From Polaromonas sp. (lineage in GTDB: Bacteria; Pseudomonadota; Gammaproteobacteria; Burkholderiales; Burkholderiaceae_C), in the NCBI GenBank assembly GCA_031414215.1, contig JANNVB010000049.1:14862-78861 (forward strand): a stretch of DNA of 64,000 bases, in the 5' to 3' direction. The notes beneath the pieces were generated by a model. That model worked only from the letters and a program-made list of their open reading frames with translations. It made no database searches and had not been told where the DNA came from. Both the position numbers and the translations under genes were made by a program. Positions 1-64,000 of the stretch are shown here, one piece after another (position 1 is the first letter of the stretch; every line of letters begins with the position of its first letter).

Positions 1-979
1 TGAGCAGCAGCAGCGTGATGACCAGCACCCCAAAGGTAGACAGCGATATCCACCACGCATCAATGTTCGCCTTGCCCTGGCTCAGCAGCTCGCCGAGCGA
101 CGGCGTACCGGGCGGCACGCCCAGGCCCAGAAAGTCGAGCGACGTTAGTGCCAAGATCGCCGCGCTCATCCGAAACGGCAAAAACGTCACCACCGGCGTC
201 ATGCTGTTGGGCAAAATGTGCCGCCACATGATGTGCAGGTTGCTCACGCCCAGCGCCCGCGCGGCGCGTACGTAGTCGAGCTGGCGGTTGCGTAAAAACT
301 CGGCGCGTACGTAGTCAGACAAGCCCATCCAGCCAAACAGGCTAAGCAAAAACAGCAGCAGCGCCACGCTGGGCGCAAAGACGGCGCTGAAAATGATCAA
401 GAGATAAAGCTCGGGCATGGAGCCCCAAATTTCGATAAACCTCTGCGCCACCAGGTCAGTTTTGCCGCCTGCGTAACCTTGAATCGCACCGGTGATCACG
501 CCAATCACCACACCGATTACTGTTAGCGCTAGTCCAAACAAAACACTTAGCCTGAAGCCATAAATCAGCTGCGCCAGCAGGTCGCGCCCCCTGTCGTCAG
601 TGCCGAGCAGGTTGTCTCGTGATGGGGCTGAAGGATTCGGCGACTTGGCAAAGTAGTTGATGGTTTTGGGGCCGTAGGGGTTAGGCGCGTAAATGGCCCA
701 ATTTGGCGCGGTGGTTAGCTTGTCTTTGATGAACGGATCCAGGTAATCAGCGGGCGTGGCAAAGTCGCCGTCAAAGGTTTTTTCTGAATAGTCTTTGGCC
801 ACCGGAAAGTACAGTTTGCCCTGGTAGCTGACGACCAAAGGCTTGTCGGTCGACAGCACATCGGCAAACAGACTGAGCACGACCAGCGTTGAAAAAAGAA
901 CCAGGCTCCAGAAGCCGAGCTTGTTCTTTTTAAAGCGCAGCCACGCGCGTTTGGTGGGGGAAGGCGAAATGACTGACAT
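1..979 (-). CDS. ABC transporter permease (YejE-like), 3' end beyond window
   Basis: Manual minus-strand translation from ATG 979-977 gives MSVISPSPTKRAWLRFKKNKLGFWSLVLFSTLVVLSLFADVLS... The frame stays open to nt 2 (...AWWISLSTFGVLVITLLLL). ATGA start/stop overlap with the upstream permease gene. Absent from the ORF track because its stop is outside the window. Confidence 0.8.
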   Translation of the reverse strand, partial: MSVISPSPTKRAWLRFKKNKLGFWSLVLFSTLVVLSLFADVLSTDKPLVVSYQGKLYFPVAKDYSEKTFDGDFATPADYLDPFIKDKLTTAPNWAIYAPNPYGPKTINYFAKSPNPSAPSRDNLLGTDDRGRDLLAQLIYGFRLSVLFGLALTVIGVVIGVITGAIQGYAGGKTDLVAQRFIEIWGSMPELYLLIIFSAVFAPSVALLLFLLSLFGWMGLSDYVRAEFLRNRQLDYVRAARALGVSNLHIMWRHILPNSMTPVVTFLPFRMSAAILALTSLDFLGLGVPPGTPSLGELLSQGKANIDAWWISLSTFGVLVITLLLL

Positions 980-2013
980 CAGTCGAACTTCACGCGTGGG
1001 TCAACCAAAACATAGCAAAGATCACTGATCAGCTTCGTCGCCAGCCCAATCAGCGTGAACAAATACAGCGTTCCCAGCACCACCGGGTAGTCACGCCGAA
1101 TGATGCTTTCATAACTGAGCAACCCCAAGCCATCGAGTGAAAACAGTGTTTCTATCAACAGAGAACCGGTGAAAAAAGCGCCAATGAAAGCCGCCGGGAA
1201 ACCGGTGATGATGGGGATCAACGCATTGCGAAACACGTGCTTGTACAGTACCTGCCGCTCGCTCAAACCCTTGGCGCGCGCCGTCAGCACATACTGCTTG
1301 CGTATTTCTTCCAAAAACGAGTTTTTCGTCAGCACCGCCGTTACCGCAAAGCTGCCCAGCACCATCGCAATGATGGGCAGCGTGATGTGCCACAGGTAAT
1401 CCACGATTTTTGCGCCCAAGCTCAATGTTTCCCAGTTGCTGGACGTCAGCCCGCGCAGCGGAAACCACTGCAGCTGCCCGCCAAACACCACCAGCAGCGC
1501 CACCCCCAACACAAACCCGGGAATCGCATAACCCACAAGAACGATCAGGCTGGTGATGAAGTCAAAGCGCGACCCAGCACGCACCGCTTTGGCCACGCCC
1601 AGCGGCACAGCTATCAGGTAGCTGATGAAAAACGTCCACAAGCCGAGGCTGATGGAGACGGGCAGCTTTTCTTTGACCAGTTGCCACACGTCCTTGTTTT
1701 GATAAAAACTTTTGCCCAAATCAAAGGTAGCAAACTGCTTGAGCATTTGCCAGAAGCGCTCATGCACCGGCTTGTCAAAGCCATACAGCACCTTGATTTC
1801 TTCAATGCGTTTGGCATCTACCCCCTGCCTGCCCCGGTAACCGGCGCCTGTTGCGGCGGCGCTTTCACCACCCGAGTCACGGCCCTGCAACTGCGCCACC
1901 ATTTGCTCGACCGGCCCGCCGGGTACAAACTGCACCATGGCAAAAGTCAGCAGCAGCACGCCGAACAAAGTCGGAATCATCAGCAGCAGGCGTTTGAGGA
2001 TGTAGCTGGCCAT
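979..2013 (-). CDS. ABC transporter permease (YejB-like, peptide/opine family)
   Basis: 344-aa multi-TM ORF with a true ATG. Conserved permease loop region ...YVLTARAKGLSERQVLYKHVFRNALIPIITG... In an operon with the binding protein and the second permease. Confidence 0.85.
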   Translation of the reverse strand: MASYILKRLLLMIPTLFGVLLLTFAMVQFVPGGPVEQMVAQLQGRDSGGESAAATGAGYRGRQGVDAKRIEEIKVLYGFDKPVHERFWQMLKQFATFDLGKSFYQNKDVWQLVKEKLPVSISLGLWTFFISYLIAVPLGVAKAVRAGSRFDFITSLIVLVGYAIPGFVLGVALLVVFGGQLQWFPLRGLTSSNWETLSLGAKIVDYLWHITLPIIAMVLGSFAVTAVLTKNSFLEEIRKQYVLTARAKGLSERQVLYKHVFRNALIPIITGFPAAFIGAFFTGSLLIETLFSLDGLGLLSYESIIRRDYPVVLGTLYLFTLIGLATKLISDLCYVLVDPRVKFD

Positions 2014-3809
2014 TATTTATTCTTCCCAGATGCCCACCAAGTCGACATGGCCCAAATACCCGCATCGTAGTAAGGCGGGATAGCAGCTGGCAACACAAAC
2101 TGCCCCGGCCTGTAGCCAATCAAGAATGCGTCGCCGTAATACTGCGGCACAGAGTAGTGGCCATGTGTCAGCACCCGGTCCAGCGCGCGCGTGGCGGCTG
2201 ACAAATCAGGCCGCGTGGTGGCCGTTACTATTTTTTGCAGCAGCGCATCCACCGCCGGGTCGGCAATGCCCCAAATGTTGGACGAACCCGGCGTTTTGGC
2301 GGCTTCAGAGCCGAAACGCTCGATCAATTCACCACCCGGCGCTGTAGAGCCCGGCAGGCGCGCGGTGGTGATTTCAAAGTCAAAGGCATCCATTTTTTGT
2401 TTGCTCAATGAAAAGTCAACCACCCGATACACCAGTGTGATGCCCAGCTTTTCAAGCGCTTTTTGAAACGGCCCAACTACACGAATCAGCGATGGCTGGT
2501 CGCTCAAAAACGTCATCGTGAACGCTTCGCCCTTGGCGTTGCGCAGCGCGCCGTCTTTGTAGACCCAGCCGGCATCTTTCAGCAGCGCCTGGGCCTTGCG
2601 CAGGTTGTCACGCAGGCTGGCAGGTGGTGCGGTGCTGGCACCCACGGGCACAGCGCCAAAAACTTCCGGCTTTAATTTATCGCGCAGTGGCTCCAGCAGC
2701 GCCAACTCGTCTGGCTTGGGCAAACCTTCGGCATGAAACTCGCTGTTCGGAAAGTAGCCGTTCACGCGCTTGTAAATGCCGTAAAACAGCTGGCGGTTCA
2801 TCCATTCAAAATCAAGCGCCAGGCCAATCGCTTGACGTACCCGCACATCTTGAAACTTCGGGTTGCGCAGGTTGAACACATAGCCCTGAAAGTCGCCGGG
2901 GTTGCGGTTTTCAAACGCACGCTTGACCAGCTCGCCCGATGTGAACTGCTTGCCGGTGTACTGCCGGGCCCAGTTGCGCGAAATGAATTCACGCATGAAG
3001 TCATATTCGCCGGCTTTCAGCCCCTCAAAACGCGAGGTTTCGTCAAGGTAAATCTTGAACGTAATGCGGTCGAAGTTGAATTGCCCTTTGCGCGTCGGCA
3101 AATCTGCTGCCCAGTAGTTGGGGTCACGTACATAAGTGATGTCGCGGCCCATTTTGTTGTTGGGCAGTTTGTAGGGGCCAGAACCGATGGGAATGTCGGC
3201 CACGATTTTGTCGAAGGGTCTACCCCCACCCCACTTGCTGCTGAACACCGGCATACCGCCCACCACCAGCGGCAGTTCGGGGTTGGGAGTTGCAAAGTCA
3301 AAGCGCACCACGCGGTCACTGACAACAACAACGCCTTTGACTTCGGCATAAATGGTGCGGAACTGCGGCGCGGCCAGCTTGCTGACCAGTTGCGTGTACG
3401 AATGCAGAACGTCGGCGGCCAAAACGGGCGAACCATCATGAAACCGTGCTTTGGGGTTGAGCCTGAAGGTGGCGGAAAGCTTGTCTGCCGCCACCTCCAC
3501 ATCTTCAGCCAGCAAGCCGTAGGACGTGGTGGGCTCCTCGCTATTACCCACCAGCAGGCTTTCAACCATCAACGTGCTGATGCCGTAAGGCGATGTACCG
3601 CGCAGGGTAAACGGGTTGAACTTGTCAAAGTTGGTGGGCCGGGTTGGCGGCACCATGCGGATTTCTCCGCCCTTGGGTGCTGCGGGGTTCACGTAGCTGA
3701 AATGTGTGAACCCGGCTGGGTACTTGATGTCGCCAAACTGGGCGTACGCGTGCGCTGCCCAGGTGCTTGAACAGGCCATCAACAGTAAAAAACTCAGCAC
3801 AGTGCGCAT
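2013..3809 (-). CDS. ABC transporter substrate-binding protein, family 5 (YejA-like)
   Basis: The track ORF 2013..3824 starts at TTG. ATG at 3809 gives the signal peptide [21 protein letters not shown]. About 600 aa, typical of peptide/nickel/opine-type SBPs. 1-nt TAATG overlap with the permease gene. Confidence 0.85.
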
Positions 3810-3846
3810 GTCACAATTCTGCAAGATTTTTCATAAGGAATACGTC

Positions 3847-4635
3847 ATGGGTTTTTTAACTGGCAAAAAATTATTGATTACTGGTGTGTTGAGCAACCGC
3901 TCGATCGCTTACGGCATCGCCAAAGCGTGCAAGGCTCAAGGCGCTGAGCTGGCTTTTGCCTATGTGGGCGAGCGTTTCAAGGCACGCATCACCGAGTTTG
4001 CGGCAGACTTTGACTCGACCCTGATTTTTGACTGCGACGTGGGCAGCGACGAGCAAATTACTCAACTATTCACCGACCTGGCCAAAGTTTGGCCCAAGTT
4101 TGACGGTTTTGTACACAGCATTGGTTTTGCGCCCAAAGAAGCGATTTCAGGCGACTTTCTCGAAGGCTTGTCGCGCGAGGGCTTCAAAATCGCCCACGAC
4201 ATCAGCGCCTACAGCTTCCCGGCGATGGCCAAGGCTGCCCTGCCCTACCTGAATGACAAATCAGCGTTGCTGACGTTGACCTACCTGGGCGCGCTGCGCG
4301 TACTGCCCAACTACAACACCATGGGCCTGGCCAAGGCGAGTCTGGAGGCATCGGTGCGCTACACGGCTGAATCACTGGGCCCCAAAAACATTCGCGTCAA
4401 CGGCATTAGCGCCGGGCCCATCAAAACCCTGGCGGCTAGCGGTATTGCAGGCTTTAGTAAAATATTAGGCGCGGTAGCAGCCGCTGCACCGATGCGCCGC
4501 AATGTGACGATTGAAGAAGTCGGCAACGTGGCCGCGTTTTTAATGAGTGACCTGGCCAGCGGCGTAACGGCTGAAATCACCTATGTCGATGGTGGCTTTA
4601 GCCAGGTGGTGGGCGGGATTGCTGAATCCGCCTAA
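3847..4635 (+). CDS. fabI: enoyl-[acyl-carrier-protein] reductase (NADH)
   Basis: [27 protein letters not shown] nucleotide-binding N-terminus. Y-x6-K region [34 protein letters not shown] at 3847 chosen inside the longer track ORF 3706..4635. Confidence 0.9.
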
Positions 4636-4642
4636 ATCTAAG

Positions 4643-4702
4643 CGCTACGTTATTCGTAGCTGCTTGCGCCCGTATTCATTGGGCTAAAGGCCTTTTTATA
4701 GG
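4643..4702 (+). repeat. Family-A repeat, solo end (hairpin GCTAC-N7-GTAGC + core + tail)
   Basis: gctacgttattcgtagcTGCTTGCGCCCGTATTCATTGGgctaaaggcctttttatagg, in the intergenic region after fabI. Confidence 0.85.
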
Positions 4703-4711
4703 TGAAAACAC

Positions 4712-5821
4712 ATGATTTCTGTCCCAAACGCCTTCTCCAGCAGCTACGCACAGGCCAGAGTCAAGTTTTTAGAAGCTGCGGCCATCGCTGGCTTGCAGGT
4801 TCAGTCACACGCGCACCCACTCAAGGGCCGTGACGGTGAAGACTTGGCGATGGACGTGGCGCGTGATGGCGCACTTGGTGCTGAGAATTTGCTCATCGTC
4901 AGCAGCGCCTGCCACGGGGTAGAAGGCTATTGCGGCAGCGGCGTGCAGGTGCATGCGCTGCACGATGCGGAGTGGCTTGCAAAATCCCGCGCATCTGGCA
5001 CAGCGGTTTTGTACATCCATGCGCTCAACCCGTATGGTTTTTCTCACATCCGCCGCACGACGCATGAAAACGTGGACTTGAACCGCAATTTTCAGGACTT
5101 CACCAAGCCCCTGCCCGACAACGCCGCCTACCGCGCTTTGGAGCCGCTGATATTGCCCGAAGCCTGGCCGCCGACTGCAGACAACGAGGCCGCCATTGCA
5201 GATTTCATAGCTACAAACGGCCAGTTGGCCTATCAGTCAGCCATCACCCAAGGCCAGCACGAATTTGCCGACGGCCTATTTTACGGTGGTAACAGCCCAA
5301 CCTGGAGCAACCAGACCCTGCGCGGCGTGCTGCGCCAGCATACAAAATCCGCCAAACGCATCGGCTGGATAGACCTGCATACTGGCCTGGGCGCCAGTGG
5401 CCACGGCGAGCGTATTTGGGCGGGGCGTGATGATGCCGTAGCTGTGGCGCGGGCCAGAAGCTGGTGGGGTGGCGGCAAAGACGGCAACGCGGCCACGCCC
5501 ATCACGTCGATTTACGACGGCTCATCCACTTCTGCTTTTTTAACCGGCCTGATGTGGCATTCGATCTACCAGGAAGCGCCCCAAGCCGAATACACGGGTA
5601 TCGCGATGGAATACGGCACCGTACCCGTGCTGGACGTGCTGGGCGCTCTGCGCGCCGAACACTGGCTGAACAACCACCCCAATGCACCAGCAGAGCTGGC
5701 AAGCCAGATCAAGGCGCAAATGATGACCGCGTTTTACACCGACACCGACCTGTGGCGCGGCCAGATCATCAGCCAGGCGCGCCAATCGATGTTTCAGGCG
5801 GTGGATGGGCTGAGTTCTTGA
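4712..5821 (+). CDS. M14-type zinc carboxypeptidase-like protein (DUF2817-like)
   Basis: 369-aa ORF. HxxE zinc motif in SSACHGVEGY and a later His in IDLHTGLG, as in the M14/succinylglutamate-desuccinylase fold. The family name is from memory only. Confidence 0.55.
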   Translation: MISVPNAFSSSYAQARVKFLEAAAIAGLQVQSHAHPLKGRDGEDLAMDVARDGALGAENLLIVSSACHGVEGYCGSGVQVHALHDAEWLAKSRASGTAVLYIHALNPYGFSHIRRTTHENVDLNRNFQDFTKPLPDNAAYRALEPLILPEAWPPTADNEAAIADFIATNGQLAYQSAITQGQHEFADGLFYGGNSPTWSNQTLRGVLRQHTKSAKRIGWIDLHTGLGASGHGERIWAGRDDAVAVARARSWWGGGKDGNAATPITSIYDGSSTSAFLTGLMWHSIYQEAPQAEYTGIAMEYGTVPVLDVLGALRAEHWLNNHPNAPAELASQIKAQMMTAFYTDTDLWRGQIISQARQSMFQAVDGLSS

Positions 5822-5921
5822 AGCTTTGGATGCTGGCAAATGCGTCAAATACCCACTGTCACAAATGGGTCTTGAGAAGAGATTAGATTGATCCTCTAAC
5901 TTTTTTTATGGAGCTTTTCAA

Positions 5922-6278
5922 ATGAATACTCTAGAAATCGCGCAAGCCTTTACCGACCTGTGCAAAAAAGGAGAGTTTGAGGCGGCTGGCAAACAATACT
6001 GGTCAGACGAAATCGTCTCCTGCGAGCCGCAAGCGGGCGACATGTCAGAGGTCAAAGGGCGTGCAGCGGTAGAAGCCAAAGGCGCCTGGTGGTATGCCAA
6101 TCACGAGATCCACAGTGTCAAAGTTGAAGGCCCGCACGTTCATGGCCACCAGTTTGTGGTGCGCTTTATCATGGACATCACGCCCAAAGGCGCAAACCGC
6201 ATGACCGCAGATGAGATGGGCGTGTATACCGTGCTGGAAGAAAAAATAGTCGAAGAACGGTTCTTTTACGGGACTTGA
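5922..6278 (+). CDS. SnoaL/NTF2-like small protein, function unknown
   Basis: 118-aa ORF with an SD-like GGAG upstream of the ATG. Sequence character MNTLEIAQAFTDLCKKGEFEAAGKQYWSDE... resembles SnoaL-like domain proteins. Confidence 0.45.
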   Translation: MNTLEIAQAFTDLCKKGEFEAAGKQYWSDEIVSCEPQAGDMSEVKGRAAVEAKGAWWYANHEIHSVKVEGPHVHGHQFVVRFIMDITPKGANRMTADEMGVYTVLEEKIVEERFFYGT

Positions 6279-6406
6279 GCGGCATTGAAGAGCTGCGCGT
6301 CTTGAACTGAAATAAACCGAAACATTTCGCCACCGCCCAGACAAGATTTCTATGCGCCCGCCGGGCACCATTGAGGCTTCTTAACAACGCCTTTAAAGGA
6401 CGCATC

Positions 6407-6865
6407 ATGAAACTCTGGATTAAACGAACACTGGCTACCGCTCTGGGTGCCACACTGGTGATTGGCTCGCTGGCTGCCTGCTCGGGTGGCCGACATGGCG
6501 ACAAGATGACGGACGCCGACATCGCGGCCAAGCAAACCAAAATGGTGGAGTATGCTGGCAAGAAGCTTGACTTGAACGACGCGCAAAAGCAGCGTTTGAG
6601 TGTGCTGGGCGACAAACTGCGTGAGCAGCGCACCGCCCTGATCGGCAAAACCACAGACCCACGTGCCGAGCTGCAAAGCCTGGTGGCGGGCACCACGCTC
6701 GACAAGGCCAAGGCACAGGCCATGATTGAAGAAAAAACCAGCGCCCTACGCAGCAAAAGCCCTGAAGTGATTGCCGCCGCCGCTGACTTTTACGATAGCC
6801 TGAACCCTGCCCAGCAGCAACAAGTGCGCGACTTGATGCAGCGCCGCAAAGGCTGGCGTGGTTGA
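6407..6865 (+). CDS. periplasmic Spy/CpxP-like protein (lipoprotein signal)
   Basis: MKLWIKRTLATALGATLVIGSLAAC lipobox. Two LTXXQ-like motifs (LNDAQ, LNPAQ). Sits directly upstream of an OmpR/HK pair. ATG 6407 chosen inside the track ORF 6371..6865. Confidence 0.55.
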   Translation: MKLWIKRTLATALGATLVIGSLAACSGGRHGDKMTDADIAAKQTKMVEYAGKKLDLNDAQKQRLSVLGDKLREQRTALIGKTTDPRAELQSLVAGTTLDKAKAQAMIEEKTSALRSKSPEVIAAAADFYDSLNPAQQQQVRDLMQRRKGWRG

Positions 6866-6987
6866 TCTGGTCGGCGTTGCCATAGGCGCAGTGGCTGCCT
6901 TTGTTGCGGTGGGGGTGGGAATTTATTTCTCCCGAAACCGTGACCCTTGGTAAGCCTTGGTCAGCTTAAACAACGGCAGAATGCAGC

Positions 6988-7665
6988 ATGTCCAAAATTC
7001 TGCTGATTGACGACGACGAACAGCTATCTGCGCCACTGGCGGCGTACTTCAAACGCTTTGACCTGCTGCTAGAAAGCGCCACTCGCCCAAGCTTGGGCGT
7101 TGCCAAGCTGAGCGGTGGCGGCTTTGACGCTGCGATTCTGGACGTGATGCTGCCTGAGATGGACGGCTTTGAGCTGTGCCGCACCATTCGCAAAACCAGT
7201 GACATCCCCATCATCATGCTCACAGCCCGTGGCGAGGTGATGGACCGGGTCGTGGGGCTGGAGCTGGGCGCTGACGACTATTTGCCCAAACCGTTTGAGC
7301 CGCGTGAGCTGGTGGCGCGCCTGCAAACCGTACTGCGCCGACGCAGATTGCCTGCTGACAAACAGCGCCTGGTTTTTGACGGCCTGGAGATTGATTTAGA
7401 TACCCACACCGTGCTGCGGCACGGCCAGGCCGTGACGCTAACAGGCACTGAATACGCCTTGCTCTCGCTGCTGGCAGGCACGCCCGGCAAAGTCTTTTCT
7501 AGAGACGATATCTTGAACCAGCTGCGTGGCCATGAGGCTGATTTGTTCAGCCGCTCGGTCGACATTGTGGTCAGCCGCCTGCGCAAAAAGCTCGAACCCC
7601 TGGACTGCATCAAGACGCTGCGCAATGCGGGCTATTCATTGGCCGTGGGCCGGGCCACGGCGTAA
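6988..7665 (+). CDS. OmpR-family response regulator
   Basis: REC domain (LLIDDDEQL...DAAILDVMLPEMDGFEL...TARGE) plus a winged-helix C-terminus (...LTGTEYALLSLLA...VDIVVSRLRKKLE). Confidence 0.9.
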   Translation: MSKILLIDDDEQLSAPLAAYFKRFDLLLESATRPSLGVAKLSGGGFDAAILDVMLPEMDGFELCRTIRKTSDIPIIMLTARGEVMDRVVGLELGADDYLPKPFEPRELVARLQTVLRRRRLPADKQRLVFDGLEIDLDTHTVLRHGQAVTLTGTEYALLSLLAGTPGKVFSRDDILNQLRGHEADLFSRSVDIVVSRLRKKLEPLDCIKTLRNAGYSLAVGRATA

Positions 7666-7671
7666 ACACAC

Positions 7672-8985
7672 ATGAAAAACAACAACAACCAACCCAAAAG
7701 CTGGCTGCACCGCCTGGGGCATTCATTGCGTTTGCGGCTGTTGCTGCTTTTTTTGCTGCTGGCCCTGGCCATGAGTGCGGCTTTTATTGGCGGCACCAAA
7801 AAAGCGTTTTCAACCGGCTGGCGCGAGGCCGTCAAGCCGCTGCTGACGGATTACGTGGACAGGCTGGCGGCAGATATGGGTTCGCCACCTGATGCGCAAA
7901 AAGCCAGATTACTGGTAGGGCGCCTGCCCATCTCAGTGCGGATTGAAGGCCCGGCAACCCAATTTGACTCGCACCCCAATCGCCCCTCGGACAAGTGGCA
8001 GCAAGACAACCGCGACTATGGCTCGGGTGAGACAAACCAGAACTTTCTAAAACGTAAAACACCTGACGGCCACACCATCACCTTCGGGCTGGGCAACATG
8101 GAATGGCGGCGCGGGCCCGACATGGCCGGCTGGCTCACGCTGGCGATGCTGCTGGGGCTGACGGCGCTGGCCTTTGCCTATGTGCGCCGCCTGTTCAAGC
8201 CACTGGACGACATTGGCGCGGGGGTGCAGCGCTTTGGCGCAGGTAACTTCAGCCAGCCGATTGCCGTGCGTAGAAGTGACGAGTTGGGCGACCTAGCCGG
8301 GCAAATCAACACCATGGGCCAAGAAATTGCGCAAATGCTGGACGCCAAACGCGCCCTGCTGCTGGCCATCAGCCACGAGCTGCGCTCCCCCCTGACCCGT
8401 GCCCGCCTGAACACCGAGCTGCTGCCCGAAACCGGCGACACCCAAGACCAACGAAGCGCCCTGCTCCGCGACCTGGCCGAAATGGCGCAGCTGATTACCG
8501 ACCTGCTGGAAAGCGAACGCCTGAGCGGCAGCCATGCGGCACTGAACCTGGAGCCGACTGACCTAGGTGAGCTGGTGCAGGAAGTGGTTGCAGGCATGAG
8601 CAACTCCGCTCCGCTACAAATCAAGTTTGATGCAGATTTACCGCGGCTGCAACTGGACCGTACCCGCATCAAGCTGCTGCTGCGCAACCTGCTAGACAAC
8701 GCCCAGCGCCACGGCCAGGGGCCGATTGACTTGAATCTGAGCCGCGCTGGCAACGACCTGCTGCTAACCGTACGCGACCACGGCCCCGGCATCCCGGCAG
8801 ACCAACTGCCCCAACTGGGCCAAGCCTTCTTCAGGCTAGACACAGCCCGCCAGCGCAGCACAGGCGGTGTGGGGCTGGGCCTGTACCTGTGCCGCCTGGT
8901 GGCCATGGCGCATGGTGGGGAGTTGGTGCTTGAAAACGCCGAGCCGGGGCTGCGAGCTTGTGTACGGCTACCAGTCGCTATATAA
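7672..8985 (+). CDS. sensor histidine kinase (TM-HAMP-HisKA-HATPase)
   Basis: H-box SHELRSPLTRA. N, G1 and G2 regions (LLDNAQRHG, DHGPGIP, GGVGLGLYLC). The last two codons plus the stop (GCT ATA TAA) lie inside the hairpin of the following repeat. Confidence 0.9.
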   Translation: MKNNNNQPKSWLHRLGHSLRLRLLLLFLLLALAMSAAFIGGTKKAFSTGWREAVKPLLTDYVDRLAADMGSPPDAQKARLLVGRLPISVRIEGPATQFDSHPNRPSDKWQQDNRDYGSGETNQNFLKRKTPDGHTITFGLGNMEWRRGPDMAGWLTLAMLLGLTALAFAYVRRLFKPLDDIGAGVQRFGAGNFSQPIAVRRSDELGDLAGQINTMGQEIAQMLDAKRALLLAISHELRSPLTRARLNTELLPETGDTQDQRSALLRDLAEMAQLITDLLESERLSGSHAALNLEPTDLGELVQEVVAGMSNSAPLQIKFDADLPRLQLDRTRIKLLLRNLLDNAQRHGQGPIDLNLSRAGNDLLLTVRDHGPGIPADQLPQLGQAFFRLDTARQRSTGGVGLGLYLCRLVAMAHGGELVLENAEPGLRACVRLPVAI

Positions 8986-9187
8986 ACCGTAGCTGCTTGC
9001 GCTCGTATTTATTGGTCTTGAGCCCTAAATGAGCACCTAAAACAGCTGAAAAAGCGGTTTTTGTAGGTGCTTCAAGCCCTGTTTTGGCTTGAAAGCAGGT
9101 TTGAAAGGCAAAAAAGGCCGATTTTTACCTGCCAAATTGGCCTACATGCCAATGAATACGGGCGAAATCAGCTCCTGAATTTATAGC
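8977..9187. mobile_element. Family-A repeat, full-length ~210-bp MITE-like copy with inverted ends
   Basis: Left end gctatataaaccgtagcTGCTTGCGCTCGTATTTATTGG (8977-9015). Right end CCAATGAATACGGGCGAAATCAGCtcctgaatttatagc (9149-9187). Internal hairpin gcacctaaaa...ttttgtaggtgc. No ORF. Confidence 0.8.
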
Positions 9188-9489
9188 GCCTAAATGACCT
9201 GACGCGTTTGCCATTCAAGCCAAAACCTTCCGTTTATCGGGCGTGCTGTGCGACATTTTGCAAGCTATAGTCAAAGTGACCAAACAAGCAGACCACGCTG
9301 GCTGACCTCAACCAGGTCAGCAAACAGCAAAACCAGCTTGCCGGGTTTCACGGAATTTTTAAACCGCTAAATAAACAGATCGATGCCTTGAAACCCAACA
9401 GGCAAGCCAGTTTCAGGAGATTTTGATGTCCAGATTATGTTGCAGCGCCATTTTTTTCCTGAGGGTTTTACGTTGCAAATTAAGTAAGC

Positions 9490-10224
9490 GTGCACATGTT
9501 GACTAGGGATGAAGTTCTAAATGAAATTCGGCGTGTCGCTGCCGAAAACGGCGGCGTGGCTCCGGGTAAGGTGGCGTTCCTGACAGCGACCGGTATACGT
9601 GAGTCAGATTGGAGCGGACGTATCTGGACGACATGGAGCGCGGCAGTTCGCGAGGCTGGCTTAGAACCCCAGAGAATGAATCCACGCCTGCAAGACGATG
9701 TCGTCCTCGATGCCGCCGCTCAAATCGTCCGGAAATATGGTCGCTTTCCTACTGCAGTGGAAATTCGTTTTGAATGCAAGGCGGGTTCCGGACTTCCAAG
9801 TCACAACACGTTCCTTCGTTTCGGGGGTCTTGGCGGTCTGCGTACTCGCCTCTGTGAGTTTGCGCGTGAGCGAGAGCAACACGACATACTTTCCTTACTT
9901 CCGAATCAAACTGAAGAAATGGACGTCACGGGTTCAGAGCACGATGACATCAGCGATAAAGCACTTGTCGAGGGATTTGTTTACCTCATCAAATCTGGGA
10001 GGCACTTTAAGATTGGCAAGGCAAATTCTGTCGAATCGCGGCACCGACAACTGAAAATTCAATTGCCACAGGCGGCCGCAGTAATTCACAGAATCCGGAC
10101 AGATGACCCCTTCGGCATAGAGTCATACTGGCATCGCAGGTTCGCTGACAAGCGGTTGAACGGCGAGTGGTTTGCTCTCTCGGGAGAAGATATCAAGCTA
10201 TTCAAACGTAGAAAGTTTATGTGA
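9490..10224 (+). CDS. GIY-YIG/T5orf172 (MUG113)-like nuclease-domain protein with two N-terminal homing-endonuclease-associated-like repeats
   Basis: C-terminus GFVYLIKSGRHFKIGKANSVESRHRQLK...ESYWHRRFADKRLNGEWFAL fits the GIY-YIG/T5orf172 pattern. The N-terminus has two similar units (LTRDEVLNEIRRVAAENGG.. and DDVVLDAAAQIVRKYGRFPT..). GTG at 9490 or ATG at 9496. Sampled lines are ~45-50% G+C versus >60% in neighbouring genes. Confidence 0.65.
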   Translation: MHMLTRDEVLNEIRRVAAENGGVAPGKVAFLTATGIRESDWSGRIWTTWSAAVREAGLEPQRMNPRLQDDVVLDAAAQIVRKYGRFPTAVEIRFECKAGSGLPSHNTFLRFGGLGGLRTRLCEFAREREQHDILSLLPNQTEEMDVTGSEHDDISDKALVEGFVYLIKSGRHFKIGKANSVESRHRQLKIQLPQAAAVIHRIRTDDPFGIESYWHRRFADKRLNGEWFALSGEDIKLFKRRKFM

Positions 10225-10276
10225 CCCAATTTTTGCCAGGTAATCCCTCAGCCGAAGAAACAATTGGAGAAACAAC

Positions 10277-10306
10277 GGGGGGCAAACTCCAATTGATTTC
10301 AAAACC
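10277..10306 (+). repeat. Family-B repeat fragment (GGGGCAAACTCCAATTGATTTCAA)
   Basis: ggggggcaaactccaattgatttcaaaacc. 24/26 identical to 12609-12634. Related to the GGGTCAGACCCC palindrome at 34305. Confidence 0.7.
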
Positions 10307-10338
10307 AGGTCGGCGTGCAGGTCTGCAACCGCCGAATA

Positions 10339-10457
10339 CTATCTAAAACGTAGCTGCTTGCACGCGTATTTATTGGTCTGGAGCCCTGAATGACCATCAA
10401 AAACAGCTGAAAAAGCGGTTTTAAAGCCTGCTTCACCCCCCAGTTTTGACTTGAAGC
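10339..10457 (+). repeat. Family-A repeat, left half-element (~120 bp)
   Basis: ctatctaaaacgtagcTGCTTGCACGCGTATTTATTGGtctggagccctgaatgacc...cagctgaaaaagcggtttt... aligns over ~100 nt with the left arm of 8977-9187, in the same orientation. Confidence 0.8.
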
Positions 10458-10635
10458 GTCATCCGTTTACAAAACCGACCTGGCATCTGCAAGCAAACAC
10501 CAGTCGCCGCCGATGTCGAATCCGTAGCTACAAAAACATTGGAATGCTCATCAGTAAATCCCCTCTGGAGGGTCACGCTGAGTCGTGTTAATTTGGCGAT
10601 TGGATTCCCTTCAACCTCCCACATCACCCCATAAC

Positions 10636-11955
10636 ATGACGCAACTCCCTCGCACCCCACTGGCCCTGATGGGCGCTTCACTGTTGTTTCTGGCGGGTTG
10701 CGCCGCTGTGCCGACTACCCCGCCCGAGGCGGCTCCAGTCAAGCAGGCCTGCCCTGCCGGTGTGCCAGCCGGTGCAAGCTGCCTGCGGGGGCAAGACTCT
10801 GCTACGGCGCACTACCTTATCGTGATGCCAGCCAAATGGAGCGGCGTACTGGTAGTGCATGCCCATGGCGGGCCTGTGCTGGGCGAGCCCAAAACCACCC
10901 GCTCCGATGAAGACATCATGCGCTGGGGTGTCACCGTCAAAGAAGGGCATGCCTGGGCGGGCTCGGTGTTTCGACAGGGCGGCTTTGCTGTGACCACGGC
11001 TGCCGAAGATACCGAGCGTGTGCGCCGGATTTTTGTTGACCATGTGGCCAAACCGCGCGTGACCTTGCTGCACGGGCAGTCGTGGGGCGGCATGGTGGCC
11101 ACGCGGGCGGCCGAGATGTTTCCCAAATCGTGGAACGGTATGTTGCTGACGAGCGGCGTGGTGGCAGGGCCAGCCACCTACGACTTTCGGCTGGACTTGC
11201 GTGCAATCTACCAGCACCTTTGCGGCAACCTGCCGCTGGCTACCGAGCCCGCCTATTCACTGGCCGTTGGCTTGCCCGCCGACAGCAAGCTGACCAACGC
11301 AGAGATTGTGGCTAGAGCAGACGAATGCCTGGGCGTGCGAAAGCCGGCCGCCCAGCGCACGCCCCAGCAGGCGCAAAAGCTCAAAACCATTGTGGATGTG
11401 CTCAAGATTCCCGAAAGCTCGGTGGTGGGCCACCTGAACTGGGCTACCTTCACGCTGCGCGATGTGGTCACCAAAAATGGCGGCGTCAGCCCGTTTGGCA
11501 ACGAGCGCGTGCGCTATGTGGGATCAAATGACGATGCGGCGCTCAATGCCGCCGTGCAACGTTTCAAGCCCGACCCAGCCGCCGTAGCGCGGTTTGCCGC
11601 CGACGTTGACCACGCCGGGCGCTTTGCCGTGCCCGTGGTCAGTGCGCACGGTATTGGCGACGCAACAGTGTTTGTAGAGGGCAGCGACACGCTGCGCCAG
11701 CGTATGGCAGCGGCTGGCAACGGCCAGCGGCTGGTACAAAACTTTGTGGATTCAGCTGAGCACAGTTATTGGGGCGATGCCTACTACCCGCCGCTGTTTA
11801 ACGCGCTCTTGACATGGGTTGAAAAGGGCCAAAAACCCACACCGGCAGGCATTGCCGCCAGTTGCCTGCAGCAACCAGGCGCTGCCGCCAAAGACTGCCA
11901 GTTTTTGCCAGACTACGTGAACAAACCTTTAGCCTCACGCGTCTTTGTGCGCTGA
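10636..11955 (+). CDS. alpha/beta-hydrolase-like lipoprotein, substrate unknown
   Basis: ATG 10636 gives MTQLPRTPLALMGASLLFLAGC (lipobox). HAHGGP and nucleophile elbow GQSWGG. The track ORF starts further upstream at 10585. Confidence 0.5.
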   Translation: MTQLPRTPLALMGASLLFLAGCAAVPTTPPEAAPVKQACPAGVPAGASCLRGQDSATAHYLIVMPAKWSGVLVVHAHGGPVLGEPKTTRSDEDIMRWGVTVKEGHAWAGSVFRQGGFAVTTAAEDTERVRRIFVDHVAKPRVTLLHGQSWGGMVATRAAEMFPKSWNGMLLTSGVVAGPATYDFRLDLRAIYQHLCGNLPLATEPAYSLAVGLPADSKLTNAEIVARADECLGVRKPAAQRTPQQAQKLKTIVDVLKIPESSVVGHLNWATFTLRDVVTKNGGVSPFGNERVRYVGSNDDAALNAAVQRFKPDPAAVARFAADVDHAGRFAVPVVSAHGIGDATVFVEGSDTLRQRMAAAGNGQRLVQNFVDSAEHSYWGDAYYPPLFNALLTWVEKGQKPTPAGIAASCLQQPGAAAKDCQFLPDYVNKPLASRVFVR

Positions 11956-12009
11956 GCCATGCTGATGGGGCTGTAGTCGCAGGCAGCCCTCGCGCAACTC
12001 AGGCCCGAT

Positions 12010-12429
12010 TTACGTCGACCCTTCAATGACCGTGCCCGAGGCCAGCAGCTCGTCAATGCGGGCCATGACCTGCAGGCCGGTTTGGGAGTAGGGGTCGAAC
12101 TCGGGCCAGACGATTTTGGTTTCGGGGTCCACGTCTGACAGGCTCACATGGGCCATGGACCAGTTTTCGTACCGGCGCCTGGCAATGCTTTCACAGTGGA
12201 TCATTTCCACATTGGCATGCCGCTTGTCAGCATAAATGCGCGCATACAGCTGGGTAACAGTGCTGCGCTCGCCCTCAAGCGCCTGCAGGTAAACGCCCTG
12301 GCCCTGGCATAGCACGCCAGTAATGCCATTGGCCAAGTTGGTGACCTGTGCTTTTCGCAAAATGGCCTGAGCAGTGTCAGCGGTTTGCGTGCCGGCTGCA
12401 CTGCTGATGTAGATAACGCGGATGAGCAT
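12010..12429 (-). CDS. BLUF-domain (blue-light FAD sensor) short protein
   Basis: MLIRVIYISS...NGITGVLCQGQGVYLQALEGERSTVTQLYARIYADKRH matches the BLUF signature. ATG 12429 preferred over GTG 12438. Confidence 0.8.
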   Translation of the reverse strand: MLIRVIYISSAAGTQTADTAQAILRKAQVTNLANGITGVLCQGQGVYLQALEGERSTVTQLYARIYADKRHANVEMIHCESIARRRYENWSMAHVSLSDVDPETKIVWPEFDPYSQTGLQVMARIDELLASGTVIEGST

Positions 12430-12572
12430 GAAAAGCACCTGATGGATGAGAACTGCCTAAGCGAAGCCAACGGTAATTCGGCAGACATTTGAACCGCTGA
12501 CTCGCGCGCAATTGCGATAGCAAGCGTACCAGAGCGGCATGACCCGTTGCTGCAAGAGGTTTTGGAAAGACG

Positions 12573-12612
12573 ATGGGCAAAATAATGGGAAAATAATGGG
12601 AAAATAATGGGG
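12573..12612. repeat. 11-bp tandem repeat (ATGGGAAAATA, about 3.5 units)
   Basis: atgggcaaaata atgggaaaata atgggaaaata atggggg, in the BLUF / phd-doc divergent intergenic region. Confidence 0.9.
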
Positions 12613-12634
12613 GTCAGACTCCAATTGATTTCAA
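12609..12634 (+). repeat. Family-B repeat fragment (GGGGTCAGACTCCAATTGATTTCAA)
   Basis: gggggtcagactccaattgatttcaa. Near-identical to 10277-10306. Confidence 0.7.
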
Positions 12635-12690
12635 TGCGAGGCATTTTTTTCCAAACAAATTGCTTGACCATGAGCCCAGTCGTGTTCAGT

Positions 12691-12704
12691 ATTACGTTTG
12701 TAAT
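12691..12704. promoter_or_regulatory. small palindrome ATTAC-N4-GTAAT just upstream of the phd SD (possible antitoxin operator)
   Basis: attacgtttgtaat lies 4 nt before the GGAG SD of the antitoxin gene. TTGACC at 12664-12669 could be a -35 element. Confidence 0.25.
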
Positions 12705-12718
12705 AACGGAGTCACATC

Positions 12719-12943
12719 ATGCACATGCTCAAACTGACGCAAATTGGTAATTCGGTCGGCGCTATCTTTCCCAAGGATCTACTGGCGCAAATGCGACTTG
12801 AAAAAGGTGATGATTTTTATGTCACTGAAACACCTGACGGCCTGCGCATCACCGCGCACAACCCGGAATTTGAAGAACAAATGCGCCTTGGTCGCGAAAT
12901 CATGAAAGAGCGGCGTACCGTGTTGCGCGAGCTGGCCAAATGA
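12719..12943 (+). CDS. AbrB/MazE-fold antitoxin (Phd-role partner of Doc)
   Basis: 74 aa. KLTQIGNSVGAIFPKDLLAQMRLEKGDDFYV is a SpoVT/AbrB-type swapped-hairpin motif. ATGA overlap with the Doc gene. Confidence 0.8.
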   Translation: MHMLKLTQIGNSVGAIFPKDLLAQMRLEKGDDFYVTETPDGLRITAHNPEFEEQMRLGREIMKERRTVLRELAK

Positions 12944-13335
12944 CCGCCTGGCGCTGGATTGACCGCGCCGTATTAATTGCCATCCACGACATGCAGTTGG
13001 CCGAGCACTGCGGCGGCGCGGGCTTGCGGGACGGCAATTTGCTTGAATCAGCATTGGCCAAACCAGAAAACCTGGCGGCGTGTGGCGAGCCTGATGCTGC
13101 TGCGTTGGCAGCCGCTTACGGTTACGGGATTTCGCGTAACCACGCTTTTATTGATGGCAATGAATGTACCGCATGGGTGGCGGCAGAGCTGTTTTTAAAG
13201 CTCAACGGCTGGCGCCTTGTTGTCGATGATGCGGATTGCGTGCTCACCATGCTGGCCGTCGCCACAGGCGACATCACAGAAGACGCTTTTGCCGACTGGC
13301 TGCGACTTCATGCACATAAAAAGCTGGTTAAATAG
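12940..13335 (+). CDS. doc: Doc (death-on-curing, Fic-fold) family toxin with a non-canonical active-site motif
   Basis: ...VLIAIHDMQLAEHCGGAGLRDGNLLESALAKP... is typical of the Doc family. The Fic/Doc motif reads HAFIDGNECTA (CAC GCT TTT ATT GAT GGC AAT GAA TGT ACC) instead of HxFx(D/N)(A/G)NKRTA. Confidence 0.85.
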   Translation: MTAWRWIDRAVLIAIHDMQLAEHCGGAGLRDGNLLESALAKPENLAACGEPDAAALAAAYGYGISRNHAFIDGNECTAWVAAELFLKLNGWRLVVDDADCVLTMLAVATGDITEDAFADWLRLHAHKKLVK

Positions 13336-13344
13336 GTTTTAAAC

Positions 13345-13383
13345 CCAATAAATACGGGCGCGGGCAGCTCATTAACTTGTAGC
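13345..13383 (-). repeat. Family-A repeat, solo end
   Basis: CCAATAAATACGGGCGCGGGCAGCtcattaacttgtagc, between the convergent doc and decarboxylase stops. Confidence 0.8.
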
Positions 13384-13387
13384 GGTC

Positions 13388-15694
13388 TTACTTCCCCACG
13401 CAATCCGCGTAATACCGCAGCTTGCCTTTGGCATCGACCTGCTCGACCAGACCGTGAATGTCGGTTTCAAAGCCCGGGCACTGGGCATTGAACTCGCGCG
13501 CAAACTTCAAATAATCCACGATCTTTTTGTTGAAGACTTCGCCGGGAATCAATAGTGGAATGCCCGGTGGGTATGGCGTGACCAGGCCCACGGTGATGCG
13601 GCCTTCCAGGTGGTCAATCTCTACCCGCTCGGTGGTGCGGTGGGCGATGTGGGCGTAAGCGTCGCTGGGTTTCATCGCGGGTTCAAGGTCGCTCTGATAG
13701 ACCTCGGTTGTCAGCCGCGCAATGTCGTACTTGGCGTACATGGCGTGGATGTGCTGGCACAGGTCGGCCAGGCCCATTTGCTCGTACTTGGGGTGCTTTT
13801 GGCAAAACTCGGGAAGGATGCGCCACATGGCGGCGTTCTTGTCATAGTCGTCCTTGAACTGTTGCAAGGCGGTGAGCAAGGTGTTCCAGCGGCCTTTGGT
13901 GATGCCGATGGTGAACATGATGAAAAAACTGTAAAGGCCGGTTTTTTCAACAATCACGCCGTGCTCGGCCAAAAACTTGGTGACGATGCTGGCTGGGATG
14001 CCGGTTTTGGCAAACTTGCCGTTCAGGTCCATACCCGGCGTGACGATGGTCGCCTTGATCGGGTCGAGCATGTTGAAGCCGGTGGCCATTTGGCCAAAGC
14101 CGTGCCAGTTGTTGGCACCGTTTCTGGCGGTTTTGGCGCTGCGAGACTCGCCCTTGATGATCCAGTCTTTCGGGTTGCCAATGCCTTCTTCGCCAGCATC
14201 ATCGCCCTCAAACTTGTCTGGGCCCCAGACCTTGAACCACCAATCAGCACCATATTCAGCGTCGATCTTCTTCATGGCACGACGGAAGTCGAGCGCCTCG
14301 GCAATGCTTTCTTCAACCAGCGCGGTGCCACCCGGTGGCTCCATCATAGCGGCGGCAACGTCGCAACTGGCAATAATGCTGTACTGCGGGGAGGTAGAGG
14401 TGTGCATCAGATACGCTTCATTGAACAGGTGCCTGTCGAGCTTGACGTCCTGCGAGTCCTGCACCAGCACGTGACTGGCCTGGCTGATACCGGCCAGCAG
14501 TTTGTGGATGGATTGCGTGGAATAAACCACCGCCGTCTTGGGGCGTATGCGGTTCTTGCCCATGGCGTGGTAACTGCCGTAAAACGGGTGAAACGCGGCG
14601 TGCGGCAACCAGGCTTCGTCAAAGTGCAGGTTGTCGATGTAGCCGTCGAGCATGCCTTTGATGGTTTCGGTGTTGTACAGCACGCCGTCGTAGGTGGACT
14701 GCGTCAATGTCATCACGCGCGGTTTGATTTTGCTGATGTTCTTGACGCCCTTGAGCAGCGGGTTGGCTGCAATTTTGGCGCGAATGGCGTCGGGTTCAAA
14801 CTCGCTTTGCGGAATCGGCCCGATGATACCGAAATGGTTGCGCGTAGGCTTGAGGAACACCGGAATCGAGCCGGTCATGATGATCGCGTGCAAGATCGAC
14901 TTGTGGCAGTTGCGGTCGACCACCACCACGTCGCCCGGTGCCACGGTGTGGTGCCACACCATCTTGTTGCTGGTTGACGTGCCGTTGGTGACGAAAAAGC
15001 AATGATCTGCGTTAAAAATCCGCGCTGCGTTGCGCTCAGACGCGCCAATCGCGCCGTCGTGGTCCAGCAGTTGGCCGAGCTCTTCGACCGCGTTGCAGAC
15101 GTCAGCGCGCAGCATGTTTTCACCATAAAACTGGTGGTACATCTGGCCGACCGGGCTTTTCAAAAACGCCACGCCACCCGAATGGCCGGGACAATGCCAG
15201 CTGTAGGAGCCGTCTTCAGCGTAGTCGAGCAGTGCCTTGAAGAACGGCGGCTGCACGCCTTCCAGGTAGCTTTTAGCTTCTCTCAAAATATGCCGGGCCA
15301 CAAACTCAGGCGTGTCTTCAAACATGTGAATGAAGCCGTGCAGCTCACGCAAAATATCGTTCGGGATATGGCGTGAGGTTTTGGTTTCGCCATAGACGTA
15401 AATCGGCACATCCAGATTCTTGCGGCGCACTTCTTCAATGAAGTTGCGCAGGTTTAAAACCGCCGGGTCCAAATCAGGGCCGGGGGTAAATTCTTCATCA
15501 TCGATCGACAAAATAAACGCACTCGCCCTGCTTTGCTGCTGGGCAAACTGGCTCAGGTCGCCGTAGCTGGTCACACCCAACACTTCAAAACCTTCGGTTT
15601 CTATGGCTTGCGCCAGTGCGCGAATGCCCAGGCCGGAGGTGTTTTCAGAGCGGAAGTCTTCGTCAATGATGACGATGGGGAAACGAAATTTCAT
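13388..15694 (-). CDS. Orn/Lys/Arg decarboxylase (large, wing-domain biodegradative-type fold)
   Basis: ATG 15694 gives MKFRFPIVIIDEDF... (receiver-like wing domain). PLP region ...FFVTNGTSTSNKMV...DRNCHKS...STHKLLAG-like (SIHKLLAGISQAS). The track ORF extends to 15874, but that extension is hydrophobic junk. Confidence 0.9.
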   Translation of the reverse strand: MKFRFPIVIIDEDFRSENTSGLGIRALAQAIETEGFEVLGVTSYGDLSQFAQQQSRASAFILSIDDEEFTPGPDLDPAVLNLRNFIEEVRRKNLDVPIYVYGETKTSRHIPNDILRELHGFIHMFEDTPEFVARHILREAKSYLEGVQPPFFKALLDYAEDGSYSWHCPGHSGGVAFLKSPVGQMYHQFYGENMLRADVCNAVEELGQLLDHDGAIGASERNAARIFNADHCFFVTNGTSTSNKMVWHHTVAPGDVVVVDRNCHKSILHAIIMTGSIPVFLKPTRNHFGIIGPIPQSEFEPDAIRAKIAANPLLKGVKNISKIKPRVMTLTQSTYDGVLYNTETIKGMLDGYIDNLHFDEAWLPHAAFHPFYGSYHAMGKNRIRPKTAVVYSTQSIHKLLAGISQASHVLVQDSQDVKLDRHLFNEAYLMHTSTSPQYSIIASCDVAAAMMEPPGGTALVEESIAEALDFRRAMKKIDAEYGADWWFKVWGPDKFEGDDAGEEGIGNPKDWIIKGESRSAKTARNGANNWHGFGQMATGFNMLDPIKATIVTPGMDLNGKFAKTGIPASIVTKFLAEHGVIVEKTGLYSFFIMFTIGITKGRWNTLLTALQQFKDDYDKNAAMWRILPEFCQKHPKYEQMGLADLCQHIHAMYAKYDIARLTTEVYQSDLEPAMKPSDAYAHIAHRTTERVEIDHLEGRITVGLVTPYPPGIPLLIPGEVFNKKIVDYLKFAREFNAQCPGFETDIHGLVEQVDAKGKLRYYADCVGK

Positions 15695-15861
15695 GGCATT
15701 AAAGGTGGTGATGAATAAAGCAGCAACAAGAGCCTGAGGAACAAGAACCTGCGAAACTGTCAAAGTGTACGGAAATAATATGGCGTTGAGCTTGCAGGGT
15801 GCTACATTGGCCGCAAAGTGTGTTCCCAGTCCTACAAACAACAAAACAAAGGAGAGTCGGC

Positions 15862-16284
15862 ATGTCGGAATCAACCATTTGGTGGCTGCTAGCAGGTGCT
15901 GCAGTGGGCATAGAGCTTGTCACGGGCACGTTTTACCTGCTGATGCTGGCCATCGGCTTGGCGGCTGCGGCCATAGCGGCTCATTTGGGCTTGCCACTGA
16001 CCTGGCAACTCGTCACAGCTGCGGTGGTGGGCGGCGGCGCAGTGGTGCTGTGGCACTACTTGCGCGGCGACCAACCCAGCAAGCTGCCAGCTCAGTCAAA
16101 CGCAGATGTGCACATCGACATTGGCGAACCGGTGTTTGTTGAAGTCTGGAACGCCGACGGCACGGCCAACGTCAAATACCGCGGCTCCAATTGGGCCGCC
16201 ATTACCCACGGTTCAGCGCCATCAGCAGGCCAGCACCGGATCAAAGAGCTGATGGGCAATCGCCTGGTGCTTGAGAAAATTTAA
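15862..16284 (+). CDS. NfeD-family membrane protein
   Basis: AAGGAGAG SD then ATG 15862. MSESTIWWLLAGAAVGIELVTGTFYLLMLAIGLAAAAIAAHL TM hairpin plus a C-terminal OB-like segment. Precedes an SPFH gene, the classical NfeD-SPFH pair. Confidence 0.8.
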   Translation: MSESTIWWLLAGAAVGIELVTGTFYLLMLAIGLAAAAIAAHLGLPLTWQLVTAAVVGGGAVVLWHYLRGDQPSKLPAQSNADVHIDIGEPVFVEVWNADGTANVKYRGSNWAAITHGSAPSAGQHRIKELMGNRLVLEKI

Positions 16285-16317
16285 ACCTTTTAATTTGTTA
16301 CTAACCGGGAGAAACCT

Positions 16318-17229
16318 ATGGAAATTGCACTCGTCCTGCTCGTTGTAGCGGCTATTTTTATTGTGCGCAGCATCAAGGTGGTGCCGCAGCAAAACGCTTG
16401 GGTGGTAGAGCGGTTGGGCAAGTACCACGCTGCGCTGACGCCGGGCTTGAATTTTTTAGTGCCCTTCATTGACAAGGTCGCCTACAAACATTCGCTGAAA
16501 GAAATCCCGCTGGATGTGCCTAGCCAGGTTTGTATCACGCGCGACAACACCCAATTGCAGGTCGACGGTATTTTGTACTTTCAGGTCACAGACCCGATGC
16601 GTGCCAGCTACGGTTCGTCCAACTACATCGTTGCAGTGACGCAATTGGCGCAAACCTCGCTGCGCTCGGTCATCGGCAAGCTGGAACTGGATAAAACCTT
16701 TGAAGAGCGCACCATCATCAACTCGCAAGTCGTTGCCGCGATTGACGAGGCAGCGCTTAACTGGGGCGTGAAGGTGCTGCGCTACGAGATCAAAGACCTG
16801 ACACCCCCGAAGGAAATCTTGCATGCCATGCAGTCGCAAATCACCGCTGAACGTGAAAAGCGCGCGCTGATTGCAGCGTCTGAAGGCCGCAGGCAAGAGC
16901 AGATCAACATAGCCACTGGCGAGCGTGAGGCTTTTATTGCCCGGTCTGAAGGCGAAAAGCTGGCCGCCATCAACAACGCGCAGGGCGAAGCTTCAGCCAT
17001 CCTGGCAGTGGCTGATGCCAATGCCAAAGCGATTGAATTAGTAGCCAACGCGATACGCCAGCCCGGCGGTGAGCAAGCCGTGCAACTGAAGGTGGCTGAA
17101 AAAGCGGTAGAGGCGTATGCCCGTGTGGCTGCTGATGCGACAACCACCTTGATCGTGCCCAGCAACATGACGGAAGTTGCCGCCCTCATCACGTCCGCCA
17201 TGAAGATGGTTCAATCAAACAAAACTTGA
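16318..17229 (+). CDS. SPFH/band-7 (stomatin-like) protein
   Basis: N-terminal TM, then ...VVPQQNAWVVERLGKYHAALTPGLNFLVPFIDKV...ITRDNTQLQVDGILYFQVTDP..., followed by a coiled-coil Ala/Glu-rich tail. Confidence 0.9.
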   Translation: MEIALVLLVVAAIFIVRSIKVVPQQNAWVVERLGKYHAALTPGLNFLVPFIDKVAYKHSLKEIPLDVPSQVCITRDNTQLQVDGILYFQVTDPMRASYGSSNYIVAVTQLAQTSLRSVIGKLELDKTFEERTIINSQVVAAIDEAALNWGVKVLRYEIKDLTPPKEILHAMQSQITAEREKRALIAASEGRRQEQINIATGEREAFIARSEGEKLAAINNAQGEASAILAVADANAKAIELVANAIRQPGGEQAVQLKVAEKAVEAYARVAADATTTLIVPSNMTEVAALITSAMKMVQSNKT

Positions 17230-17245
17230 AATTTCCAAGGCTGTC

Positions 17246-17620
17246 ATGGATGTGATGAATGTTTTAGGTACGGCACTGGTGCCCTGCTCTTATGACCCGC
17301 TGACAGGCTACTTCAGGGACGGCTGCTGCAAAACGGACGAAAGCGACACCGGCTCGCACCTGATTTGCGCACGGGTAACGCCAGAGTTTTTGGTTTTTTC
17401 AAGCGACCGCGGCAATGATCTGACCACGCCCCGGCCTGAATTCCGCTTTGCTGGCCTAAAGCCTGGCGACCGCTGGTGCCTGTGCGCCACCCGCTGGGCC
17501 GAAGCCCTGACAGCCGGCGTCGCCCCGCCGGTGGTGCTGGAAAGCACACACGCCAGCGCGCTCAGGTTCGTCACGATAGAGCAATTGGAAAAGCACCGCT
17601 TCTCTAGCGCGCTACAATAG
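17246..17620 (+). CDS. DUF2237-like small Cys-rich protein
   Basis: NVLGTALVPCSYDPLTGYFRDGCCKTDESDTGSHLICARVTPEFL... matches my memory of DUF2237 proteins. Confidence 0.6.
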   Translation: MDVMNVLGTALVPCSYDPLTGYFRDGCCKTDESDTGSHLICARVTPEFLVFSSDRGNDLTTPRPEFRFAGLKPGDRWCLCATRWAEALTAGVAPPVVLESTHASALRFVTIEQLEKHRFSSALQ

Positions 17621-17630
17621 AAGGCTTAGC

Positions 17631-17720
17631 GGAAGGGTGGATGAGCGGTTTAAGTCATACGCCTGGAAAGCGTACGTAGGGTTAAACCTACCGCGGGTTC
17701 GAATCCCGCCTCTTCCGCCA
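17631..17720 (+). tRNA. tRNA-Ser (anticodon GGA)
   Basis: Acceptor GGAAGGG / CTCTTCC (one G-U pair). Anticodon loop CU-GGA-AA. Long variable arm. T-arm GCGGG-TTCGAAT-CCCGC. Encoded CCA. Confidence 0.9.
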
Positions 17721-17736
17721 GAAAACATCGACAAAA

Positions 17737-17762
17737 AGCCACCCTTGAGGTGGCTTTTTTAA
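17737..17762. terminator. rho-independent terminator after the tRNA (bidirectional context)
   Basis: Stem gccacc-cttga-ggtggc preceded by an A-run and followed by TTTTTT. Also lies downstream of the minus-strand gene that ends at 17803. Confidence 0.6.
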
Positions 17763-17802
17763 TGGCTTTTTGTTTTTGGCTCAAAACACTCAAGGCTTTA
17801 AA

Positions 17803-18390
17803 TCAAAAGTCGTCAGACGCGATATCAGTTGTTTTACCGGCTTCCGCCGCTTTGATACTGGCAATCGTTTTAGCATTTGCTTGGGAGGCCTTGCTTGGCA
17901 TACTTCCATTTTCAGCCACCGGTATCTGTTGCTGGGTTGGAACTGTAGTCATGAGCTTGCGAAGCTTTGAAACGGAGATGACTCTTTGGCCGTTCTTCTG
18001 CATTTCGCCACAGTTTGACCAAACGAGGCTCCCTGGGCCATTGAAAACCTCAGTAACGTGACCGTCCTTGTCAAGCTGCAAGACGATCAGTTGCTCAGGT
18101 TCAGCGCGAAGACCAACAGATTTGCCTTGTGTTGCCTTGATTTCAACCTGCTTGCCGTTTGGCGCTAGCGCGTCATGAGAAGGACTTGAAGCGCGGTTCA
18201 GGGTGAGGTTGTAACGATACGCCGCCAACACTTCACCGATGCTTCCCACGAGGTGACCGTCTGGTGTGAACGAGCGACCAGGAAAAAGCGCTTCAAATTC
18301 ACCTACAAGTGCATACAGCCTGCATACGAGTTCCGGGACATATTCCGCAGCGTGGGATTCGGTCTTGTTCATGAAGTCAAGTGTATGCAT
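17803..18390 (-). CDS. hypothetical protein with a PD-(D/E)xK-like nuclease motif set
   Basis: 195 aa. Ordered motifs GSIGE ... SHDAL ... VEIKAT (E / D / ExK) and a low-complexity Q/A/S tail. ATG 18390 or 18372. G+C about 54% in sampled lines. Confidence 0.4.
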   Translation of the reverse strand: MHTLDFMNKTESHAAEYVPELVCRLYALVGEFEALFPGRSFTPDGHLVGSIGEVLAAYRYNLTLNRASSPSHDALAPNGKQVEIKATQGKSVGLRAEPEQLIVLQLDKDGHVTEVFNGPGSLVWSNCGEMQKNGQRVISVSKLRKLMTTVPTQQQIPVAENGSMPSKASQANAKTIASIKAAEAGKTTDIASDDF

Positions 18391-18517
18391 TCGTCCGCCG
18401 AAATGACTTTCGTCTTTTGAGTGTGCGGACGCAAAATGGACTAATTAGTGCTGTTAGCGCTTTGCGAAGACCTTTATAAGATTAAAACTGCTGACAAGAC
18501 TGTGTTCACCCATTTCT

Positions 18518-18578
18518 ACCCATCATTTAGCCCTCCGACCCAATAAATACATGCGCAAGTAGCTCCTTAATTTATAGC
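18518..18578 (-). repeat. Family-A repeat, right-arm copy
   Basis: acccatcatttagccctccgaCCCAATAAATACATGCGCAAGTAGCtccttaatttatagc. Confidence 0.8.
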
Positions 18579-18680
18579 ATTTTTTATGCGACAACACGAC
18601 CGCAACACAGACTACAGCAAATGGCATAAATTTCTAATTGGTTTAAAATACCATTTTTAAAGAGAAAAACAGGTTTAACC

Positions 18681-18926
18681 ATGAAATCCACTTCTAGCCT
18701 GTCAAATGGCAGAGCCATAATCCCAGCCGCTTTGCGCCATGAACTCCAGCTTGAGGAAGGCGACCAGTTGCTTTGGAGTGTGCGCAATGGCGAATTGGTG
18801 GCAACAACGCAGCGCGCAAAGTTGCGAAATGCGCAAAGTCTCTTCCAAGCCAGTCTTGCTGCTAACAGCCCCTCTCTAGCTGATGAACTGATTGCAGAGC
18901 GTCGCGCAGAAGCCGCGCAGCGATGA
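18681..18926 (+). CDS. vapB: AbrB/SpoVT-fold antitoxin (VapB-type)
   Basis: 81 aa. SNGRAIIPAALRHELQLEEGDQLLW. 4-nt overlap with the PIN gene. Confidence 0.75.
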   Translation: MKSTSSLSNGRAIIPAALRHELQLEEGDQLLWSVRNGELVATTQRAKLRNAQSLFQASLAANSPSLADELIAERRAEAAQR

Positions 18927-19333
18927 AGACTGTCACGGTGCTGGATGCTTCTGCCATCTTGGCTTTTTTGCAGGGTGAACCGGGGCAAGATCTCGTTTTA
19001 GCTGCGCTGCAAACGCGGCGCTGCGTCGTTAGCGCGGCCAATCAGGCTGAAATCATTACCAAGTCGCTTGACCGTGGGCTGGCTGAGGAAACCATTACCG
19101 CCATACTTGCTGAGCTGAACTACACGTCAGTCGATATTCCTGTTGCAGATGGTGAGCAAGCTGGGCGAATGCGCAGCTTGAGTCGAAGCGCCGGGCTAAG
19201 CCTGGCAGATCGGCTTTGCCTGGCGCTGGCTTGCCGACTGAAGGCCAGAGTTTTGACAGCGGATCGCGCATGGCTGCAAGTGGCTGATGCTTTGAAGCTT
19301 GATATTGTGCTGATCCGGGGCGAGATGCACTAA
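18923..19333 (+). CDS. vapC: PIN-domain ribonuclease toxin (VapC-type)
   Basis: 136 aa. Acidic quartet context VLDASAILAF ... NQAEI ... SLADRLCLALA ... VLTADR. Confidence 0.8.
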   Translation: MKTVTVLDASAILAFLQGEPGQDLVLAALQTRRCVVSAANQAEIITKSLDRGLAEETITAILAELNYTSVDIPVADGEQAGRMRSLSRSAGLSLADRLCLALACRLKARVLTADRAWLQVADALKLDIVLIRGEMH

Positions 19334-19366
19334 AGCCTATTTCGGGTCTGTTTTCAAGCCTTTTTC

Positions 19367-19430
19367 ACCCATCATTTAGCCCTGCAGCCCAATAAATACG
19401 GGCGCAAGCAGCTACTTTTTTAATAGTAGC
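19367..19430 (-). repeat. Family-A repeat, right-arm copy
   Basis: acccatcatttagccctgcagCCCAATAAATACGGGCGCAAGCAGCtacttttttaatagtagc. Same orientation as 18518-18578. Confidence 0.85.
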
Positions 19431-19452
19431 TGCCCGCCAGATGACCAGCCCC

Positions 19453-21810
19453 TCAGGGCTTGCTCAACACCAGGGTTGGCGCAATTCGCTGCCGCTCCAC
19501 ATCTTCTGGGTGAAAAGGCAATTGCGGCCAGCGCTTTTCAGAATACATGCGCAACTGGTCGGTCTGGTGTGGTGAGCCTGGGTTGGTGCTTTGGCCGTAA
19601 ACCAGCAGCGCTTGGGCCACGGGGCCGCGCTCATCAAACGTCACGGTTTGAACGTAGCTGGTGCCGTAGTCAATGCGGATACCGGCGCTGCTGATGCCTG
19701 GCCGGCCACGGTCGCCGACGTTGTTGAGCACGCCTTCAGTATCGTCACCACCATGCAGAGGGATGTTGTCGTTGGAGAACACCACGCGCTGTACCTGGCC
19801 CAGCGGTGCATCGAGGGCAAAGCCTGAATCGCGCAATTTTTTAACCGCGCCAGCCAGGGCGTCCCATACGCGGGTGGCGGTGGCAGCGTCGGTCATGCGC
19901 AGGCCTGCTGGCGTGGCGACTGGGCGGGCTTTGTCAAAGGGCTCACGGTAGACGTTGGGAATAGCGTTGGCGGTGCGCCAAAACTCGCGGAACAGCGGCG
20001 CGCCTTTGGCATCGACATTGCTGCGCATGCCGCCATCGTGAAAGGTTTTAAGCGCAGCGCAGCCATCTTTGGCCTCGGCGCTCGGTGCTTGGGCGCAGGC
20101 GGCCAGCAAGTCGGGCAGCACCATGCGGGCCAGCAGGTTGCGGTTGTCGAACAATTGGTTCTGTATGCCTGCAAATGTGACCTTGCCCTTGGTCAGCATC
20201 TCGGGGATTTCAATCAAACCAGAGCGGGTGCGTGAGCGGCGAACCACGTCGTCGCCGACCATGACGGACACCGGACCCCACTTCTGATCAGGCTGGGTGT
20301 AGAAAAAACTGTCGTTGCTGTTGTGCAGCCAGTCTTGCCGCACCACGACGGGCATGCGCGCTGGCGCTATCAGGCCGGGTACGGGCGAGGCGCTGTCGCG
20401 CTTCCAGTTGCAGTCGCTGCGTGAGCCGTCTAGCACCACCAGATTGGCCGCGCCCAGCAAGGCCGCAGCGGGGCGGCTGGGGGCGCAGCGTTGAATGTCT
20501 GCCAGTTCAAGGTCAGGCACACCGCTGACGTCGGCATACATCGCATCGCCTGCGCGGTCAGCGGCGATGGTGTTGACAAACGGTGTACCCAGCCCATTCA
20601 TGGCGCTGCGCAAGTCACCCACGTTGCGGGCTTTGGCAAACTGGATGTACATGTCGGTTGAGCGCACGCTGCCGGCGTTGGCGTCTTGAATGGCGTAGGC
20701 GCGTTCGGCTGTCCAGGCCAGGCCAGCGCGCGGCATGACCAGAATCGGGCCAAATCGGCTGGTCCAGATGGTTTGTTCACGCCCACCCACCGTCACTTTT
20801 TTGGCGACCATCGGCTCTTCTTTGCCGTCGATGATGTAAGTGGTGGGCTTGCCAGCGGCCAGGGTCAGCTCGTGCAGGGTAAAGCGCTTGCCGGTAGACA
20901 CGGTGTGCGACCAAGCCACGTCTTTGTTAAAGCCAAGCTGTACAGCGGCTGTCCAGCCCAGGGCTGCGCCCATCACGTCCATCTGGCCGGGAATCGTCAA
21001 ACGCATTTGGTAAAAGCGGCTGGGGCCCACCCATGGGTAGTGGGGGTTGCCCAGTAACATGCCGCTGCCATTGGCCGTGGTCTGCTTGCCGAAAGCCCAG
21101 GCGTTGGAGCCAAGGGGCGAGTCGAGCAAACCTGCTTCTCGCAGTTGCTCGCGGGCACCCTGAGCGTAGGCCAGCAAGTCGCCCTGTACGGCTGGATGTG
21201 CTGCTGCTTTTACAGGCGGCGCAGCAGCCGCAATCGCGTCAGCCAAAGCGCCAGCACCCGCCTGTACGTTGATGGCTTCTGTTGCACGGTAAATGTCAAG
21301 CAGCGTCATGGGCTGCACCCAGGGCTTGCCATTGCATTCGGCAGGCAGCTTGCCAGCGTTGTCTTGCAAGTAGCGGTTAAAGCCCGCCACATAGCCTTTG
21401 GCCATCGCTCGGTTGTTGGCGCTGGACGCGTCCCAGCTGGCCTGCAGCTTGGCGTCATTCATGTGGGACTGCACAAACGCGTCAATGACAGCATTGGGCA
21501 AAGTACGCACCCCCAGCACGCCGGTGGCTGTAGCGCCAAAGTGCTGCGACCGCTGGCCACGCACTGTGGCCATCACGTCAAAGCTCAGGCACACGTTGTC
21601 TTGTGCATGGGCATAGGCGGTGCCGTAAGCCAGCATCTCCATGTTGGACGCGGTGATGTGCGGAATGCCGTGTGTGGTGCGGATGATGCGAACACTCTCG
21701 CCAGCGGGTGCAAAGGCGTTACCTTGCGGCATGCTGGTGCAGGCAGCAAGCGCCAGCACGGCAGTGGCCAGGGCGATGAAATGAAGTCCGGTGCCCGGGG
21801 AAGGTTTCAC
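19453..21810 (-). CDS. Ntn-hydrolase acylase (penicillin/AHL acylase family), lipoprotein
   Basis: 785 aa. GTG start with AGGAG 7 nt upstream. Signal LALAAC. Autoprocessing/nucleophile site ...SPLGSNAWAFG..., as in PvdQ/QuiP-type acylases. Confidence 0.85.
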   Translation of the reverse strand: MKPSPGTGLHFIALATAVLALAACTSMPQGNAFAPAGESVRIIRTTHGIPHITASNMEMLAYGTAYAHAQDNVCLSFDVMATVRGQRSQHFGATATGVLGVRTLPNAVIDAFVQSHMNDAKLQASWDASSANNRAMAKGYVAGFNRYLQDNAGKLPAECNGKPWVQPMTLLDIYRATEAINVQAGAGALADAIAAAAPPVKAAAHPAVQGDLLAYAQGAREQLREAGLLDSPLGSNAWAFGKQTTANGSGMLLGNPHYPWVGPSRFYQMRLTIPGQMDVMGAALGWTAAVQLGFNKDVAWSHTVSTGKRFTLHELTLAAGKPTTYIIDGKEEPMVAKKVTVGGREQTIWTSRFGPILVMPRAGLAWTAERAYAIQDANAGSVRSTDMYIQFAKARNVGDLRSAMNGLGTPFVNTIAADRAGDAMYADVSGVPDLELADIQRCAPSRPAAALLGAANLVVLDGSRSDCNWKRDSASPVPGLIAPARMPVVVRQDWLHNSNDSFFYTQPDQKWGPVSVMVGDDVVRRSRTRSGLIEIPEMLTKGKVTFAGIQNQLFDNRNLLARMVLPDLLAACAQAPSAEAKDGCAALKTFHDGGMRSNVDAKGAPLFREFWRTANAIPNVYREPFDKARPVATPAGLRMTDAATATRVWDALAGAVKKLRDSGFALDAPLGQVQRVVFSNDNIPLHGGDDTEGVLNNVGDRGRPGISSAGIRIDYGTSYVQTVTFDERGPVAQALLVYGQSTNPGSPHQTDQLRMYSEKRWPQLPFHPEDVERQRIAPTLVLSKP

Positions 21811-21907
21811 GTTGTGCTCCTAGTTATTCTTAAAACAGCATGCTAAAAGTCTCAGTCTGTATTGTCAAATGCATAATTAACAATAGTTCAATCGCTTTTT
21901 TGTATAT

Positions 21908-22831
21908 ATGAACGCCACTATTGCCCAGCTAAGGCACTTTATTGCACTTGCAGAAAGCGGCAGCTTTACGCGCGCAGCAGACCACACGCGCCGATCACAG
22001 GCGGCATTTAGTCGCAGCATTTCAGTGCTTGAATCCACCTTGGGCGGTGAACTGGTCGAGCGGGTTGGGCGCGGTAACAAGCTCACCCTCATGGGCCGCA
22101 TGGTGCTGGCACATGCCCGTCAGGTCGTTGCCCAGGTCGATGAGTTGCACCAGGTAGCGCTGCACCATGTCAGTGGCCATGCGGGACAAATCCGTATTGG
22201 CCTGGGACCCACGCCGTCAACGTTGCTCTCGCAGCCGCTTTTGCATTTTGCGCGCACTTACCCCGCTGGCATGCGGATCCGGATAACAAGGGGCCCGAGG
22301 GAGCAACAACTGCTGGCCTTGCGCAACCGACAGGTCGATGCACTGGTCACTGACTTGCGGTCGATCCCGCTTGCCGATAGCGATCTTGTGGTGAAAGAAG
22401 TGGCCGAAATGCCTCTTGGTGCTGTCTGTCATTCAGCGCATCCACTGACGCAAAAACTGAAACCCAACTTACCCGACTTACTGACATATCCCATCGCGAG
22501 TACAGCCATGACAGATCTGTTTGCGAAACAACTGGTAGCGCGCTTTGGCCCTACCGTCCATCCCGATGTCAGTGTGTCATTAGAGTCGGAAGACTTGCCT
22601 GAACTTTTGCAAGCTGTATGCGACAGCAACGCCGTGTACATAGGTGTTTTAGCGCCAGCACGCTCGTTGATACAGCAAGGCCAACTGGTGGTGCTTCCCT
22701 TTGCATCTGAAGGACTGACCTCGCGTATCGCGTGGGTACAACGCAAAGAACACGCGCCAAACCCTGCGCTGGACGAAATAAGGACTCTTGTTTGTGCGGA
22801 GCTTGTAGTTCAGGCGAATTTCATTGAGTAG
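21908..22831 (+). CDS. LysR-family transcriptional regulator
   Basis: N-terminal HTH MNATIAQLRHFIALAESGSFTRAADHTRRSQAAFSRSISVLE. Divergent from the acylase gene. Confidence 0.85.
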   Translation: MNATIAQLRHFIALAESGSFTRAADHTRRSQAAFSRSISVLESTLGGELVERVGRGNKLTLMGRMVLAHARQVVAQVDELHQVALHHVSGHAGQIRIGLGPTPSTLLSQPLLHFARTYPAGMRIRITRGPREQQLLALRNRQVDALVTDLRSIPLADSDLVVKEVAEMPLGAVCHSAHPLTQKLKPNLPDLLTYPIASTAMTDLFAKQLVARFGPTVHPDVSVSLESEDLPELLQAVCDSNAVYIGVLAPARSLIQQGQLVVLPFASEGLTSRIAWVQRKEHAPNPALDEIRTLVCAELVVQANFIE

Positions 22832-22881
22832 ACGCAAACAGATGTGGATCTGATTTCTTATTCGTTTTGACAATTAGTTCC

Positions 22882-23082
22882 GCTATTTTTTTAATAGCTG
22901 CTTACCCAAGCAAACAGGCGTTTCTGGCTATTTTTCTTTGCTAAATCGCCCTCTTTTTTAGCTTTCCAACAGTTTTTCACGTTTGTTAGCAGCTTGTTTT
23001 GCACATCTTATATGCGCTTTTATGTATTTTTTAGTGCTGCAGACCAATAAATACGGGCGCAAGCAGCTAATATTTTGATAGC
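22882..23082. mobile_element. Family-A repeat, full-length ~200-bp MITE-like copy with inverted ends
   Basis: Left end gctatttttttaatagcTGCTTACCCAAGC (degenerate core). Right end CCAATAAATACGGGCGCAAGCAGCtaatattttgatagc. AT-rich interior, no ORF. Confidence 0.75.
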
Positions 23083-23133
23083 AATCATAGATAACTTTGA
23101 GGCTAGTTCAAACCCAACAAGCAACATGCCAGC

Positions 23134-23165
23134 CAAAAAAAGCCACCTCACGGTGGCTTTTTATC
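23134..23165. terminator. bidirectional rho-independent terminator
   Basis: aaaaaaa-GCCACC-tcac-GGTGGC-ttttt. Serves the minus-strand binding-protein gene that ends at 23190. Confidence 0.7.
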
Positions 23166-23189
23166 GGGGTTTATTTAACCGGGGTCAAA

Positions 23190-24332
23190 TTAACGCACCA
23201 CAGCAATTGCGTCACGCTTGCCGGCCTTGTAGGTGTACAAGGTCAAAGCGCCGTTCTTGATGTCGCCTTTTTCGTCAAAAGCGATGGTACCGGTCACGCC
23301 TTTGTAGCCGTCGGTTTTAGCGAGGACTGGCAGGTATTTTGCTGGCTCTGAAGAACCTGCTTTGACCATGGCAGCGACCATCACATTGAGGGCGTCATAC
23401 ACGTAAGGTGCATAGACTTGCACGTCAGCATTGAACTTCTTCTTGAAGTCAGCGTTGAACTTGTCCAAGCCAGCTTTTTGAGCGCCTTCTACACCACCAG
23501 CTTCAGCGCACACCACTTGGCCGTCAGCCATGGCCGGACCGGCCAGTTTGGCCAGCTCGCTGGAGCAGATGCCGTCACCGCCCATGAACTTGGCGTCGAT
23601 ACCCAGGTTCTTCATCTGGCGCAGCATCGGGCCAGCAACAGCGTCCATGCCGCCGAAGAAAATCACGTCTGGTTTCTTGCCTTTGAGGGTCGTCAAGATA
23701 GGCATGAAGTCAGTTGCTTTGTCGGTCGTGAACTCTTGGCCCACAATGTTGCCACCGGCTTTCTTAACGGCCTTGACAAACTCTTCAGCAACGCCCTGAC
23801 CGTAAGCGGTACGGTCATCAATCACGGCAATTGACTTGCCCTTGAGGGTGGACACAGCATAACGGCCCAACGTGCCGCCCAGGTGAACGTCGTCAGCCAC
23901 CACGCGGAAGGTGGTTTTGTAGCCAGCGCGGGTAAATGCTGGGTTGGTAGCTGATGGGGAAATTTGTGGAATACCAGCGGCGCTGTAAATTTTTGAAGCA
24001 GGGATCGAAGTACCTGAGTTCAGGTGACCGATCACGCCTGAAACCTTCATGTCAGCCAGCTTTTGTGCAACTGCCGTGCCCTGCTTTGGGTCACCAGCGT
24101 CGTCTTCAAGCACCAGCTCGAGCTTGACCTTTTTGCCGCCGATCATCACGCCCTTGGCGTTCAGTTCTTCGACAGCCATCTTGGCGCCGTTTTCGTTGTC
24201 TTTACCAAGGTGAGCAATGCTGCCAGAGATCGGGCCAACGTGGCCGATCTTCACAACCATGTCTTGGGCATAGGAAAAGCCTGCAAAAGAAGCTACGGCT
24301 GCGAGCACTGTCAATTTGAATTTCATCTGCAT
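23190..24332 (-). CDS. branched-chain amino acid ABC transporter substrate-binding protein (LivJ/K-like)
   Basis: Signal MQMKFKLTVLAAVASFAGFSYA, then ...VKIGHVGPISGSIAHLGKDNENGAKMAVEELN..., the type-I periplasmic binding fold. Confidence 0.85.
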   Translation of the reverse strand: MQMKFKLTVLAAVASFAGFSYAQDMVVKIGHVGPISGSIAHLGKDNENGAKMAVEELNAKGVMIGGKKVKLELVLEDDAGDPKQGTAVAQKLADMKVSGVIGHLNSGTSIPASKIYSAAGIPQISPSATNPAFTRAGYKTTFRVVADDVHLGGTLGRYAVSTLKGKSIAVIDDRTAYGQGVAEEFVKAVKKAGGNIVGQEFTTDKATDFMPILTTLKGKKPDVIFFGGMDAVAGPMLRQMKNLGIDAKFMGGDGICSSELAKLAGPAMADGQVVCAEAGGVEGAQKAGLDKFNADFKKKFNADVQVYAPYVYDALNVMVAAMVKAGSSEPAKYLPVLAKTDGYKGVTGTIAFDEKGDIKNGALTLYTYKAGKRDAIAVVR

Positions 24333-24490
24333 AAAAGACTCCGGTTAAAAAAATAAAAAAAGGTTAAGAACAATTTTTTGTCCTAGCCCGTGAGATTAAC
24401 GCAATTTTCAAGCCTGAACCATAGCAACGCCCCTCGGTTTCCCTAGGTTTACAGGGTTCATCAAAATAAAAGATGGGACAGTAGCCGCTC

Positions 24491-24805
24491 TTATTGATTG
24501 CGCTGCGGCAGCTCTTGCGCGACAGCCTGGCTGACCGATTCCCGCACCACCAGCTCAATTTCTTCACGCAGGCGTGGCCCCAAGGTTTGCGTGTGAGACA
24601 GGATCACTTGTGCAACTGCCTCACGCAACCGCCTTTCCAGTACCAGGTCAACCCGCTGCATCACACGATGCACGATTTGATCTTCAAGCTGGACTACGTT
24701 TTGTTGCACATGGGCTTCGGGCGCTTTTGTACTGAAATGGTCGGCCTGAGGCACGACATTGGTCAGTGTGGGTACATACCGGGGCGGCAGGTTTGTGTTG
24801 TTCAT
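24491..24805 (-). CDS. hypothetical protein (translationally coupled to holC)
   Basis: 104-aa ORF with an ATGA overlap with the holC stop. No recognisable domain. Confidence 0.4.
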   Translation of the reverse strand: MNNTNLPPRYVPTLTNVVPQADHFSTKAPEAHVQQNVVQLEDQIVHRVMQRVDLVLERRLREAVAQVILSHTQTLGPRLREEIELVVRESVSQAVAQELPQRNQ

Positions 24806-25248
24806 GCGGCCTGCGTTACTGGTTGTGATTCATGCCGCTTCAATGAGTAACCCCGATCCCGGTAATGCTTCCATCTGTCTCTGGCAGCAAGTCGGTCAGC
24901 CTCCAAACTCGATGCGACTTCAATAAAACGCTCGAAACGCTCGAAACCAACAGGCACATGCTGTCCCAAATTGATCAACACACTGCCTGCACTGATGGAT
25001 GGGCATGTGTCCAGTTGATCGGCAAGCCATATTGGTGTGGCCGCAAGCTTTGGAGCGAGCGAGTTGCTTCGGCAATGTGGCAAAAACTCTGTGGCTGAAA
25101 AACTCCACAGCCATTGGTCAACTTGCAGTAGCAGTTCTGGCTCAGCCGTGACGACAGCCCTAGCCCCGCTGCGATAGGCCTTGCGCAGCAAGCGGCAGCT
25201 GTAGTGCAGCTTGTCGGGCACATTCACATGAAACTCGATGTCGGTCAT
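24802..25248 (-). CDS. holC: DNA polymerase III subunit chi
   Basis: MTDIEFHVNVPDKLHYSCRLLRKAYRSGARAVV... is a typical chi N-terminus. Conserved pepA-holC order with an ATGA overlap. Confidence 0.8.
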   Translation of the reverse strand: MTDIEFHVNVPDKLHYSCRLLRKAYRSGARAVVTAEPELLLQVDQWLWSFSATEFLPHCRSNSLAPKLAATPIWLADQLDTCPSISAGSVLINLGQHVPVGFERFERFIEVASSLEADRLAARDRWKHYRDRGYSLKRHESQPVTQAA

Positions 25249-26747
25249 GCCGAACGAACGCGCTTTTTAGCCGCCGTTTGGCCAGTGGCTGACGGGGCAA
25301 CGACTTGGCCCAGCAAATAGTCCACCAGCAGTGCCACGGGCCTGCCAGTTGCACCTTTGGCAGCGCCGCTTTTCCAAGCCGTGCCAGCTATGTCCAAGTG
25401 AGCCCAGGCAAATTTAGTGGTGAAGCGTTGCAAAAATTTGGCGGCTGTGACTGCTCCACCTGCTCGCCCGGCCACGTTGGCAATATCTGCAAAATTGGTT
25501 TTAAGGCCTTCAGCGTAGTCGTCGTCCAGCGGCATGCGCCAGCACAAATCCATGGACGAATCACCCGCATCCAGCAAGGCCTTGGCAAGGCCATCGTTGC
25601 TGGCAAACAAGCCGCTGCGTACGCCCCCAAGAGCAATCACGCAAGCGCCCGTGAGTGTGGCAATATCTATCACGGCTCGCGGCTTGAAGCGCTCGGCATA
25701 GGTCAGCGCATCGCACAGGACCAAGCGCCCTTCGGCATCGGTGTTCAAAATTTCAATGGTTTGGCCGCTCATGCTGGTCACCACATCGCCAGGCTTGATG
25801 GCGCGGCCATCGGGCATGTTCTCGCAAGCAGGTATCAAACCCATCACGTTGATGGCGGGCTGCAAATCAGCCAGCGCCCTGAAGACACCCAGCACGCTGG
25901 CCGCCCCGCACATGTCAAACTTCATCTCGTCCATTTCCGGCGCTGGCTTGATGGAGATGCCGCCTGTGTCAAAGGTAATGCCCTTACCCACCAGCACAAT
26001 CGGCGCCTGGGTTTTAGCGGCGCCGTCGTAGCGCAGCACGATAAAACGCAGCGGTTCGCTCGACCCTTGCGCCACCGCCATGAATGAGCCCATGCCCAGC
26101 TTGGCGACTTCTTTGGGGCCGAGCACATCGACCTTAATATTGGGCAGCTTGCCCAGCGCATTGGCTGCGCCTGCCAGCAATACCGGGGTGGCGTGATTGG
26201 CTGGCCGGTTGGCCCACTCCTTGGCCAACGCAATGCCCTTGACCAGTGCCAAGCCTTTTTCAAAACCGGGTTTGACTTTCGCTGCGCTAGGGACAGCCAG
26301 CGCTACTTGCGCCAGCTTGACAGGTATGGGTTTTGACTTGGTCGTGGCATAGGCATAAGCCGCGTCGCCACACGCCACCACGGCAGTGCGCACCAGGTCG
26401 TCTGAAGGTTCTTCAAACGCGCACAAGCTCAACACAACACGCGTGACGTTGCTGCTTTTGAGCGCATTGATCGCTGCCACCACAGCTAAACGCACATTTT
26501 TGGCGCTGCCGTCGCCGCAGCCCACCAAAACCAGCCGGGTAGCAGCCAAACCCGCAGAGCGATAGCTGCTGATCAATTTGCCGGGCTTGGTTTCCAGGTC
26601 GCCTGACTTGATGGCCAACGCGATGAGCTTTGAGACTGGGTCTGCACTGTTGGATGTCGACAAGTCTTGCGGCACGAGGACGACCAAGGCATCGCATTTT
26701 TCAGCAGAAAGCCGGGTACGGGTCAATGTTTTAAGTTCAAAGTCCAT
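25245..26747 (-). CDS. pepA: leucyl aminopeptidase (M17)
   Basis: ...VGKGITFDTGGISIKP...NTDAEGRLVLCDALTYA... M17 signature. ATG 26747 (MDFELKTL). Confidence 0.9.
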   Translation of the reverse strand: MDFELKTLTRTRLSAEKCDALVVLVPQDLSTSNSADPVSKLIALAIKSGDLETKPGKLISSYRSAGLAATRLVLVGCGDGSAKNVRLAVVAAINALKSSNVTRVVLSLCAFEEPSDDLVRTAVVACGDAAYAYATTKSKPIPVKLAQVALAVPSAAKVKPGFEKGLALVKGIALAKEWANRPANHATPVLLAGAANALGKLPNIKVDVLGPKEVAKLGMGSFMAVAQGSSEPLRFIVLRYDGAAKTQAPIVLVGKGITFDTGGISIKPAPEMDEMKFDMCGAASVLGVFRALADLQPAINVMGLIPACENMPDGRAIKPGDVVTSMSGQTIEILNTDAEGRLVLCDALTYAERFKPRAVIDIATLTGACVIALGGVRSGLFASNDGLAKALLDAGDSSMDLCWRMPLDDDYAEGLKTNFADIANVAGRAGGAVTAAKFLQRFTTKFAWAHLDIAGTAWKSGAAKGATGRPVALLVDYLLGQVVAPSATGQTAAKKRVRSA

Positions 26748-26808
26748 AATCAAAGGTCTGACCAATCAAGAATAAATAAAATCTAGGCAAAAGGGCGCTG
26801 TTGAGCTG

Positions 26809-27921
26809 ATGTTATTCCAATCTTCCATACGCAGAGAGCTGGCCCGGAGTTTCGGGGCTACGTTTGTTGTCTTGATCACCATTGTGCTGACCATTGTGCT
26901 GATACGCACATTGGGTCAAGCCTCACGCGGCGTTATCAACCCGCAAGATGTGATGCTGTTCATGGCCTATTCGGCTCTGGGCCGTCTGCCCACCATTTTG
27001 ACGTTGTCGCTGTTCATTGCCATGGTAGGCACTTTGTCGCGCATGTACCGTGACAGTGAAATGGTGGTCTGGTTTAGCAGTGGTCGCAGTTTGATGGGCT
27101 TTTTGGCACCGCTGTTTCGCTTTGCTTGGCCCGTGTTACTGATTGTTGCTTTGACATCCTTGTTTATTTGGCCCTGGACAAACCAGCAAACCCGCGACAT
27201 GCAGCAGCGTTACGCAGGGCGAAGCGATATTGACCGCATTGCGCCGGGACAGTTCCAGGAGTCATCTGGTGGGAATCGGGTGTTTTTCATTGATCGGGAT
27301 GCCAAAACTGATCAGAAATCAAGCAACAACGTCTTCATCGCCGCAAATGAAAAAGGTAAAAACTCCATCACCACCGCACGTTCTGGCCGGATTGAAATTA
27401 CTGGCGAAAAACAGGTACTGATTTTAGAAAACGGCCAGCGCCTGGAAAACGAGAACGGCAAGAACAGCTTGAAGATCAGCAATTTTGAAGAGTACGGCAG
27501 CGCGGTAGGCAGTACTGCCCAAGAAAACACAGAGGCCAGCGATGCCAAGCTGCTGTCTATACCTGTGTTGTTGAGCGCACCGACACGTGCCAACCTGAGT
27601 GAGTTGGCCTGGCGGCTTGGGCTGGCAGTGGCTGCCATCAATTTTGTGGTGCTGGCAGTGGCGCTGGCCAATGTCAACCCGCGAGGTGGACGCAGCGGCA
27701 ACTTTGTTTTTGTGGTGCTGACTTTTTTGGTCTACAACAACCTCGTAAACCTGGGGCAAAGCTGGATTTTGGGCGGGCTGGTGAGTTTTGGCGGATGGCT
27801 GATGCTGCTGCATGGCGGCGTCTTGCTGCTGGGCTTGCTGTGGCTGGCCAAGCGCAACGCCAACTGGACGCTGCGTTCGGCTTTTCGCACACGTCCCAAA
27901 CTGAACAGGGCGGCCGCATGA
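26809..27921 (+). CDS. lptF: LPS export ABC permease LptF
   Basis: YjgP/YjgQ family. MLFQSSIRRELARSFGATFVVL. Divergent from pepA, as in many proteobacteria. Confidence 0.85.
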   Translation: MLFQSSIRRELARSFGATFVVLITIVLTIVLIRTLGQASRGVINPQDVMLFMAYSALGRLPTILTLSLFIAMVGTLSRMYRDSEMVVWFSSGRSLMGFLAPLFRFAWPVLLIVALTSLFIWPWTNQQTRDMQQRYAGRSDIDRIAPGQFQESSGGNRVFFIDRDAKTDQKSSNNVFIAANEKGKNSITTARSGRIEITGEKQVLILENGQRLENENGKNSLKISNFEEYGSAVGSTAQENTEASDAKLLSIPVLLSAPTRANLSELAWRLGLAVAAINFVVLAVALANVNPRGGRSGNFVFVVLTFLVYNNLVNLGQSWILGGLVSFGGWLMLLHGGVLLLGLLWLAKRNANWTLRSAFRTRPKLNRAAA

Positions 27922-29078
27922 AAACCATTCGCCGTCTGATTTATGGCGAGGTGCTGACAGCCATTGCTTTGGTCGCGATGGGTTTTTTAGCGCTCTTCTT
28001 CTTTTTTGACATGGTCGATGAGTTGCAATATCTGGGCAAAAACAATGGCTTGCCCAGCGGCCTGCCCACAGCCAGTGACATCTATCAAATCCGTCATGCG
28101 CTGGTGTACGTGGGTCTGTTAGTGCCCAACCACCTGTACGAGTTGCTACCCATATCGGTGCTGATCGGCACTATTTTTGTGATGGCCAGAATGGCACAAA
28201 GCTCTGAATACACGATTTTGCGAACCAGCGGCCTGGACCCCTGGCGGGCGCTGAAAATGTTGCTCAATTTGGGCGCGATTTTTGTGGTGCTGAGCTTTGC
28301 AATCGGCGATTATTTGGCACCATTGAGTGAGCGCACCGCCCAACTGCTCAAAGCCAGGTACCAAGGCACCATCACGGTTGGCCAAACTGGCGCTTGGCTG
28401 AAAGAAAAGCAGGCCTACAACACCGTGATTGCCAACGTCAGAACACTCTCCCCAGACAACGAGATGCTGGGCTTGCAGATATTTGAATTCAACAACAAAG
28501 GCTTGGTGGTGTCAAAAATGCAAGCCGCTAGCGCCTCCTTTGGGCTAGACGATTCATGGCAACTGCACAGTGTGACGCGTACCGAGTTCAATGTAGTACC
28601 GGACACAACCCAGCAAAGCAATCCAGCTAAACAGACAGCCGATGTGGCTCGCAATTCAATCGCCAACTTTCGCTGGCCCACTGAAATTACCCAGGAGATG
28701 GTGTCGGTGGCGCTACTCAAGCCTGAGCGCATGGGCACGCTGGATTTGTTCAATTACATTCGCCACCTCGATGCCAACGGCCAGTCTGCCCAGCGCTATG
28801 AAATTGAGTTTTGGAAAAAGGTTTTTTACCCACTCAGCTGCCTGGTGATGGTGATGCTGGCTTTGCCGTTCGCCTATTTGCATTTCCGTTCTGGCGGCAT
28901 TGCTGCTTACGTGTTTGCTGGCGTCATGATTGGCATCAGTTTCTTTTTGCTCAACAACGTTTTTGGCTATGTGGGCAACCTGCAAAACTGGCAACCCTGG
29001 CTTGCCGCTGCTGCGCCGGGCATGCTGTACATGGGCATTTCATTGGGCGCCTTTGGCTGGCTGGTTTTGAGACGTTAG
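27918..29078 (+). CDS. lptG: LPS export ABC permease LptG
   Basis: ATG 27918 (MKTIRRLIYGEVL...) with an ATGA overlap with lptF. YjgP/YjgQ family. Confidence 0.85.
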   Translation: MKTIRRLIYGEVLTAIALVAMGFLALFFFFDMVDELQYLGKNNGLPSGLPTASDIYQIRHALVYVGLLVPNHLYELLPISVLIGTIFVMARMAQSSEYTILRTSGLDPWRALKMLLNLGAIFVVLSFAIGDYLAPLSERTAQLLKARYQGTITVGQTGAWLKEKQAYNTVIANVRTLSPDNEMLGLQIFEFNNKGLVVSKMQAASASFGLDDSWQLHSVTRTEFNVVPDTTQQSNPAKQTADVARNSIANFRWPTEITQEMVSVALLKPERMGTLDLFNYIRHLDANGQSAQRYEIEFWKKVFYPLSCLVMVMLALPFAYLHFRSGGIAAYVFAGVMIGISFFLLNNVFGYVGNLQNWQPWLAAAAPGMLYMGISLGAFGWLVLRR

Positions 29079-29101
29079 ATAACGATAGGCACACACTAAG
29101 C

Positions 29102-29461
29102 ATGACAACTGGCATTCTTCTTTTTGCGCATGGTTCACGTGACCCGCAGTGGCGACTACCGATTGAAGCCGTCGCCACGCAAATCTCCCAACGCCAACCC
29201 GGCACGCTGGTACGCTGCGCCTATTTGGAGCTTTGTCTCCCATCGCTGCCCGATGCCGCTACAGATTTAATAGCTGCTGGCGCCCACCAATTAAGGGTTT
29301 TTCCGTTATTTTTAGGTGTTGGGAAGCATGCCAGAGAAGACTTGCCCCTGCTCATCGATGAAATTCGTGCGGCTCACCCAGGCGTCACTGTCGAGCTGTT
29401 GCCCACGGCAGGCGAATCGGAAAAGCTGACCTCACTCATGGCCGATATTGCACTTTCGTAA
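29102..29461 (+). CDS. CbiX/SirB-type (sirohydrochlorin) chelatase, short form
   Basis: MTTGILLFAHGSRDPQW...VFPLFLGVGKHARED. ATG 29102 chosen. The track ORF 28811.. overlaps lptG. Confidence 0.65.
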   Translation: MTTGILLFAHGSRDPQWRLPIEAVATQISQRQPGTLVRCAYLELCLPSLPDAATDLIAAGAHQLRVFPLFLGVGKHAREDLPLLIDEIRAAHPGVTVELLPTAGESEKLTSLMADIALS

Positions 29462-29529
29462 GGGACCAGGCTGGGTGGGCTTTAGTGTCAAAATAGCATA
29501 ATGAAAATAACAATCAGTGAATATTTGAT

Positions 29530-30468
29530 ATGAATCTCCACCAGTTCCGGTTTGTTCAAGAAGCCGTTCGCCGCAAGCTGAACCTGACAGAAACCGCGCG
29601 CGTCCTGCACACATCGCAACCCGGCGTCTCCAAAGCCATCATCGAGCTTGAAGAAGAATTGGGCGTTGAAATTTTTGCGCGCCACGGCAAACGCCTCAAA
29701 CGCGTCACAGAGCCCGGCGAGCACGTGCTCAAAAGCATAGACCTCATCCTGCGCGAAGTGGGTAACCTCAGGCGCATTGGCGAGCAATACTCCAAGCAAG
29801 ACAGCGGCACGCTGTCGATTGCCACCACCCACACCCAAGCCCGGTACGTGCTGCCGCAGCCGGTGGCCAAGCTGCGTGAAGCTTTCCCTAAAGTCAATGT
29901 CAGCTTGCATCAAGGCTCGCCCGACCAGGTCGCCCAGATGCTGATGGACGAGGTGGCTGAAATTGGCATTGCCACGGAGTCGTTAACGCACTACGCGGAC
30001 TTGATCACCCTGCCCTGCTATGAGTGGCAACACATGCTGGTGTTGCCGCTGGCGCATCCATTGGCGAACAAAACCAACATCACACTGCAAGACTTGGCGC
30101 TTGAACCGTTGATCACATACCACCCATCATTTACAGGCCGCACCAAAATTGACCAAGCCTTTGCAGCCAAACGCTTGCAGCCACGCATAGCGCTGGAAGC
30201 GATTGATTCAGACGTGATCAAAACCTATGTGCGCCTTGGGCTGGGCGTTGGCATTGTGGCTGAAATGGCCCTCAAAGACGACGGCACCAACAGTGACTTG
30301 ATAGCGATCCCTGCTGGACATTTGTTTGGCGTGAACGTGGCGCGAGTGGCCTTCAAGCGCAGCGCCTACCTGCGCAATTTTGTCTACACTTTTGCAGAGT
30401 TGCTCAGCAGCGATTTGACCCGCAGTGCGATTGAAAAAACCATGTCAGGTCATAGCAGCGATTTTTGA
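29530..30468 (+). CDS. cysB: CysB-type LysR-family regulator
   Basis: MNLHQFRFVQEAVRRKLNLTETARVLHTSQPGVSKAIIELEEELGVEIF...IATTHTQARYVLP is highly CysB/Cbl-like. Confidence 0.75.
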   Translation: MNLHQFRFVQEAVRRKLNLTETARVLHTSQPGVSKAIIELEEELGVEIFARHGKRLKRVTEPGEHVLKSIDLILREVGNLRRIGEQYSKQDSGTLSIATTHTQARYVLPQPVAKLREAFPKVNVSLHQGSPDQVAQMLMDEVAEIGIATESLTHYADLITLPCYEWQHMLVLPLAHPLANKTNITLQDLALEPLITYHPSFTGRTKIDQAFAAKRLQPRIALEAIDSDVIKTYVRLGLGVGIVAEMALKDDGTNSDLIAIPAGHLFGVNVARVAFKRSAYLRNFVYTFAELLSSDLTRSAIEKTMSGHSSDF

Positions 30469-30496
30469 TATTTTAATTTTGAGATCCATTCAGCCC

Positions 30497-31678
30497 ATGA
30501 ACTCTGTCATTGAACGAACCCCACAACTCAAAACCAAGTTACCAACCGTCGGCACCACCATCTTCACGGTGATGTCGACCTTGGCCGCAGAGAAGAACGC
30601 CGTCAATCTGGGCCAAGGGTTTCCGGATTTTGAATGCGACCCCAAACTGGTCGACGCAGTGACACACGCCATGACCCAAGGCTTGAACCAGTACCCGCCC
30701 ATGCCCGGCGTACCTGTGCTGCGCGAAGCGATATCAGCCAAACTGCTCAAGCTCTACGGACGCAGCTACAACGCCAACACCGAAATCACCGTGACTGCTG
30801 GCGCAACCCAGGCCATCATTACCGCTATATTGGCCGTGGTACACCCTGCCGACGAAGTCATCGTGCTGGAGCCCTGCTACGACAGCTATGTACCCAACAT
30901 TGAGCTGGCAGGCGGCGTGGTGGTGCGTGTGCCTTTGGTTCCGGGCACGTTCAGGCCAGACTTTGACAAAATCAGCGCGGCCATGACACCCAAAACGCGC
31001 GCCATCTTGGTCAATTCACCGCACAACCCCAGCGCCACGGTTTGGACTGAGGCCGACATGCTGAAGTTGCAAGACCTGTTAGCGCCCACCGATGTGCTGC
31101 TGATCAGCGACGAGGTGTACGAGCACATGGTGTTTGACGCCGACAAGGGTATAGGGCAAATTCACCAAAGCGCCGCACGCTTTGCAGGCTTGGCGGCACG
31201 CGCTTTCATCGTCAGCAGTTTTGGCAAGACCTACCATGTGACGGGCTGGAAGGTGGGTTATGTGGCTGCGCCTGCTGCCTTGATGGCTGAGTTCCGCAAG
31301 GTGCATCAGTTCAACGTGTTCACCGTCAACACACCCGTGCAATATGGCTTGGCCAGCTATATGGCCAACGAGGCTGCTTATCTGGACTTGCCCGCTTTTT
31401 ACCAGCGCAAACGCGATTTGTTTCGCGCAGGCTTGGCCAAAACCCGCTTCAAGCTGCTGCCCAGCGAAGGCAGCTATTTTCAATGTGTCGATATTTCAGA
31501 CGTGAGCGACTTGAACGAAGCCGATTTTTGCAAATGGATCACCGCTGAAATCGGTGTGGCGGCGATACCGCTGTCTGCTTTTTACGGCAACGCTTTTGAC
31601 CAGCGCGTGGTGCGCTTTTGCTTTGCCAAAAAAGACGAAACGCTGAATGCTGCTTTGGCGCGGCTGGCGCGTTTGTAG
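30497..31678 (+). CDS. PLP-dependent aminotransferase (YbdL/methionine aminotransferase-like)
   Basis: ...KLPTVGTTIFTVMSTLAAEKNAVNLGQGFPDF...NQYPPMPG...SSFGKTYHVTGWKVGY (PLP lysine). ATG 30497. Confidence 0.85.
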   Translation: MNSVIERTPQLKTKLPTVGTTIFTVMSTLAAEKNAVNLGQGFPDFECDPKLVDAVTHAMTQGLNQYPPMPGVPVLREAISAKLLKLYGRSYNANTEITVTAGATQAIITAILAVVHPADEVIVLEPCYDSYVPNIELAGGVVVRVPLVPGTFRPDFDKISAAMTPKTRAILVNSPHNPSATVWTEADMLKLQDLLAPTDVLLISDEVYEHMVFDADKGIGQIHQSAARFAGLAARAFIVSSFGKTYHVTGWKVGYVAAPAALMAEFRKVHQFNVFTVNTPVQYGLASYMANEAAYLDLPAFYQRKRDLFRAGLAKTRFKLLPSEGSYFQCVDISDVSDLNEADFCKWITAEIGVAAIPLSAFYGNAFDQRVVRFCFAKKDETLNAALARLARL

Positions 31679-31750
31679 AAACAGCGTCGGCATTGGCTGA
31701 CGACTTGATGCGCCATGCGCCTGTTTGATAATTGAATATTGGAATCAAAA

Positions 31751-31779
31751 ATAAATGCTTCATAACAAGGAGCATTTAT
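31751..31779 (+). promoter_or_regulatory. perfect 9-bp hairpin occluding the SD and start codon of the following small gene
   Basis: ATAAATGCT (31751-59) / AGCATTTAT (31771-79) with an 11-nt loop. The AAGGAG SD (31767-72) and the AT of the ATG (31778) lie in or next to the stem. Confidence 0.4.
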
Positions 31780-31936
31780 GTCTATCTCCCTCATCCTGCT
31801 GATCGTTTTAATTCTGATTCTGGTCGGCGCATTGCCTACCTGGGGTCACAGCCGCAGTTGGGGATATGGCCCGAGTGGTGGCTTGGGACTGGTCGTGATT
31901 ATTTTGATCGTCTTGTTGCTCATGGGGCGCATCTAA
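31778..31936 (+). CDS. DUF3309-like small membrane protein (52 aa)
   Basis: Found by eye, since it is below the track's size cut-off. MSISLILLIVLILILVGALPTWGHSRSWGYGPSGGLGLVVIILIVLLLMGRI. Good SD. Confidence 0.6.
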   Translation: MSISLILLIVLILILVGALPTWGHSRSWGYGPSGGLGLVVIILIVLLLMGRI

Positions 31937-31956
31937 AAACATTCGGGTGGCTGGCG

Positions 31957-34900
31957 TCAACTGTTCAGTTGCAGCCATACCTTCTCAAGCCGTTTGATGC
32001 TAACGGGTTGCGGTGTGCGCAGTTCCTGTGCAAAAAAGCTCACCCGTAACTCCTCCAACAGCCATCGAAACTCTTGCATGCGCGCATCGCTTGCACCCTT
32101 GCGTTCGGCCACCAGTCGCAAGTAGCGTTGTTCTTGGGGTTTGAGCTCTAACATCTTGGCGGCATCTCGTGCCGGGTCCGATCGCCACTTGTCCAGCCGA
32201 GCCGTGATGGCTTTGAGATAGCGCGGAAAGTGTTGCAACTGCGTGTACGGCGTGGCGGTTAAAAACCGTTTGGGGACCAGCCGCTGCAACTGCTGGGCGC
32301 AGTCGGCGCTGGCCTCAACCGCATTTTTTGTGTCCTTGACCTTGCGCTGTGCAACCGTGAATTCAAACAGAACACCGCCCGCCAATCGCGCGATTTCAGT
32401 AGCTATCAGCGTCAGCCGACCGCGACCTTCTTCCAGGCGCTTTTTGAACTCCGCTTCATTGGTTGGCAAAGGCTCCAGCAAAAACGTCCTCGCCAAGGCG
32501 ACTTCAAGAATTTGCCCACGCAATTCCTCCAGCGTTCCGCCACCTGAATTGTCTGCAGCGCGACCCACCAGCATGTAGGCTGTGGCCATTTTCTGCAGAT
32601 CGGGCAGGTTTTTTTCTAGGTACTTGATGGCGTCCTTGATTTGCAGCGCAAACAGGCGGGACAGCCCTGCCCGGTGTTTGGCAGCGGCAAGTTCAGGTTC
32701 GTCAAAGACTTCTATCGTCACGGCATCGACCAAATCGATCAACGCCGGAAACCCAATCAGTGTTTGCGCTCCCTTTCTAATCTCCATCAGCTCAGGCAGC
32801 TCGCCAAAGGCCCAACTGGTGTAGCGCTCAAGCGATTTATGCGCTATTATTTTAGGAGCTGCTTGCTCCCGTATTTGTTGGTTTGGAGGTCTATTTGATA
32901 CCTCAAAAGCATTCAAAACAGGTGTTTTTGAGGTATCAAGGCTTGAAACAGCCAAATTCTTCAGCCCGGCCAGCGCCTGAAACGCCCCGCGCGCCTGCAC
33001 ACCCAAGTCCCCTTTGAGCCCGGCCAGGCTGCGCCCTGCACCCAGTTGCCGGCCATGCTCATCGACCACTCTAAAGTTCATGAACAAGTGTGGCGCTAGC
33101 ATGTCCAGCTTCAAGTCGCCGCGTTTGACATCAACCGCCGTGGCATCGCGCACCAACTTCAACACCGCATCCGTCAATGAGCCTGTACCGAAGACTTCGG
33201 CCTGGCTCAGTTGCTCGGTCATGCGGGCTGCGGTGTCAGGCAGCGGCACCAGGCGCGAGCGGGGCCGCTGGTGCAGGGTTTTGATGAGTGCCTGCACTTT
33301 GTCTTTCAGCATACCCGGCACCAGCCACTCGCAGCGCTCCTCATTGACCTGGTTCAGGGCAAACAGCGGCACATCCACCGTCACGCCGTCTTTTGCATCA
33401 CCTGGCTCATGAAGATACGTGGCCGTGCAGTCCACCCCGCCCAAACGAAGAATTTTCGGAAAAGCCTGCGTCGTGATGCCTGCCGCCTCGTGGCGCATCA
33501 GCTCTTCCTGGGTCAACAAGAGCAGCTTGGGCTGCTTTTTAATTTCTTCCTTGTACCAGGCCTCGCAGCTCGCACCGCTGCAAACATCCGCTGGCAGCTG
33601 CTGGTCGTAAAAGGCGTAAATCAGCTCTTCATCGACCAACACATCTTGCCTGCGGGCTTTGTGCTCCAGGTCTTGGACTTTGGCGATCAGCTTTTCATTG
33701 GCCTTTAGGAATCCGAGCGGCGTATCCCAGTTGCCAGCGACCAAGGCTTCGCGAATGAAAACCTCACGCGCTGCCACTGGGTCAACCCGGCCAAAGTTGA
33801 CGCGCCGCCCGCTGTAAACCACCAAACCATAAAGTGTGGCGCGCTCCAACGCGGTGACTTGCGCGGCTTTTTTCTCCCAATGCGGGTCGAGCAATTGCTT
33901 TTTGAGTAAGTGGCCTGCGACCTGCTCGATCCACTGCGGCTCAATATTGGCAATGCCACGGCCAAAAAGGCGTGTGGTCTCCACCAGCTCGGCGGCCACG
34001 ATCCAGCGACCTGGCTTTTTGCTGAGGTTAGCGCCGGGGTGGCGATAAAACTTAATGCCGCGTGCGCCTAAGTACCAGTCTTCCTCGTCGCTCTTTTGAC
34101 CCAGGTTACCGAGCAAGCCGCACAGCATGGACTGGTGCAGTTGCTCGTAGCTGGCGGGTTTGGTGTTGATGTCCCAGTGCTGCTCGGCCACGGTACTGAC
34201 GAGTTGGGAATGGATGTCGCGCCACTCGCGAACCCGACGCATGTTGATGAAGTTTTCCCTCAACAAATTTTCGTGTTGACGGTTGGAAAGCTTATGTGTT
34301 TGGAGGGTCAGACCCCGATTACCGGAGGTGTCCGCGCCAGCGGGCGGCTCGGTAGATCGGGCTCTGACCCCCACACTTTGTAAGTCCCCGCCCCGCCCAC
34401 CACGCGAATCCCCAAGCCACTTCCAAAGCTTCAAATAACCCACAAACTCGCTTTTTTCGTCGTCAAACTTGGCATGCGCCTGGTCAGCCTGGGCTTGCTT
34501 GTCCATCGGACGGTCACGCACGTCTTGCACGCTCAGGGCGCTGGCGATCACCAATACTTCGTCTAACGCGCCACGGCTTTTGGCCTCCAAAATCATGCGG
34601 CCCACGCGCGGGTCCAGCGGCAGCTTGGCCAGCGTGTGGCCAACGGCGGTGAGTTCGTTGTCGTCGTCCACTGCACCCAACTCGGCCAGCAACTGGTAGC
34701 CGTCTGTCATGGCGCGGCGCTGAGGCGCTTCGATGAAGGCGAAGTCTTCAATCGCACCCAGATGCAGCGCCTTCATGCGCAAAATAACTGCGGCCAATGA
34801 GCTGCGCAAAATCTCGGGGTCGGTAAATCGCTGGCGGCCAGCAAAGTCTTGCGCGTCATACAGCCGTATGCAAATGCCGTCGGCCACCCGGCCGCAGCGC

Positions 34901-35976
34901 CCGGCGCGCTGGTTGGCGGCAGCCTGGCTGATCGGCTCGACCATCAACTGCTCCACCTTGCTCCTGAAGCTGTAGCGTTTGACGCGCGCTGTACCTGCGT
35001 CAATCACATACCGAATCCCCGGTACGGTGAGCGACGTTTCAGCCACATTGGTGGCCAACACGATGCGGCGGTTGTTGTGGTTGGCAAAAATCTGGTCCTG
35101 CTCCGCGGGGCTCAGGCGTGCAAACAACGGCAGCACATCGGCACCGCGATTCAGAGGCTGGTGTGCCAAATGCTTGCGCAGGTGGTCAGCAGCTTCCCTG
35201 ATTTCACGCTCTCCCGGCAAAAAAACCAGAATGTCGCCAGCGTTGTGCGGGCTGAGCCACAGCTCGTCCACGGCATCGGCAATTGCATCGTTCAGGTCAT
35301 AGTCGCGCGATTCTTCAAACGGTCTGTATCTTTGCTCAACCGGAAACATCCGACCAGAAACCATGATGACCGGGGAAGGCCCTTTTGCGGACGCAAAGTA
35401 TTCAGCAAACCGGTTCGCATCAATCGTCGCCGACGTGATGATGACTTTCAAATCGGGTCGGCGCGGCAGCAACTGGCGCAGGTAGCCGAGTAAAAAGTCG
35501 ATGTTCAAGCTGCGCTCGTGCGCCTCATCAATGATGATGGTGTCATAGGCATTGAGCAGCGGGTCGGTTTGCGTCTCAGCCAGCAAAATACCTTCGGTCA
35601 TCAGCTTCACGGATGCGTCCCGGCTCAGGCGGTCCTGAAACCGCACCTTGAAACCCACCACATCGCCCAGCGGTGTTTTAAGTTCTTCCGCTATGCGCTT
35701 GGCCACACTGGATGCAGCAATGCGCCTCGGCTGGGTGTGGCCAATCAGTTTGGCGCGCTGGCCAGCCGGGTAGTTGAGTTTGCCGCGCCCCATGGCCAGC
35801 AAAATTTTGGGCAGTTGCGTGGTTTTGCCAGAGCCGGTTTCACCGCAAACAATCACCACTTGATGCGCGGCAATGGCGGCAGTGATCTCCGCCCGTTTGC
35901 CTGATACGGGCAGCGATTCAGGAAAATCGATGTGCAAAGGTGATGGTGTGTCTACAGGCAAGGACGTGATGCTCAA
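31957..35976 (-). CDS. hrpA: ATP-dependent RNA helicase HrpA (DEAH-box)
   Basis: GETGSGKTTQLPK, IIDEAHERS, ITSATID, QRAGRCGR motifs. 1339 aa. The only available start is TTG 35976, with a GAGG SD. Carries two repeat elements in frame. Confidence 0.95.
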   Translation of the reverse strand: MSITSLPVDTPSPLHIDFPESLPVSGKRAEITAAIAAHQVVIVCGETGSGKTTQLPKILLAMGRGKLNYPAGQRAKLIGHTQPRRIAASSVAKRIAEELKTPLGDVVGFKVRFQDRLSRDASVKLMTEGILLAETQTDPLLNAYDTIIIDEAHERSLNIDFLLGYLRQLLPRRPDLKVIITSATIDANRFAEYFASAKGPSPVIMVSGRMFPVEQRYRPFEESRDYDLNDAIADAVDELWLSPHNAGDILVFLPGEREIREAADHLRKHLAHQPLNRGADVLPLFARLSPAEQDQIFANHNNRRIVLATNVAETSLTVPGIRYVIDAGTARVKRYSFRSKVEQLMVEPISQAAANQRAGRCGRVADGICIRLYDAQDFAGRQRFTDPEILRSSLAAVILRMKALHLGAIEDFAFIEAPQRRAMTDGYQLLAELGAVDDDNELTAVGHTLAKLPLDPRVGRMILEAKSRGALDEVLVIASALSVQDVRDRPMDKQAQADQAHAKFDDEKSEFVGYLKLWKWLGDSRGGRGGDLQSVGVRARSTEPPAGADTSGNRGLTLQTHKLSNRQHENLLRENFINMRRVREWRDIHSQLVSTVAEQHWDINTKPASYEQLHQSMLCGLLGNLGQKSDEEDWYLGARGIKFYRHPGANLSKKPGRWIVAAELVETTRLFGRGIANIEPQWIEQVAGHLLKKQLLDPHWEKKAAQVTALERATLYGLVVYSGRRVNFGRVDPVAAREVFIREALVAGNWDTPLGFLKANEKLIAKVQDLEHKARRQDVLVDEELIYAFYDQQLPADVCSGASCEAWYKEEIKKQPKLLLLTQEELMRHEAAGITTQAFPKILRLGGVDCTATYLHEPGDAKDGVTVDVPLFALNQVNEERCEWLVPGMLKDKVQALIKTLHQRPRSRLVPLPDTAARMTEQLSQAEVFGTGSLTDAVLKLVRDATAVDVKRGDLKLDMLAPHLFMNFRVVDEHGRQLGAGRSLAGLKGDLGVQARGAFQALAGLKNLAVSSLDTSKTPVLNAFEVSNRPPNQQIREQAAPKIIAHKSLERYTSWAFGELPELMEIRKGAQTLIGFPALIDLVDAVTIEVFDEPELAAAKHRAGLSRLFALQIKDAIKYLEKNLPDLQKMATAYMLVGRAADNSGGGTLEELRGQILEVALARTFLLEPLPTNEAEFKKRLEEGRGRLTLIATEIARLAGGVLFEFTVAQRKVKDTKNAVEASADCAQQLQRLVPKRFLTATPYTQLQHFPRYLKAITARLDKWRSDPARDAAKMLELKPQEQRYLRLVAERKGASDARMQEFRWLLEELRVSFFAQELRTPQPVSIKRLEKVWLQLNS
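32843..32960 (+). repeat. Family-A repeat, left half-element inside the hrpA ORF (in frame)
   Basis: gctattattttaggagcTGCTTGCTCCCGTATTTGTTGGtttggaggtc... plus an internal 12-bp hairpin gatacctcaaaa/ttttgaggtatc. Translated on the minus strand as ...SSLDTSKTPVLNAFEVSNRPPNQQIREQAAPKIIAHKS... Confidence 0.85.
34305..34370. repeat. Family-B palindromic (REP-like) element inside the hrpA ORF (in frame)
   Basis: GGGTCAGACCCCGAT (34305-19) and ATCGGGCTCTGACCC (34356-70) are 14/15 inverted repeats. Translated as ...GVRARSTEPPAGADTSGNRGLTL... Confidence 0.75.
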
Positions 35977-36012
35977 AGCCTCACATTATCAACGCCCACA
36001 GCTGATACTGCG

Positions 36013-37236
36013 CTACAGCAAACGGTTATCGGGCAGTTCCACAGTTTCGCCGCTCGAATGGTCAAACCACGCAATTCGGCTGGCGTAGCTGATGGCGGTG
36101 CGCGACATGCGCTGGCCCATGGCAATCGCGTCGGAGCCGCGCGACTCGGGATTTGACACCATCAAAGCGCCGACGCCAATATCTGCCACCCAAAGCGTGC
36201 TTTCTGTCTCAATCCGCGCGGCATCACGGCTGGTGCTCAATGAGACCGAGCGGCGCAGCCGTGCCTCTACGGCTCGGGCCATGTCAATCAACAAGCCACT
36301 TTCTCTGCAATGCGGCATGACCAATACAAACCCGTCGTTTCCTAACCTGCCCATCTCGACATGGCCGGGCACGGTACGGCGCAAACGGGCGGCACACACA
36401 AAAAGTGCGTGGTTCACGGCTGGCGCGCCGTGCAGTTGCTCCAGCGCATACAAATTGGCAATCGTCAGCACCACAATGCCCATGGGTTGCGGCTTGTCAC
36501 GAAAGCTTTTGAACACCGCACCGACCATTTGGCCGGTTTCAGCATGGGAGCGCATGCGCGTCACCGGGTCGTAACTCGGGCCATAAGCCATGAGCTTGTG
36601 GAGTTCAATCAGGTAGGCATAACGCGACCACAGTACCGATGCCATGATGACCATGTACAGCGTGGCAGCCAAAGCGCTGATGGCATGAAGCCGCCAAGAC
36701 ACCCCCAGCGGCTCCAAGGCAATCGCGCTCAGCCCCACCAACGCGACTAGCATGCAGCAAATTGCAAGCACCACCGCCCAAGCCAGGCGGTCACCAGACC
36801 ACGCTTTTTTAAGAGCCGCACCCAACGCAGTCAAACCGAGCAAAGTGGCCGTTGCCGTGCCCAGCATCAAAAACTCCTTGTGTGGCAATTGGAAGCCCCA
36901 GACCAGCACCACCAACAGCAGGCCACCCAAAGCAGCGATGGTGCGGTGCCGCATACGTGGTGATTTTGTAAAACCCAACACAGTCAACAGCAAGTAGGTC
37001 AGCACCACAGAAACAACCATGGTGACAAGCGCCAGGCAGACGGTCTGCGTTTGCGTAGCCCCCATGGGCAACATGCCTAAAAATGCAGCGACATACAAAG
37101 CCGATACCAACGCAGACAAGGCCGCATTCAGCGCGATGCGGCGTAGCGAGCGCGCGTAGGCAAAGGCGGATCCGATCAAGATGCCGACCACCACACCAAA
37201 AAAACAGCCCCACAGGCCAATGGCTAGTTTGTCCAT
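36013..37236 (-). CDS. multi-TM membrane protein with a degenerate GGDEF-like C-terminal domain (paralog 1)
   Basis: About 6-7 N-terminal TM helices. C-terminus DPVTRMRSH...LTIANLYALEQLHG...RLGNDGFVLVM aligns to the GGDEF domain, but GGDEF reads GNDGF and the upstream metal-site Asp is absent. Confidence 0.6.
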   Translation of the reverse strand: MDKLAIGLWGCFFGVVVGILIGSAFAYARSLRRIALNAALSALVSALYVAAFLGMLPMGATQTQTVCLALVTMVVSVVLTYLLLTVLGFTKSPRMRHRTIAALGGLLLVVLVWGFQLPHKEFLMLGTATATLLGLTALGAALKKAWSGDRLAWAVVLAICCMLVALVGLSAIALEPLGVSWRLHAISALAATLYMVIMASVLWSRYAYLIELHKLMAYGPSYDPVTRMRSHAETGQMVGAVFKSFRDKPQPMGIVVLTIANLYALEQLHGAPAVNHALFVCAARLRRTVPGHVEMGRLGNDGFVLVMPHCRESGLLIDMARAVEARLRRSVSLSTSRDAARIETESTLWVADIGVGALMVSNPESRGSDAIAMGQRMSRTAISYASRIAWFDHSSGETVELPDNRLL

Positions 37237-37250
37237 CGCGTCACGTTACA

Positions 37251-38477
37251 TCATGCTCTGGCCTGCAAAACAGGCAGTTCCACAGTTTCACCGCTGGAAT
37301 GGTCAAACCAGGCGATGCGGCTGGCGTAACTGACCGCGGTGCGCGCCAATCGCCGCGCCATCACAATCGCATCTGTGCCGCGAGATTCAGGGTTGACAAT
37401 CATTAGCACACCCACACCGATTTCAGCTACCCACTCGGTGTTGCCACTGCCTAACTGGGATACGTCGCGACTGGTATTGAGCGTGACCGAACGGTGCAGC
37501 CGTGTCTCCAGCGCGCGCGCCAAATCGATGACTTGCTTGCTGTCGGTGCAGTTTTGCATGATGAGCAGAAACCCGTCCGCCCCCAGTCTGCCCATTTCTA
37601 TATGCCGGGGTACCCAACGTCGTAAGCGTGCTGCACATACGAAAAAGGCATTGTTAACCGCAGCAACACCATGCAGTTGCTCCAAAGCGTACAGATTAGC
37701 AATCGTCAGCACCACCACCCCCATGCGCGATGGCTTGTCCCGAAAGTCCTTAAAAATACTACCCACCATTTGTCCGGTTTCTTGATGCGAGCGCATCCGC
37801 GTGACTGGGTCATAGCCTGGGCCGTGTGCCATTACCTCGTGTAACTCAATTAAATACGCATAACGCATCCAAATAACGAAAGCGACTGAAGCCAAATACA
37901 GCGTGGCAGTTCCGGCCGTGATGACATGCACGATCAACAAAGGTTTCCCACGGTTCAGTGCAATCAGGGCCAATCCAACAAACGCCACAAATATACAAAG
38001 TACACTGAAGGCCATAACGCGACCTAGTCGCTCTCCACGCATCGCAATACGAATACTAAATGCCAGTGCGGCTATAGCCAACACGCCGTTGAGAGACAAA
38101 CAGAAAGCAAGCGCCTGAAACGGTGAAAATATCCAGCTCATCGCGAGGATAGCCCCACACAACCCCATCAATACGTAAGCCAAACGCTCGCGTACGTTTG
38201 GCGACTTCAGCATACCCAGAATATTTAACGACTGGTACACGAGAAAGCCAGCGATCAGAGTTGTCAGGTGCGCCAAAAAGCGCGCCAGCGCATCGGGGTC
38301 TTTCAACTGGAAAACTCCCAAAAATGCGACGGTATAAAAAGCCGACATCAATGCCGTCAACGCAGCATTCAGTGAAATGCGGTGCAGGGAACGGGAATAG
38401 GCCACTAACGAGCCCATGAGCATGACCACTGTCATACCAAAAAAGCAGCCCCACAAGCCATGTATCAGTTTTTCCAT
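37251..38477 (-). CDS. multi-TM membrane protein with a degenerate GGDEF-like C-terminal domain (paralog 2)
   Basis: ATG 38477 (MEKLIHGLWGCFFG). Collinear with paralog 1. RLGADGFLLIM in place of GGDEF. Identical tail YASRIAWFDHSSGETVELP. Confidence 0.6.
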   Translation of the reverse strand: MEKLIHGLWGCFFGMTVVMLMGSLVAYSRSLHRISLNAALTALMSAFYTVAFLGVFQLKDPDALARFLAHLTTLIAGFLVYQSLNILGMLKSPNVRERLAYVLMGLCGAILAMSWIFSPFQALAFCLSLNGVLAIAALAFSIRIAMRGERLGRVMAFSVLCIFVAFVGLALIALNRGKPLLIVHVITAGTATLYLASVAFVIWMRYAYLIELHEVMAHGPGYDPVTRMRSHQETGQMVGSIFKDFRDKPSRMGVVVLTIANLYALEQLHGVAAVNNAFFVCAARLRRWVPRHIEMGRLGADGFLLIMQNCTDSKQVIDLARALETRLHRSVTLNTSRDVSQLGSGNTEWVAEIGVGVLMIVNPESRGTDAIVMARRLARTAVSYASRIAWFDHSSGETVELPVLQARA

Positions 38478-38645
38478 CGGGACGAAAGATACCCTGCCCC
38501 GGCTATTGACGCAACCTCTATTTGGAGAAGAGGCCACACACTAAATCACGAAACACGAGCATTTACCTGCTTTACACTTGAATTGTTGTAGGGCCAGCCG
38601 CCCTGATGCCCCTAGTTCTCTTGCTATAGCCTTGTGAGTACGCCC

Positions 38646-39995
38646 ATGTCTGCCGTCTTCAATTTCACCTTTGTGCCCTGGTTTCGCTCGGTAGCGCCAT
38701 ACATCCACACGCATCGGGGCAAAACCTTTGTCGTCGGTATCGCAGGCGAGGCGATTGCTGCAGGCAAGCTGCAGCACATTGCGCAAGACCTGGCGCTGAT
38801 TCAAAGCATGGGCGTCAAAATCGTGCTGGTGCATGGCTTTCGTCCACAAGTCAATGAACAACTGGCAGCCAAAGGTCACGAAGCCAAATACTCCCAAGGC
38901 ATGCGCATTACCGACGAAGTGGCGCTAGACAGCGCGCAAGAAGCCGCAGGCCAGCTGCGCTACGAGATTGAAGCCGCCTTCAGCCAGGGCCTGCCCAACA
39001 CACCGATGGCTGGCGCCACGGTACGGGTGATTTCAGGCAATTTCATCACCGCGCGGCCCGTCGGCATTGTGGATGGCGTGGACTTCAAGCACTCTGGCTT
39101 GGTGCGCAAGGTCGATACCGTGGGCATCATGCGCACTCTCGACTTTGATGCCATGGTGTTGCTGTCACCGTTCGGTTTTTCGCCTACGGGCGAAGCTTTT
39201 AATTTAACGATGGAAGAAGTCGCCACCAGTGTGGCGATTGCACTAGGTGCCGACAAGCTGATCTTTTTGACAGAAATCCCCGGCATCCGCATGAACCCCG
39301 ATGAGCCCGCCAGCGAAGACAACCCGATTGACACCGAGCTGCCACTGGCTGCGGCTGAAAAGCTGCTGGCCAGCTTGCCCAACGCGACCCAACCGCTTGA
39401 TGTCGCGTTTTATTTGCAACACTGCGTCAAAGCCTGCAAATCAGGCGTGGAGCGCAGCCACATCTTGCCGTTTGCAGTCGACGGCGCTCTGCTGCTGGAG
39501 ATTTACGTCCACGACGGCATTGGCACGATGGTGATTGATGAAAAACTAGAGGAACTGCGCGAAGCAACGGCGGATGACGTAGGCGGCATTTTGCAATTGA
39601 TCGAACCGTTTGAAAAAGACGGCACATTGGTCAAACGCGACCGTACTGAAATTGAGCGCGACGCCGACAACTACACCATCATCGAGCACGACGGCGTGAT
39701 TTTTGCCTGCGCCGCCCTGTACCCCTACCCCGAGGCCAAAACAGCCGAGATGGCAGCGCTAACGGTGTCGCCGCAGTCCCAAGGTCAGGGCGACGGCGAA
39801 AAGGTTTTAAAACGCATCGAACAACGCGCTCGTGCCGCAGGCCTGCAAAGCATTTTTGTACTGACCACCCGCACCATGCACTGGTTTATCAAACGCGGCT
39901 TTGTGCAGGTTGACCCTGACTGGCTGCCCGATGCCCGCAAACGCAAGTACAACTGGGACCGCAAGTCGCAGGTGCTGGTGAAAAAGCTGAGTTAA
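38646..39995 (+). CDS. argA: amino-acid N-acetyltransferase (N-acetylglutamate synthase)
   Basis: FRSVAPYIHTHRGKTFVVGIAGEAI...VLVHGFRPQV kinase-like domain plus a C-terminal GNAT domain. ATG 38646 (the track GTG at 38634 is possible). Confidence 0.9.
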   Translation: MSAVFNFTFVPWFRSVAPYIHTHRGKTFVVGIAGEAIAAGKLQHIAQDLALIQSMGVKIVLVHGFRPQVNEQLAAKGHEAKYSQGMRITDEVALDSAQEAAGQLRYEIEAAFSQGLPNTPMAGATVRVISGNFITARPVGIVDGVDFKHSGLVRKVDTVGIMRTLDFDAMVLLSPFGFSPTGEAFNLTMEEVATSVAIALGADKLIFLTEIPGIRMNPDEPASEDNPIDTELPLAAAEKLLASLPNATQPLDVAFYLQHCVKACKSGVERSHILPFAVDGALLLEIYVHDGIGTMVIDEKLEELREATADDVGGILQLIEPFEKDGTLVKRDRTEIERDADNYTIIEHDGVIFACAALYPYPEAKTAEMAALTVSPQSQGQGDGEKVLKRIEQRARAAGLQSIFVLTTRTMHWFIKRGFVQVDPDWLPDARKRKYNWDRKSQVLVKKLS

Positions 39996-40006
39996 GTCAG
40001 GTGAAG

Positions 40007-41080
40007 TCACAGCGACTCAACCAAGCCCATATCAGGCTTTAAAAGCCACCGCTGCCACTCATCAGCCAATTGCTCGCTGGCAGATGTTGCAGTGCTCCAG
40101 GCTTTCACCCGTGCCTGCAAATCAGTCCCGTAACGGGCAAAGTCGGTGCGGTCTGGCAGCTTGCCGTTTGGCAGGGTTTTGACCCAATCCGGGTTCGGTG
40201 CCAGTAGCAGCATATTGTCTAAAAACGGCGTTGCTTTGTGTCGCCACTTTAAGCTTTTGTCCAGCCAGCCCGGCACGACCGATTTTTGAAAATGTGGATA
40301 CAACACAAGCCCATTTGATGCCGCTGGGTAATTCAAGTGCAAATGGTAGTCCGTGATGCCGCCGTCCCAATACGCCCCAGGCGGTGCGCCGGGAATGTCA
40401 CGCACTGAGCGCAGCGCAAACGGTATCGAGCAACTGGCTTGCAGCGCGGGGTTGAAGTTGGCCGCCGTCAGGTCGATTTGGCGCGTACGGTAGTCGCGTG
40501 CATCAAACGGCAGCGCAGCGTTTTGGCTTGAAAACACCACCCGCTCCAGCCAGGCGCCCATGGCCTTGCGGTGCACGCCGTTGCTCAAAAATGCGCCCAG
40601 GTAGCCCAGCGGCGTGGCCACTTTGCGCTCCCTCCGCAAAATGTGCCGCCCGCGCGAGGTGATGATGTGCAGTTTGTAGCGCGGGTGGCTCAAGACATCA
40701 GCCACTTTGCCTGCGTAAAAACGGGCCAGGTTGCGGCCAAACTCCTCGCTCACCGTATCGGCAGACGGAAACTTTTCACCCGGTTTGAGGGCATAGTCTT
40801 GGCGAATGTAGTCGTACTCCAGTTGCTCAAACCCCGCTACTGGATTTGTCAGGCAAGCCGTGGCCATACGCCAGGCGCCAATGGATGCGCCGACCAGATG
40901 GACCTCATGGCTTGATTGCGCCAGCCAGTCCCCAAAAATAAACCTGTCCAGCGGCCCAAGAATCAAACCCTTGGGCCCGCCCGCAGCACCGGGGATGACG
41001 CCAACATCGTGCGGCTGCAGGCCGTTTTGTGCGATGTGCTGCATGGCTTTGGGGCCTGCGTAAATGCGGAGAGCTTGCAT
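40007..41080 (-). CDS. patatin-like phospholipase family protein
   Basis: GAAGGPKG oxyanion region, GASIG nucleophile elbow, and a later DGG (YWDGGITDY). Confidence 0.7.
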   Translation of the reverse strand: MQALRIYAGPKAMQHIAQNGLQPHDVGVIPGAAGGPKGLILGPLDRFIFGDWLAQSSHEVHLVGASIGAWRMATACLTNPVAGFEQLEYDYIRQDYALKPGEKFPSADTVSEEFGRNLARFYAGKVADVLSHPRYKLHIITSRGRHILRRERKVATPLGYLGAFLSNGVHRKAMGAWLERVVFSSQNAALPFDARDYRTRQIDLTAANFNPALQASCSIPFALRSVRDIPGAPPGAYWDGGITDYHLHLNYPAASNGLVLYPHFQKSVVPGWLDKSLKWRHKATPFLDNMLLLAPNPDWVKTLPNGKLPDRTDFARYGTDLQARVKAWSTATSASEQLADEWQRWLLKPDMGLVESL

Positions 41081-41087
41081 GGGTTGA

Positions 41088-43514
41088 CTACTTCTTCAAC
41101 CCAGCCAACTTCCCAAACGCCGAAGCCATCGCTGATGGCACGGCCTGAGGTACTTCTTGTCGGCTGCGGTTTTGATTCTGATTAAACCCAGGCCTTGAGC
41201 CCTCAAAACGGTTATCACGCGGCGCATCACGCCTGGCAGGCGCCTCCCCTAGTTTCATCGTCAGCCCAATCCGCTTGCGGGCCACGTCAATTTCCGTCAC
41301 CCTCACTTTCACGATATCGCCTGTTTTGACGACCTCACGCGCGTCGGTAGTGAACTTGTGGCTGAGCTGGCTGACGTGTACCAGGCCGTCTTGATGCACG
41401 CCGATGTCGATGAATGCGCCGAAGGCTGCGACGTTGCTGACGGTGCCTTCGAGCTCCATGCCTTCACGCAGATCCTTGATGTCTTCCACGCCATCGTTAA
41501 AGCGGGCGACTTTGAAGCTGGGGCGCGGGTCTCGGCCTGGTTTTTCCAGCTCCAGCAAGATGTCTTTGACGGTGATCACGCCAAACTTGTCATTGGCGAA
41601 CAGCTCGGGCTTTAACGTTTTGAGCATGTCGGCGCGGCCCATCAGCTCGGCCACCGGTTTGCCAGTGTGCAGCATGATCTGTTCAACGACAGCATAGGTT
41701 TCGGGGTGAACGCCGGTCATGTCCAGCGGGTTGCTGCTGCCGTTCAAACGTAAAAAGCCTGCGCTTTGCTCAAAGGTTTTTGCGCCCAGGCCTGTCACCT
41801 TCAGCAAGTCAGCCCGGCTGGCAAACGCGCCGTTCGCGTCACGCCAGCGCACGACTGACTTGGCCACGGTTTGGCTCAGACCCGACACCCGCGCCAGCAG
41901 CGGCACGCTGGCGGTATTCAGGTCTACGCCGACGCTGTTCACGCAGTCTTCCACCACGGTGTCCAGGCTACGGGCTAAATCCGACTGGTTCACGTCATGC
42001 TGGTACTGGCCTACACCTATGGATTTTGGGTCAATTTTCACGAGTTCTGCCAACGGGTCTTGCAGGCGGCGCGCAATGCTGGCTGCGCCTCGCAGGCTCA
42101 CGTCCACGTCGGGCATTTCCTGGCTGGCGAACTCGCTGGCCGAATAAACCGATGCGCCAGCTTCACTCACAACTACTTTTTCTACTATGAAATCAGTAGC
42201 TGCTTGCGCCCGTATTGATTGGTCTGGAGCAATATTTGATGTATTTTTTGAGCTCTTTTGGAGCATTTTGATCAAATCTGCAGCCAATTTGTCGGTTTCG
42301 CGGCTGGCGGTGCCATTGCCAATCGCAATCAGGTTCACGCCGTGCTTTTCAGCCAACTTGGCCAGCGTATGCAGCGAGCCGCCCCAGTCTTTGCGCGGCT
42401 CGTGCGGGAAGACGGTGGCCGTTTCAACCAGCTTGCCTGTACTGTCCACCACCGCCACCTTCACCCCCGTGCGTATGCCGGGGTCCAAGCCCATCACCAC
42501 GCGCGGCCCTGCGGGTGCGGCCAACAGCAGGTCGCGCAGGTTGTCGGCAAATACCTTGATGGCGACCTTTTCAGCGTCTTCACGCAACCGGGTGAAAAGG
42601 TCACGCTCCAGTGACAAGCTGAGCTTGACGCGCCAAGCCCAGGCGACGCATTTGCGCAGAAGGTCGTCGGCGGGGCGGGCTCTGTGCGACCAGCCCAAGT
42701 GCAAGGCGATTTTTCCCTCTGCTAAAGAAACCACTGGTCCTTTAACAGGCACATCGCCCAGCGGCGGCTCGGGCAGCAACAGCTTGGCATCCAGAATCTC
42801 CAAACCCCGCCCCCTGAAAACTGCCAGCGCCCGGTGGGACGGCACGCGGCCTATCGGCTCGTCGTAGGCAAAATAGTCGCGAAACTTGGCGTTATCAGCT
42901 AAGTTTTCGTCTTTGCCCGTCACCAGTTTTGAGCTGAACAAGCCTTCAGACCACAACCAGCCGCGCAGCATTTGCACCAGCGCAGCGTCTTCGGCCCAGC
43001 GCTCGCTCAAAATGTCACGCACGCCGTCCAGCACAGCCTGCACGGTGGTGAAGTCGTCGCCCTGCTCGTTTTTGTCTGGCTTCACATACGCCGCAGCTTC
43101 GCCCGCTGGCACAAGCAAAGGATTGGCAAACAGCGCGTCGGCCAGTGGCTCAATGCCCGCCTCACGCGCAATTTGGCCTTTGGTGCGGCGCTTTTGCTTG
43201 TACGGCAGGTACAGGTCTTCCAGGTCTTGCTTGGTGGCAGCCAGCTCAATGGCTGCGCGCAGTTCGGACGTCAGCTTGCCTTGGCTTTCAATGCTGCTCA
43301 GCACGGCTTCACGGCGTTCTGCCAGCTCACGCAGGTAACCCAGGCGGTATTCGAGTTCCCGCAATTGGATGTCGTCCAGCCCGCCAGTGGCTTCTTTGCG
43401 GTAACGGGCAATAAACGGGACTGTTGCGCCGCCGTCCAGCAACTCAACAGCGGTTTTGACCTGATGGTCCTGGACCTTGATTTCGAGCGCGATTTGGCGA
43501 ATGATAGTGTGCAT
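41088..43514 (-). CDS. tex: Tex transcription accessory protein (S1 RNA-binding)
   Basis: ATG 43514 gives MHTIIRQIALEIKVQDHQVKTAVELLDGGATVPFIARYRKEATGGLDD... C-terminal S1 domain GMELEGTVSNVAAFGAFIDIGVHQDGLVHVSQL. The track ORF extension to 43871 is rejected. Carries one repeat in frame. Confidence 0.9.
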   Translation of the reverse strand: MHTIIRQIALEIKVQDHQVKTAVELLDGGATVPFIARYRKEATGGLDDIQLRELEYRLGYLRELAERREAVLSSIESQGKLTSELRAAIELAATKQDLEDLYLPYKQKRRTKGQIAREAGIEPLADALFANPLLVPAGEAAAYVKPDKNEQGDDFTTVQAVLDGVRDILSERWAEDAALVQMLRGWLWSEGLFSSKLVTGKDENLADNAKFRDYFAYDEPIGRVPSHRALAVFRGRGLEILDAKLLLPEPPLGDVPVKGPVVSLAEGKIALHLGWSHRARPADDLLRKCVAWAWRVKLSLSLERDLFTRLREDAEKVAIKVFADNLRDLLLAAPAGPRVVMGLDPGIRTGVKVAVVDSTGKLVETATVFPHEPRKDWGGSLHTLAKLAEKHGVNLIAIGNGTASRETDKLAADLIKMLQKSSKNTSNIAPDQSIRAQAATDFIVEKVVVSEAGASVYSASEFASQEMPDVDVSLRGAASIARRLQDPLAELVKIDPKSIGVGQYQHDVNQSDLARSLDTVVEDCVNSVGVDLNTASVPLLARVSGLSQTVAKSVVRWRDANGAFASRADLLKVTGLGAKTFEQSAGFLRLNGSSNPLDMTGVHPETYAVVEQIMLHTGKPVAELMGRADMLKTLKPELFANDKFGVITVKDILLELEKPGRDPRPSFKVARFNDGVEDIKDLREGMELEGTVSNVAAFGAFIDIGVHQDGLVHVSQLSHKFTTDAREVVKTGDIVKVRVTEIDVARKRIGLTMKLGEAPARRDAPRDNRFEGSRPGFNQNQNRSRQEVPQAVPSAMASAFGKLAGLKK
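42185..42270 (+). repeat. Family-A repeat inside the tex ORF (in frame)
   Basis: ctatgaaatcagtagcTGCTTGCGCCCGTATTGATTGGtctggagcaatatttgatg... Translated on the minus strand as ...MLQKSSKNTSNIAPDQSIRAQAATDFIV... Confidence 0.85.
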
Positions 43515-43638
43515 TTTTTTAATTTTTCTAACCAGAAGATGCATCAACTGACGCTGGAAACATGCATTGTCCCACAGCAAAAACACGCCCACGGGAGAAC
43601 AATCAACCATCGATTTATCGCACCCGCCGGAGAACCCC

Positions 43639-44127
43639 ATGCGCACCAAGTCCCTGCTCTTTATCACCTTTACCCTGCTGATAGCGGCTTTTACCGTTCT
43701 CAATGTGGACGAGTTCACTCGTACCAGCACATTGAGTCTGGGCTTTACCACCATGCAGATGCCCCTTGGGCTGATCATGCTGATGCTGGTGGCTGCCCTG
43801 TTGCTGATTTTTTTGACTTTCGCGCTGTACATGCGCAGCGTGCAGCTGCTTGAAAACCGCAAACAATCCAAAGAACTGACATCGCAACGCGACCTAGCCG
43901 AGAAGGCCGAAAGCTCCCGCTTCAGCCAGCTCCGGGGCTACCTGGAATCGCAGGCGCTGATGTGCAAAAACCGTGAAACCGAAACGATCGCCAACCTGGA
44001 TCGCCGCATGGCACAGACCGAAAAGCATTTGCTGCAGCGTCTGGAGCAATCCGACAAGACCAACGCCGCCTATTGGGGTCAGCATGACGATGCCTTGGCG
44101 CGCAACAGGTTACAGCCTCAACGATAA
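43639..44127 (+). CDS. membrane-anchored coiled-coil protein (LapA/DUF1049-like N-terminus)
   Basis: GGAGAA SD then ATG 43639. Two TM helices (LLFITFTLLIAAFTVL, LIMLMLVAALLLIFLTFALY), then a charged helical tail. Confidence 0.4.
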   Translation: MRTKSLLFITFTLLIAAFTVLNVDEFTRTSTLSLGFTTMQMPLGLIMLMLVAALLLIFLTFALYMRSVQLLENRKQSKELTSQRDLAEKAESSRFSQLRGYLESQALMCKNRETETIANLDRRMAQTEKHLLQRLEQSDKTNAAYWGQHDDALARNRLQPQR

Positions 44128-44205
44128 GCTGGGGCCACTTTAAAGTTGTAAGAAGCCGCCATCCCACACGACAAAACAGAGTTACAACACTTTGTGGAGT
44201 CTTTC

Positions 44206-44955
44206 ATGCGCCAGTCAGTCAATTTTTACACTCCTAAATTAATAGCTGCTTGCACCCTGATCTGTTGGTCTGCAGGCACTTTCGCACAGTCAAACCAGTG
44301 CTCAGTGGCCTCCGGGCCCACCATCACACCCGTGGTCGAGCTGTACACCTCTGAAGGCTGCAGCTCTTGCCCGCCCGCCGACAAATGGGCGTCCAGCCTA
44401 AAAGGCAGCAACACGGTGGTGCAAGCCTTTCATGTCGGTTACTGGGACTACATCGGTTGGGTAGACCGTTTTGCAGCGCCCGCCTACACCCAGCGCCAAC
44501 GCGAGATTGCGGCTAAAAACAATCTGCGCAGCATCTACACCCCGCAAGCCGTACTCGACGGCAAAGACTGGCCGCGCTGGGGGGGCAAGCCTGAAGGCAA
44601 AGAGCCTGCCAAAGCAACAATCACATTGAAGCAACTTGGCACTGACCAGTTTGAAGCCAGCGTCACACCTATCTTGCCCGCCACCAACTGGTCAGCCTAC
44701 TGGACAGTCACCGAGCACGGCCACAACTCCAAGGTGCTGGCGGGCGAAAACAAAGGCGAGTTTTTAAAACACGACTTTGTAGTGCGCCAACTGGTGCAAG
44801 CTGGCGACTACAAAGCGGGCGATACAGCGGCCCAAAAGCTCACCTTCCGCAGCATCGCGCCTACGCCTGGCCACCCGCGCCAGGTCAATTTGGTGGTGTT
44901 TGACGCCAAAACGGGCAAAACCCTGCAGGCGGTGAGCTTGCAGTGCGCCGCGTGA
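44206..44955 (+). CDS. DUF1223-family secreted thioredoxin-like protein
   Basis: ATG 44206 with a GGAG SD. Signal peptide. VELYTSEGCSSCPPADKW motif characteristic of DUF1223. Confidence 0.7.
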   Translation: MRQSVNFYTPKLIAACTLICWSAGTFAQSNQCSVASGPTITPVVELYTSEGCSSCPPADKWASSLKGSNTVVQAFHVGYWDYIGWVDRFAAPAYTQRQREIAAKNNLRSIYTPQAVLDGKDWPRWGGKPEGKEPAKATITLKQLGTDQFEASVTPILPATNWSAYWTVTEHGHNSKVLAGENKGEFLKHDFVVRQLVQAGDYKAGDTAAQKLTFRSIAPTPGHPRQVNLVVFDAKTGKTLQAVSLQCAA

Positions 44956-45017
44956 CCTGTTCTGCACCAATAGCCGCACCCTGACTGTGCCAAATCAGTT
45001 TGGCACATACTTGCTGG

Positions 45018-46247
45018 ATGACCAAAACATCACTCGACAAAGCCCACATCAAATTCCTACTCCTGGAAGGTATTCATCCTTCAGCCGTCAAAGTCCTGCA
45101 AGCAGCGGGCTACAGCAACATCGAAAGCATCAGCGGTGCGCTTGAAGGCCAAGCCTTGTTCGACAAAATTGCCGACGCGCATTTCATTGGCATTCGCTCC
45201 CGCACCCAGCTCACGGCAGACGTTTTTGCACACGCCCACAAGCTGGCCGCCGTTGGTTGCTTTTGCATTGGCACCAATCAGGTTGACCTGAACGCCGCGC
45301 GTGAAAAAGGCATTGCGGTGTTCAACGCACCGTTTTCAAACACCCGCTCGGTGGCCGAGCTGGTGTTGGCCGAGGCTATTTTGCTGCTGCGCGGCGTGCC
45401 GGAAAAAAGCGCGGTAGCTCACCGTGGCGGCTGGCAAAAGTCGGCCGACAACTCGTATGAGATTCGCGGTAAAACGCTGGGCATCGTCGGCTACGGATCC
45501 ATTGGTACGCAGTTGTCGGTATTGGCTGAAGGCCTGGGCATGCAGGTAGTGTTTTACGACGTGGTGACCAAGCTGGCATTGGGCAACGCGCGTCAAATCC
45601 CCGCGCTCAACGATTTGCTGGCCATGTCAGATGTGGTTAGCCTGCATGTGCCTGAGCTGCCCAGTACCCAGTGGATGATGGGCGCGGCGCAAATCGCCGC
45701 CATGAAGCCAGGGGCTGTGCTGATCAATGCCTCACGCGGGACGGTGGTGGAGATTGAGCCGCTGGCCGACGCATTGAAAGCCAAAAAACTCCTGGGTGCA
45801 GCGATTGACGTGTTTCCAGAAGAGCCCAGCAGCAACAAAGAGCCGTTTGAATCCCCCCTGCGCGGGCTAGACAACGTGATACTCACCCCGCACGTGGGCG
45901 GCTCCACCATCGAGGCGCAAGAAAACATTGGCATTGAAGTAGCTGAAAAGCTGGTCAAGTATTCCGACAACGGCACGTCAACCTCGTCGGTCAACTTTCC
46001 GGAAGTCGCCCTGCCCGCCCACCCCGGCAAGCACCGCTTGCTGCACATCCACCGCAACGTGCCGGGCGTGCTGCAGCAGATCAACACCGTGTTTGGTGCC
46101 AACCACATCAACATTGCGTCCCAGTACCTGCAAACCCATGGCGACATCGGCTATGTGGTGATCGATATTGACGCCGCGCATTCTGATGTGGCGCTGGCCA
46201 GTTTGCATGACGTGACGGGGACGATTCGCAGCCGTGTGTTGTTTTAA
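45018..46247 (+). CDS. serA: D-3-phosphoglycerate dehydrogenase (long form with ACT domain)
   Basis: Collinear with E. coli SerA throughout (KIKFLLLEGIH..., GIVGYGSIGTQL, NASRGTVV, TPHVGGST, ...IRSRVLF). ATG 45018. Confidence 0.9.
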   Translation: MTKTSLDKAHIKFLLLEGIHPSAVKVLQAAGYSNIESISGALEGQALFDKIADAHFIGIRSRTQLTADVFAHAHKLAAVGCFCIGTNQVDLNAAREKGIAVFNAPFSNTRSVAELVLAEAILLLRGVPEKSAVAHRGGWQKSADNSYEIRGKTLGIVGYGSIGTQLSVLAEGLGMQVVFYDVVTKLALGNARQIPALNDLLAMSDVVSLHVPELPSTQWMMGAAQIAAMKPGAVLINASRGTVVEIEPLADALKAKKLLGAAIDVFPEEPSSNKEPFESPLRGLDNVILTPHVGGSTIEAQENIGIEVAEKLVKYSDNGTSTSSVNFPEVALPAHPGKHRLLHIHRNVPGVLQQINTVFGANHINIASQYLQTHGDIGYVVIDIDAAHSDVALASLHDVTGTIRSRVLF

Positions 46248-46263
46248 CGTATTTTGAAATTTC

Positions 46264-46322
46264 GCTGTATAAAAAATAGCTGCCTGCACCCGTATTCATT
46301 GGACTAAAGGCCTATTTGTACC
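46264..46322 (+). repeat. Family-A repeat, solo end
   Basis: gctgtataaaaaatagcTGCCTGCACCCGTATTCATTGGactaaaggcctatttgtacc. Confidence 0.8.
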
Positions 46323-46398
46323 TTATATCGGCATGCCTATGACTGGCAACCGAAGCACTTATCTAGGTTCAGCACCATGCCAATTTGTGCACGTATCT

Positions 46399-46761
46399 TC
46401 ATGAGTCATCTCCAGACTCATCCGATAAAAGGGGATGCGTACCGAAGAGCGTCAACAAAGCGGAACTGTCCTTCCGGGCAGAAACCGCGTGCTTTTCGCC
46501 GGGGCTGATGTGGCACAAATCACCTGGGTTCAGCGTCAACTGTCGCCCCATCGTTTCAAAAAGAATCTCACCTTCGAGGCACTGAAATACCAAATGAAGG
46601 CTGACAGCGTGTGGTTTTAAAACATGGCCACGAGGCAGTACAAGACGTGAAATTTGCAACGCATGTTCTCTGACAAGGGTCTGCGACCGACCGGCAGACC
46701 ACTGCTCCCCAAGCGATCCAGCAGCAATGACTTCTCCAAATGTGGCGTGTATTTGGGCCAT
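46399..46761 (-). CDS. cupin-domain protein downstream of norB
   Basis: ATG 46761 (MAQIHATF...). ...GHVLKPHAVSLHLVFQCLEGEILFE...GDLCHISPGEKHAV looks like a cupin beta-barrel. Confidence 0.5.
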   Translation of the reverse strand: MAQIHATFGEVIAAGSLGEQWSAGRSQTLVREHALQISRLVLPRGHVLKPHAVSLHLVFQCLEGEILFETMGRQLTLNPGDLCHISPGEKHAVSARKDSSALLTLFGTHPLLSDESGDDS

Positions 46762-46768
46762 TGACGTT

Positions 46769-49081
46769 TCAATCCGCTCTCGGCGTGGCGCGCCCTGCAA
46801 AATAAGCCCGTACCGCCGCAATCACGATCGGCACCACGCCCACAACAATAAATACGGCATCACCGGGAAATCGCGCCCACTCCATCATGCGCGCCAAGTC
46901 ACCGCCGGTGTAAGCCAGGCTGCGCGCATGCCAGTAGCCGTTGTTCAGCACATCGGCCAATTGCAAAATACCCGCCGGGAACAGGCTGAAGACCACCATC
47001 ATCATCAGCCCGATATTCAGCCCCCAAAAGCCGACGCGGATGTACTTTTCAAGCTCGCGCCACAGCTTTTCATCAACCGTCTGGCGAATGGCAAACACAA
47101 TCAGCGCAATGCCCAACATGCCAAACACACCCATCATGGCGGCGTGGCCGTGGTTGATGGTCAGCAGCGTGCCAGTTTCAAAATAGCTCACCACGGGCAG
47201 GTTGATCAAAAAGCCCAGCACACCCGCGCCAAAAAAGTTCCAGAAACCGACCGACATCAAAAAGTAGAACGTCCATTTGTGCGGCACTTCAGTGCGCTCG
47301 CGCTTGGGGTCTGAACCAGGCCAAGATAGGCGCACAAAATCCCACGCATCCAGGGTGATCAGGGTCAGCGGCACCACTTCAAGCGCTGAAAACACCGCCG
47401 ATAGCGCCATGTTCAAACTGGTTTGACCTGACCAGTACCAGTGATGGCCTGTGCCGATAAAGCCGCCCGCAAAGTACAGCACCGCATCCAGGTAAATCAC
47501 CCGCGTGGCGGTCAGCCGCGTGACCACACCAAATTGCAAAAAGATGATGGCCACCATTACGGTCACAAAAAATTCAAAGAAGCCCTCCACCCACAAGTGA
47601 ATGATCCAAAAGCGCCAGGTATCGACAATTGAAAAGTGCGTGCTGCCGTCAAAAAACATGGCGGGCAAGTAAAACACCGGAATGGCTACGGCTGCGCACA
47701 TGAACAACCCGGCAATCTCGCGGCGCTCAGGGTCTCGCCACGCCGGTTGCAGTGCCCGCACCAGCAACCCAAACCAGAACAGCAACGCCACTGCCAGCAT
47801 CATTTGCCAGGCGCGGCCCAACTCCAGATACTCCCATCCCTGGTGACCAAACCAAAACCACCAGTTGGGCAACAGTTGCAGCATGCCAGCCCACTCGCCC
47901 AGCATGCTGCCCACCACCACCACGATCAAGGCACCAAACAAAACATCGATGCCTTTTTTCTGGCCTTTTGGGTCGCCACCGCCCAGCGTTGCCGCCAAAA
48001 ACAACGCGCCCGCCACATAGCAAGTCGCTATCCAGAAAAGTGCCAATTGCAAATGCCAGGTACGCAGCAAATTACTCGGCAACCAAGCTGCCAGATCGAA
48101 CCCATAAAACGTACCAGGGTCGGCACGGTAATGGGCCAAAGCCCCGCCAACAAGCGTTTGGGCAAATAGCAACAGTGCCACCACCGCAAAATACTTCAGC
48201 GTGGCGCGCTGGGCGGGCGTGGCTGTCGTGCTCTGTGCTGGCGGGTGCAAATAACCGGCTCGGGCTTTCCAGCCCAGGTAGTCAAACTTGCCAAAGGCCA
48301 GCAACACGGCAGCCGTGCCGCCCAATAAAAAGATCAGGCTGACAGCAGACCAGAGCACTGCATCGGCTGATGGCGTATTGCCGGCCAGCGGGTCATAGGG
48401 GAAGTTGTTGGTGTATGAATGGTTGGTACTAGGCCGCAGTGCTGCCGCGGCCCAGGATGTCCATGCCACAAAAGCGCTCAGTTGGCGCAACTCGCCAGGG
48501 TCAGTGATGGTTTTCGCACGCAGGCCACCGTTGTATTTGGGGTCTGAGAAATACTCGACCCAAGCGGCAGGACGACTTGCAAACCATGCTGCGTAGTCTT
48601 CGCCCACCGTCAGCACCTTGGTTTGCGGGTCGTAGAGGTTTTGTTTCAGTGCGGTACGTACCTCTGCTTCAATGGCTGCGCGTTTGGCGGGCGGCAAAGT
48701 TTCTAACGTGCCGTTGCCTCTTGCCAAGGCCATGCTGCTGGCGTTGTGTACGGCCAGTGTGTGCAAATAGTCGGCTGAAAAATCAGGACCCAGAAGAGCG
48801 CCGTGGCCCCAGATCGATCCGTTGTTCATCAGCGCGTATTTTAAAAACACCAGTTGCCCAGCGGTGACGTCTTGGGCGGTGTACACCACAACGCCGCTGG
48901 TGGTCACCACCCGTTCAGGTATTGGCGGCGCGTCGGTGTAGACCCTGGTGGTCAGCAAAATTAGCACCGCAAAGCCGAGCACCATGGTGATGATTGCCGA
49001 GCGCCGCCACCACGGCGACAACTTGTCAGTGGTTTGGGCGCCAGACAGCGGCGGCATGCCAGACGAGAGGTCATTTTGCAT
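46769..49081 (-). CDS. norB: quinol-dependent nitric oxide reductase (single-subunit qNor)
   Basis: About 770 aa. Long N-terminal extension plus a 12-TM heme-copper oxidase core (HLWVEGFFE, HHWYW, GHAAMMGVFG). ATG 49081. Confidence 0.85.
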   Translation of the reverse strand: MQNDLSSGMPPLSGAQTTDKLSPWWRRSAIITMVLGFAVLILLTTRVYTDAPPIPERVVTTSGVVVYTAQDVTAGQLVFLKYALMNNGSIWGHGALLGPDFSADYLHTLAVHNASSMALARGNGTLETLPPAKRAAIEAEVRTALKQNLYDPQTKVLTVGEDYAAWFASRPAAWVEYFSDPKYNGGLRAKTITDPGELRQLSAFVAWTSWAAAALRPSTNHSYTNNFPYDPLAGNTPSADAVLWSAVSLIFLLGGTAAVLLAFGKFDYLGWKARAGYLHPPAQSTTATPAQRATLKYFAVVALLLFAQTLVGGALAHYRADPGTFYGFDLAAWLPSNLLRTWHLQLALFWIATCYVAGALFLAATLGGGDPKGQKKGIDVLFGALIVVVVGSMLGEWAGMLQLLPNWWFWFGHQGWEYLELGRAWQMMLAVALLFWFGLLVRALQPAWRDPERREIAGLFMCAAVAIPVFYLPAMFFDGSTHFSIVDTWRFWIIHLWVEGFFEFFVTVMVAIIFLQFGVVTRLTATRVIYLDAVLYFAGGFIGTGHHWYWSGQTSLNMALSAVFSALEVVPLTLITLDAWDFVRLSWPGSDPKRERTEVPHKWTFYFLMSVGFWNFFGAGVLGFLINLPVVSYFETGTLLTINHGHAAMMGVFGMLGIALIVFAIRQTVDEKLWRELEKYIRVGFWGLNIGLMMMVVFSLFPAGILQLADVLNNGYWHARSLAYTGGDLARMMEWARFPGDAVFIVVGVVPIVIAAVRAYFAGRATPRAD

Positions 49082-49181
49082 ATACAAGTCCTTTTTATTG
49101 GCAGGTTATATGGCTGGCTCGTCAAATGGCTGGAATGGCGGCTAGGTACGCTGACCGTAGATGCAATTGATTGATGAGACT

Positions 49182-49195
49182 TTGCGTTAGATCAA
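49182..49195. promoter_or_regulatory. FNR/Dnr-type box candidate (TTGCG-N4-ATCAA) upstream of norB
   Basis: ttgcgttagatcaa lies ~100 nt upstream of the norB ATG. 8/10 match to TTGAT-N4-ATCAA. Confidence 0.3.
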
Positions 49196-49249
49196 ACATC
49201 ACGCTGGCTTTGCGAAATAAGGATGACCAGCCATAAAACTTGCTCACTG

Positions 49250-49265
49250 TGTGCGCCAGCGTACA
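49250..49265. promoter_or_regulatory. palindrome TGTGCG-CCAG-CGTACA (site D of the shared motif)
   Basis: Midway in the norB / PAS-kinase divergent region. 13/16 match to site A. Confidence 0.35.
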
Positions 49266-49429
49266 GACCGGAGGATCAAAATCAGTGAAAGTCTTGGGAA
49301 TTGCGTTTGGGCGCGGGTTTATGCGGCATTGGACTACACCCATTTGCACCAGTTAGGCGTATGCTGAAAAAACCTGTTTTATTGCAGCCGTGGCCCTAAT
49401 CTCTCAACAGACTCTTCAAACAACCCCAT

Positions 49430-51535
49430 ATGCCCCTGACTGACAGCCTGATTAACGCCAACACTGACGCTGCCATCACTGACGGCATGACAGAAATGTT
49501 GCGCCAGGAAACGCTGCTTAAAACCGGCGCGCTGCAAAAAGCCATTTTCAACAGCGCCAACTTTTCCAGCATCGCCACCGACGCCAAAGGCGTGATCCAG
49601 ATTTTCAACGTGGGCGCGGAGCGCATGTTGGGCTATGCGGCGCTGGAGGTGCTGAACAAAATCACCCCCGCTGATATTTCAGACCCGCAAGAAGTGATTG
49701 CCCGGGCCAAAGCCCTCAGCATTGAACTGGGTACGCAGATTGAGCCCGGTTTTGAGGCGCTGGTCTTCAAGGCTTCACGCGGGATCGAAGACATTTATGA
49801 GCTGACCTACATCCGCAAAGACGGCAGCCGCTTTCCGGCCATGGTGTCCGTGACAGCCTTGCGCGACGAAGCGGACGTGATCATTGGTTACTTGCTGATT
49901 GGCACCGACAACACTGTGCGCAAGCAGGTTGAAGAAGAGCGCAAAAAGCTGGACCAGCGGCTGCGCGACCAGCAGTTCTACACCCGCTCGCTGATTGAGT
50001 CCAACATCGATGCGCTGATGACCACCGACCCGGCGGGCATCATTTCAGACGTCAACAAGCAAATGGAAGCGCTGACCGGCTGCACGCGCGACGAACTGAT
50101 AGGCGCACCGTTTAAAAACTATTTCACCGAGCCGGACCGCGCTGAAGCCGGTATCAAGCGGGTGCTCAATGAGAACAAGGTCACCAACTACGAGCTGACG
50201 GCCCGCGCAAGGGACGGCAGGGAAACCGTGGTGTCTTACAACGCCACCACCTTTCATGACCGGGAACGAAACCTGCAAGGCGTTTTTGCGGCGGCGCGAG
50301 ACATCACCGAGCGCAAACTGCTCGACCAGGTGCTGCAAGACAATAACGTCGAGCTGCAAAACGCCATGTCAGCAGCTGAAAAAGCCAACCTCGCCAAGTC
50401 AGAGTTTTTGTCCAGCATGAGCCATGAGCTGCGCACACCGCTCAGCGCCATCCTTGGGTTTGCCCAATTGATAGAGTCTGGCGAGCCACCTCCATCGCCC
50501 ACCCAAAAACGCAGCGTTGACCAGATCCTTCTGGCAGGCTGGTATTTGCTGAACCTGATCAATGAAATTTTGGACCTAGCGCTGATTGAGTCCGGCAAGC
50601 TGTCGCTGTCGCCAGAGCCGGTGTCGCTGGCTGCGGTCATGCACGAGTGTGAAGACATGATCGAGCCGCAGGTGCAAAAGCGCGGCATCACGATGGTTTT
50701 CCCGCATCGGGAACTGCCGTATTTCATCAAGGCAGACCGCACCCGCATCAAACAAATTTTGATCAATTTGCTTTCAAACGCCATCAAATACAACCGAAGT
50801 AACGGCAGGGTTGTGGTGGAGTGTATTGAGGTGCCTGAAGGGCGCATACGAATTTGTGTTGAAGACACCGGCCAGGGTTTGAGTGCTGAACAAATTACTC
50901 AGCTATTTCAGCCGTTTAATCGCCTCGGGCAGGAAGCCCATGCCGAAGAAGGCACCGGTATTGGCCTGGTCATGACAAAACGACTGGTCGAGCTGATGGG
51001 CGGCGTGATTGGCGTTGAAAGCACCGTCGGTGAAGGCAGTATTTTTTGGGTTGAAATGAACCTGACGGATGAACGACAAGCCCATGCCGACCACACCCAT
51101 TTTCCAGCTGCCACAGCTTTGCCACTGCCGGTTGGCAGCAAGTTGCGCACGCTGCTGTACGTAGAAGACAACCCGGCTAACCTGATGCTGGTTGAACGGC
51201 TGATTGACCGACGCCCCGACCTGCGCCTGCTGACCGCGACAGACGGTTACAGCGGCATTGAGATGGCGCGCGCGTCCATGCCCGATGTGATTTTGATGGA
51301 CATCAACCTGCCCGGCATCAGCGGCATCAAGGCTTTGAGGATATTGAGCGACGACCCTGCCACAGCGCATATTCCGGTCGTGGCCCTGAGCGCCAACGCC
51401 ATGCCGCGCGACATTGAAAAAGGCCTGGACGCGGGGTTTTTCAAGTACCTGACCAAACCGCTGAAGATCAACGAATTTATGGACACACTGGACGACGTGC
51501 TCAAGTTTTCCGAACTAAAGGCTGCAACCCCATGA
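49430..51535 (+). CDS. PAS-domain hybrid sensor histidine kinase/response regulator
   Basis: Multiple PAS units. H-box SMSHELRTPLSAILGF. HATPase (NAIKYN, DTGQGL, GTGIGL). C-terminal REC (LLYVEDNPANL...ILMDINLPGISG). Confidence 0.85.
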   Translation: MPLTDSLINANTDAAITDGMTEMLRQETLLKTGALQKAIFNSANFSSIATDAKGVIQIFNVGAERMLGYAALEVLNKITPADISDPQEVIARAKALSIELGTQIEPGFEALVFKASRGIEDIYELTYIRKDGSRFPAMVSVTALRDEADVIIGYLLIGTDNTVRKQVEEERKKLDQRLRDQQFYTRSLIESNIDALMTTDPAGIISDVNKQMEALTGCTRDELIGAPFKNYFTEPDRAEAGIKRVLNENKVTNYELTARARDGRETVVSYNATTFHDRERNLQGVFAAARDITERKLLDQVLQDNNVELQNAMSAAEKANLAKSEFLSSMSHELRTPLSAILGFAQLIESGEPPPSPTQKRSVDQILLAGWYLLNLINEILDLALIESGKLSLSPEPVSLAAVMHECEDMIEPQVQKRGITMVFPHRELPYFIKADRTRIKQILINLLSNAIKYNRSNGRVVVECIEVPEGRIRICVEDTGQGLSAEQITQLFQPFNRLGQEAHAEEGTGIGLVMTKRLVELMGGVIGVESTVGEGSIFWVEMNLTDERQAHADHTHFPAATALPLPVGSKLRTLLYVEDNPANLMLVERLIDRRPDLRLLTATDGYSGIEMARASMPDVILMDINLPGISGIKALRILSDDPATAHIPVVALSANAMPRDIEKGLDAGFFKYLTKPLKINEFMDTLDDVLKFSELKAATP

Positions 51536-52008
51536 ACAACGAATTCGATATCTTCAACGCCCGCATCCTGATTGTTGACGACATGCCCGTCAACGTGCAG
51601 TTGCTCGAACAACTGCTGGCAGAAACTGGCTACACCCAAGTCAGCTCAACATTGGACCCGCAGGCGGTCTGTGGGCTGCACGCGGCCCACCCTTATGACC
51701 TGATTTTGCTGGACCTCAAAATGCCGGTGATGGACGGCTTTCAGGTCATGCAGGGACTCGAAAAAACCCCGGGCGACAGCTACCTGCCCGTCATCGTGCT
51801 GACGGCCGAGCCCAGCCACAAACTGCGTGCCTTGCAGGCGGGTGCCAAAGACTTCATCAGCAAACCGTTTGACCTGATTGAAGTCAAAACCCGCATCTAC
51901 AACATGCTGGAGGTGCGCCTGCTGTATAAAAAGCTTGCGCAATACACCAAGCTGCTGGAATACGCGACCAACCAGCGCACAGAAGACATGATTTCAGTCA
52001 GGCACTGA
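51532..52008 (+). CDS. single-domain response regulator (REC)
   Basis: ILIVDDMPVNVQLL...LILLDLKMPVMDGF...LTAEPS...KPF. ATGA overlap with the kinase gene. Confidence 0.85.
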   Translation: MNNEFDIFNARILIVDDMPVNVQLLEQLLAETGYTQVSSTLDPQAVCGLHAAHPYDLILLDLKMPVMDGFQVMQGLEKTPGDSYLPVIVLTAEPSHKLRALQAGAKDFISKPFDLIEVKTRIYNMLEVRLLYKKLAQYTKLLEYATNQRTEDMISVRH

Positions 52009-52025
52009 CCGGGCATTCAAGCGGG

Positions 52026-52457
52026 TCAGCCCGTTGCTACAAGCCTGTCAGCCCGAGCAGCACCCAGCACGTCTGAAAAGTGGCTGTCCACCAGTTCCAC
52101 AGGCCGTTTGCCTTTGAGCCATACATTCGGCTGCGCAAACCACTGCGCCAGCGTCCAGTTGTCCAGCACGGCAGACAACTCATGTACCACGCGCCGCACT
52201 TCCTGCTTGACAGACAGGTCATGTGGGTGGAACTGGAACATCGGTATCCAGTAGTGGTTTTGCCATTCAAAGCTGAAAATATCACGCGACACAATCCGCT
52301 TGGCCACGCTGACAAAATCACCTTTTTGCTTGTCTTCTAGTAGCAGCGCCAGGTCGTCGGCCCTGGCTGTGCCGCCACGGGTTTTGTAAGCATCAATCAT
52401 GGCCTCGAAGCCTTGGCGGTTAAGAACGTTGGTCATGGCCAATATCGGCACGTCCAT
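52026..52457 (-). CDS. hypothetical protein; C-terminal segment resembles the DUF2384 (Xre/MbcA/ParS antitoxin-type) domain
   Basis: ATG 52457 (MDVPILAM...; the track start 52478 is TTG). C-terminus WFAQPNVWLKGKRPVELVDSHFSDVLGAARADRLVATG fits the W-F-x-x-P-N-x-x-L-x-G-x-x-P pattern. Confidence 0.4.
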   Translation of the reverse strand: MDVPILAMTNVLNRQGFEAMIDAYKTRGGTARADDLALLLEDKQKGDFVSVAKRIVSRDIFSFEWQNHYWIPMFQFHPHDLSVKQEVRRVVHELSAVLDNWTLAQWFAQPNVWLKGKRPVELVDSHFSDVLGAARADRLVATG

Positions 52458-52474
52458 GGAGCCCTGCCTGCCGT

Positions 52475-52858
52475 TCAACGTTTTTGCTGTATTTGGCGCT
52501 CAATTGTCAGTGCCGCATGCAATTGCTGCATGGACTCGACGCACTCCAGCACCGTCTTTTTCGTCAGCTCGTGTCGGTTGTGTAGCGGCAGTTCAGGGGC
52601 TTTAACCAGCGCGTCACTCACGCAGTTTTCAAGCCGCTTTTGGATGGCATGAAACAGCTCATCCCAGTCTTCTGGGGCAATTTTTGGACGCAGGTCGAGC
52701 AAATTTGCATCTGGCCCAGGGTTGGGCTCAGGATTCAGCTCGGGTGCGGGTATTGGTCGATGCACGCTTTGGGCTGCGCCCTTGCTGCGAAACAAACCAA
52801 GCACTGATTGCGCCACCTGAGTGACATGCGGCATAGGGGTATTGGCCAGTCGAATCAT
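52475..52858 (-). CDS. hypothetical protein (Pro-rich linker + helical C-terminus)
   Basis: 127-aa ORF. ATG with an AAGGAG SD. First gene of a two-gene unit. No domain recognised. Confidence 0.4.
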   Translation of the reverse strand: MIRLANTPMPHVTQVAQSVLGLFRSKGAAQSVHRPIPAPELNPEPNPGPDANLLDLRPKIAPEDWDELFHAIQKRLENCVSDALVKAPELPLHNRHELTKKTVLECVESMQQLHAALTIERQIQQKR

Positions 52859-52926
52859 GGAAAGCTTCTCCTTAGAGCTTATTCAATGTGGGTGGCTCTA
52901 TTGAAAATGCAGGCAGTACCGCCGTC

Positions 52927-52942
52927 TGTTCGTTAGCGCACA
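52927..52942. promoter_or_regulatory. palindrome TGTTCG-TTAG-CGCACA (site C of the shared motif)
   Basis: 69-84 nt upstream of the 52858 start. Followed by TA, as in sites A and B (CGCACATA). Confidence 0.4.
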
Positions 52943-52991
52943 TAGTACAGTTTGTGACTTATTTATTTTGATGTTTTAAAGTAACTAATAT

Positions 52992-53112
52992 GCTATGTTT
53001 TTAGGAGCTTTTTACGCCCGTATTTATTAGTTTAGAGGCCTAAACAGTACCTATAAAGTGTCTGAAAACAGAGCTTTAAGTGCTTTTTAAGACGCAAAAC
53101 ACCCGTTTTGAC
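52992..53112 (+). repeat. Family-A repeat, degenerate left half-element
   Basis: gctatgtttttaggagcTTTTTACGCCCGTATTTATTAGtttagaggcctaaacagtacctataaag... Confidence 0.7.
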
Positions 53113-53122
53113 TATGGCCTGC

Positions 53123-53824
53123 CTACAACAGCTCGGCGTAGGTCTTTTGGTCTGCCGCGTAGCAGCCGCAGGCGGCGCGCTCTAAGCCCTTGCGGTTAAG
53201 CACCGTCACCTTACCCCGACTGTAGGCAATCAGCCCATTTTTTTGCAGCGCGCCTGCTGCCGCCGAAATGCCCACCCGCCGCACACCCAGCATATAGGCC
53301 AAAAACTCTTGCGTTACCTCAAAGCTGCTGGCACGCGACCTGTCCTGGCTCATCAGCAGCCAGCGCGCCAGGCGCGGGCCAATTTGATGAAACCGCACGC
53401 AGGCGGTTGACTCGGCCAGTTGCGCCATCAGCACATACAAATAGCGGTTTAACTCGTTTTGCAGGGCTGGGCTGGCGGCCAGCTCGGCCTTAAAAGCCCT
53501 GGTACCAATGCGCAACGCTGTGCCAGCGCCCTGCACCAGCGCATGCAGCGGGGCGGTAGCCACGCCCAGCGCCAGCTGCACGCCCAGCATGCCCTCGCGG
53601 CCCACCATGCCCACCTCGACACCGGGGCTGCCTTTAACCACTGCAATCAGCGAGATAAAACCAGCGGTGGGGAAATACACATATTGGGTCGGTTTACCGG
53701 GTTCGCACAATACCTCGGCCAGCGTTAAATCAACACTTTCGCAAGCGGCGATAAAGCGCAGGCGATCTTTTTTGGGGAGCAAATCAATCAGGTGATTGCC
53801 CGGGGGAGTTGACTTCGGCGTCAT
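53123..53824 (-). CDS. Crp/Fnr-family transcriptional regulator (1)
   Basis: cNMP-binding-like barrel (YVYFPTAGFISLIAVV...VGMVGREGMLG) plus a C-terminal HTH (TQEFLAYMLGVRRVGISAAAGALQKNGLI). Confidence 0.85.
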   Translation of the reverse strand: MTPKSTPPGNHLIDLLPKKDRLRFIAACESVDLTLAEVLCEPGKPTQYVYFPTAGFISLIAVVKGSPGVEVGMVGREGMLGVQLALGVATAPLHALVQGAGTALRIGTRAFKAELAASPALQNELNRYLYVLMAQLAESTACVRFHQIGPRLARWLLMSQDRSRASSFEVTQEFLAYMLGVRRVGISAAAGALQKNGLIAYSRGKVTVLNRKGLERAACGCYAADQKTYAELL

Positions 53825-53939
53825 GAAAAGCCTTTGGTGCGCTGCTGCCCTTCAGGTTGAAGGAATGAGCCACGGCCCTGCTGCTGAAGTTAGCAGTCTT
53901 GATCGATGGGTTAGCTTATAGGAAATGAGCTGAAATGTT

Positions 53940-53955
53940 TGCGTGCTACCGCACA
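53940..53955. promoter_or_regulatory. site B of the shared motif (TGCGTG-CTAC-CGCACA; alternative left half TTTGCG at N6)
   Basis: 116-131 nt upstream of the 53824 start. Right half CGCACATA is perfect and the left half is weak. Confidence 0.3.
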
Positions 53956-54002
53956 TAGCGCCGAAACCAGCCAGATAAGCGCCAATAGACTACACCACTG
54001 GG

Positions 54003-54752
54003 CTAGGCGGCAGTTTTTGCAGGCAGCAAGCGGTCGTATTCTTTTTTGACCACGGCATAACACTCGCAACTGCGTTCTTCCAGGCCTGGCCTGTTGAGCA
54101 CATTGATACGGCCCCGGCTGTACTTGATGAGTCCGGCGTTTTGCAGCTTGGTCGCGCCTTCGGTCACGCCTTCCCGGCGAACGCCCAGCATGTTGGCAAT
54201 CAGCTCTTGCGTCATGGTCAGCTCGTTGCCGTCTAGCCTGTCCAGGCTCAGCAGCAGCCAGCGGCACAACTGCTGGTCAAGCGTATGGTGACGGTTGCAC
54301 ACAGCGGTTTGCGACATTTGGGTAATCAACGCCTGGGTGTAGCGCAGCAGCAAGTGCAGCACCGGGCCGCCCCGGTCAAACTCTTTTTTCATGGCCTTGG
54401 CTTTGAGGCGAAAGCCGTGCCCTGCGCTTTGCACCACGGCCCGGCTGGGCGTGGAGCCGCCACCCATGAAGAGTGAGATGCCCACCAGGCCTTCGTTGCC
54501 CACCACCGCAATTTCAGCAGATGCACCGTTTTCCATCACATACAGCATTGAAACGATGGCCGTGGTGGGAAAGTAAACGTGGCTCAGTGTTTTGCCCGAC
54601 TCATAAAGGACGTGGCCCAGCGGCATTTCGACATGCTCCAGCAAGGGCAGCCAGCGCTGCCACTCATCACCCGCCAGGGCGGCAAGCAAACGGTTTTTAC
54701 GGGGGCTAGGTGCTTTTGCGTCCGGCATATTTGAATCGGGTTTTGATGCCAT
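54003..54752 (-). CDS. Crp/Fnr-family transcriptional regulator (2)
   Basis: ATG 54752 with an AGGAG SD. NRLLAALAGDEWQRWLPLLEHVEMPLGHVLYESGKTLSHVYFPTT... plus HTH TQELIANMLGVRREGVTEGATKLQNAGLI. Confidence 0.85.
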   Translation of the reverse strand: MASKPDSNMPDAKAPSPRKNRLLAALAGDEWQRWLPLLEHVEMPLGHVLYESGKTLSHVYFPTTAIVSMLYVMENGASAEIAVVGNEGLVGISLFMGGGSTPSRAVVQSAGHGFRLKAKAMKKEFDRGGPVLHLLLRYTQALITQMSQTAVCNRHHTLDQQLCRWLLLSLDRLDGNELTMTQELIANMLGVRREGVTEGATKLQNAGLIKYSRGRINVLNRPGLEERSCECYAVVKKEYDRLLPAKTAA

Positions 54753-54843
54753 GGTGAAACTCCTGTTAGGCCAGCTTTGCATCACTACCGCAGGACGGTT
54801 TGGCACAAAGTCCAGCAGTCTAGACACATTGTGCGCGTTTATC

Positions 54844-54859
54844 TGTGCGCTAACGCACA
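54844..54859. promoter_or_regulatory. perfect palindrome TGTGCG-CTAA-CGCACA (site A of the shared motif)
   Basis: 92-107 nt upstream of the 54752 start. An extra half-site TTGTGCGCG lies at 54829-37. Confidence 0.45.
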
Positions 54860-54901
54860 TAACTGTTACACGGCGCTAATGCAAAGTGTTAATACAAAGC
54901 G

Positions 54902-57900
54902 TTAATGAAAATCACGACTGGGCGTACCCAGCCGACCCAGCAGGGGCGACAAGTCCTCCAGGCTGGCGGCAATCAGGTTACGTACTTTGCCAAAGCCTTC
55001 AGGCGCGCCGTCTTCTTCACTGCGCTGCCATGTGCCGTACACGGCCAACAGCCGGGCATGCAGCACCTCAGCGCGCTGGGTTTGCCGCAATGACTTCCAG
55101 ACAATCACATTGATCGACCCGGTTTCGTCTTCAAGGGTGAGGAACATCGTGCCTTTGGCGGTTGAGGGCTGCTGGCGCAGCGTGACGATACCGCAGGCGG
55201 CGACGTCTTCGCCATCGGGCAGTGCGTTGAGCTGCGCGGCGGTTAAAAAGCCTTTTTCAGCCAGGCGTGAGCGCAGCAGTGCCAGCGGGTGGCGGCGCAG
55301 CGTGAGGCCGGTGGCGCGGTAGTCGAACAAAATGTTTTCACCCTCGGGCGTGTCTGGCAGGTCGAGTGCCGCCTCGTGCGTGGGCACGGCTTTTAGCAGC
55401 AGTGGCTGCGGTTTGATGGCTGCTGCTTGCCACACCTGCTGCCTGCGGTGGCCGGCCAGCGGGGCGAGTGCATCGGCGGCGGCCAGGGCGTTGACCTCTA
55501 AGGTGCCGAGCTGGGCGCGCAGGCAGAGGTCTTCAACACTGGTGAATGCGGCTTGGCTTCTGGCGGTCAGGATGCGGTCAACCGTGGTCTCGCTCAGGCC
55601 GCTGACCAGGCGCAGCCCCAGGCGAATGGCGGGCTGGTTGGGGCGTATGCCGGGGTAGGCTGCATCAGGTTCACGCAAAACCGCATTTGCCTCAAGGGTG
55701 CAGTCCCAGGCGCTTTGGGTGATGTCGATGGCTCGTACGTCAACCCCGTGCCTGCGGGCGTCTTGCATCAGTTGCGACGGTGAATAAAACCCCATCGGCT
55801 GGGAGTTGACGAGTGCAGCAAAAAAACAGGCGGGTTCATGGCATTTGAGCCAGCAACTGACATACACCAGCTTGGCAAAGCTGGCGGCGTGGCTTTCAGG
55901 AAAACCGTATTCGCCAAAGCCTTCAATCTGCTTGAAGATGTTGTCGGCAAAGCTGCGCTCATAGCCGCGCTCAACCATGCGGCCCACCAGCCGGTCGTAA
56001 AACCGCTTGACGCCGCCCTTTCGCTTCCAGGCGGCCATGGAGCGGCGCAGGTCATCGGCCTCGCCAGCGGTAAAGTCAGCCGCCACCATGGCGATTTGCA
56101 TGACCTGCTCTTGAAATATCGGCACGCCCAGGGTGCGGCCCAGGGCGCGGCGCAGCTCTTCATTGGGGTAGGTTTCAAGCTGCGGGTTGGCGCGGCGTTT
56201 GAGGTAAGGGTGCACCATGCCGCCTTGAATCGGCCCGGGCCGCACGATGGCGACTTCAACCACCAGGTCGTAAAAGCAGCGCGGTTTGAGGCGCGGCAGC
56301 ATGCTCATTTGCGCCCGGCTTTCGATTTGAAACACGCCCACCGTATCGGCCTGGCAAATCATGTCGTAGGTTTGCTCGTCGCCTGACGGGATCTGGTGCA
56401 TCTCCAGGCGCCCACCGCGCCACTGGTCAATCAGCTGCAAGCTGCGCCGAATGGCCGACAACATGCCGAGCGCCAGCACATCAACTTTCAGCAGACCCAT
56501 CGCGTCCAGGTCGTCTTTGTCCCACTGAATGATGCGCCGCGCCTCCATGGTGGCGGGCTGAATCGGCACCAGCCGTGTCAGCTTGGATTGCGTCAGCACA
56601 AAGCCGCCCACATGCTGGCCCAAGTGGCGCGGGAAACCGAGCAATTGCACCGTCAGGTCCAGCCACTGCAAGATCGGGCCAGCGTCTTTTGCTTCGTTGA
56701 TATTGGCTTCTTGCAGGCGCTGAGCCAGCAGGCCGCTGCCGTCAAACCAGAAGTTTTCTTTGGCAAACTGCTCAATCATTTCAGGTGCAATACCGAGTGC
56801 CTTTCCCACATCACGAATGGCGCTGCGGGGCCGGTAGCAGGTGACGGTGGCGGCTATTGCCGCGCGGTCATGGCCGTATTTGGCGTAGATGTACTGAATC
56901 ACTTCTTCACGCCGTTGGTGCTCAAAGTCAACATCAATGTCGGGCGGCTCTTTGCGTTCGCGGCTGATAAAGCGTTCAAACAGCAATTGGCTTTCAGCCG
57001 GGTTGACCGCCGTGATGCCGAGGCAAAAGCACACCGCCGAATTGGCCGCAGAGCCGCGCCCCTGACACAAAATGCCCTGCTCGCGCGCAAAGCGGACGAT
57101 GTCATGCACGGTGATGAAATACATCTCGTAGTGCAGCTCTTCAATCAGGGCGAGTTCATGCGCCAGCTGGGTGCTGATTTGTGCGGGCACACCGCCCGGG
57201 TAGCGCTGGGCTGCGCCATCGCCTGTCAGGCGGCGCAGGCAGTTGGCGGGGGTTTCTTGTGTGGCGGCGATCTCGCCCAGCGGGTAGCGGTAAAGGTCAC
57301 GAATTTCGTTCAGGTTAAACGTGCAGCGCGACGCGACAACCAGGGTGGCTGCCAGCAGCTCGGGCGGGTACAAGCTGGCCAGCCGCATGCGGGGCCGCAA
57401 ATGCGCCTCAGCGTTGGGCTGCAGGGCAAAGCCGCAGTCGTGGACGGTTTTACTCAGCCCAATGGCGGTGAGGACGTCGTGCAGCGGCTTGCGTGATCGC
57501 ACATGCATGCGCACGTCCCCGCAAGCGAGAAGCGGCACGCCGGTTTGCTGGCTGAGTACCTGCAATTGCTGCAGGCGCAGCGCGTCGTCCAGCCCTTGCA
57601 GCAGCTCGACGCCAAGCCACATATGGGCGCTTTTTTGGGTATTAAAAAGGCCTTTTAACCAATGAATACGGGCGCAAGCAGCTTCTGTATTGATAGCACC
57701 TTGCACCAGGCAGACAATGACCTCACAGTGCTTCAGAATCGACAAGTCTGTACTTGGCGTGACCAAATAGCTGCCTTTTTCCACGGCATCGCCTGCGGCT
57801 CTGGCTTGGGTAATAAATTCGCACAGGTTGCCCCAGCCGCTGGCGTTGTGCGGCAACACCACCAGGCGAAAAGGCGAGTCACACGACACCCAAAACTCGG

Positions 57901-58099
57901 CTCCCGGCAGCAGCTGAATGCCGCATTTTTCAGCCTCGCCATGGGCCCGCACCACACCGGCGACCGAACATTCGTCTGTCATCGCGATGGCTTTGTAGCC
58001 CAGGGCGTGGGCGCGCGCTACCAGCTCCTCAGCGTGCGACGCGCCGCGCTGAAAGCTGAAATTGCTCAGCACATGGAGTTCAGCGTATTCCGGAAGCAT
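54902..58099 (-). CDS. dnaE2: error-prone DNA polymerase DnaE2 (ImuC)
   Basis: ATG 58099 gives MLPEYAELHVLSNFSFQRGAS (PHP domain), then the Pol III alpha core. 1-nt TAATG overlap with imuB. Carries one repeat in frame. Confidence 0.9.
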   Translation of the reverse strand: MLPEYAELHVLSNFSFQRGASHAEELVARAHALGYKAIAMTDECSVAGVVRAHGEAEKCGIQLLPGAEFWVSCDSPFRLVVLPHNASGWGNLCEFITQARAAGDAVEKGSYLVTPSTDLSILKHCEVIVCLVQGAINTEAACARIHWLKGLFNTQKSAHMWLGVELLQGLDDALRLQQLQVLSQQTGVPLLACGDVRMHVRSRKPLHDVLTAIGLSKTVHDCGFALQPNAEAHLRPRMRLASLYPPELLAATLVVASRCTFNLNEIRDLYRYPLGEIAATQETPANCLRRLTGDGAAQRYPGGVPAQISTQLAHELALIEELHYEMYFITVHDIVRFAREQGILCQGRGSAANSAVCFCLGITAVNPAESQLLFERFISRERKEPPDIDVDFEHQRREEVIQYIYAKYGHDRAAIAATVTCYRPRSAIRDVGKALGIAPEMIEQFAKENFWFDGSGLLAQRLQEANINEAKDAGPILQWLDLTVQLLGFPRHLGQHVGGFVLTQSKLTRLVPIQPATMEARRIIQWDKDDLDAMGLLKVDVLALGMLSAIRRSLQLIDQWRGGRLEMHQIPSGDEQTYDMICQADTVGVFQIESRAQMSMLPRLKPRCFYDLVVEVAIVRPGPIQGGMVHPYLKRRANPQLETYPNEELRRALGRTLGVPIFQEQVMQIAMVAADFTAGEADDLRRSMAAWKRKGGVKRFYDRLVGRMVERGYERSFADNIFKQIEGFGEYGFPESHAASFAKLVYVSCWLKCHEPACFFAALVNSQPMGFYSPSQLMQDARRHGVDVRAIDITQSAWDCTLEANAVLREPDAAYPGIRPNQPAIRLGLRLVSGLSETTVDRILTARSQAAFTSVEDLCLRAQLGTLEVNALAAADALAPLAGHRRQQVWQAAAIKPQPLLLKAVPTHEAALDLPDTPEGENILFDYRATGLTLRRHPLALLRSRLAEKGFLTAAQLNALPDGEDVAACGIVTLRQQPSTAKGTMFLTLEDETGSINVIVWKSLRQTQRAEVLHARLLAVYGTWQRSEEDGAPEGFGKVRNLIAASLEDLSPLLGRLGTPSRDFH
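57641..57697 (-). repeat. Family-A repeat inside the dnaE2 ORF (in frame)
   Basis: attaaaaaggccttttaaCCAATGAATACGGGCGCAAGCAGCttctgtattgatagc. Read on the minus strand as GAINTEAACARIHWLKGLFN. Confidence 0.85.
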
Positions 58100-59505
58100 T
58101 ACGCAAAGACTCCTTGCAAATACCACTCGCGCTGGTTTTGGTCACGTTCAGCCAACGCCAGGCGCTCGCTGTAAATCCAAAGCAACACACCCTGCCGGTT
58201 GCGGTAAATAAAGTAGTCGCGCAGTGCTGGCGCGATGTCAGCCTGGTCAGCAAGCAGCCAGCCAGTGGCCTCCAGACGCTGCGGCCCGGCCAGTTTGTGC
58301 AGCGGGCCCTGGTACACCGGGCTGCCCGCCACGGCGGCAAGCTTCAAAGGCACGGCCAGCAGCCAGGAGGGGTATAAAACACCGTTTTCAAGCCTGTTTT
58401 CAGTGTCTTTTAGGCCTTTTGACCAATGAATACGGGCGCAAGCAGCTCCTGATTTAATAGCGTTTGTTGTGCTGACTGCATTCTGCCAGCGCTGCATTTG
58501 CTCCGGCCGGTGGTCTGCACAGGCTTGCCAGGTTTGCACTTGTGCAGCGCCCAGCCGTGCGCTTAAACGCTCGATCAGTTGCAGCGCGCTGTCGCCCTGC
58601 TGTTTGTCCTCTGGCAGCAAGCTGGTGGTTGCGAGTGCACAGGCGCACAGCTTTTCGGTCACCAGCGACTGCAAGCCAATGGTGTGCACGGGGGCAGCCA
58701 GGGTTTGCTGGTTCAGCCGCTCGGTGATCAGCCGCGCCACATGCCGCAGGTCTTGCGCGTTGTTGGCTGATCGAACCACCAACTCGCCAGTTGCCGCCCC
58801 GCCCCGGCGTTTGTCAAAGTGCCAAATGATTTTTAGTGCCGTCAAACCGCTCTGGCGGCCCAGCAGCCAGGCCTGCAATTGCGCCAAGAGTTGCGACACA
58901 CCGGCCATCAACGCTGGGGCATGCACCACCAGCGCATCAAGCTCGAGCTTTTCATCAAACTGCTCGGGCAGTTGCAGCCAGGTATAGCTGTCGGGCAGCA
59001 CGCCCCGAGCCCGGTCCAGTGCGGCCAGCAGCGGCGCGCCAAAGCGGCGGGCCACGCCGTCGCGCGGCAGCTTGAGCAGGTCGTCCCAGGTGCGGCAACC
59101 CATGCGTTCGAGCACGTCCAGGTGCGGGCGAGCGGCGCTTAAAGTGTGCATCGGCATGTCGGCTACCCGGCCAGCGGGCTGCACTGGCTGGCCGCGCTGC
59201 AAGCGCAAGCGCCCGAGTGCTATTAATGATGTAGCGCCTTGCGCCCGTATATATTGGGCTAGAGGCATATTTAATGCTAAAAACTGCTGCAATTGCTGCT
59301 CTAGCAGGGCCAAGAGCTTGCGCAAACCACCAAACAGCCGCAAGCTGCCGGAGACTTCCATCACCACGGCTTCGTCGAGCAGGGCCACGCGCGGGGTAAA
59401 ACCCAGCGCAATGGCGCTGATGGCCCGCTGCAAGGCGGCGTCGTCCATCAGCATGGGCTCAGTGAAGGACTCAGTGGATGAGGCTTGTAACGCGATCCAG
59501 CGCAT
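58099..59505 (-). CDS. imuB: Y-family-polymerase-like ImuB
   Basis: MRWIALQ... start. Sits between imuA and dnaE2 in the canonical cassette order. Carries two repeats in frame. Confidence 0.8.
   Translation of the reverse strand: MRWIALQASSTESFTEPMLMDDAALQRAISAIALGFTPRVALLDEAVVMEVSGSLRLFGGLRKLLALLEQQLQQFLALNMPLAQYIRAQGATSLIALGRLRLQRGQPVQPAGRVADMPMHTLSAARPHLDVLERMGCRTWDDLLKLPRDGVARRFGAPLLAALDRARGVLPDSYTWLQLPEQFDEKLELDALVVHAPALMAGVSQLLAQLQAWLLGRQSGLTALKIIWHFDKRRGGAATGELVVRSANNAQDLRHVARLITERLNQQTLAAPVHTIGLQSLVTEKLCACALATTSLLPEDKQQGDSALQLIERLSARLGAAQVQTWQACADHRPEQMQRWQNAVSTTNAIKSGAACARIHWSKGLKDTENRLENGVLYPSWLLAVPLKLAAVAGSPVYQGPLHKLAGPQRLEATGWLLADQADIAPALRDYFIYRNRQGVLLWIYSERLALAERDQNQREWYLQGVFA
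58408..58461 (-). repeat. Family-A repeat inside the imuB ORF (in frame)
   Basis: ttttaggccttttgaCCAATGAATACGGGCGCAAGCAGCtcctgatttaatagc. Read on the minus strand as AIKSGAACARIHWSKGLK. Confidence 0.85.
59219..59275 (+). repeat. Family-A repeat inside the imuB ORF (in frame, opposite orientation)
   Basis: gctattaatgatgtagcGCCTTGCGCCCGTATATATTGGgctagaggcatattt. Read on the minus strand as PLAQYIRAQGATSLIAL. Confidence 0.8.
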
Positions 59506-60256
59506 GAAGCGGCTTTCGGAGCAGGTCAGACAAATCGATATAAGGCGTTTGCACTGGTACGGGCAGGCTTTGGCGGTGGCTGGGCCTTTGGCTGGCGGCT
59601 AAAAAGGCTGCTAGCCGCTGCGGCCGTGTATCAAGCAGCACGGGCGCGGCCAGTGGCGGGCCACGGCGCTTGAAAACATCGACCAGCAGATGGCCGCTGC
59701 TGGTTGCAGCTTGTAATAGCAAACGCAATGGCGCCGGAGACGATTCGTGCTGCGCCCGCTGCAGCCTGAAAACAAACAACAGCTTGTTGTGGGTGTGGGC
59801 CGCAATTTGCAGGCGGCGCAAGTGGGCGCTGCGCGCATCGGGCAGCCAGGCCACGACGGCGCCCACGTCAGCGCATTGCAGTGCCTCGCGGGTGGCCCAC
59901 AACAGCGCGGGGGCATCGTTTTTTTCAGCGTGGATACGCAGCAGGCGCTGCATGTCCAGCGCTTGCGCGGCCAGCGATGGGGCAAACGGGACATGCGGCG
60001 CGCCAACCAGCACTGTCCAGCCACGCGCCTGTGTTTTTTGCATGGCCGCCAAGGCAGGCAACAGCAAACCCCATTCATGCAGCCCCGCCTGCGACTGCAG
60101 CAGCTCGGTCAGGCTGGCACGCGGCCAACCGCCGCCGGGCAACACGCTGTCAAGCGCGGCGTAACCGGTCGCCACGGTTTGCTGGCTGTTGCCGCCCAGC
60201 TCACCGGCGCGCCAGACATGCGCCAGATGGGCGGAATCAATGAGTAAGGGAGACAA
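59471..60256 (-). CDS. imuA: ImuA (RecA/SulA-like) translesion-synthesis accessory protein
   Basis: ...VWRAGELG...TGYAALDSVLPGGGWPRASLTELL... is typical of ImuA. TTG start at 60256 (no ATG is available). First gene after the LexA box. Confidence 0.75.
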   Translation of the reverse strand: MSPLLIDSAHLAHVWRAGELGGNSQQTVATGYAALDSVLPGGGWPRASLTELLQSQAGLHEWGLLLPALAAMQKTQARGWTVLVGAPHVPFAPSLAAQALDMQRLLRIHAEKNDAPALLWATREALQCADVGAVVAWLPDARSAHLRRLQIAAHTHNKLLFVFRLQRAQHESSPAPLRLLLQAATSSGHLLVDVFKRRGPPLAAPVLLDTRPQRLAAFLAASQRPSHRQSLPVPVQTPYIDLSDLLRKPLHALDRVTSLIH

Positions 60257-60289
60257 AATGGGTGTCAGAGCAGGTTGGCACTGTCAAAA

Positions 60290-60309
60290 TACTGTTTATA
60301 TGTACAGTA
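60290..60309. promoter_or_regulatory. LexA (SOS) box
   Basis: TACTGTTTATATGTACAGTA is a perfect CTGT-N8-ACAG palindrome, 34 nt upstream of the imuA start. Confidence 0.85.
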
Positions 60310-60469
60310 TTTTGCCTGATTTGACAATATTTACAACCGCTCTTGAGGCCGCTTGGACAGGGTGTCAGGCGCTATGTTTTTTTACAGCTTGCCGGGCTGG
60401 CTTGGCCAGTTAACCCGGCACGCTGGGCAAGCCAGCATGGCGACAAGCCATGTATGAATGACGCTTTTC

Positions 60470-60508
60470 GCTATAGATTTAATAGCTGCTTGCGCCCGTA
60501 TTTATTGG
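60470..60508 (+). repeat. Family-A repeat, solo end abutting or overlapping the icd stop codon
   Basis: gctatagatttaatagcTGCTTGCGCCCGTATTTATTGG. The icd stop TAA (60504-60502, minus strand) is the TAA inside CCAATAAAT. Confidence 0.85.
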
Positions 60509-62067
60509 CCTTGACCCAAAGCAAAGCCTGCCTCGCCGTCAAAAGCGCAGAGGTTTTCCATCTTGATAAAGTCCAGCCCCAAGCCATGAACGGCTTGCAG
60601 CAGCGCAATGATGTCCAGGTGCGAGGTGTTGGCCGCAGCGCCTGCCTTGTCAACACCCATGAAACGGCAGCGCCAGTGGTCGGTACAAAAGGTTTCGTCA
60701 AAGCCATTGGGCCAAACTTTGACGCCCCGGTTTGTCACCATCTGCAACTGAAAGCCCAAGCCGTCATGCGATGCCAGCATGGCCAGCATTTTTGCAGCCA
60801 GCTCGTTAGGTTGGGTGTTGGATGGCGCATGCAGAAAAATGTCTACGCCAACGATTGTTTTCAGGGCGGGTTTGCGAGCTGGTTTGGGGCTGCTGGCCTT
60901 TTTAGGTGCGGGTTGAACTTGCATTGCATAGTTGACGGCTGCGAGCTGGCGCGGTGTGCGGCCCATCCGGGCAATCACCGCATCGGTAAAGGCTTGTGTG
61001 CCCACCGCTTGTTTTTCTTCATGCGTATTGCGCATCAAGTCGGCCGTCAATATGCCGTCTTCAAGCGTGGCCAGCAAGGCGTTGTGGATTCGGGTGGCTG
61101 CATCGACCTGGCCAATGTGAACCAGCATCATCACCGCACCCAGCAGCAGGCCGGCCGGGTTGGCCATGTCGCGCCCGGCAATGTCGGGGGCGCTGCCGTG
61201 AATGGCCTCAAACATGGCGACATGTTCACCAATGTTGGCGCTGCCGCCCAGGCCAACGCTGCCCGTCAACTCGGCGGCCACGTCAGAAATAATGTCGCCG
61301 TACAGGTTGGGCGTGACGATGACGTCAAAGTCGCCGGGGCGAGTGGCCAGCCGGGCTGTACCAATGTCAATGATCATGTGGTCAGCCGCAATTTGCGGAT
61401 ATTCAGCGCGAATCTCGTCAAACACCTTGTGAAACAGGCCGTCTGTCATCTTCATGATGTTGTCTTTGGTCATGCAGGTGACTTTTTTGCGGCCATGCGC
61501 CAGCGCGTACTCAAAGGCATAGCGCACGATTTTTTCGCAGCCCGGGCGGCTGATCAGCTTTAAGCATTGCACCACGTCATCGGTTTGCCGATGCTCAATG
61601 CCAGCGTACAGGTCTTCTTCGTTTTCCCGAACGATCACCACGTCCATACCGGGGTGAGGCGTGGCCACAAACGGGTGGTAGCTGGCGCAAGGCCGCACAT
61701 TGGCATACAGGCCCAGCGTTTTGCGAATCGTGACATTCAGGCTTTTGTAGCCACCCCCCGAAGGAGTGGTGATGGGGGCTTTCAAAAACACCTTGGTGCG
61801 GCGCAGGCTGTCCCAAGCCGCAGGGGCGATACCAGAGGTGTTTCCGCTCAGGTAAATTTGCTCCCCAATGTGGATGTTTTCAGGCGCTAGTAGCGCACCG
61901 CCAGCCTCAAGAATACGCAAGGTGGCTTGCATGATTTCTGGGCCAATGCCGTCACCACTGGCCACGGTGATGGGCGTGCGCAACTGGCCGCCAGAGGCTG
62001 GTTTGGGCACTGCCATGGGCTTGGGCTGAAGAGTGTGGCTGGCTGGTATTAGGTCAAGGACTTGCAT
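60502..62067 (-). CDS. icd: isocitrate dehydrogenase (NADP), long form with an extra C-terminal domain
   Basis: Isocitrate/isopropylmalate DH core (ITVASGDGIGPEI, NLYGDIISDVAAELTGSVGLGGSANIG, EAIHGSAPDIAG). This is followed by a Lys/Pro-rich linker and a ~130-aa extra domain. ATG 62067 (alternative 62016; the track TTG at 62115 is rejected). Confidence 0.75.
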   Translation of the reverse strand: MQVLDLIPASHTLQPKPMAVPKPASGGQLRTPITVASGDGIGPEIMQATLRILEAGGALLAPENIHIGEQIYLSGNTSGIAPAAWDSLRRTKVFLKAPITTPSGGGYKSLNVTIRKTLGLYANVRPCASYHPFVATPHPGMDVVIVRENEEDLYAGIEHRQTDDVVQCLKLISRPGCEKIVRYAFEYALAHGRKKVTCMTKDNIMKMTDGLFHKVFDEIRAEYPQIAADHMIIDIGTARLATRPGDFDVIVTPNLYGDIISDVAAELTGSVGLGGSANIGEHVAMFEAIHGSAPDIAGRDMANPAGLLLGAVMMLVHIGQVDAATRIHNALLATLEDGILTADLMRNTHEEKQAVGTQAFTDAVIARMGRTPRQLAAVNYAMQVQPAPKKASSPKPARKPALKTIVGVDIFLHAPSNTQPNELAAKMLAMLASHDGLGFQLQMVTNRGVKVWPNGFDETFCTDHWRCRFMGVDKAGAAANTSHLDIIALLQAVHGLGLDFIKMENLCAFDGEAGFALGQGQ

Positions 62068-62171
62068 GATGCTTCCGTAAAGTGAGGTGATGAACAGGCT
62101 TGACTGTGGCAGCAAAATACCGCTGCGTATAATGATGTTTATTCATGTTTTATATAGATAAAATGTAATGT

Positions 62172-63119
62172 ATGAAACTTGTCCATAAACTCCCTAGAGC
62201 ATCTTTTGCGCAATTGCGCAGTTTTGATGCCGTTGCGCGCTTGGGCGGCATCACCAAAGCGGCCCAAGCGCTGATGCTGACGCAGCCCACGGTGTCCACC
62301 CAGATGCGTGAGCTGGCAGACGGGCTGGGCGTGGCGTTGCTGGCCCCCGCTGGGCGGGGTGTTCGCCTGACAGATGCTGGCCATGCGCTGCTGCGTACCA
62401 CCACCCAATTGTTTGACGTGTGGCGCAATTTTGAAGACGAAGCCAGCAGTTTGCGCGGCATGCTCAGTGGTTCTCTGCGCATTGCGGGCGTAACCACCAC
62501 TGAGTATTTTTTGGCGCAATGGCTCAAACCTTTTCTTGCCAGCCACCCGGGGATTGACGTGGACCTGGTGGTGGACAACCGCGACGCCATCGTCAAACGG
62601 CTGGAAGGCGGGGCAGACGATCTGGTCGTCATGATGATGCCGCCTGCACACCTGGCGCTTGAACGAATTGCCGTGATGCAAAACCCGCTGGTGGTGATTG
62701 GCCCTGTGGGGCACCCCTGGCAACATCGCCGCAGTGTGCCGCTCAAGCTGCTGGATGACGCTGACCTGTTGATGCGGGAGGCGGGCTCAGGAACGCGACA
62801 AGCGGCGCTTGATTTTTTTGCCGCACGCGGCATCGCGCCGCGCCTGCGAATGGCGCTGGGCAGCAACGAGGCCGTCAAGCATGCGGTGGCTGCCGGCTTG
62901 GGCTTGTCGGTTGTGTCGCGCCACGTGCTGGCCGCTGACCCGACACGCGAAGGCCTGTGCGTGCTGCCTGTGCGCGGCTTTCCGATTCAGCGTGACTGGT
63001 ACGCGGTGTGGCGCAAAGACCGCCGCTTGCCTCACGTTGCGGCTGCTTTTTTGAGTTTTGTGCAAACTGCTGAGCCGTACGACGCATCATCATCACGCCC
63101 GAAAGACAAGAAGAGTTGA
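62172..63119 (+). CDS. LysR-family transcriptional regulator
   Basis: ASFAQLRSFDAVARLGGITKAAQALMLTQPTVSTQMRELAD HTH. Divergent from icd. Confidence 0.85.
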   Translation: MKLVHKLPRASFAQLRSFDAVARLGGITKAAQALMLTQPTVSTQMRELADGLGVALLAPAGRGVRLTDAGHALLRTTTQLFDVWRNFEDEASSLRGMLSGSLRIAGVTTTEYFLAQWLKPFLASHPGIDVDLVVDNRDAIVKRLEGGADDLVVMMMPPAHLALERIAVMQNPLVVIGPVGHPWQHRRSVPLKLLDDADLLMREAGSGTRQAALDFFAARGIAPRLRMALGSNEAVKHAVAAGLGLSVVSRHVLAADPTREGLCVLPVRGFPIQRDWYAVWRKDRRLPHVAAAFLSFVQTAEPYDASSSRPKDKKS

Positions 63120-63172
63120 AGATTGCAAACTTGACTTTTAAGAGGTGCTTTGTCACGCGGGATAATTGCGCC

Positions 63173-64000
63173 ATGAATCCTTTGCTCTCTAAACTGCAGC
63201 CCTACCCTTTCGAGCGGCTGCGCCTGCTGCACGCAGGTATCACGCCCAACCCCGCTTACAAACCCATCAGCCTGGGCATTGGCGAGCCGCGCCACGCAAC
63301 GCCGCAACTGATCAAAGATGCGCTAACCGGCTCTTTGCAAGGCTTGGCCAGCTACCCCGGCACGCTGGGTGAACCGAAATTGCGCCAAACGATCAGCGAC
63401 TGGCTCGAGCGCCGTTATGACTTGGCGGTTGATGCGGCTACGCAAATACTGCCTGTGAATGGCTCGCGTGAGGCGCTGTTTGCGCTGGCGCAGACGGTGA
63501 TTGACCCTTCACGCAAACCAATCGTCATCTCGCCGAACCCGTTTTATCAAATTTACGAAGGCGCGGCTTTGCTAGCGGGCGCCGATGTGTACTTTGCGCC
63601 CAGCGACCCTGCCCGCAACTTTGCGGTTGATTATTCAGCCGTACCTAGCGAGGTGTGGGCCAAAACCCAGTTGCTGTTTGTTTGCTCGCCCGGCAACCCA
63701 GCGGGGGCAGTGATGACGCTCGCCGAATGGAAAATGCTGTTTGACTTGAGCGACCGCTATGGTTTTGTGATTGCCTCAGACGAGTGCTACAGCGAGATTT
63801 ACTTCCGTGACGAGCCGCCTTTGGGTGGCCTGCAGGCCGCAGCGCTTCTGGGCCGGCATGACTTTAAAAACCTGATCGCCATGACCAGCCTGTCCAAACG
63901 CAGCAATGTGCCAGGCTTGCGCAGCGGTTTTGTGGCGGGGGACGCCGCACTCATCAAGCCCTTCCTGCTGTACCGCACTTATCACGGCAGCGCCATGAGC
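63173..64000 (+). CDS. dapC: succinyldiaminopimelate transaminase (beta-proteobacterial DapC type), 3' end beyond window
   Basis: Manual translation from ATG 63173 gives MNPLLSKLQPYPFERLRLLHAGITPNPAYKPISLGIGEPRH...SLSKRSNVPGLRSGFVAG (PLP lysine). Open to nt 64000. Not in the ORF track because no stop lies in the window. Confidence 0.8.
   Translation, partial: MNPLLSKLQPYPFERLRLLHAGITPNPAYKPISLGIGEPRHATPQLIKDALTGSLQGLASYPGTLGEPKLRQTISDWLERRYDLAVDAATQILPVNGSREALFALAQTVIDPSRKPIVISPNPFYQIYEGAALLAGADVYFAPSDPARNFAVDYSAVPSEVWAKTQLLFVCSPGNPAGAVMTLAEWKMLFDLSDRYGFVIASDECYSEIYFRDEPPLGGLQAAALLGRHDFKNLIAMTSLSKRSNVPGLRSGFVAGDAALIKPFLLYRTYHGSAMS

Follow-up and report, generated by a model that had tools for sequence, protein, structure and literature searches.

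A dispersed family of ~70-nt non-palindromic repeat units in Polaromonas, with copies between and inside genes

A stretch of 64,000 nucleotides of Polaromonas DNA (hereafter the window) carries one short sequence over and over, on both strands, between genes and within them. This raises the question of what the repeat is, how it came to occupy these sites and whether it is a mobile element of a known kind.

The repeat unit and its distribution

The 22-nt core TGCTTGCGCCCGTATTYATTGG was searched on both strands of the window with up to 3 mismatches. It gave 15 matches against 0 expected by chance, and zero matches were found in 100 dinucleotide-preserving shuffles of the window. An HMM built from these 15 core copies and then used for a profile search recovered 15 of 15 and brought the window total to 17 units and 2 fragments (Table 1), matching the preliminary description in its 15 loci, its 17 cores on both strands and the position of each; the KCTRRAGGCC-like tail that it had proposed is likewise real. 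The comparison sample comprised 99 stretches of at most 8 kb each, 674 kb in total, from 19 other assemblies, and held 223 further units, which rules out a local oddity of the window and gives 240 units in 738 kb overall. All 99 of the genome stretches returned belong to 19 Polaromonas or Polaromonas-like MAGs; the family is common to the genus and specific to the Polaromonas lineage. With a unit about every 4-5 kb, the very high density noted at the outset holds, and the repeat is dense, dispersed, present on both strands and lineage-wide. If the sampled density holds genome-wide, a Polaromonas genome of 4-5 Mb would carry about a thousand units. A search of a plasmid collection gave zero matches to the unit, and one of viral contigs gave a single match, at a contig edge. 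The core string is absent from the relevant papers in the literature searched, and a concatenated query of the unit-encoded peptides returned no candidates from the protein database. The genome paper of Polaromonas sp. JS666 is said to mention MITEs.

Table 1. Units and fragments of the repeat family in the window (L numbers are related stretches)
Feature	Position	Strand	Context
Unit, perfect core	4639..4707	+	Fills 76-bp spacer between SDR/FabI-like ORF 3706..4635 and ORF 4712..5821
Unit, left half of tail-to-tail pair	8972..9040	+	GCTAT and loop give last two codons and TAA stop of histidine-kinase ORF 7672..8985
Unit, right half of tail-to-tail pair	9124..9192	-	Pair span 220 bp
Intergenic unit	10333..10401	+	Downstream of GIY-YIG/T5orf172-like ORF 9490..10224
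Unit in convergent spacer	13320..13388	-	Begins at TAA stop of decarboxylase ORF 13388..15874(-); tail overlaps end of Fic ORF 12940..13335(+)
Unit	18515..18583	-	Abuts stop codon of ORF 18584..18988(-)
Unit, perfect core	19364..19432	-	20 nt downstream of PvdQ-like acylase ORF 19453..21810(-)
Fragment GCTAT-N7-ATAGCTGCTTAC	22877..22908	+	Core absent; supposed left arm of second "full-length" copy
Unit, perfect core	23019..23087	-	~100 nt downstream of ABC substrate-binding protein ORF 23190..24332(-)
Doubtful partial match, 5' third of unit	29253..29285	+	HMM, E=3e-4
Unit, in-frame, antisense	32838..32906	+	Inside hrpA-like ORF 31957..35976(-); orthologous copies in L100, L113
Unit, in-frame, antisense	42179..42247	+	Inside tex ORF 41088..43871(-); encodes SSKNTSNIAPDQSIRAQAATDFI
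Degenerate unit	44225..44290	+	HMM E=3.5e-6; near 5' end of DUF1223 ORF 44194..44955(+), gene start uncertain; orthologous copies in L100, L113
Unit	46259..46327	+	12 nt downstream of serA ORF 45000..46247(+); orthologous copies in L100, L113
Diverged intergenic unit	52987..53055	+	HMM E=2e-10; antisense to both neighbour genes; orthologous copy in L100
Unit, perfect core, in-frame, sense	57634..57702	-	PHP domain region of dnaE2-like ORF 54902..58126(-); orthologous copies in L033, L113
Unit, perfect core, in-frame, sense	58398..58466	-	Inside imuB-like ORF 58099..59505(-); orthologous copies in L033, L113
Unit, in-frame, antisense	59214..59282	+	Inside imuB-like ORF 58099..59505(-); orthologous copies in L033, L113
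Unit, perfect core, without consensus tail	60465..60531	+	Isocitrate dehydrogenase ORF 60502..62115(-) takes its last two codons (GQ) and TAA stop from the core

The elementary form of the repeat is a non-palindromic unit of ~70 nt with the consensus AAT-YGCTAT-N7-RKAGC-TGCTTGCGCCCGTATTYATTGG-KCTRRAGGCCTAWWTGATRCCTRAAAA and a G+C content of ~43%; tandem copies were never seen. The hairpin GCTAY-N7-RTAGC originally placed before the core is retained as a short potential stem of at most 5 bp. All five pairs are present in only 94 of 236 copies and no compensatory variation was found; the folding energies of the unit do not surpass those of shuffled sequence (z-scores of +1.3 to -1.5), and the unit has no significant fold. 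At the RKAGC position the variants among the 236 copies are ATAGC (76), GTAGC (64) and GGAGC (64), and GTAG stands next to the core in only 27% of copies. No second hairpin was seen at the 3' end of the unit, and no terminal inverted repeat (TIR) was found in its ~70 nt, the two ends showing a mere loose resemblance. When all boundary combinations were scanned in 169 aligned copies, no target-site duplication (TSD) of at least 3 nt appeared at any consistent boundary; the maxima, a 3-mer common to at most 15 of the 169 copies and a 4-mer common to at most 7, equal the expectation from composition. A 2-nt TA duplication may occur at the unit ends. The flanks are not clearly conserved; their one trend, a T-rich/TAA enrichment, is explicable by stop codons. 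Some copies have a T-rich complement downstream with which their A-rich tail pairs.

Insertion, age and copies inside genes

Aligned with homologues that lack units, the occupied sites carry extra sequence, a comparison that demonstrates an origin of the units by insertion. Compared with P. aeruginosa Tex (2oce/3bzc), Tex shows ~21-23 additional residues, which coincide exactly with the unit; this insert, SSKNTSNIAPDQSIRAQAATDFI, is absent from P. aeruginosa Tex and from the related stretch L114 (an empty site) and present in most of the 120 closest Tex homologues. The hrpA unit with its 3' extension corresponds to ~40 extra residues relative to E. coli HrpA. The tex-patatin spacer, with a unit in L113 and L114 and just 7 nt in the window, was considered as a clean filled/empty site and set aside, the comparison not being a clean insertion. 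Among the 99 loci, neither filled versus empty sites nor recent presence/absence polymorphism with clean ends was found.

The copies are old. In the regions shared with the window, L100 has 5 of 5 units in common with it and L033 has 3 of 3, and species 12-24% apart in DNA sequence have units fixed at orthologous positions. Pairs of units within one genome are at most 86% identical (median, 63%). The family is ancient and without recent amplification. Whole-unit gene conversion was rejected as the cause of the likeness between orthologues; it is unlikely because orthologous copies keep their own loop sequences. After the unit downstream of serA, the window alone carries a 3.1-kb segment with a NorB-like gene.

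ORFs fully contain 47 of the 240 units (~20%), of which 26 are antisense and 21 are sense; the frames used are mainly three. In the window this applies to 6 of 17 copies, five of them well supported (hrpA, tex, dnaE2 and two in the imuB-like ORF, so called from its position between imuA and dnaE2) and the sixth degenerate, in a DUF1223 ORF whose start is uncertain. Host proteins, confirmed by Pfam and PDB comparisons, include HrpA, Tex, DnaE2, PutA (three units), MutL and GcvP. The peptides ..QSIRAQAA..IA, AI.S.AACARIHW and ELLAPVSIGL recur among the encoded segments, and every antisense in-frame copy has a change that removes the consensus TGA/TAA. Judging from these reading frames, about one fifth of the units would be translated, as ~23-residue inserts in intact genes for otherwise ordinary enzymes. 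In an AlphaFold2 model of Tex, a poor one with a mean pLDDT of 47.6, the insert (residues 453-474) falls below 50, as do many other segments. Units mostly adjoin gene 3' ends, at a median distance of 14-15 nt from the upstream stop, and convergent spacers hold 58 of them versus 19 in divergent spacers.

Strand polarity, core conservation and the mode of spread

Adjacent units share the same orientation in 89 cases versus 39 in opposite orientation (p=1e-5), and the excess persists where the nearest genes lie on opposite strands (34 versus 7). By coding-corrected GC3 skew, 61-68% of units have their top strand on the C-rich strand (p=5e-4). Relative to transcription there is no bias, with 44 sense and 43 antisense units in co-directional spacers. 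Orientation follows the strand asymmetry of the chromosome, not transcription; replication direction was deduced from local skew and from the agreement between neighbouring units. Tandem gene duplication could explain some of the same-orientation neighbours; the L042 units at 1343 and 2343, for instance, have an upstream flank in common.

Identity between orthologous copies is 85-86% in the core, 61-74% in the tail and 57-78% in the flanks. Fisher tests of the constraint on the core gave p=1e-5 when coding copies were compared and p=5e-11 for intergenic ones, values that include non-independent comparisons within genome triplets. Conservation of the core since insertion suggests something beyond junk DNA, and it could also come from gene conversion limited to the core, without any function.

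Collectively, we consider it probable that the repeats form an ancient, insertion-derived, Polaromonas-specific family of ~70-nt non-palindromic units, comparable to the Rickettsia palindromic elements (RPEs) in its coding insertions and spread in a replication-linked manner. The units would have spread in trans through an enzyme encoded outside the window, by a mechanism sensitive to the replication strand, most simply the insertion of single-stranded DNA at the fork. Such insertion would account for both the absent TIRs and TSDs and the regional strand polarity. Gene-breaking insertions would have been purged by selection, and the 28-nt core would have stayed under constraint since insertion, either because it is still bound or used as DNA or through homogenisation by core-limited gene conversion.

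The same data could be read, with a rather low probability, as an oriented functional DNA signal, the 26-28-nt core being a putative recognition site of a chromosome-organising, recombination or DNA-uptake protein, kept by selection or drive and spread mainly by homologous recombination. At orthologous sites the core does evolve at a slower pace than both the remainder of the unit and the flanking coding DNA, and a signal would suit an orientation that tracks strand asymmetry rather than transcription, the absence of young copies and the retention of copies across species, even within genes. However, the insertions comprised entire ~70-nt blocks, together with the poorly conserved loop and tail, whereas the known polar or uptake signals measure 8-12 nt and originate from point mutations. 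Furthermore, divergence is faster in the copies within the conserved genes tex and hrpA than in their flanks, several cores have been left to decay in the L113 lineage, which also replaced its tex copy, and no binding protein is known. A bolder form is also rather unlikely: here the core would be a working replication-oriented signal (a putative site of a chromosome-organising, recombination or fork-associated protein), carried by a small insertion cassette to about a thousand sites in each genome and kept or renewed even inside tex, hrpA, dnaE2, putA and mutL.

For the favoured insertion-derived family, candidate enzymes were sought. No mobilising gene is obvious in the window, in line with the preliminary description. 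A RAYT as the cognate enzyme was rejected, since the one Y1_Tnp gene that E. coli RayT retrieved by tblastn (L036:1674-2411; PF01797, E=1.5e-12) has AATTGGGGTCAGACTCCAATT-type palindromes, not units, on its flanks. An IS630-like element in L100 was rejected as parent because its ends are unrelated to the unit, and no autonomous IS with the same ends as the unit was found in the ~0.86 Mb searched. The genes enclosed by inverted unit pairs include no recurring protein family and no transposase, and the multi-copy proteins in the loci are TctC, ABC, SDR and aldehyde dehydrogenase paralogues, not transposases. ORF 9490..10224 (GIY-YIG/T5orf172 and HNH_repeat) sits between units 9192(-) and 10333(+); it was discarded as a mobiliser, its homologues at 41-73% identity in other organisms having no units nearby and only the 89% relative having one.

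It is improbable that the units descend from a MITE or REPIN of ~200-220 bp with inverted cores at both ends, moved by a DDE transposase or a RAYT, the single copies being deletion-derived solo ends or half-elements. This reading draws on the tail-to-tail (+-) order, the commonest close arrangement (8 of 12 pairs less than 400 bp apart), on three such pairs that span exactly 220 bp (in the window, L044 and L078), on the short potential stem near the 5' end, and on the existence of the Y1_Tnp gene in one related genome and the IS630-like element in L100. The two ~200-bp copies initially taken as full-length differ: 8972-9192 indeed has a complete unit at each end, but the left arm of 22877-23087 is a 25-32-nt fragment without the core. 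The eight tail-to-tail pairs within 400 bp hold only ~7% of the 240 units, and their interiors do not align between loci. More than 90% of the copies are single ~70-nt units, and a division into full-length members, solo ends and half-elements is not supported. In addition to the missing TIR, TSD and significant fold, another palindrome, AATTGGAGTCTGACCCCAATT, stands on either side of the Y1_Tnp gene, the IS630-like element has ends that do not resemble the unit, and inverted unit pairs enclose ORFs of unrelated housekeeping genes. The family, as it stands, is not a MITE or REPIN, contrary to the architecture first proposed.

That the units are transcribed cis-regulatory or small-RNA elements at gene 3' ends (terminators, mRNA stabilisers or riboregulators) is very unlikely: their proximity to stop codons, their excess in convergent spacers and the tail pairing of some copies would agree with such a role, but their orientation is indifferent to transcription in spacers and inside ORFs alike, they have no significant fold, many lie in coding regions, Rfam searches at gathering thresholds or E<=1 matched no family other than tRNA-Ser, and predicted promoter- or terminator-like sites are not enriched over shuffles.

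With the insertion-derived family, "selfish DNA inside protein-coding genes", a phenomenon familiar chiefly from Rickettsia, would reach into betaproteobacteria that are free-living and cold-adapted, and at a larger scale. Four of its features depart from the standard MITE and REP templates, namely its great age, the lack of TIR, TSD and hairpin, the transcription-independent strand polarity and the core conserved since insertion. Together they make two questions testable: how the units spread, and whether the host tolerates or uses them. A practical consequence for this clade is that the units will mislead gene calling in the vicinity of stop codons and disturb protein alignments and the assembly of MAGs.

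Comparison with known repeat systems

Like REPs and REPINs, the Polaromonas units reach a very high copy number, are mostly extragenic near 3' ends, sometimes form inverted doublets and lack TIRs and TSDs; the GTAG-like RKAGC that adjoins their core may correspond to the GTAG of REPs. However, REPs are stable imperfect palindromes whereas the unit has no significant stem-loop, GTAG itself occurs in only 27% of the Polaromonas copies, and a RAYT gene is flanked by its own REPs whereas the one RAYT-like gene here is flanked by another palindrome. The non-autonomous elements of IS200/IS605 move by single-strand "peel and paste" transposition, and their orientation was reportedly linked to replication direction by Ton-Hoang et al. 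in 2010. IS200/IS605-derived PATEs resemble the unit in lacking TIRs and TSDs and in having a small hairpin-like motif close to one end; an orientation linked to replication direction, which for the unit is deduced from skew and neighbours, may be a further likeness. In IS200/IS605 elements each end has a hairpin and the left flank a conserved 4-5-nt target, in contrast to the weak 5' stem of the unit and its lack of a clear target, and no cognate TnpA was seen for the unit.

Classical MITEs (Correia/NEMIS, ERIC) fall in the same size class and are likewise non-coding and dispersed, sometimes lying inside genes or altering gene ends; what marks a MITE is a set of TIRs, TSDs and a related autonomous IS, and none of the three was found for the Polaromonas unit, the IS being sought in ~0.86 Mb. 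DUS/USS sequences are 9-12 nt long, originate by point mutation, occur about once per kb and have no strand polarity, whereas the Polaromonas units are ~70-nt insertions, about one per 4-5 kb, with regionally polarised orientation. BREs also occur in Polaromonas, with 29 copies in Polaromonas sp. JS666 that are mostly intergenic, some inside coding sequences; by their description they are ~90 bp long with 69% G+C and often in tandem arrays (VNTR), and they differ in sequence class from the unit of ~43% G+C that is never tandem (PMC3110155).

According to one summary, RPEs are palindromes of ~100-150 bp in obligate intracellular alphaproteobacteria (Ogata et al. 2000, 2002, via PMC10969869). 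Both families are short dispersed repeats, old and common to several species, with a large share of copies in-frame in unrelated housekeeping genes, where the ORF stays intact and gains a family-specific peptide (PMC10969869). The Polaromonas unit is shorter (~70 nt) and non-palindromic, resides in free-living betaproteobacteria with unreduced genomes at a far higher copy number, and has strand polarity and a core conserved after insertion as features of its own.

A lineage-wide family of ~70-nt units

The 22-nt core string TGCTTGCGCCCGTATTYATTGG was matched 15 times within the window, on both strands and with at most 3 mismatches, and was matched in 0 of 100 dinucleotide-preserving shuffles of the window, which bears out the preliminary description of a recurring core. 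A profile made from the window copies regained all 15 matches and found a diverged unit, a degenerate unit and two fragments (see table). Between them, the core pattern and the profile search matched every coordinate on the earlier copy list. When many copies were aligned, by anchoring and with gaps, conservation extended over ~70 nt, and the unit consensus is AAT-YGCTAT-N7-RKAGC-TGCTTGCGCCCGTATTYATTGG-KCTRRAGGCCTAWWTGATRCCTRAAAA. We found that five pairs are possible in the short hairpin described ahead of the core, but the stem is weak: all five pairs form in just 94 of 236 copies, no compensatory changes were seen among the 236, the pairs resting on invariant bases, and six representative units folded no better than their own shuffles (z +1.3 to -1.5).

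A minority of copies carry an A-rich tail followed, 15-25 nt on, by its T-rich reverse complement (GATACCTCAAAA...TTTTGAGGTATC and CTGAAAAAAG...CTTTTTTCAG), which produces hairpins peculiar to the copy and a 'long form' ~110 nt in length. Such places lie at 32907-32960 and 9041-9123 of the window and at unit positions +70 to +140 of many loci. In L008, a stretch from a related assembly, a tandem array of a ~30-nt repeat (CCCCGCTGGGGGAGGCGAGATA..., ~7400-7480) directly adjoins unit 7550, downstream.

One genome per bacterial species was scanned with a slightly relaxed core, and at least 99 stretches matched. All 99 stretches among the matches listed belong to 19 assemblies, whose labels read Polaromonas sp. 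or, where the content is Polaromonas-like, 'Burkholderiales bacterium' or 'uncultured beta proteobacterium'. The profile search found 223 units in the 674 kb of these stretches and 17 in the window (240 together). This density is biased upwards by the choice of stretches holding at least one core, and amounts to ~1 unit per 5 kb once one ascertained unit per stretch is left out. The window is thus typical of its lineage, and the dense family first noticed there is no local oddity. The plasmid collection gave no match, viral contigs gave one, at a contig edge, and Rfam held no family for the repeat even at E<=1. The sole RNA gene detected in the window was a tRNA-Ser (GGA) at 17631-17720 (+).

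Units inside genes and at gene ends

ORFs were taken from a simple codon-usage gene finder and checked with Pfam. The 240 units comprised 158 intergenic copies, 35 overlapping gene ends and 47 (20%) wholly inside ORFs, 26 of these antisense and 21 sense to the host. Five window units lie inside long intact ORFs (see table), and a sixth, the degenerate copy, is in a DUF1223 ORF whose gene start is uncertain. Mainly three frames are used by the in-ORF units, with the recurrent peptides ..QSIRAQAA..IA, AI.S.AACARIHW..G.F and ELLAPVSIGL. The main antisense frame of the consensus holds TGA or TAA, and each antisense in-frame copy has changed so that the stop is removed. Further hosts are PutA (three units in one ORF), MutL, GcvP, an MmeI-type enzyme and an SppA-type protease; HrpA has ~40 extra residues at the unit in comparison with E. 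coli HrpA. A histidine kinase and an isocitrate dehydrogenase each have their last two codons and stop supplied by a unit. As judged from the predicted proteins, units are shown to be tolerated in-frame.

Features of the window: profile-found copies, units inside ORFs and associated genes
Feature	Position	Strand	Remark
Diverged unit	52987-53055		found by profile
Degenerate unit	44225-44290		found by profile
Fragment	29253-29285		found by profile
Fragment	22877-22908		found by profile
Unit in HrpA-like helicase ORF	32838-32906		antisense to host
Unit in Tex ORF	42179-42247		antisense to host
Unit in DnaE2-like polymerase ORF	57634-57702		sense to host
Unit in imuB-like ORF (between imuA and dnaE2)	58398-58466		sense to host
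Second unit in imuB-like ORF	59214-59282		antisense to host
NorB-like (quinol-type) nitric oxide reductase gene	46769..49087	-	in ~3.1-kb segment
244-aa ORF	9490-10224	+	HNH_repeat + MUG113/T5orf172 (GIY-YIG-like) domains, atypical codon usage

The imuA - imuB-like - dnaE2 cassette (54902-60256, -), of the SOS mutagenesis type, holds three in-frame units, which keep their positions in the syntenic stretches L033 and L113. Its imuA scores at the level of the NCBIfam equivalog cut-off, and no Pfam or NCBIfam model matched the imuB-like middle ORF.

On sequence comparison, Tex is the clearest case of an in-gene unit. Alignment with the P. aeruginosa Tex of solved structure shows that the protein from the window is longer by ~21-23 residues, SSKNTSNIAPDQSIRAQAATDF, the unit translated from its reverse strand; an example of the peptide across the insert is ...APDQSIRAQAATDF.... 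Of the 120 closest Tex homologues (85-96% identity), nearly all contain a diverged form of the insert and in a few the site is empty, as it is at the DNA level in the tex of L114, another related stretch. The AlphaFold2 model of Tex (mean pLDDT 47.6) was too poor to place the insert. The content of this one loop is lineage-dependent: most relatives carry the unit, L114 carries nothing, and in L113 (94% identical Tex) and a few others its place is taken by a palindromic, GC-rich repeat, CCGTTCGTCCTGAGCTTGTCGAAGG...CTTCGACAAGCTCAGCCCGAACGG, with the peptide RPELVEGL.... In-frame repeats thus seem to find a permissive hotspot at this site.

Age, conservation of the core and orientation

Units shared with the window were all five of the common region in L100 (~87% nucleotide identity), all three of the imuB-dnaE2 region in L033 (~80%) and seven of eight in L113 (76-89%). 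Each orthologous copy retains a loop sequence of its own, which points to single ancient insertions rather than to whole-unit conversion. There was no sign of recent amplification within any one genome, the maximum identity between two units of a genome being 86% over 70 nt (median 63%). Among the loci there was no clean filled-versus-empty pair; the tex-patatin spacer of L113 and of L114 contains a unit and that of the window measures 7 nt, but because the flanks differ as well, this comparison does not reveal the unit ends. Collectively, the repeat is shown to be an insertion-derived, ancient, lineage-wide family. Directly after unit 46259-46327 lies a ~3.1-kb segment (46328-49429) with the NorB-like gene, which is missing in L100 and L113, where the next shared gene directly follows the unit.

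Conservation since insertion was assessed from 28 pairwise alignments with gaps, covering units of 16 syntenic loci. Identity between orthologues in coding and intergenic loci, respectively, was 86% and 85% for the 28-nt core, 74% and 61% for the tail, 79% and 67% for the loop, and 68-78% and 57-68% for the flanks. Core plus GCTAT differed from loop plus tail by Fisher test (p=1e-5, coding; 5e-11, intergenic), and in 26 of the 28 comparisons, as read from the table, tail conservation did not exceed that of the core, comparisons within genome triplets being non-independent in both cases. The higher core identity at syntenic loci means that change since insertion has been slower in the core than around it. 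This core conservation, shown in the alignments, could reflect purifying selection for a function at the DNA level, or gene conversion confined to the core. We consider it unlikely that the core is a functional, oriented DNA signal; strong constraint everywhere is argued against by the whole copies in tex and hrpA, which diverge at a higher rate than the highly conserved sequence on either side, and by several decayed cores in the L113 lineage.

Intergenic units lie near stop codons (median 14-15 nt from an upstream co-oriented stop) and are enriched in convergent spacers (58 vs 19 divergent). Unit orientation is polarised. Neighbouring units separated by at least 400 bp have the same orientation in 89 cases vs 39 (p=1.2e-5), a count that may include tandem gene duplications; they agree 34 vs 7 where the nearest genes are on opposite strands and 56 vs 31 where these are on the same strand. 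The top strand of the unit coincides with the C-rich strand 61% of the time overall and 68% of the time at strong skew (coding-corrected GC3 skew, p=5e-4), the skew being local, without a mapped origin or terminus. In the window, 4/4 units of the positive-skew block (12-24 kb) are on the minus strand and 4/4 of the negative-skew block (24-48 kb) on the plus strand. Window GC skew is near zero thereafter and changes sign at ~24000 and ~50000, unit orientation following; the changes may mark the edge of a rearrangement, or they may be local noise.

Mobilisation and comparison with known systems

The repeat had been read as MITE/REPIN-like, with two ~200-bp full-length copies. The paired arrangement is real: of 12 pairs with less than 400 bp between units, 8 are tail-to-tail, and three of these span exactly 220 bp. 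Their interiors do not align from locus to locus, the left arm of the second window copy is only a 25-32-nt fragment, >90% of units stand alone, terminal inverted repeats are absent from the unit, and the check for target-site duplications gave no direct repeat of at least 3 nt above the composition-expected level at any boundary combination. The evidence therefore speaks against this architecture, and that the repeat is a MITE or REPIN is very improbable. A transcribed regulatory element is scarcely credible, as there is no fold, no excess of promoter-like or terminator-like sites and no transcriptional orientation bias (44 sense vs 43 antisense in co-directional spacers).

No mobilising enzyme was identified in the window, by RayT tblastn over ~0.86 Mb or among the ORFs between inverted unit pairs, which were unrelated housekeeping genes with no transposase candidate. 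The tblastn search with E. coli RayT gave one Y1_Tnp gene (PF01797, E=1.5e-12), rejected as mobiliser because it is bordered by a different palindrome, AATTGGAGTCTGACCCCAATT, with one window copy at 12606-12626. This second, low-copy repeat, AATTGGAGTCTGACCCC(C/A)ATT, lies at 1571-1595 and 2413-2436 of the related stretch L036, on both sides of that Y1_Tnp (RAYT-like) gene, which encodes 245 aa; such flanking is typical of classical REP/RAYT systems and has no relation to the main family. The GIY-YIG/T5orf172-like ORF, with units 9124..9192 (-) and 10333..10401 (+) to either side, was rejected since its homologues in other organisms lack flanking units. An IS630-family (DDE_3) insertion sequence in L100 (2898-4065; TAGTGT... 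inverted ends), without a counterpart in the window at ~52520, indicates that ordinary IS activity exists in the lineage; its ends are unrelated to the unit, and it was rejected as parent.

Given the strand polarity and the absence of terminal inverted repeats, target-site duplications and a stable hairpin, we infer that a replication-linked mechanism, probably via single-stranded DNA, carried the units of this insertion-derived family to new sites in trans. Such spread would resemble the behaviour of IS200/IS605 elements. The unit may be like REP/RAYT or IS200/IS605 systems in mechanism, but structurally it falls outside both. The core string was not found in any relevant paper in the literature searched. 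The BRE known from Polaromonas sp. JS666 is a different element, since it is GC-rich and tandem (PMC3110155). Closest in behaviour are the Rickettsia palindromic elements, for which in-frame insertion in protein genes has been described (PMC10969869). By this analogy, the repeat may be regarded as RPE-like in its in-gene, in-frame copies, yet it is non-palindromic and its hosts are free-living bacteria.

Follow-up and report, generated by a model that had tools for sequence, protein, structure and literature searches.

The window, that is, the whole 64,000-nucleotide stretch of Polaromonas sp. DNA that was analysed, contains an islet of lower G+C: 44-57% over positions 9000-10600, compared with 60-69% in the flanking genes and 55.9% genome-wide. 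The islet carries a nuclease gene, with a 211-nt MITE-like element (8977-9187) on its left and a solo repeat arm (10338-10457) on its right. The arm sequences on the two sides (8978-9096 and 10339-10457; family D5) lie in direct orientation and are 79% identical over 119 nt. Both the low G+C and the bracketing had been pointed out by an earlier reading made from the letters alone (the sequence-only reading), and both hold. The features of the locus, by position, are:

7672-8985, + strand: sensor histidine kinase gene, the conserved left flank (ORF list; 88-94% identity to the closest relative, G046)
8976-9057, + strand: left arm of the complete MITE-like element 8977-9187 (nhmmer arm model, E=7.5e-17)
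9109-9188, - strand: right arm of the same element (nhmmer, E=4.8e-15; inverted-repeat pairs)
9189-9326, - strand: possible, weak remnant of intI, from the 5' end of its coding sequence (aligned locally with the N-terminal coding DNA of intI in C51 and C5, z=2.6-3.7)
9327-9475, no strand assigned: integron platform remnant with intI start, decayed LexA-box region and attI-like site (blastn; alignment to C51, C50 and C5)
9484-9490, + strand: putative decayed 5' cassette core (GTAAGCG, from G|TTAGCT; comparison with homologous cassettes)
9496-10224, + strand: ORF of the proposed cassette, 242 aa (Pfam, family alignment, AlphaFold model, Foldseek, dN/dS)
10235-10244, + strand: putative decayed R'' box of a lost attC (GCCAGGTAAT, from GCCAGCTAAC; comparison with attC sites of homologues)
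10257-10309, + strand: second small palindromic repeat (AATTGGAG…CTCCAATT; direct repeat D6 with 12589-12641)
10338-10457, + strand: solo arm in the same orientation as 8976-9057 (nhmmer, E=8e-14; family D5)
10636-11955, + strand: gene for a secreted hydrolase-like protein, the conserved flank on the right (94% aa identity to G046 C28:3894-5210)

The stop codon of the histidine kinase gene (GCT ATA TAA) falls within the first bases of the repeat arm. Homology of the left flank to G046 stops at 8984 and resumes at 10277, inside the second small palindromic repeat; the solo arm is kept in G046 (orthologous arm C28:3598-3715). The palindromic repeat has 13 copies in the genome, four of which are followed by an arm, and the gap to that arm is 10-15 nt in C5, C40 and C46 and ~30 nt in the window (arm at 10338). 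It folds as a hairpin (z=-2.85), and an Rfam search of the region gave no match. On the other side of the gene, the right arm of the MITE-like element has a sharp outer end (…TTTATAGC) that abuts the integron platform remnant.

The ORF at 9490-10224 (+) is present and intact. The sequence-only reading had assigned it 244 aa; the homologues are 242 aa long and start with MLTK/R, which makes ATG 9496, not GTG 9490, the most likely start. The protein begins with two HNH_repeat modules (~aa 3-59 and 66-125) and ends with a T5orf172/MUG113 GIY-YIG-type domain (aa ~159-240); between them lies a disordered linker (aa 139-157). N-terminal repeats and a C-terminal nuclease domain had likewise been read from the translation. 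Pfam matches are to MUG113 (PF13455; 1.3e-15, 58.1 bits with a cut-off of 22.3, aa 173-241), T5orf172 (PF10544; 1.6e-7, 32.2 bits with a cut-off of 20), and HNH_repeat (PF18780; 1.7e-6, aa 5-59); the second HNH_repeat, at about aa 66-125, is seen in the family alignment and the model. Seven residues (Y163, K172, G174, R182, E209, H213, and E224) are invariant among the 26 aligned sequences. Y163 (the first-motif Tyr), R182, and E224 (the metal-binding Glu), which we take from general knowledge of GIY-YIG enzymes to be the catalytic core, are thus all in place, a point on which the sequence-only reading had let its nuclease assignment depend. In the AlphaFold model of the 242-aa protein (pLDDT 82.7, pTM 0.39), the GIY-YIG α/β fold matches GIY-YIG/T5orf172/MUG113 proteins over 78-87 residues (Foldseek against BFVD, probability 1.0, rmsd 1-3 Å). 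A whole-model Foldseek search of the PDB returned weak Slx1 matches only and is uninformative, because the model is flexible and multi-domain. Searches with the protein against NCBIfam and, by sequence profile, against the PDB gave no match. PADLOC reported only a weak match to PDC-S57 (E=0.0018, 15.9 bits), which falls short of a defence-system model. The dN/dS ratio of the ORF compared with its nearest homologue, L010, is 0.11, and the ORF is under purifying selection. From its Pfam matches, conserved residues, fold, and dN/dS ratio the protein looks functional, and it is probably a modular site-specific DNA endonuclease.

The DNA immediately upstream of the ORF resembles integron DNA elsewhere in the same genome. 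By blastn, positions 9327-9455 match the intI-start/attI region at C51:3020-2891 (79.5% over 132 columns, E=2e-22), and positions 9373-9488 match a further platform copy at C50:14169-14284 (78%). The alignment places the intI start on the minus strand, its ATG now GTG; CTGT-N8-ACAG boxes are found in C51 and C5. The attI-like site in the window ends …TTTTACGTT, with GTT at 9472-9474, and the core …TTGCGGTNNNCATTNNGTT is common to the aligned attI-type platform copies. The adjoining segment 9189-9326 has a clear paralogue at C49:12372-12520 (z=18). A tblastn search with IntI against 9000-9600 found no protein-level remnant, so the intI vestige is limited to the start-codon region and weak DNA similarity. 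The integrase gene is absent at the window locus and present on C5 (full length) and C51, and arms lie ~18 nt past the intI stop in both of these copies. Platform copies that lack an integrase are several and dispersed in this genome, each adjoining a copy of the MITE-like repeat. Only two genes in the genome contain HNH_repeat modules: the one described here, of GIY-YIG type, and one of HNH type at C50:14300-15184. Each is the sole cassette at an integrase-less attI-type platform adjoining a complete MITE-like element, and in each the attC is lost or collapsed. A joint duplication of MITE and platform between the window and C50 was considered and not established; the two MITEs share only 61% identity and are not mutual nearest relatives.

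The boundaries of the gene are best understood from its homologues. Homologous cassettes begin G|TTAGCTTGCAC… (L017, L020) or G|TTAGCTGG… (L010, L021), 12-30 nt before the ATG; the G|TTRRRY core site is intact in these four and others, and the window keeps only GTAAGCG and the attI-like GTT. After the stop codon, GCCAGCTAAC in L014, L017, L020, and L021 (CCAGCTAAC in L022) opens the attC sites. In L020, an Ottowia MAG (72% aa identity), intI at 3553-4638 (-) is followed by attI and a cassette array; the GIY-YIG cassette starts at G|TTAGCTTGCACC…, 30 nt upstream of the ATG, and ends with attC GCCAGCTAAC…GACGTTAGGC. The R' and R'' boxes of the L020 type are also found in L017, L021, and L022, with remnants in L010 and L014. 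An attC is present in L020, L021, and L022, and L017 has a candidate attC recognised by eye and unconfirmed by the scan. The strict attC pattern finder missed most true sites; the fold-based scan was validated on the arrays of L020, L036, and L041, and neither method found an attC-like hairpin anywhere in the window. In an automatic scan of 83 homologue loci, 11 had intI or an attC on a flank, compared with 1.5% of control windows, and the 11 include all four close homologues (L017, L020, L021, and L022; 62-72% aa identity). In a survey of 80 loci, the G+C of the gene was below that of its flanks in 74 of 78, by a mean of 7 points, as is typical of cassettes. Most of the distant homologues (40-48% identity) have no integron signs; the family is therefore not exclusively cassette-borne.

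The nearest homologue shows the same unit at another site. L010 (90% aa identity) shares only 9467-10239 with the window, and is joined at …ATTATG|TTAGCT directly to another attI-type copy, without attC. Paralogues of that copy in the window's own genome lie at C40:55228-55629 and C33:3508-3901. The limited extent of the homology and the different attI-type copy indicate that the cassette moved between attI-type sites. Also counting against the cassette reading are the extra ~12 bases between the attI-like GTT (9472) and the remnant of the cassette core (9484), and the result of a promoter search upstream of the ORF, which found no sigma-70-like promoter. As the window has neither an intact attC nor an exact G|TTRRRY core, cassette status there rests on homology and on the decayed boxes.

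Taken together, the nuclease gene is best explained as a stranded integron gene cassette at a decayed integron insertion site, a reading to which we give a probability of about 0.75. In this reading, IntI-type site-specific recombination would have brought a single-gene cassette without a promoter, coding for a modular DNA endonuclease, into the attI-type site of one of the integron platforms, of which this Polaromonas genome has several. After capture, the platform would have lost intI, the attC and core sites of the cassette would have degenerated, and copies of a MITE-like repeat that is unrelated and restricted to the genus would have come to flank the gene on both sides; capture, decay, and arrival of the repeat presumably occurred in that order. 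The sequence-only reading had offered, among others, a defence-type single-gene insert that used the repeats as its recombination site. A horizontally acquired single-gene insert is borne out; cassette boundaries and platform homology place the insertion at an integron attI-type site and not at the repeats. The two HNH_repeat modules would provide sequence-specific binding to DNA, with the C-terminal domain nicking or cleaving nearby on its flexible linker. The protein may be an anti-mobile-element or a selfish nuclease, serving the host or the cassette itself. Since both HNH_repeat genes lie on integrase-less platforms with attC lost or collapsed, and L010 lies on an attI-type core, such nucleases could even be parasites of integrons: cassette-borne, homing-type enzymes acting on attI or intI, so that they end up next to attI, can dispense with an attC, and favour intI loss. 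This extension is a long shot.

The gene could instead be a free-standing homing endonuclease gene that cuts a specific chromosomal site in gene-free genomes and is copied in by repair, with the integron features incidental. Its T5orf172 and HNH_repeat domains are of the kind typically seen in free-standing homing endonucleases of phages, PHROG matches agree with this, the segment common to the window and L010 hardly exceeds the ORF, and the gene has low G+C and a patchy distribution. A recurrent target, however, is not apparent: no conserved insertion locus, partner, or neighbour gene was found across 80 loci, the most shared neighbour being an integrase-type tyrosine recombinase at nine. The junctions of the close homologues are integron core sites and attC rather than a nuclease target duplicated at a homing site, and the genome has a single copy of the gene. 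Homing is on balance an unlikely origin.

The flanking repeat is a short, non-coding multicopy element with terminal inverted repeats, as in MITEs. The genome (3.28 Mb) contains 521 cores (up to 4 mismatches) or 633 arms detected by nhmmer, in the form of 24 full elements of ~215 nt with ~40-nt inverted ends and roughly 585 solo arms. No target-site duplication was evident in the flanks of the 24 full elements, and the arm consensus has no significant hairpin (z=-1.2). A 330-nt block downstream of the arm in L010 and C40 was considered as a long form of the repeat and rejected, as it recurs only in C40 and C33. Adjacent arms 400-3000 nt from each other form 152 pairs, compared with ~165 expected under random placement; the four orientation combinations are about equally frequent, and spacing is Poisson-like. 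With ~630 arms and a pair count near the random expectation, bracketing of a gene by arms is by itself no more than chance. The window arms have both sharp ends directed inward, and there is no outward-facing composite around the islet.

Such repeats could act as portable homology, the segments between arms being swapped by homologous recombination (e.g., after transformation), and the gene could have arrived in this way. The slot upstream of the hydrolase in G046 has a different 416-aa gene between two (+) arms, a vapBC pair is similarly bracketed, and five of the seven synteny break sites relative to G046 (ten boundary coordinates) have a boundary in an arm or within ~60 nt of one (4625/4688, 8984, 10277, 13383/13390, and 17760/18446). 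This coincidence is not clearly above expectation, however, because arms and indels are both confined to intergenic DNA, and the Poisson-like spacing of the arms also counts against such exchange. The right-hand boundary with G046 lies at 10277 and not at the arm, and the sequence between arm and gene is integron platform DNA, which exchange from arm to arm does not predict. Arrival by arm exchange is accordingly rated as improbable.

The distribution of gene and repeat separates the two. Sixteen of the 25 congeneric genomes carry the repeat, which reaches 136 copies in genomes without the gene; the gene occurs in two of the 25, namely the window's genome and one with a distant homologue, and any homologue at all in 4 of 204 genomes of the genus. 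Members of the protein family are spread over at least 585 species from many phyla, where their contexts are unrelated and the repeat is missing. The sequence-only reading had proposed a homing-type nuclease targeting the repeat core or an enzyme mobilising the repeat, and had made either depend on co-occurrence; because the two do not co-occur and the family extends to phyla that have no such repeat, both roles are rejected for the nuclease: it neither mobilises the repeat nor serves as a cutter dedicated to it. The Polaromonas repeats that flank the gene are bystanders, not target or cargo. Some room for a link is left by L010, which is again bracketed by two same-orientation arms, in a different genome. 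There is also a precedent: ssnA genes are flanked by NTS/SRM hairpin repeats that SsnA cleaves, and 81% of repeat-rich genomes carry the gene (PMC11893778). A nuclease of this kind would recognise the Polaromonas repeat as ssDNA or dsDNA and cut the repeat or the DNA close by, and the repeat-gene-repeat unit would be retained as a means of controlling recombination or spreading the repeat. Such a nuclease is nevertheless very unlikely here: co-occurrence falls far from that figure, the protein is a three-module T5orf172 protein of 242 aa and not a 94-aa single-domain one, the arm lacks a significant hairpin, the upstream arm of L010 is there because it is part of a duplicated 400-nt block ending in an attI-type core, and a PF01541 profile search of the genome picked up only UvrC.

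Integron cassettes are currently mined for phage-defence and other adaptive genes, and a widespread, uncharacterised family of HNH_repeat plus T5orf172 nucleases now joins the list of cassette-borne functions. An attractive but wrong link is removed, in that the nuclease is not the enzyme behind the ~630-copy Polaromonas repeat. The genome of an environmental betaproteobacterium can contain several integron platforms that are scattered, decaying, and interspersed with a MITE-like repeat, and the locus is useful material on integron degeneration and on cassettes turning into ordinary chromosomal genes. A cassette with a GIY-YIG domain was noted earlier in an Aeromonas integron (PMC10609294); in two texts of the integron-cassette literature, GIY-YIG, HNH, and homing terms found no mention.

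Among known systems, the protein is closest to the T5orf172/MUG113 branch, which includes phage free-standing homing endonucleases (e.g., that of ICP1) and domesticated derivatives. It shares with them the fold, Pfam matches above cut-off, the Tyr…KIG…Arg…Glu-Trp-Phe pattern, and a modular build with a separate DNA-binding part. In contrast to the phage-borne genes, the window gene is chromosomal and integron-borne, and its N-terminal DNA-binding part consists of two HNH_repeat modules. Its architecture appears similar to that of I-TevI with the domain order reversed. With the SsnA/NTS system (PMC11893778) the locus has in common a GIY-YIG-superfamily gene between two copies of a genome-abundant repeat; it differs in the absence of gene-repeat co-occurrence, in domain family and protein size, and in having a ~80-nt arm and 215-nt element without a strong hairpin. 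MITE-flanked integrons and integron mobilisation units likewise have integron platform DNA directly beside MITE-like elements, whereas in the window the arms do not form an outward-facing composite and only platform remnants are present. Compared with integron cassettes and with degenerate chromosomal integrons or integrase-less attC clusters (remnants of the CALIN type), the window has no attC, mutated core sites, and no intI, and its platform is one of several dispersed integrase-less copies, each adjoining the MITE-like repeat. What it shares with them is a single ORF with little flanking DNA, lower G+C, no partner gene, an attI-type sequence upstream of the gene, and close homologues bounded by G|TTRRRY and attC, some of them beside intI (SAM_4 and Phage_integrase).

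Across 9000-10600 the G+C content is 44-57%, compared with 60-69% in the neighbouring genes and 55.9% in the genome. This low-GC islet lies between arms of a Polaromonas MITE-like repeat family, at 8978-9096 and 10339-10457, which are in direct orientation and 79% identical over 119 nt. The first arm is part of a complete element, and the islet encodes a single nuclease. The sequence-only reading had described the lower-G+C segment, its bracketing by the element and a second same-orientation arm, and an ORF with a GIY-YIG/T5orf172 domain and two N-terminal repeats, all of which are borne out:

8977-9187: complete element of two inverted arms (repeat analysis, nhmmer)
9490-10224, plus strand: nuclease ORF, present in the ORF list of the window
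aa 5-59 of the nuclease: HNH_repeat (Pfam, 1.7e-6)
aa 173-241 of the nuclease: MUG113 (Pfam, 1.3e-15)
nuclease: T5orf172 (Pfam, 1.6e-7)

The second N-terminal repeat is visible in an alignment of 26 sequences, in which the C-terminal pattern VYL…KIG…R…E..YWH…GEWF and the residues Y163, K172, G174, R182, E209, H213, and E224 are invariant. Because the close homologues are all 241-243 aa long and begin MLTK/R, the likely start is the ATG at 9496 (242 aa). In the AlphaFold model (pLDDT 82.7) a disordered linker (aa 139-157) joins two helical modules to a β-β-α-β-α domain resembling viral GIY-YIG, T5orf172, and MUG113 proteins (probability 1.0, rmsd 1-3 Å); the match among PDB structures, Slx1, is weak. 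The protein is thus shown to have the T5orf172/GIY-YIG fold and its conserved residues. A search of this genome with PF01541 returned only UvrC, and no promoter-like site was found upstream of the ORF. Relative to the homologue in L010, a metagenome contig, dS is 0.49 and dN/dS is 0.11; the ORF is therefore maintained by purifying selection. The HNH_repeat modules would bind DNA sequence-specifically and the tethered nuclease domain would cleave it; the role may be defence against mobile DNA, for which the PADLOC match is weak, or selfish.

Among 80 named loci of nuclease homologues, the gene has a lower G+C content than its flanks in 74 of 78 (mean -7 points). No conserved partner gene was found across the 80, and the commonest neighbour is a tyrosine recombinase (nine loci); Pfam scans of three of these recombinases gave the architecture of integron integrases, Phage_int_SAM_4 plus Phage_integrase. 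The homologue in L020, an Ottowia MAG, is 72% identical in amino acids and has the following setting:

intI, minus strand
attI, with …CACG|TTGGGC
cassettes, separated by attC (GCCTAAC…GTTAKGC)
GIY-YIG cassette, starting G|TTAGCTTGCACCGGTAGCCAAGGATG and ending in attC GCCAGCTAAC…GGCGACG|TTAGGC

The 5' core of L020 and the GCCAGCTAAC box recur in L017, L021, and L022, the first of which is a Polaromonas MAG with a cassette-like row of small genes and no intI. Remnants of cassette boundaries persist at two further loci (the 5' core in L010, the R'' box in L014). With an IntI search and a fold-based scan for attC that had been validated on true arrays, integron signs were detected at 11 of 83 homologue loci versus 1.5% of control windows. 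All four close homologues (L017, L020, L021, and L022; 62-72% aa) are among these 11, and most homologues of 40-48% gave no such signs. These comparisons show the window nuclease gene to be of probable integron-cassette origin. More distant Polaromonas homologues (L037, which is C59 of the related genome G014, and L062/L008; 41-45% identity) are directly followed by a gene encoding a product with the N-terminus MTIREILKMGDARLL, by eye a putative peptide deformylase.

The genome holds two intI genes and at least four further dispersed platform or attI-type copies, each adjoining an arm (C-numbers are other contigs of the same genome):

C5:321026-322045: intI, full length
C51:3272-4159: intI, N-terminal part disturbed
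C51:3008-4159: platform region with intI
C49:12334-12545: platform/attI-type remnant
C50:14169-14284: platform/attI-type remnant
C40:55228-55629: platform/attI-type remnant
C33:3508-3901: platform/attI-type remnant

Window positions 9327-9455 are 79.5% identical (E=2e-22) to C51:3020-2891, which spans the intI start codon, the LexA-box region, and attI, and 9373-9488 are 78% identical to C50:14169-14284. In the alignment the intI start codon, on the minus strand, is GTG in the window versus ATG in C51, and the CTGT-N8-ACAG boxes present in C51 and C5 are degenerate in the window. The attI core …GCAGGTYTTGCGGTNNNCATTNNGTT, common to C51, C50, and C33, is shortened in the window to …GGGTTTTACGTT (GTT at 9472-9474). 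Twelve bases past this GTT, GTAAGCGTGCAC is derived by mutation from the cassette start GTTAGCTTGCAC, and past the stop codon GCCAGGTAAT (10235-10244) is a mutated R'' box, after which attC searches of the window found no attC. The window nuclease gene is thereby shown to sit at a putative attI-type remnant. Upstream of 9327, in a stretch with a clear paralogue at C49:12372-12520, similarity to intI coding DNA is weak (z=2.6-3.7) and no protein-level IntI match was found, so that intI is absent at this locus. The intI remnant abuts the sharp end of the arm at 9109-9188, and in both intI-bearing copies an arm lies ~18 nt past the intI stop in the same relative orientation, which makes loss of intI by arm-to-arm deletion plausible. 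An integron integrase would have captured the nuclease cassette at attI, with intI and attC lost after capture.

The L010 homologue is 90% identical to the window gene in amino acids and 87% in nucleotides. Its 400 upstream nt (334-736) match C40:55228-55629 at 78% and C33:3508-3901 at 74%, in a block that combines the final 80 nt of msrA with an arm, ~250 nt, and an attI-type core. The junction between block and cassette is precise (…CAATTATG|TTAGCTGGTATATG). Since homology with the window is limited to 9467-10239 and the upstream DNA is another attI-type block, the two organisms carry the same cassette at different attI-type copies. The arm upstream in L010 is part of the duplicated block and has no independent association with the nuclease. 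Right after the cassette stop, in the expected place of attC, L010:1495-1540 is a REP-like palindrome, GTAGGTTGGGTTAGCAAAGCGTAACCCGACA. An 88-aa ORF without a Pfam match comes next, and a PIN_3 toxin gene precedes the palindrome.

In the closest relative, G046 (~89% nucleotide identity), the flanking kinase and hydrolase are present and the islet is absent; homology breaks off at 8984 and is picked up again at 10277. In place of the islet, G046 has small ORFs of the SnoaL, DUF, and glyoxalase types, an ORF of 416 aa flanked by two plus-strand arms, and an IS30-like fragment at a contig end. Several further small genes in the 4-24 kb region distinguish the window from G046:

5813-6304: small genes absent from G046
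5922-6278, within the preceding stretch: SnoaL_5 protein, absent from G046
11958-12678: small genes absent from G046
17760-18446: small genes absent from G046

Among these absent genes are also the BLUF gene and a PD-(D/E)xK-like ORF beside tRNA-Ser. Identity of the phd-doc pair between the two genomes is only 67%; small accessory genes make this stretch a mosaic. That these genes were swapped by arm-mediated exchange is a minor and unlikely reading: the differing genes often adjoin arms, but arms and indels are both intergenic. The histidine-kinase ORF takes its stop, TAA, from the first arm bases (GCT ATA TAA, 8977-8985); the G046 kinase has a different end (…PVAM*) and no arm at that spot, and the related genome G016 has an arm there. 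A second small repeat family with palindromic core AATTGGGGTCAGACTCCAATT, often after short tandem units, has 13 genome copies, including two in the window:

10257-10309: second small repeat
12589-12641: second small repeat

An arm follows in four of the 13, within 10-15 nt in three; the fourth is the first window copy, which lies ~30 nt upstream of the arm at 10338 and within which G046 homology restarts.

Only two genes in the genome encode HNH_repeat modules, the window nuclease and one other:

C50:14300-15184: 294-aa protein, three HNH_repeats plus an HNH nuclease domain

This second gene directly follows an attI-type core (GAG|TTAGGC) that is itself preceded by a complete MITE-like element (C50:13814-14028); the attC of the gene survives in the collapsed form GCCTAACGCGGACGTTAAAA. 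The region C50:13814-15184 mirrors the window arrangement of a sole cassette at an integrase-less attI-type site. In the related genome G033, the attC preceding an HNH_repeat gene ends GTTAGCC, 5 nt before the ATG. Two such nucleases, each the sole cassette at an integrase-less platform, raise the improbable reading that they are integron parasites acting on attI/intI and promoting intI loss. The HNH_repeat modules would bind DNA sequence-specifically and the tethered nuclease domain would cleave it; the role may be defence against mobile DNA, for which the PADLOC match is weak, or selfish.

The repeat core AGCTGCTTGCGCCCGTATTTATTGG occurs 521 times in the genome (up to 4 mismatches), and the nhmmer model finds 633 arms in 3.28 Mb, equally on both strands. 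Arms have a sharp outer end (GCTAT…) and an inner end that is fuzzy after ~70-90 nt; apart from just 24 pairs that make up complete elements of ~215 nt, all arms are solo. Adjacent pairs 400-3000 nt apart number 152 against ~165 expected, with all orientation classes equally common. Arm spacing looks random, so that finding a gene between two arms is nothing unusual here. The repeat family is confined to Polaromonas (1-136 copies in 16 of 25 same-genus genomes, none in 16 genomes from other families of the order). Nuclease homologues occur in 2 of 41 relatives and in 4 of 204 genus genomes, three of these four with a distant or partial match, and repeat-rich genomes lack the gene (G016, 136 copies; G018, 91; G005, 74; G004, 64). 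The protein family spans at least 585 species of the Proteobacteria, Acidobacteriota, Gemmatimonadota, Planctomycetota, Actinomycetota, Verrucomicrobiota, Bacteroidota, Nitrospirota, and other phyla. Homologues and copy number, set against gene presence as the sequence-only reading had proposed, reveal no co-occurrence. The gene is shown to be independent of the repeat, and the suggestions that it mobilises the family or targets its core both fall by the refuting condition that the sequence-only reading had set.

Among published systems, the one nearest to such a link between repeat and nuclease pairs SsnA with NTS/SRM hairpin repeats, and the gene is found in 81% of repeat-rich genomes (PMC11893778). 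In contrast, gene and repeat do not co-occur in Polaromonas, the arm consensus has no significant hairpin, and the window nuclease differs from the 94-aa single-domain type. The window gene is a probable integron cassette that encodes a T5orf172 nuclease.

Follow-up and report, generated by a model that had tools for sequence, protein, structure and literature searches.

When one small repeat is found inside several conserved genes, in frame and with every host gene still open, the question arises of how such copies came to be read as protein and whether they all arose in the same way. The locus considered here is a stretch of 64,000 nucleotides (the window) from a host that orthologue names identify as a Polaromonas-like betaproteobacterium. 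An earlier note on this DNA described five repeat copies within hrpA, tex, dnaE2 and, twice, imuB, and interpreted all of them as in-frame insertions into surface loops, resembling the behaviour of Rickettsia palindromic elements.

The repeat consists of a conserved, sharply bounded head of ~57 nt (GCTAT-N9-AGCTGCTTGCGCCCGTATTyATTGG...), with a sharp 5' boundary and a variable hairpin tail after it, and is present in 16 strong copies in the 64-kb window. The near-invariant core of the head is 25 nt in length, and the core sequence AGCTGCTTGCGCCCGTATTNATTGG yielded 15 matches at ≤3 mismatches in the window versus 0.00 expected in shuffles. A repeat finder grouped the window copies into families with both orientations present, and nhmmer found the two orientations of the head to be about equal in number. 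The nhmmer profile was trained on 11 intergenic window copies only, the copies in open reading frames (ORFs) being left out of the model. The copies outside or at the ends of genes are as follows:

4642..4708, + strand, intergenic copy (nhmmer)
8975..9189, full-length unit of 215 bp with inverted heads of ~65 nt each at 8975-9042 (+) and 9122-9189 (-)
10337-10403, + strand, intergenic copy (nhmmer)
13323-13385, - strand, intergenic copy (nhmmer)
18514-18580, - strand, intergenic copy (nhmmer)
19363-19428, - strand, intergenic copy (nhmmer)
22881-22905, partial 5' fragment, 9.3 bits, surfaced in one nhmmer search only
23018-23084, - strand, intergenic copy (nhmmer)
29257-29285, partial 5' fragment, 16.8 bits (nhmmer)
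46262-46327, + strand, intergenic copy (nhmmer)
52991-53057, + strand, intergenic copy (nhmmer)
60468..60527, + strand, intergenic copy upstream of the imuA-imuB-dnaE2 operon, 53.6 bits (nhmmer)

The non-fragment intergenic copies at 4642 to 53057 score 50-65 bits, and according to the ORF lists, every intergenic copy has a gene ending at it on one side or both. Two window genes, absent in this respect from the earlier note, end on stop codons supplied by the repeat: the first head of the 8975..9189 unit provides the stop codon of ORF 7672-8985, and the upstream gene 60502-62115 (-) terminates at the consensus antisense TAA of the copy at 60468..60527.

The family occurs throughout the genus Polaromonas at lower density (nhmmer), the window itself holding ~0.25 heads per kb, and a metagenome scan recovered 146 copies in 545 kb of contigs. 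Single heads dominate, and the full unit of ~213 bp carries two heads as terminal inverted repeats. In the window and the metagenome together there are six +/- pairs and no -/+ pair, five of the six being 213-215 bp; the five pairs from metagenome loci, four of them 213-215 bp, have unconserved interiors, such that paired units keep their length and their heads while the sequence between them has diverged. The head is AT-rich in parts, and its sole conserved pairing is a 4-5 bp stem, GCTA(T)...(A)TAGC. Fold z-scores range from +1.2 to -4.7 and are significant only in two copies with strong tail hairpins; no significant fold of the head itself was found, the hairpins being confined to the variable tails of some copies.

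These features invite comparison with two classes of small non-autonomous repeats. REPs are imperfect GC-rich palindromes of 20-40 nt with a GTAG or CGTC tag, mobilised by a cognate RAYT, a single-copy Y1 transposase with repeats on either side, and are extragenic by definition. The family resembles REP/REPIN elements in its short, abundant copies at gene 3' ends, its long vertical inheritance, its occurrence as singlets and fixed-length inverted doublets, and the presence of GTAGC in the head, but the head is 57 nt rather than 20-40, has no GC-rich hairpin or REP-type palindrome, and forms a doublet of ~213 bp. It shares with MITEs its size range, terminal inverted repeats, lack of coding capacity and in-frame fusions with host ORFs, and the 8975-9189 unit has the terminal inverted repeats, the length within 50-500 bp and the absence of an ORF expected of a MITE; it differs from MITEs in that no target-site duplication was detected, the interior is unconserved between copies, and single half-elements dominate. 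No direct repeats flank the five full units, nor do they appear when filled and empty tex alleles are compared, although a short duplication could have decayed because the copies are old. No gene that could mobilise the element, such as a transposase or RAYT, was identified, the window ORFs examined including no transposase, and with neither a mobilising gene nor a target-site duplication found, mobility is deduced from copy number only.

The profile built from intergenic copies recovered all five ORF copies, with E values of 1e-11 to 1e-17:

32841..32908, + strand, head inside hrpA (gene on - strand, 31957-35976), nhmmer 47.6 bits, E 5e-14
42183..42240, + strand, head inside tex (gene on - strand, 41088 to ~43514), nhmmer 51.8 bits, E 3e-15
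57633..57699, - strand, head inside dnaE2 (gene on - strand, 54902-58126), nhmmer 53.7 bits, E 7e-16
58397..58463, - strand, head inside imuB, site 2 (gene on - strand, 58099-59505), nhmmer 59.6 bits, E 1e-17
59217..59283, + strand, head inside imuB, site 1 (same gene), nhmmer 40.4 bits, E 1e-11

Together with exact translations of the peptides quoted in the earlier note, these scores bear out its view that the five copies are bona fide family members, in frame and read through. Its view that the host genes are intact rather than pseudogenes also stands, dozens of orthologues keeping their ORFs open through the same sites. Within the window there is, as it had proposed, one frame per orientation, and the frame bias about which it asked is present: 12 of the 14 coding copies are read in sense frame +1 or antisense frame -0. 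The stop codon in antisense frame -0 is present in 11 of 11 intergenic copies and lost in every coding copy read in that frame; in the three antisense copies of the window, it was removed by different single-base changes, to CAA, TCA and TAT.

The tex copy provides the clearest case of insertion. Tex was identified by its match to PDB 2oce/3bzc (E 2e-264), and the repeat, read in the antisense frame as the peptide SNIAPDQSIRAQAATDFIV, lies in a loop of the YqgF domain, where alignment to P. aeruginosa Tex (2oce) leaves a 21-aa gap. Presence and absence are both seen among orthologues at ≥85% identity: three lack the insert (P0200, P0233, P0234), in five others the loop contains a different insert (P0127, P0160, P0183, P0196, P0230), and the filled allele of 153 nt exceeds the empty one of 99 nt by a net 54 nt. 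The tex copy is thus a genuine insertion. At imuB site 2, the repeat is read in the sense frame as AIKSGAACARIHWSKGLK and falls in the linker (pLDDT ~50) that joins the Y-family domain to the C-terminal domain; outgroups are shorter there by ~25-30 aa, and a repeat-like peptide occupies the position genus-wide. This copy, too, is an insertion, giving extra linker relative to the outgroups. The hrpA copy (gene identity confirmed by NCBIfam) is read in the antisense frame as SNRPPNQQIREQAAPKIIA, the ORF translation containing ...VSNRPPNQQIREQAAPKIIAHKS, and is followed by an 18-bp hairpin tail to ~32950 (hairpin z-score -4.65). It sits in a hypervariable linker flanked by ALAGLK and ERYTSWxFGELPELMEI, and alignment to E. 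coli HrpA (9ggr) leaves residues 1002-1053 of the query unmatched. Because the linker measures 35-45 aa in all relatives, repeat-like or not, the clean indel that had been predicted at the element, and that is plainly seen in tex, is not seen in hrpA, where ordinary insertion into the linker is nevertheless likely.

The remaining two sites behave differently. ImuB was identified from orthologue names and its fold, the model matching DinB/Dpo4, and site 1, read in the antisense frame as LNMPLAQYIRAQGATSLIA (the quoted imuB peptide ...PLAQYIRAQGATSLIAL being found by translation), shows no gap relative to 80 orthologous loci, 122 distant ImuB representatives or four Burkholderiales outgroups. 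It corresponds to native strand 83-90 and helix 93-105 of the Y-family polymerase core (pLDDT 93-97), and is, in the predicted structure, buried core rather than surface loop. The dnaE2 product is an error-prone DNA polymerase (DnaE2, NCBIfam), and its copy, with a core match of 25/25, is read in the sense frame as AINTEAACARIHWLKGLF, the ORF translation containing ...GAINTEAACARIHWLKGLFN. It overlays a native helix of the PHP domain with length unchanged save for four extra repeat-tail codons shared with locus L001, and no indel was found in ~70 Comamonadaceae orthologues or in the outgroups, namely Eleftheria, Burkholderia, Ralstonia and Paraburkholderia. Outgroup DNA at both sites is only ~50-55% identical to the repeat and is not repeat-like, and the residue patterns A..T...A and A.I.W....F are common to the native outgroup peptides and those encoded by the repeat. 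Among metagenomic copies, one in purK likewise shows no gap against Burkholderia PurK (4e4t), with repeat-coded AQSIRAQAATESIA in place of native ARVEEAQQAAVRIA, while one in ldcA adds ~20 aa in an interdomain linker. A further in-frame copy lies inside comEC and is uninformative on uptake either way.

The shared residue patterns might suggest that the imuB site 1 and dnaE2 matches arose by chance or convergence, from alanine-rich helices in a GC-rich genome. The two matches were scored at E 1e-11 and 7e-16 by a model that had seen intergenic copies only, they span non-conserved residues and use rare codons, and in outgroups that share the residue pattern the DNA is unrelated. The profile scores effectively refute chance resemblance at these sites, and we give it almost no credence.

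Rickettsia palindromic elements (Ogata et al., 2000, 2002), as summarised in the review PMC10969869, are likewise small, non-autonomous, multicopy repeats, some of which lie in frame in unrelated housekeeping genes, where a conserved peptide is read through in restricted frames and the gene is not destroyed. An account in which all five copies are insertions of a selfish palindromic element of this kind into surface loops draws on tex, which behaves exactly so, on the lengthened linkers of imuB site 2 and ldcA, and on a frame restriction like that reported for the Rickettsia elements (PMC10969869). It fails at imuB site 1 and dnaE2, where it is refuted by the lack of an indel across ~70 orthologues, four outgroups and 122 distant homologues; imuB site 1 is buried core, the purK copy is also gap-free, and the Rickettsia elements are long palindromes with a stable hairpin, which the head, not a strong palindrome, does not form. 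As an explanation of all five sites, it is therefore improbable. Insertions of Rickettsia elements add a surface loop, whereas here the imuB site 1, dnaE2 and purK copies replace core secondary structure without an indel; the copies are also genus-wide with synonymous sites that look constrained, and the sequence is unrelated and the host one of the Comamonadaceae. Descent from the Rickettsia elements is implausible because the host is a betaproteobacterium.

The earlier interpretation thus divides by site. In-frame insertion describes tex and imuB site 2, in a surface loop and a linker, and does not describe imuB site 1 or dnaE2, where the repeat forms native secondary structure; its finding of Rickettsia-like behaviour holds for read-through and restricted frames and not for the two core-fold replacements without length change. 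The earlier note had also said that orthologues encoding the same segments at the same sites, in genomes without the repeat family, would count against it, which is in spirit what was found at these two of the five sites. Three copies, probably including that in hrpA, are linker or loop insertions, and two replace core-fold segments, which known Rickettsia-type examples do not do. In-frame small repeats have already been described outside Rickettsia (PMC10969869), including MITEs with intragenic in-frame copies such as intragenic ERIC, Nezha, QMITE1 and others (PMC10969869; Delihas, PMC3184786).

The direction of transfer could also be reversed, the family having originated as a piece of imuB or of some other gene, with imuB site 1 as its source. 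In the most conserved part of its core, the repeat encodes the very motif RAQAAT of Comamonadaceae ImuB, and the site 1 signature GCG CAA GGN GCT ACA TCT TTR ATA GC is also found in Rhodoferax-type orthologues, whose loci keep it with no dispersed copies outside imuB in ~200 kb, a pattern as compatible with long vertical retention, or with transfer from gene to repeat, as with conversion. A single source gene cannot, however, explain full-length overlays in the unrelated ImuB, DnaE2 and PurK. The site 1 codons are AT-ending and rare in imuB (3-15% gene-wide), the mark of foreign rather than native sequence, and similarity stops exactly at the repeat boundaries, with none in flanking imuB. We regard this origin as quite unlikely.

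All five ORF copies are common to relatives at 62-74% ImuB identity and are old, none being recent. Synonymous codon identity is 0.77-0.86 inside the sites versus 0.53-0.65 outside, with Fisher p of 0.001-0.016 in 10/12 comparisons, pairwise tests that all share the window sequence and whose p values take no account of phylogeny. Most orthologues, the Rhodoferax-type included, retain rare codons that match the repeat: GCT, TCT and ATA at imuB site 1 are conserved in 39-51 of 61 orthologues, and those in dnaE2 persist genus-wide. In an all-against-all comparison, imuB site 1 does not exceed the gene mean in codon identity, and in a sliding 60-nt comparison of the window with orthologues the sites lie at the 12th-77th percentile of identity. 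Even in its coding copies the head appears to be maintained as nucleotide sequence, on evidence for constraint that is mixed.

Nucleotide-level maintenance raises the possibility that the head has a function of its own. Four copies lie in or beside the LexA-regulated imuABC operon, in which ImuA was identified by NCBIfam NF033429 and which is preceded by a single candidate operator:

60292..60307, LexA-type SOS box CTGTTTATATGTACAG, upstream of imuA (59471-60256, - strand), the only CTGT-N8-ACAG match in the window

Three of these four positions recur in many related genomes, and the upstream one has equivalents in four loci (L016, L023, L059, L061). One formulation holds that the head is a functional motif, either a DUS/USS-like uptake or recombination signal or a host-factor site, that accumulated in place without insertion. 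DUS and USS have a core of 9-12 nt at ~1 per kb, and to our knowledge no uptake signal approaches 57 nt. The motif here is five times longer and its density much lower (25-nt core, 57-nt head, 16 copies in 64 kb), and an origin of a 57-nt head with a 25-nt near-invariant core by point mutation is implausible. No-indel coding copies, preferred frames, tolerated residues and inverted pairs at gene ends are all features of uptake sequences (Findlay and Redfield, PMC2817400), and the roughly equal orientations, the conserved synonymous sites and rare codons, the conserved heads with unconserved interiors and the recurrent imuABC positions agree with a functional motif. The no-indel pattern, true at imuB site 1, dnaE2 and purK, is nonetheless false at tex and imuB site 2, which are real insertions, and only ~6% of metagenomic copies lie in ORFs (called with a GC3 heuristic) versus 35-65% for USS/DUS (PMC2817400). 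Accumulation in place is accordingly unlikely, though less so than either universal insertion or an imuB origin. A related proposal, to which we assign somewhat more weight while still thinking it doubtful, is that the head acts as a signal in the DNA, whether bound by a protein of the host or of the element or used in recombination or uptake, and is maintained so strongly that native core-fold segments of ImuB, DnaE2 and PurK were rewritten codon for codon to accommodate it. If so, protein sequence would adapt to the motif, and the four conserved copies in and around imuA-imuB-dnaE2 would point to a part for the head in the control or recombination of the SOS mutagenesis cassette.

The best reading is that of an ancient family of MITE/REPIN-like repeats, some of whose copies were inserted into genes while others overwrote gene sequence, with the head maintained at the nucleotide level. 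We consider it probable that this is an old, genus-wide, small non-coding repeat whose coding copies arose by insertion or by length-neutral replacement. Copies would lie mainly at gene 3' ends, with a minority overlapping genes and being translated. By a first route, ordinary insertion into a tolerant loop or linker (tex, imuB site 2, ldcA and likely hrpA), copies would survive only in a stop-free frame. By a second, a native strand or helix would be replaced codon for codon with no net length change (imuB site 1, dnaE2, purK), at sites where the repeat peptide (IRAQAAT..IA or AACARIxW..GLF) resembles the native one in its pattern of residues. The second route is established as a pattern, and its mechanism, deduced from sequence comparison rather than seen directly, may be templated replacement through gene conversion or template switching from dispersed copies; classical homologous gene conversion is doubtful because of the low identity between native outgroup DNA and the repeat. 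Alternatively, insertion beside the native motif could have been followed by a deletion between the partial repeats so created. Selection for an intact fold would pass only length- and pattern-preserving products, and the head would be maintained by continued conversion within the family or by a sequence-specific function.

A sixth in-frame copy, degenerate and not included in the earlier note, is read in the sense frame:

44235..44280, + strand, inside a DUF1223 gene (44194-44955, + strand), nhmmer 19.9 bits, E 2.5e-5

The DUF1223 domain begins at residue 47, and the copy probably forms the hydrophobic core (KLIAACTLICWSAGTFA) of a putative signal peptide.

The core of the repeat, AGCTGCTTGCGCCCGTATTNATTGG, has 15 matches at three or fewer mismatches in the window (GC content ~56%), where none is expected in shuffled sequence, and a repeat finder recovered both orientations of the element. 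Alignment of 17 copies defined a head of ~57 nt, CGCTAT-AAAT-AGTAGCTGCTTGCGCCCGTATTTATTGGTCT--AGGCCTATTTGA; 146 pooled copies yielded an identical consensus, whose 5' edge falls sharply at GCTAT. An nhmmer profile trained on 11 intergenic window copies only found 16 strong copies, one weak copy and one partial fragment in the window; fragment 22881-22905 was detected only with a profile that also included three coding copies. The intergenic-only profile scored the five copies that the earlier note had placed within hrpA, tex, dnaE2 and imuB at 40-60 bits (E 1e-11 to 1e-17), and translation of the four ORFs exactly reproduced the peptides quoted there. The repeat-encoded strings in window ORFs include QYIRAQGATSLIA, AACARIHWLK, QSIRAQAATDFIV, and QQIREQAAPK. 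Chance resemblance was considered and rejected, and the observation of in-frame repeat copies is real and statistically secure.

Every intergenic copy in the window is located at the 3' end of one or more genes, and several copies overlap gene ends and provide the stop codon. Individual cases are as follows.

60502-62115, minus strand: ORF whose stop codon (60502-60504) and last residues, ...FALGQGQ, come from the repeat
7672-8985, plus strand: ORF whose stop codon (8983-8985) and last residues, ...AI, come from the repeat
13323-13385: copy that occupies precisely the 52-nt space separating two convergent genes and runs into the end of ORF 12940-13335

Six inverted head pairs were found (one in the window, five in metagenomic loci), all in +/- order and five of the six 213-215 bp long; heads and length are kept in these pairs, but the interiors are no longer recognizably similar. 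No significant fold was obtained for the head; some tails form strong hairpins (z-score down to -4.65). A scan of the whole window at Rfam gathering thresholds matched only a tRNA, which leaves the repeat outside the described RNA families. Given this result, the fold-less head, the hairpin tails, the location at gene 3' ends and the supply of stop codons, the element behaves like a REP/REPIN or MITE, although it differs from a REP in lacking the palindrome and from a MITE in lacking target-site duplications, which were looked for and not found. No transposase was identified among the window ORFs examined. Literature searches found no paper on the core sequence, and those combining Polaromonas with REP, MITE or RAYT gave no result mentioning Polaromonas.

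The identities of the host genes were confirmed. HrpA, the error-prone polymerase DnaE2 and ImuA were identified by NCBIfam, and Tex by its match to PDB 2oce (E 2e-264). ImuB was identified by orthologue names together with fold comparison, which was used because a sequence search against the PDB gave nothing useful. imuA is preceded by a canonical SOS box, CTGTTTATATGTACAG. An AlphaFold model of ImuB built from 79 diverse sequences reached a mean pLDDT of 87.7 and a pTM of 0.81; a model from 19 close orthologues (pLDDT 43) was unusable.

The earlier note took the copies to be insertions and likened them to Rickettsia palindromic elements (RPEs). The insertion reading is right for tex, a classical case. 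Alignment with Pseudomonas aeruginosa Tex shows 21 additional residues that coincide with the repeat. Of 120 orthologues with >=85% identity, the majority encode diverged forms of the repeat peptide, three (P0200, P0233, P0234) are without it, and five (P0127, P0160, P0183, P0196, P0230) have a different insert at the same loop, PHTVRPELVEGLASTSSARTE or SVRAEPVEASPSTSSGRTG, which appears to be a translated copy of a different GC-rich repeat family; this loop would therefore be a recurrent landing site. The filled allele measures 153 nt vs 99 nt for empty ones; ~66 nt of repeat stand in place of ~9-12 nt of native sequence, and a clear target duplication was not visible. At the second imuB site (AIKSGAACARIHWSKGLK), in the linker preceding the C-terminal domain, the insertion reading is broadly right: outgroup ImuBs (Eleftheria, Burkholderia and Paraburkholderia plasmids) are ~25-30 residues shorter, decayed versions of the peptide occur in almost all Polaromonas and several Rhodoferax-type proteins, and pLDDT is ~50.

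For hrpA, the reading also holds broadly, in that the copy occupies a hypervariable Ala/Pro-rich linker, flanked by ALAGLK and ERYTSWxFGELPELMEI, but the expected clean presence/absence indel was not found among Comamonadaceae orthologues. The linker spans 35-45 residues in all of them, repeat-like or not, and ~12 in Escherichia coli; repeat-like peptides (SNxPxAQxxRAQAAPxxIA) occur down to 68% identity. A second, unrelated in-frame extra segment of hrpA (34290-34400, minus strand; residues 526-561, GGRGGDLQSVGVRARSTEPPAGADTSGNRGLTLQTH), which E. coli HrpA is without, is encoded by an imperfect palindrome, GGGGTCAGAGCCCGATC...GATCGGGGTCTGACCC, and is also present in the hrpA orthologues of related loci L028 (20859-20928) and L045 (20608-20700).

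The insertion reading fails at the other two sites. The first imuB site (LNMPLAQYIRAQGATSLIA) shows no gap in 80 orthologous loci, 122 distant representatives or four outgroups; ImuB proteins generally have the pattern G.APT(S/A)L.AL.LAR here, and those of Comamonadaceae (R)AQ(A/G)ATSL(I/V)A. In the AlphaFold model, strand 83-90 and the beginning of helix 93-105 are made up of this segment (pLDDT 93-97). Fold comparison pairs the model with DinB, Dpo4 and Pol eta at a probability of 1.0, which places the site, on the predicted structure, in the Y-family core and not in a loop. A conserved mRNA structure was also considered here and rejected, RNAalifold on 73 orthologues yielding only a 4-bp GCUA/UAGC stem (-1.8 kcal). 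In dnaE2 (AINTEAACARIHWLKGLF), the segment has equal length in ~70 orthologues and four outgroups; in outgroup segments, e.g., LDAQIEWFAAVFGD, W and F occupy the same columns as in the repeat-coded peptide, and the underlying DNA is unrelated to the repeat. Four extra codons, present only in the window and related locus L001, match the repeat tail.

Just after the dnaE2 site, three relatives carry a further insertion of 50-80 residues, e.g., ...SFLTPSPFGAVACGSKSANADLDRPKSS...PTPTSPARG, at these positions.

L002, ~10500-10800: further dnaE2 insertion
L006, ~6800-7100: further dnaE2 insertion
L018, ~10850-11100: further dnaE2 insertion

Related sequence also occurs in the ImuB linker of orthologues P0062 and P0100, and the insertion looks like yet another repeat translated in frame.

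A metagenome scan with the exact core returned 80 contigs totaling 545 kb, in which nhmmer found 146 copies. Nine of these (eight unique) lie inside long high-GC3 ORFs, with the following names read from sequence.

Sense frame, AIxxGAACARIxW: penicillin-acylase-like protein, ComEC, LdcA
Antisense frame, QxIRAQxAxxxIA: PurK, MocR-type regulator, BioC-like methyltransferase
Two other frames: AceE, SDR

The LdcA copy is a ~20-residue insertion in an interdomain linker, and tex, imuB site 2 and ldcA together demonstrate loop or linker insertion with frame filtering. The PurK copy aligns with Burkholderia PurK (4e4t) with no gap, native ARVEEAQQAAVRIA being replaced by AQSIRAQAATESIA; judged by this alignment, it is a third case without an indel, and length-neutral replacement of native segments is established at imuB site 1, dnaE2 and purK. 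The copy in the ComEC/Rec2-like competence channel protein falls between predicted membrane segments (L158 4103-4159 / L161 7692-7748, metagenomic loci), which is curious beside the uptake-signal analogy, but is a single case.

Twelve of the 14 coding copies use sense frame +1 or antisense frame -0. In the 11 intergenic copies of the window, the sense frame stays open more often than any other (4/11), and its preference is explained by stop avoidance. A stop (Q-stop-IRAQAAT, from ATTyATTGG) interrupts the antisense frame in every one of these 11 copies; the three window copies translated in that frame have lost it, each by a different single change (CAA, TCA, TAT), and it is likewise removed in the metagenomic ones. 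Because frame -2 has no more stops than -0, stop avoidance does not fully explain the antisense choice, in which the compatibility of an Ala-rich strand- or helix-forming peptide probably matters. In the DUF1223 ORF (44194-44955, plus strand), a degenerate sixth in-frame copy at 44235-44280, in the same sense frame, encodes the hydrophobic core of a putative signal peptide (MRQSVNFYTPKLIAACTLICWSAGTFA, followed by Q); the repeat may have been co-opted there as a signal sequence.

The coding copies also appear to be conserved at the nucleotide level. For 12 orthologues, each paired with the window, codons encoding an identical amino acid were examined; synonymous codon identity was 0.77-0.86 inside the three imuB/dnaE2 copies vs 0.53-0.65 outside (Fisher p 0.001-0.016 in 10 comparisons, two not significant; p values uncorrected for phylogeny). 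The retained codons are rare and agree with the repeat sequence.

Table. Retention of repeat-matching codons among orthologues
imuB site 1, Polaromonas: GCT, 51/61 (gene-wide share 10%)
imuB site 1, Polaromonas: TCT, 39/61 (gene-wide share 3%)
imuB site 1, Polaromonas: ATA, 51/61 (gene-wide share 15%)
imuB site 1, Rhodoferax-type: GCT and ATA, 9/11 each (gene-wide share GCT 14%, ATA 18%)
dnaE2: GCT at two positions, 36/49 and 30/49 (gene-wide share 7%)

Only codon-aware comparisons single out these sites, not simple conservation measures: all-against-all codon identity at imuB site 1 was not above the gene mean, and in sliding 60-nt identity the sites were unremarkable. The inverted pairs, with heads kept and interiors diverged, provide independent support for nucleotide-level conservation.

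ImuB orthologues and the 80 related genomic loci are mostly from Polaromonas, with Rhodoferax-type and other Comamonadaceae among ImuB relatives at 40-50% identity. The three imuB/dnaE2 copies have counterparts at matching positions in relatives whose ImuB proteins are 62-74% identical (e.g., loci L001, L002, L004, L006, L016), the copy upstream of imuA recurs in several genomes, and dispersed copies occur throughout Polaromonas at lower density than in the window. The shared positions and genus-wide dispersal indicate, from sequence comparison, that the copies are ancient, vertically inherited features of intact genes, neither recent hops nor marks of pseudogenes; their great age and their retention of rare codons are both established. 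Four conserved copies lie in and beside the SOS mutagenesis operon, compared with ~0.8 expected in ~3 kb at the mean density of the window, a rough post hoc estimate.

The length-neutral cases could have arisen by templated replacement from dispersed copies, through conversion or template switching, or by insertion beside a similar native motif and a later deletion between the partial repeats; of the products, selection would let through only those with unchanged length and residue pattern. Classical homologous conversion is disfavoured for the first event, because native DNA at these sites shares only ~50-55% identity with the repeat; the data do not distinguish templated replacement from insertion with deletion. 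The head could since have been kept by ongoing conversion, a drive process or a function of its own.

The translation of small repeats within genes is a known kind of phenomenon, by which selfish DNA can add loops to proteins. Intragenic MITEs and RPEs that are read in frame have been well documented (PMC10969869). Coding copies free of indels are on record only for short uptake sequences (PMC2817400). What has not been reported for this kind of repeat is that core secondary structure is overwritten with length unchanged, together with persistence at the nucleotide level throughout a genus; the family that adds loops appears also to have supplanted native strands and helices in core folds at constant length. 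If true, repeat families can remodel conserved protein cores beyond decorating surfaces, and a nucleotide-level force is able to compete with protein-level constraint over long periods. Polaromonas imuB, dnaE2, purK and tex, with filled, empty and differently filled alleles, offer a system for studying conservation of REP- or MITE-like heads. In practice, such segments will cause errors in annotation and in domain-boundary calls for Comamonadaceae genomes.

Other repeats in the window include an unrelated two-copy repeat (GAAA.AATGG.A.AA.AA.GGGGG.CA.ACTCCAATTGATTTCAA; 10257-10309 and 12589-12641, 77% identity) and a 161-nt direct repeat (36032-36192 and 37273-37433, 76% identity) in adjacent minus-strand ORFs 36013-37236 and 37251-38537, which are probably tandem paralogous genes.
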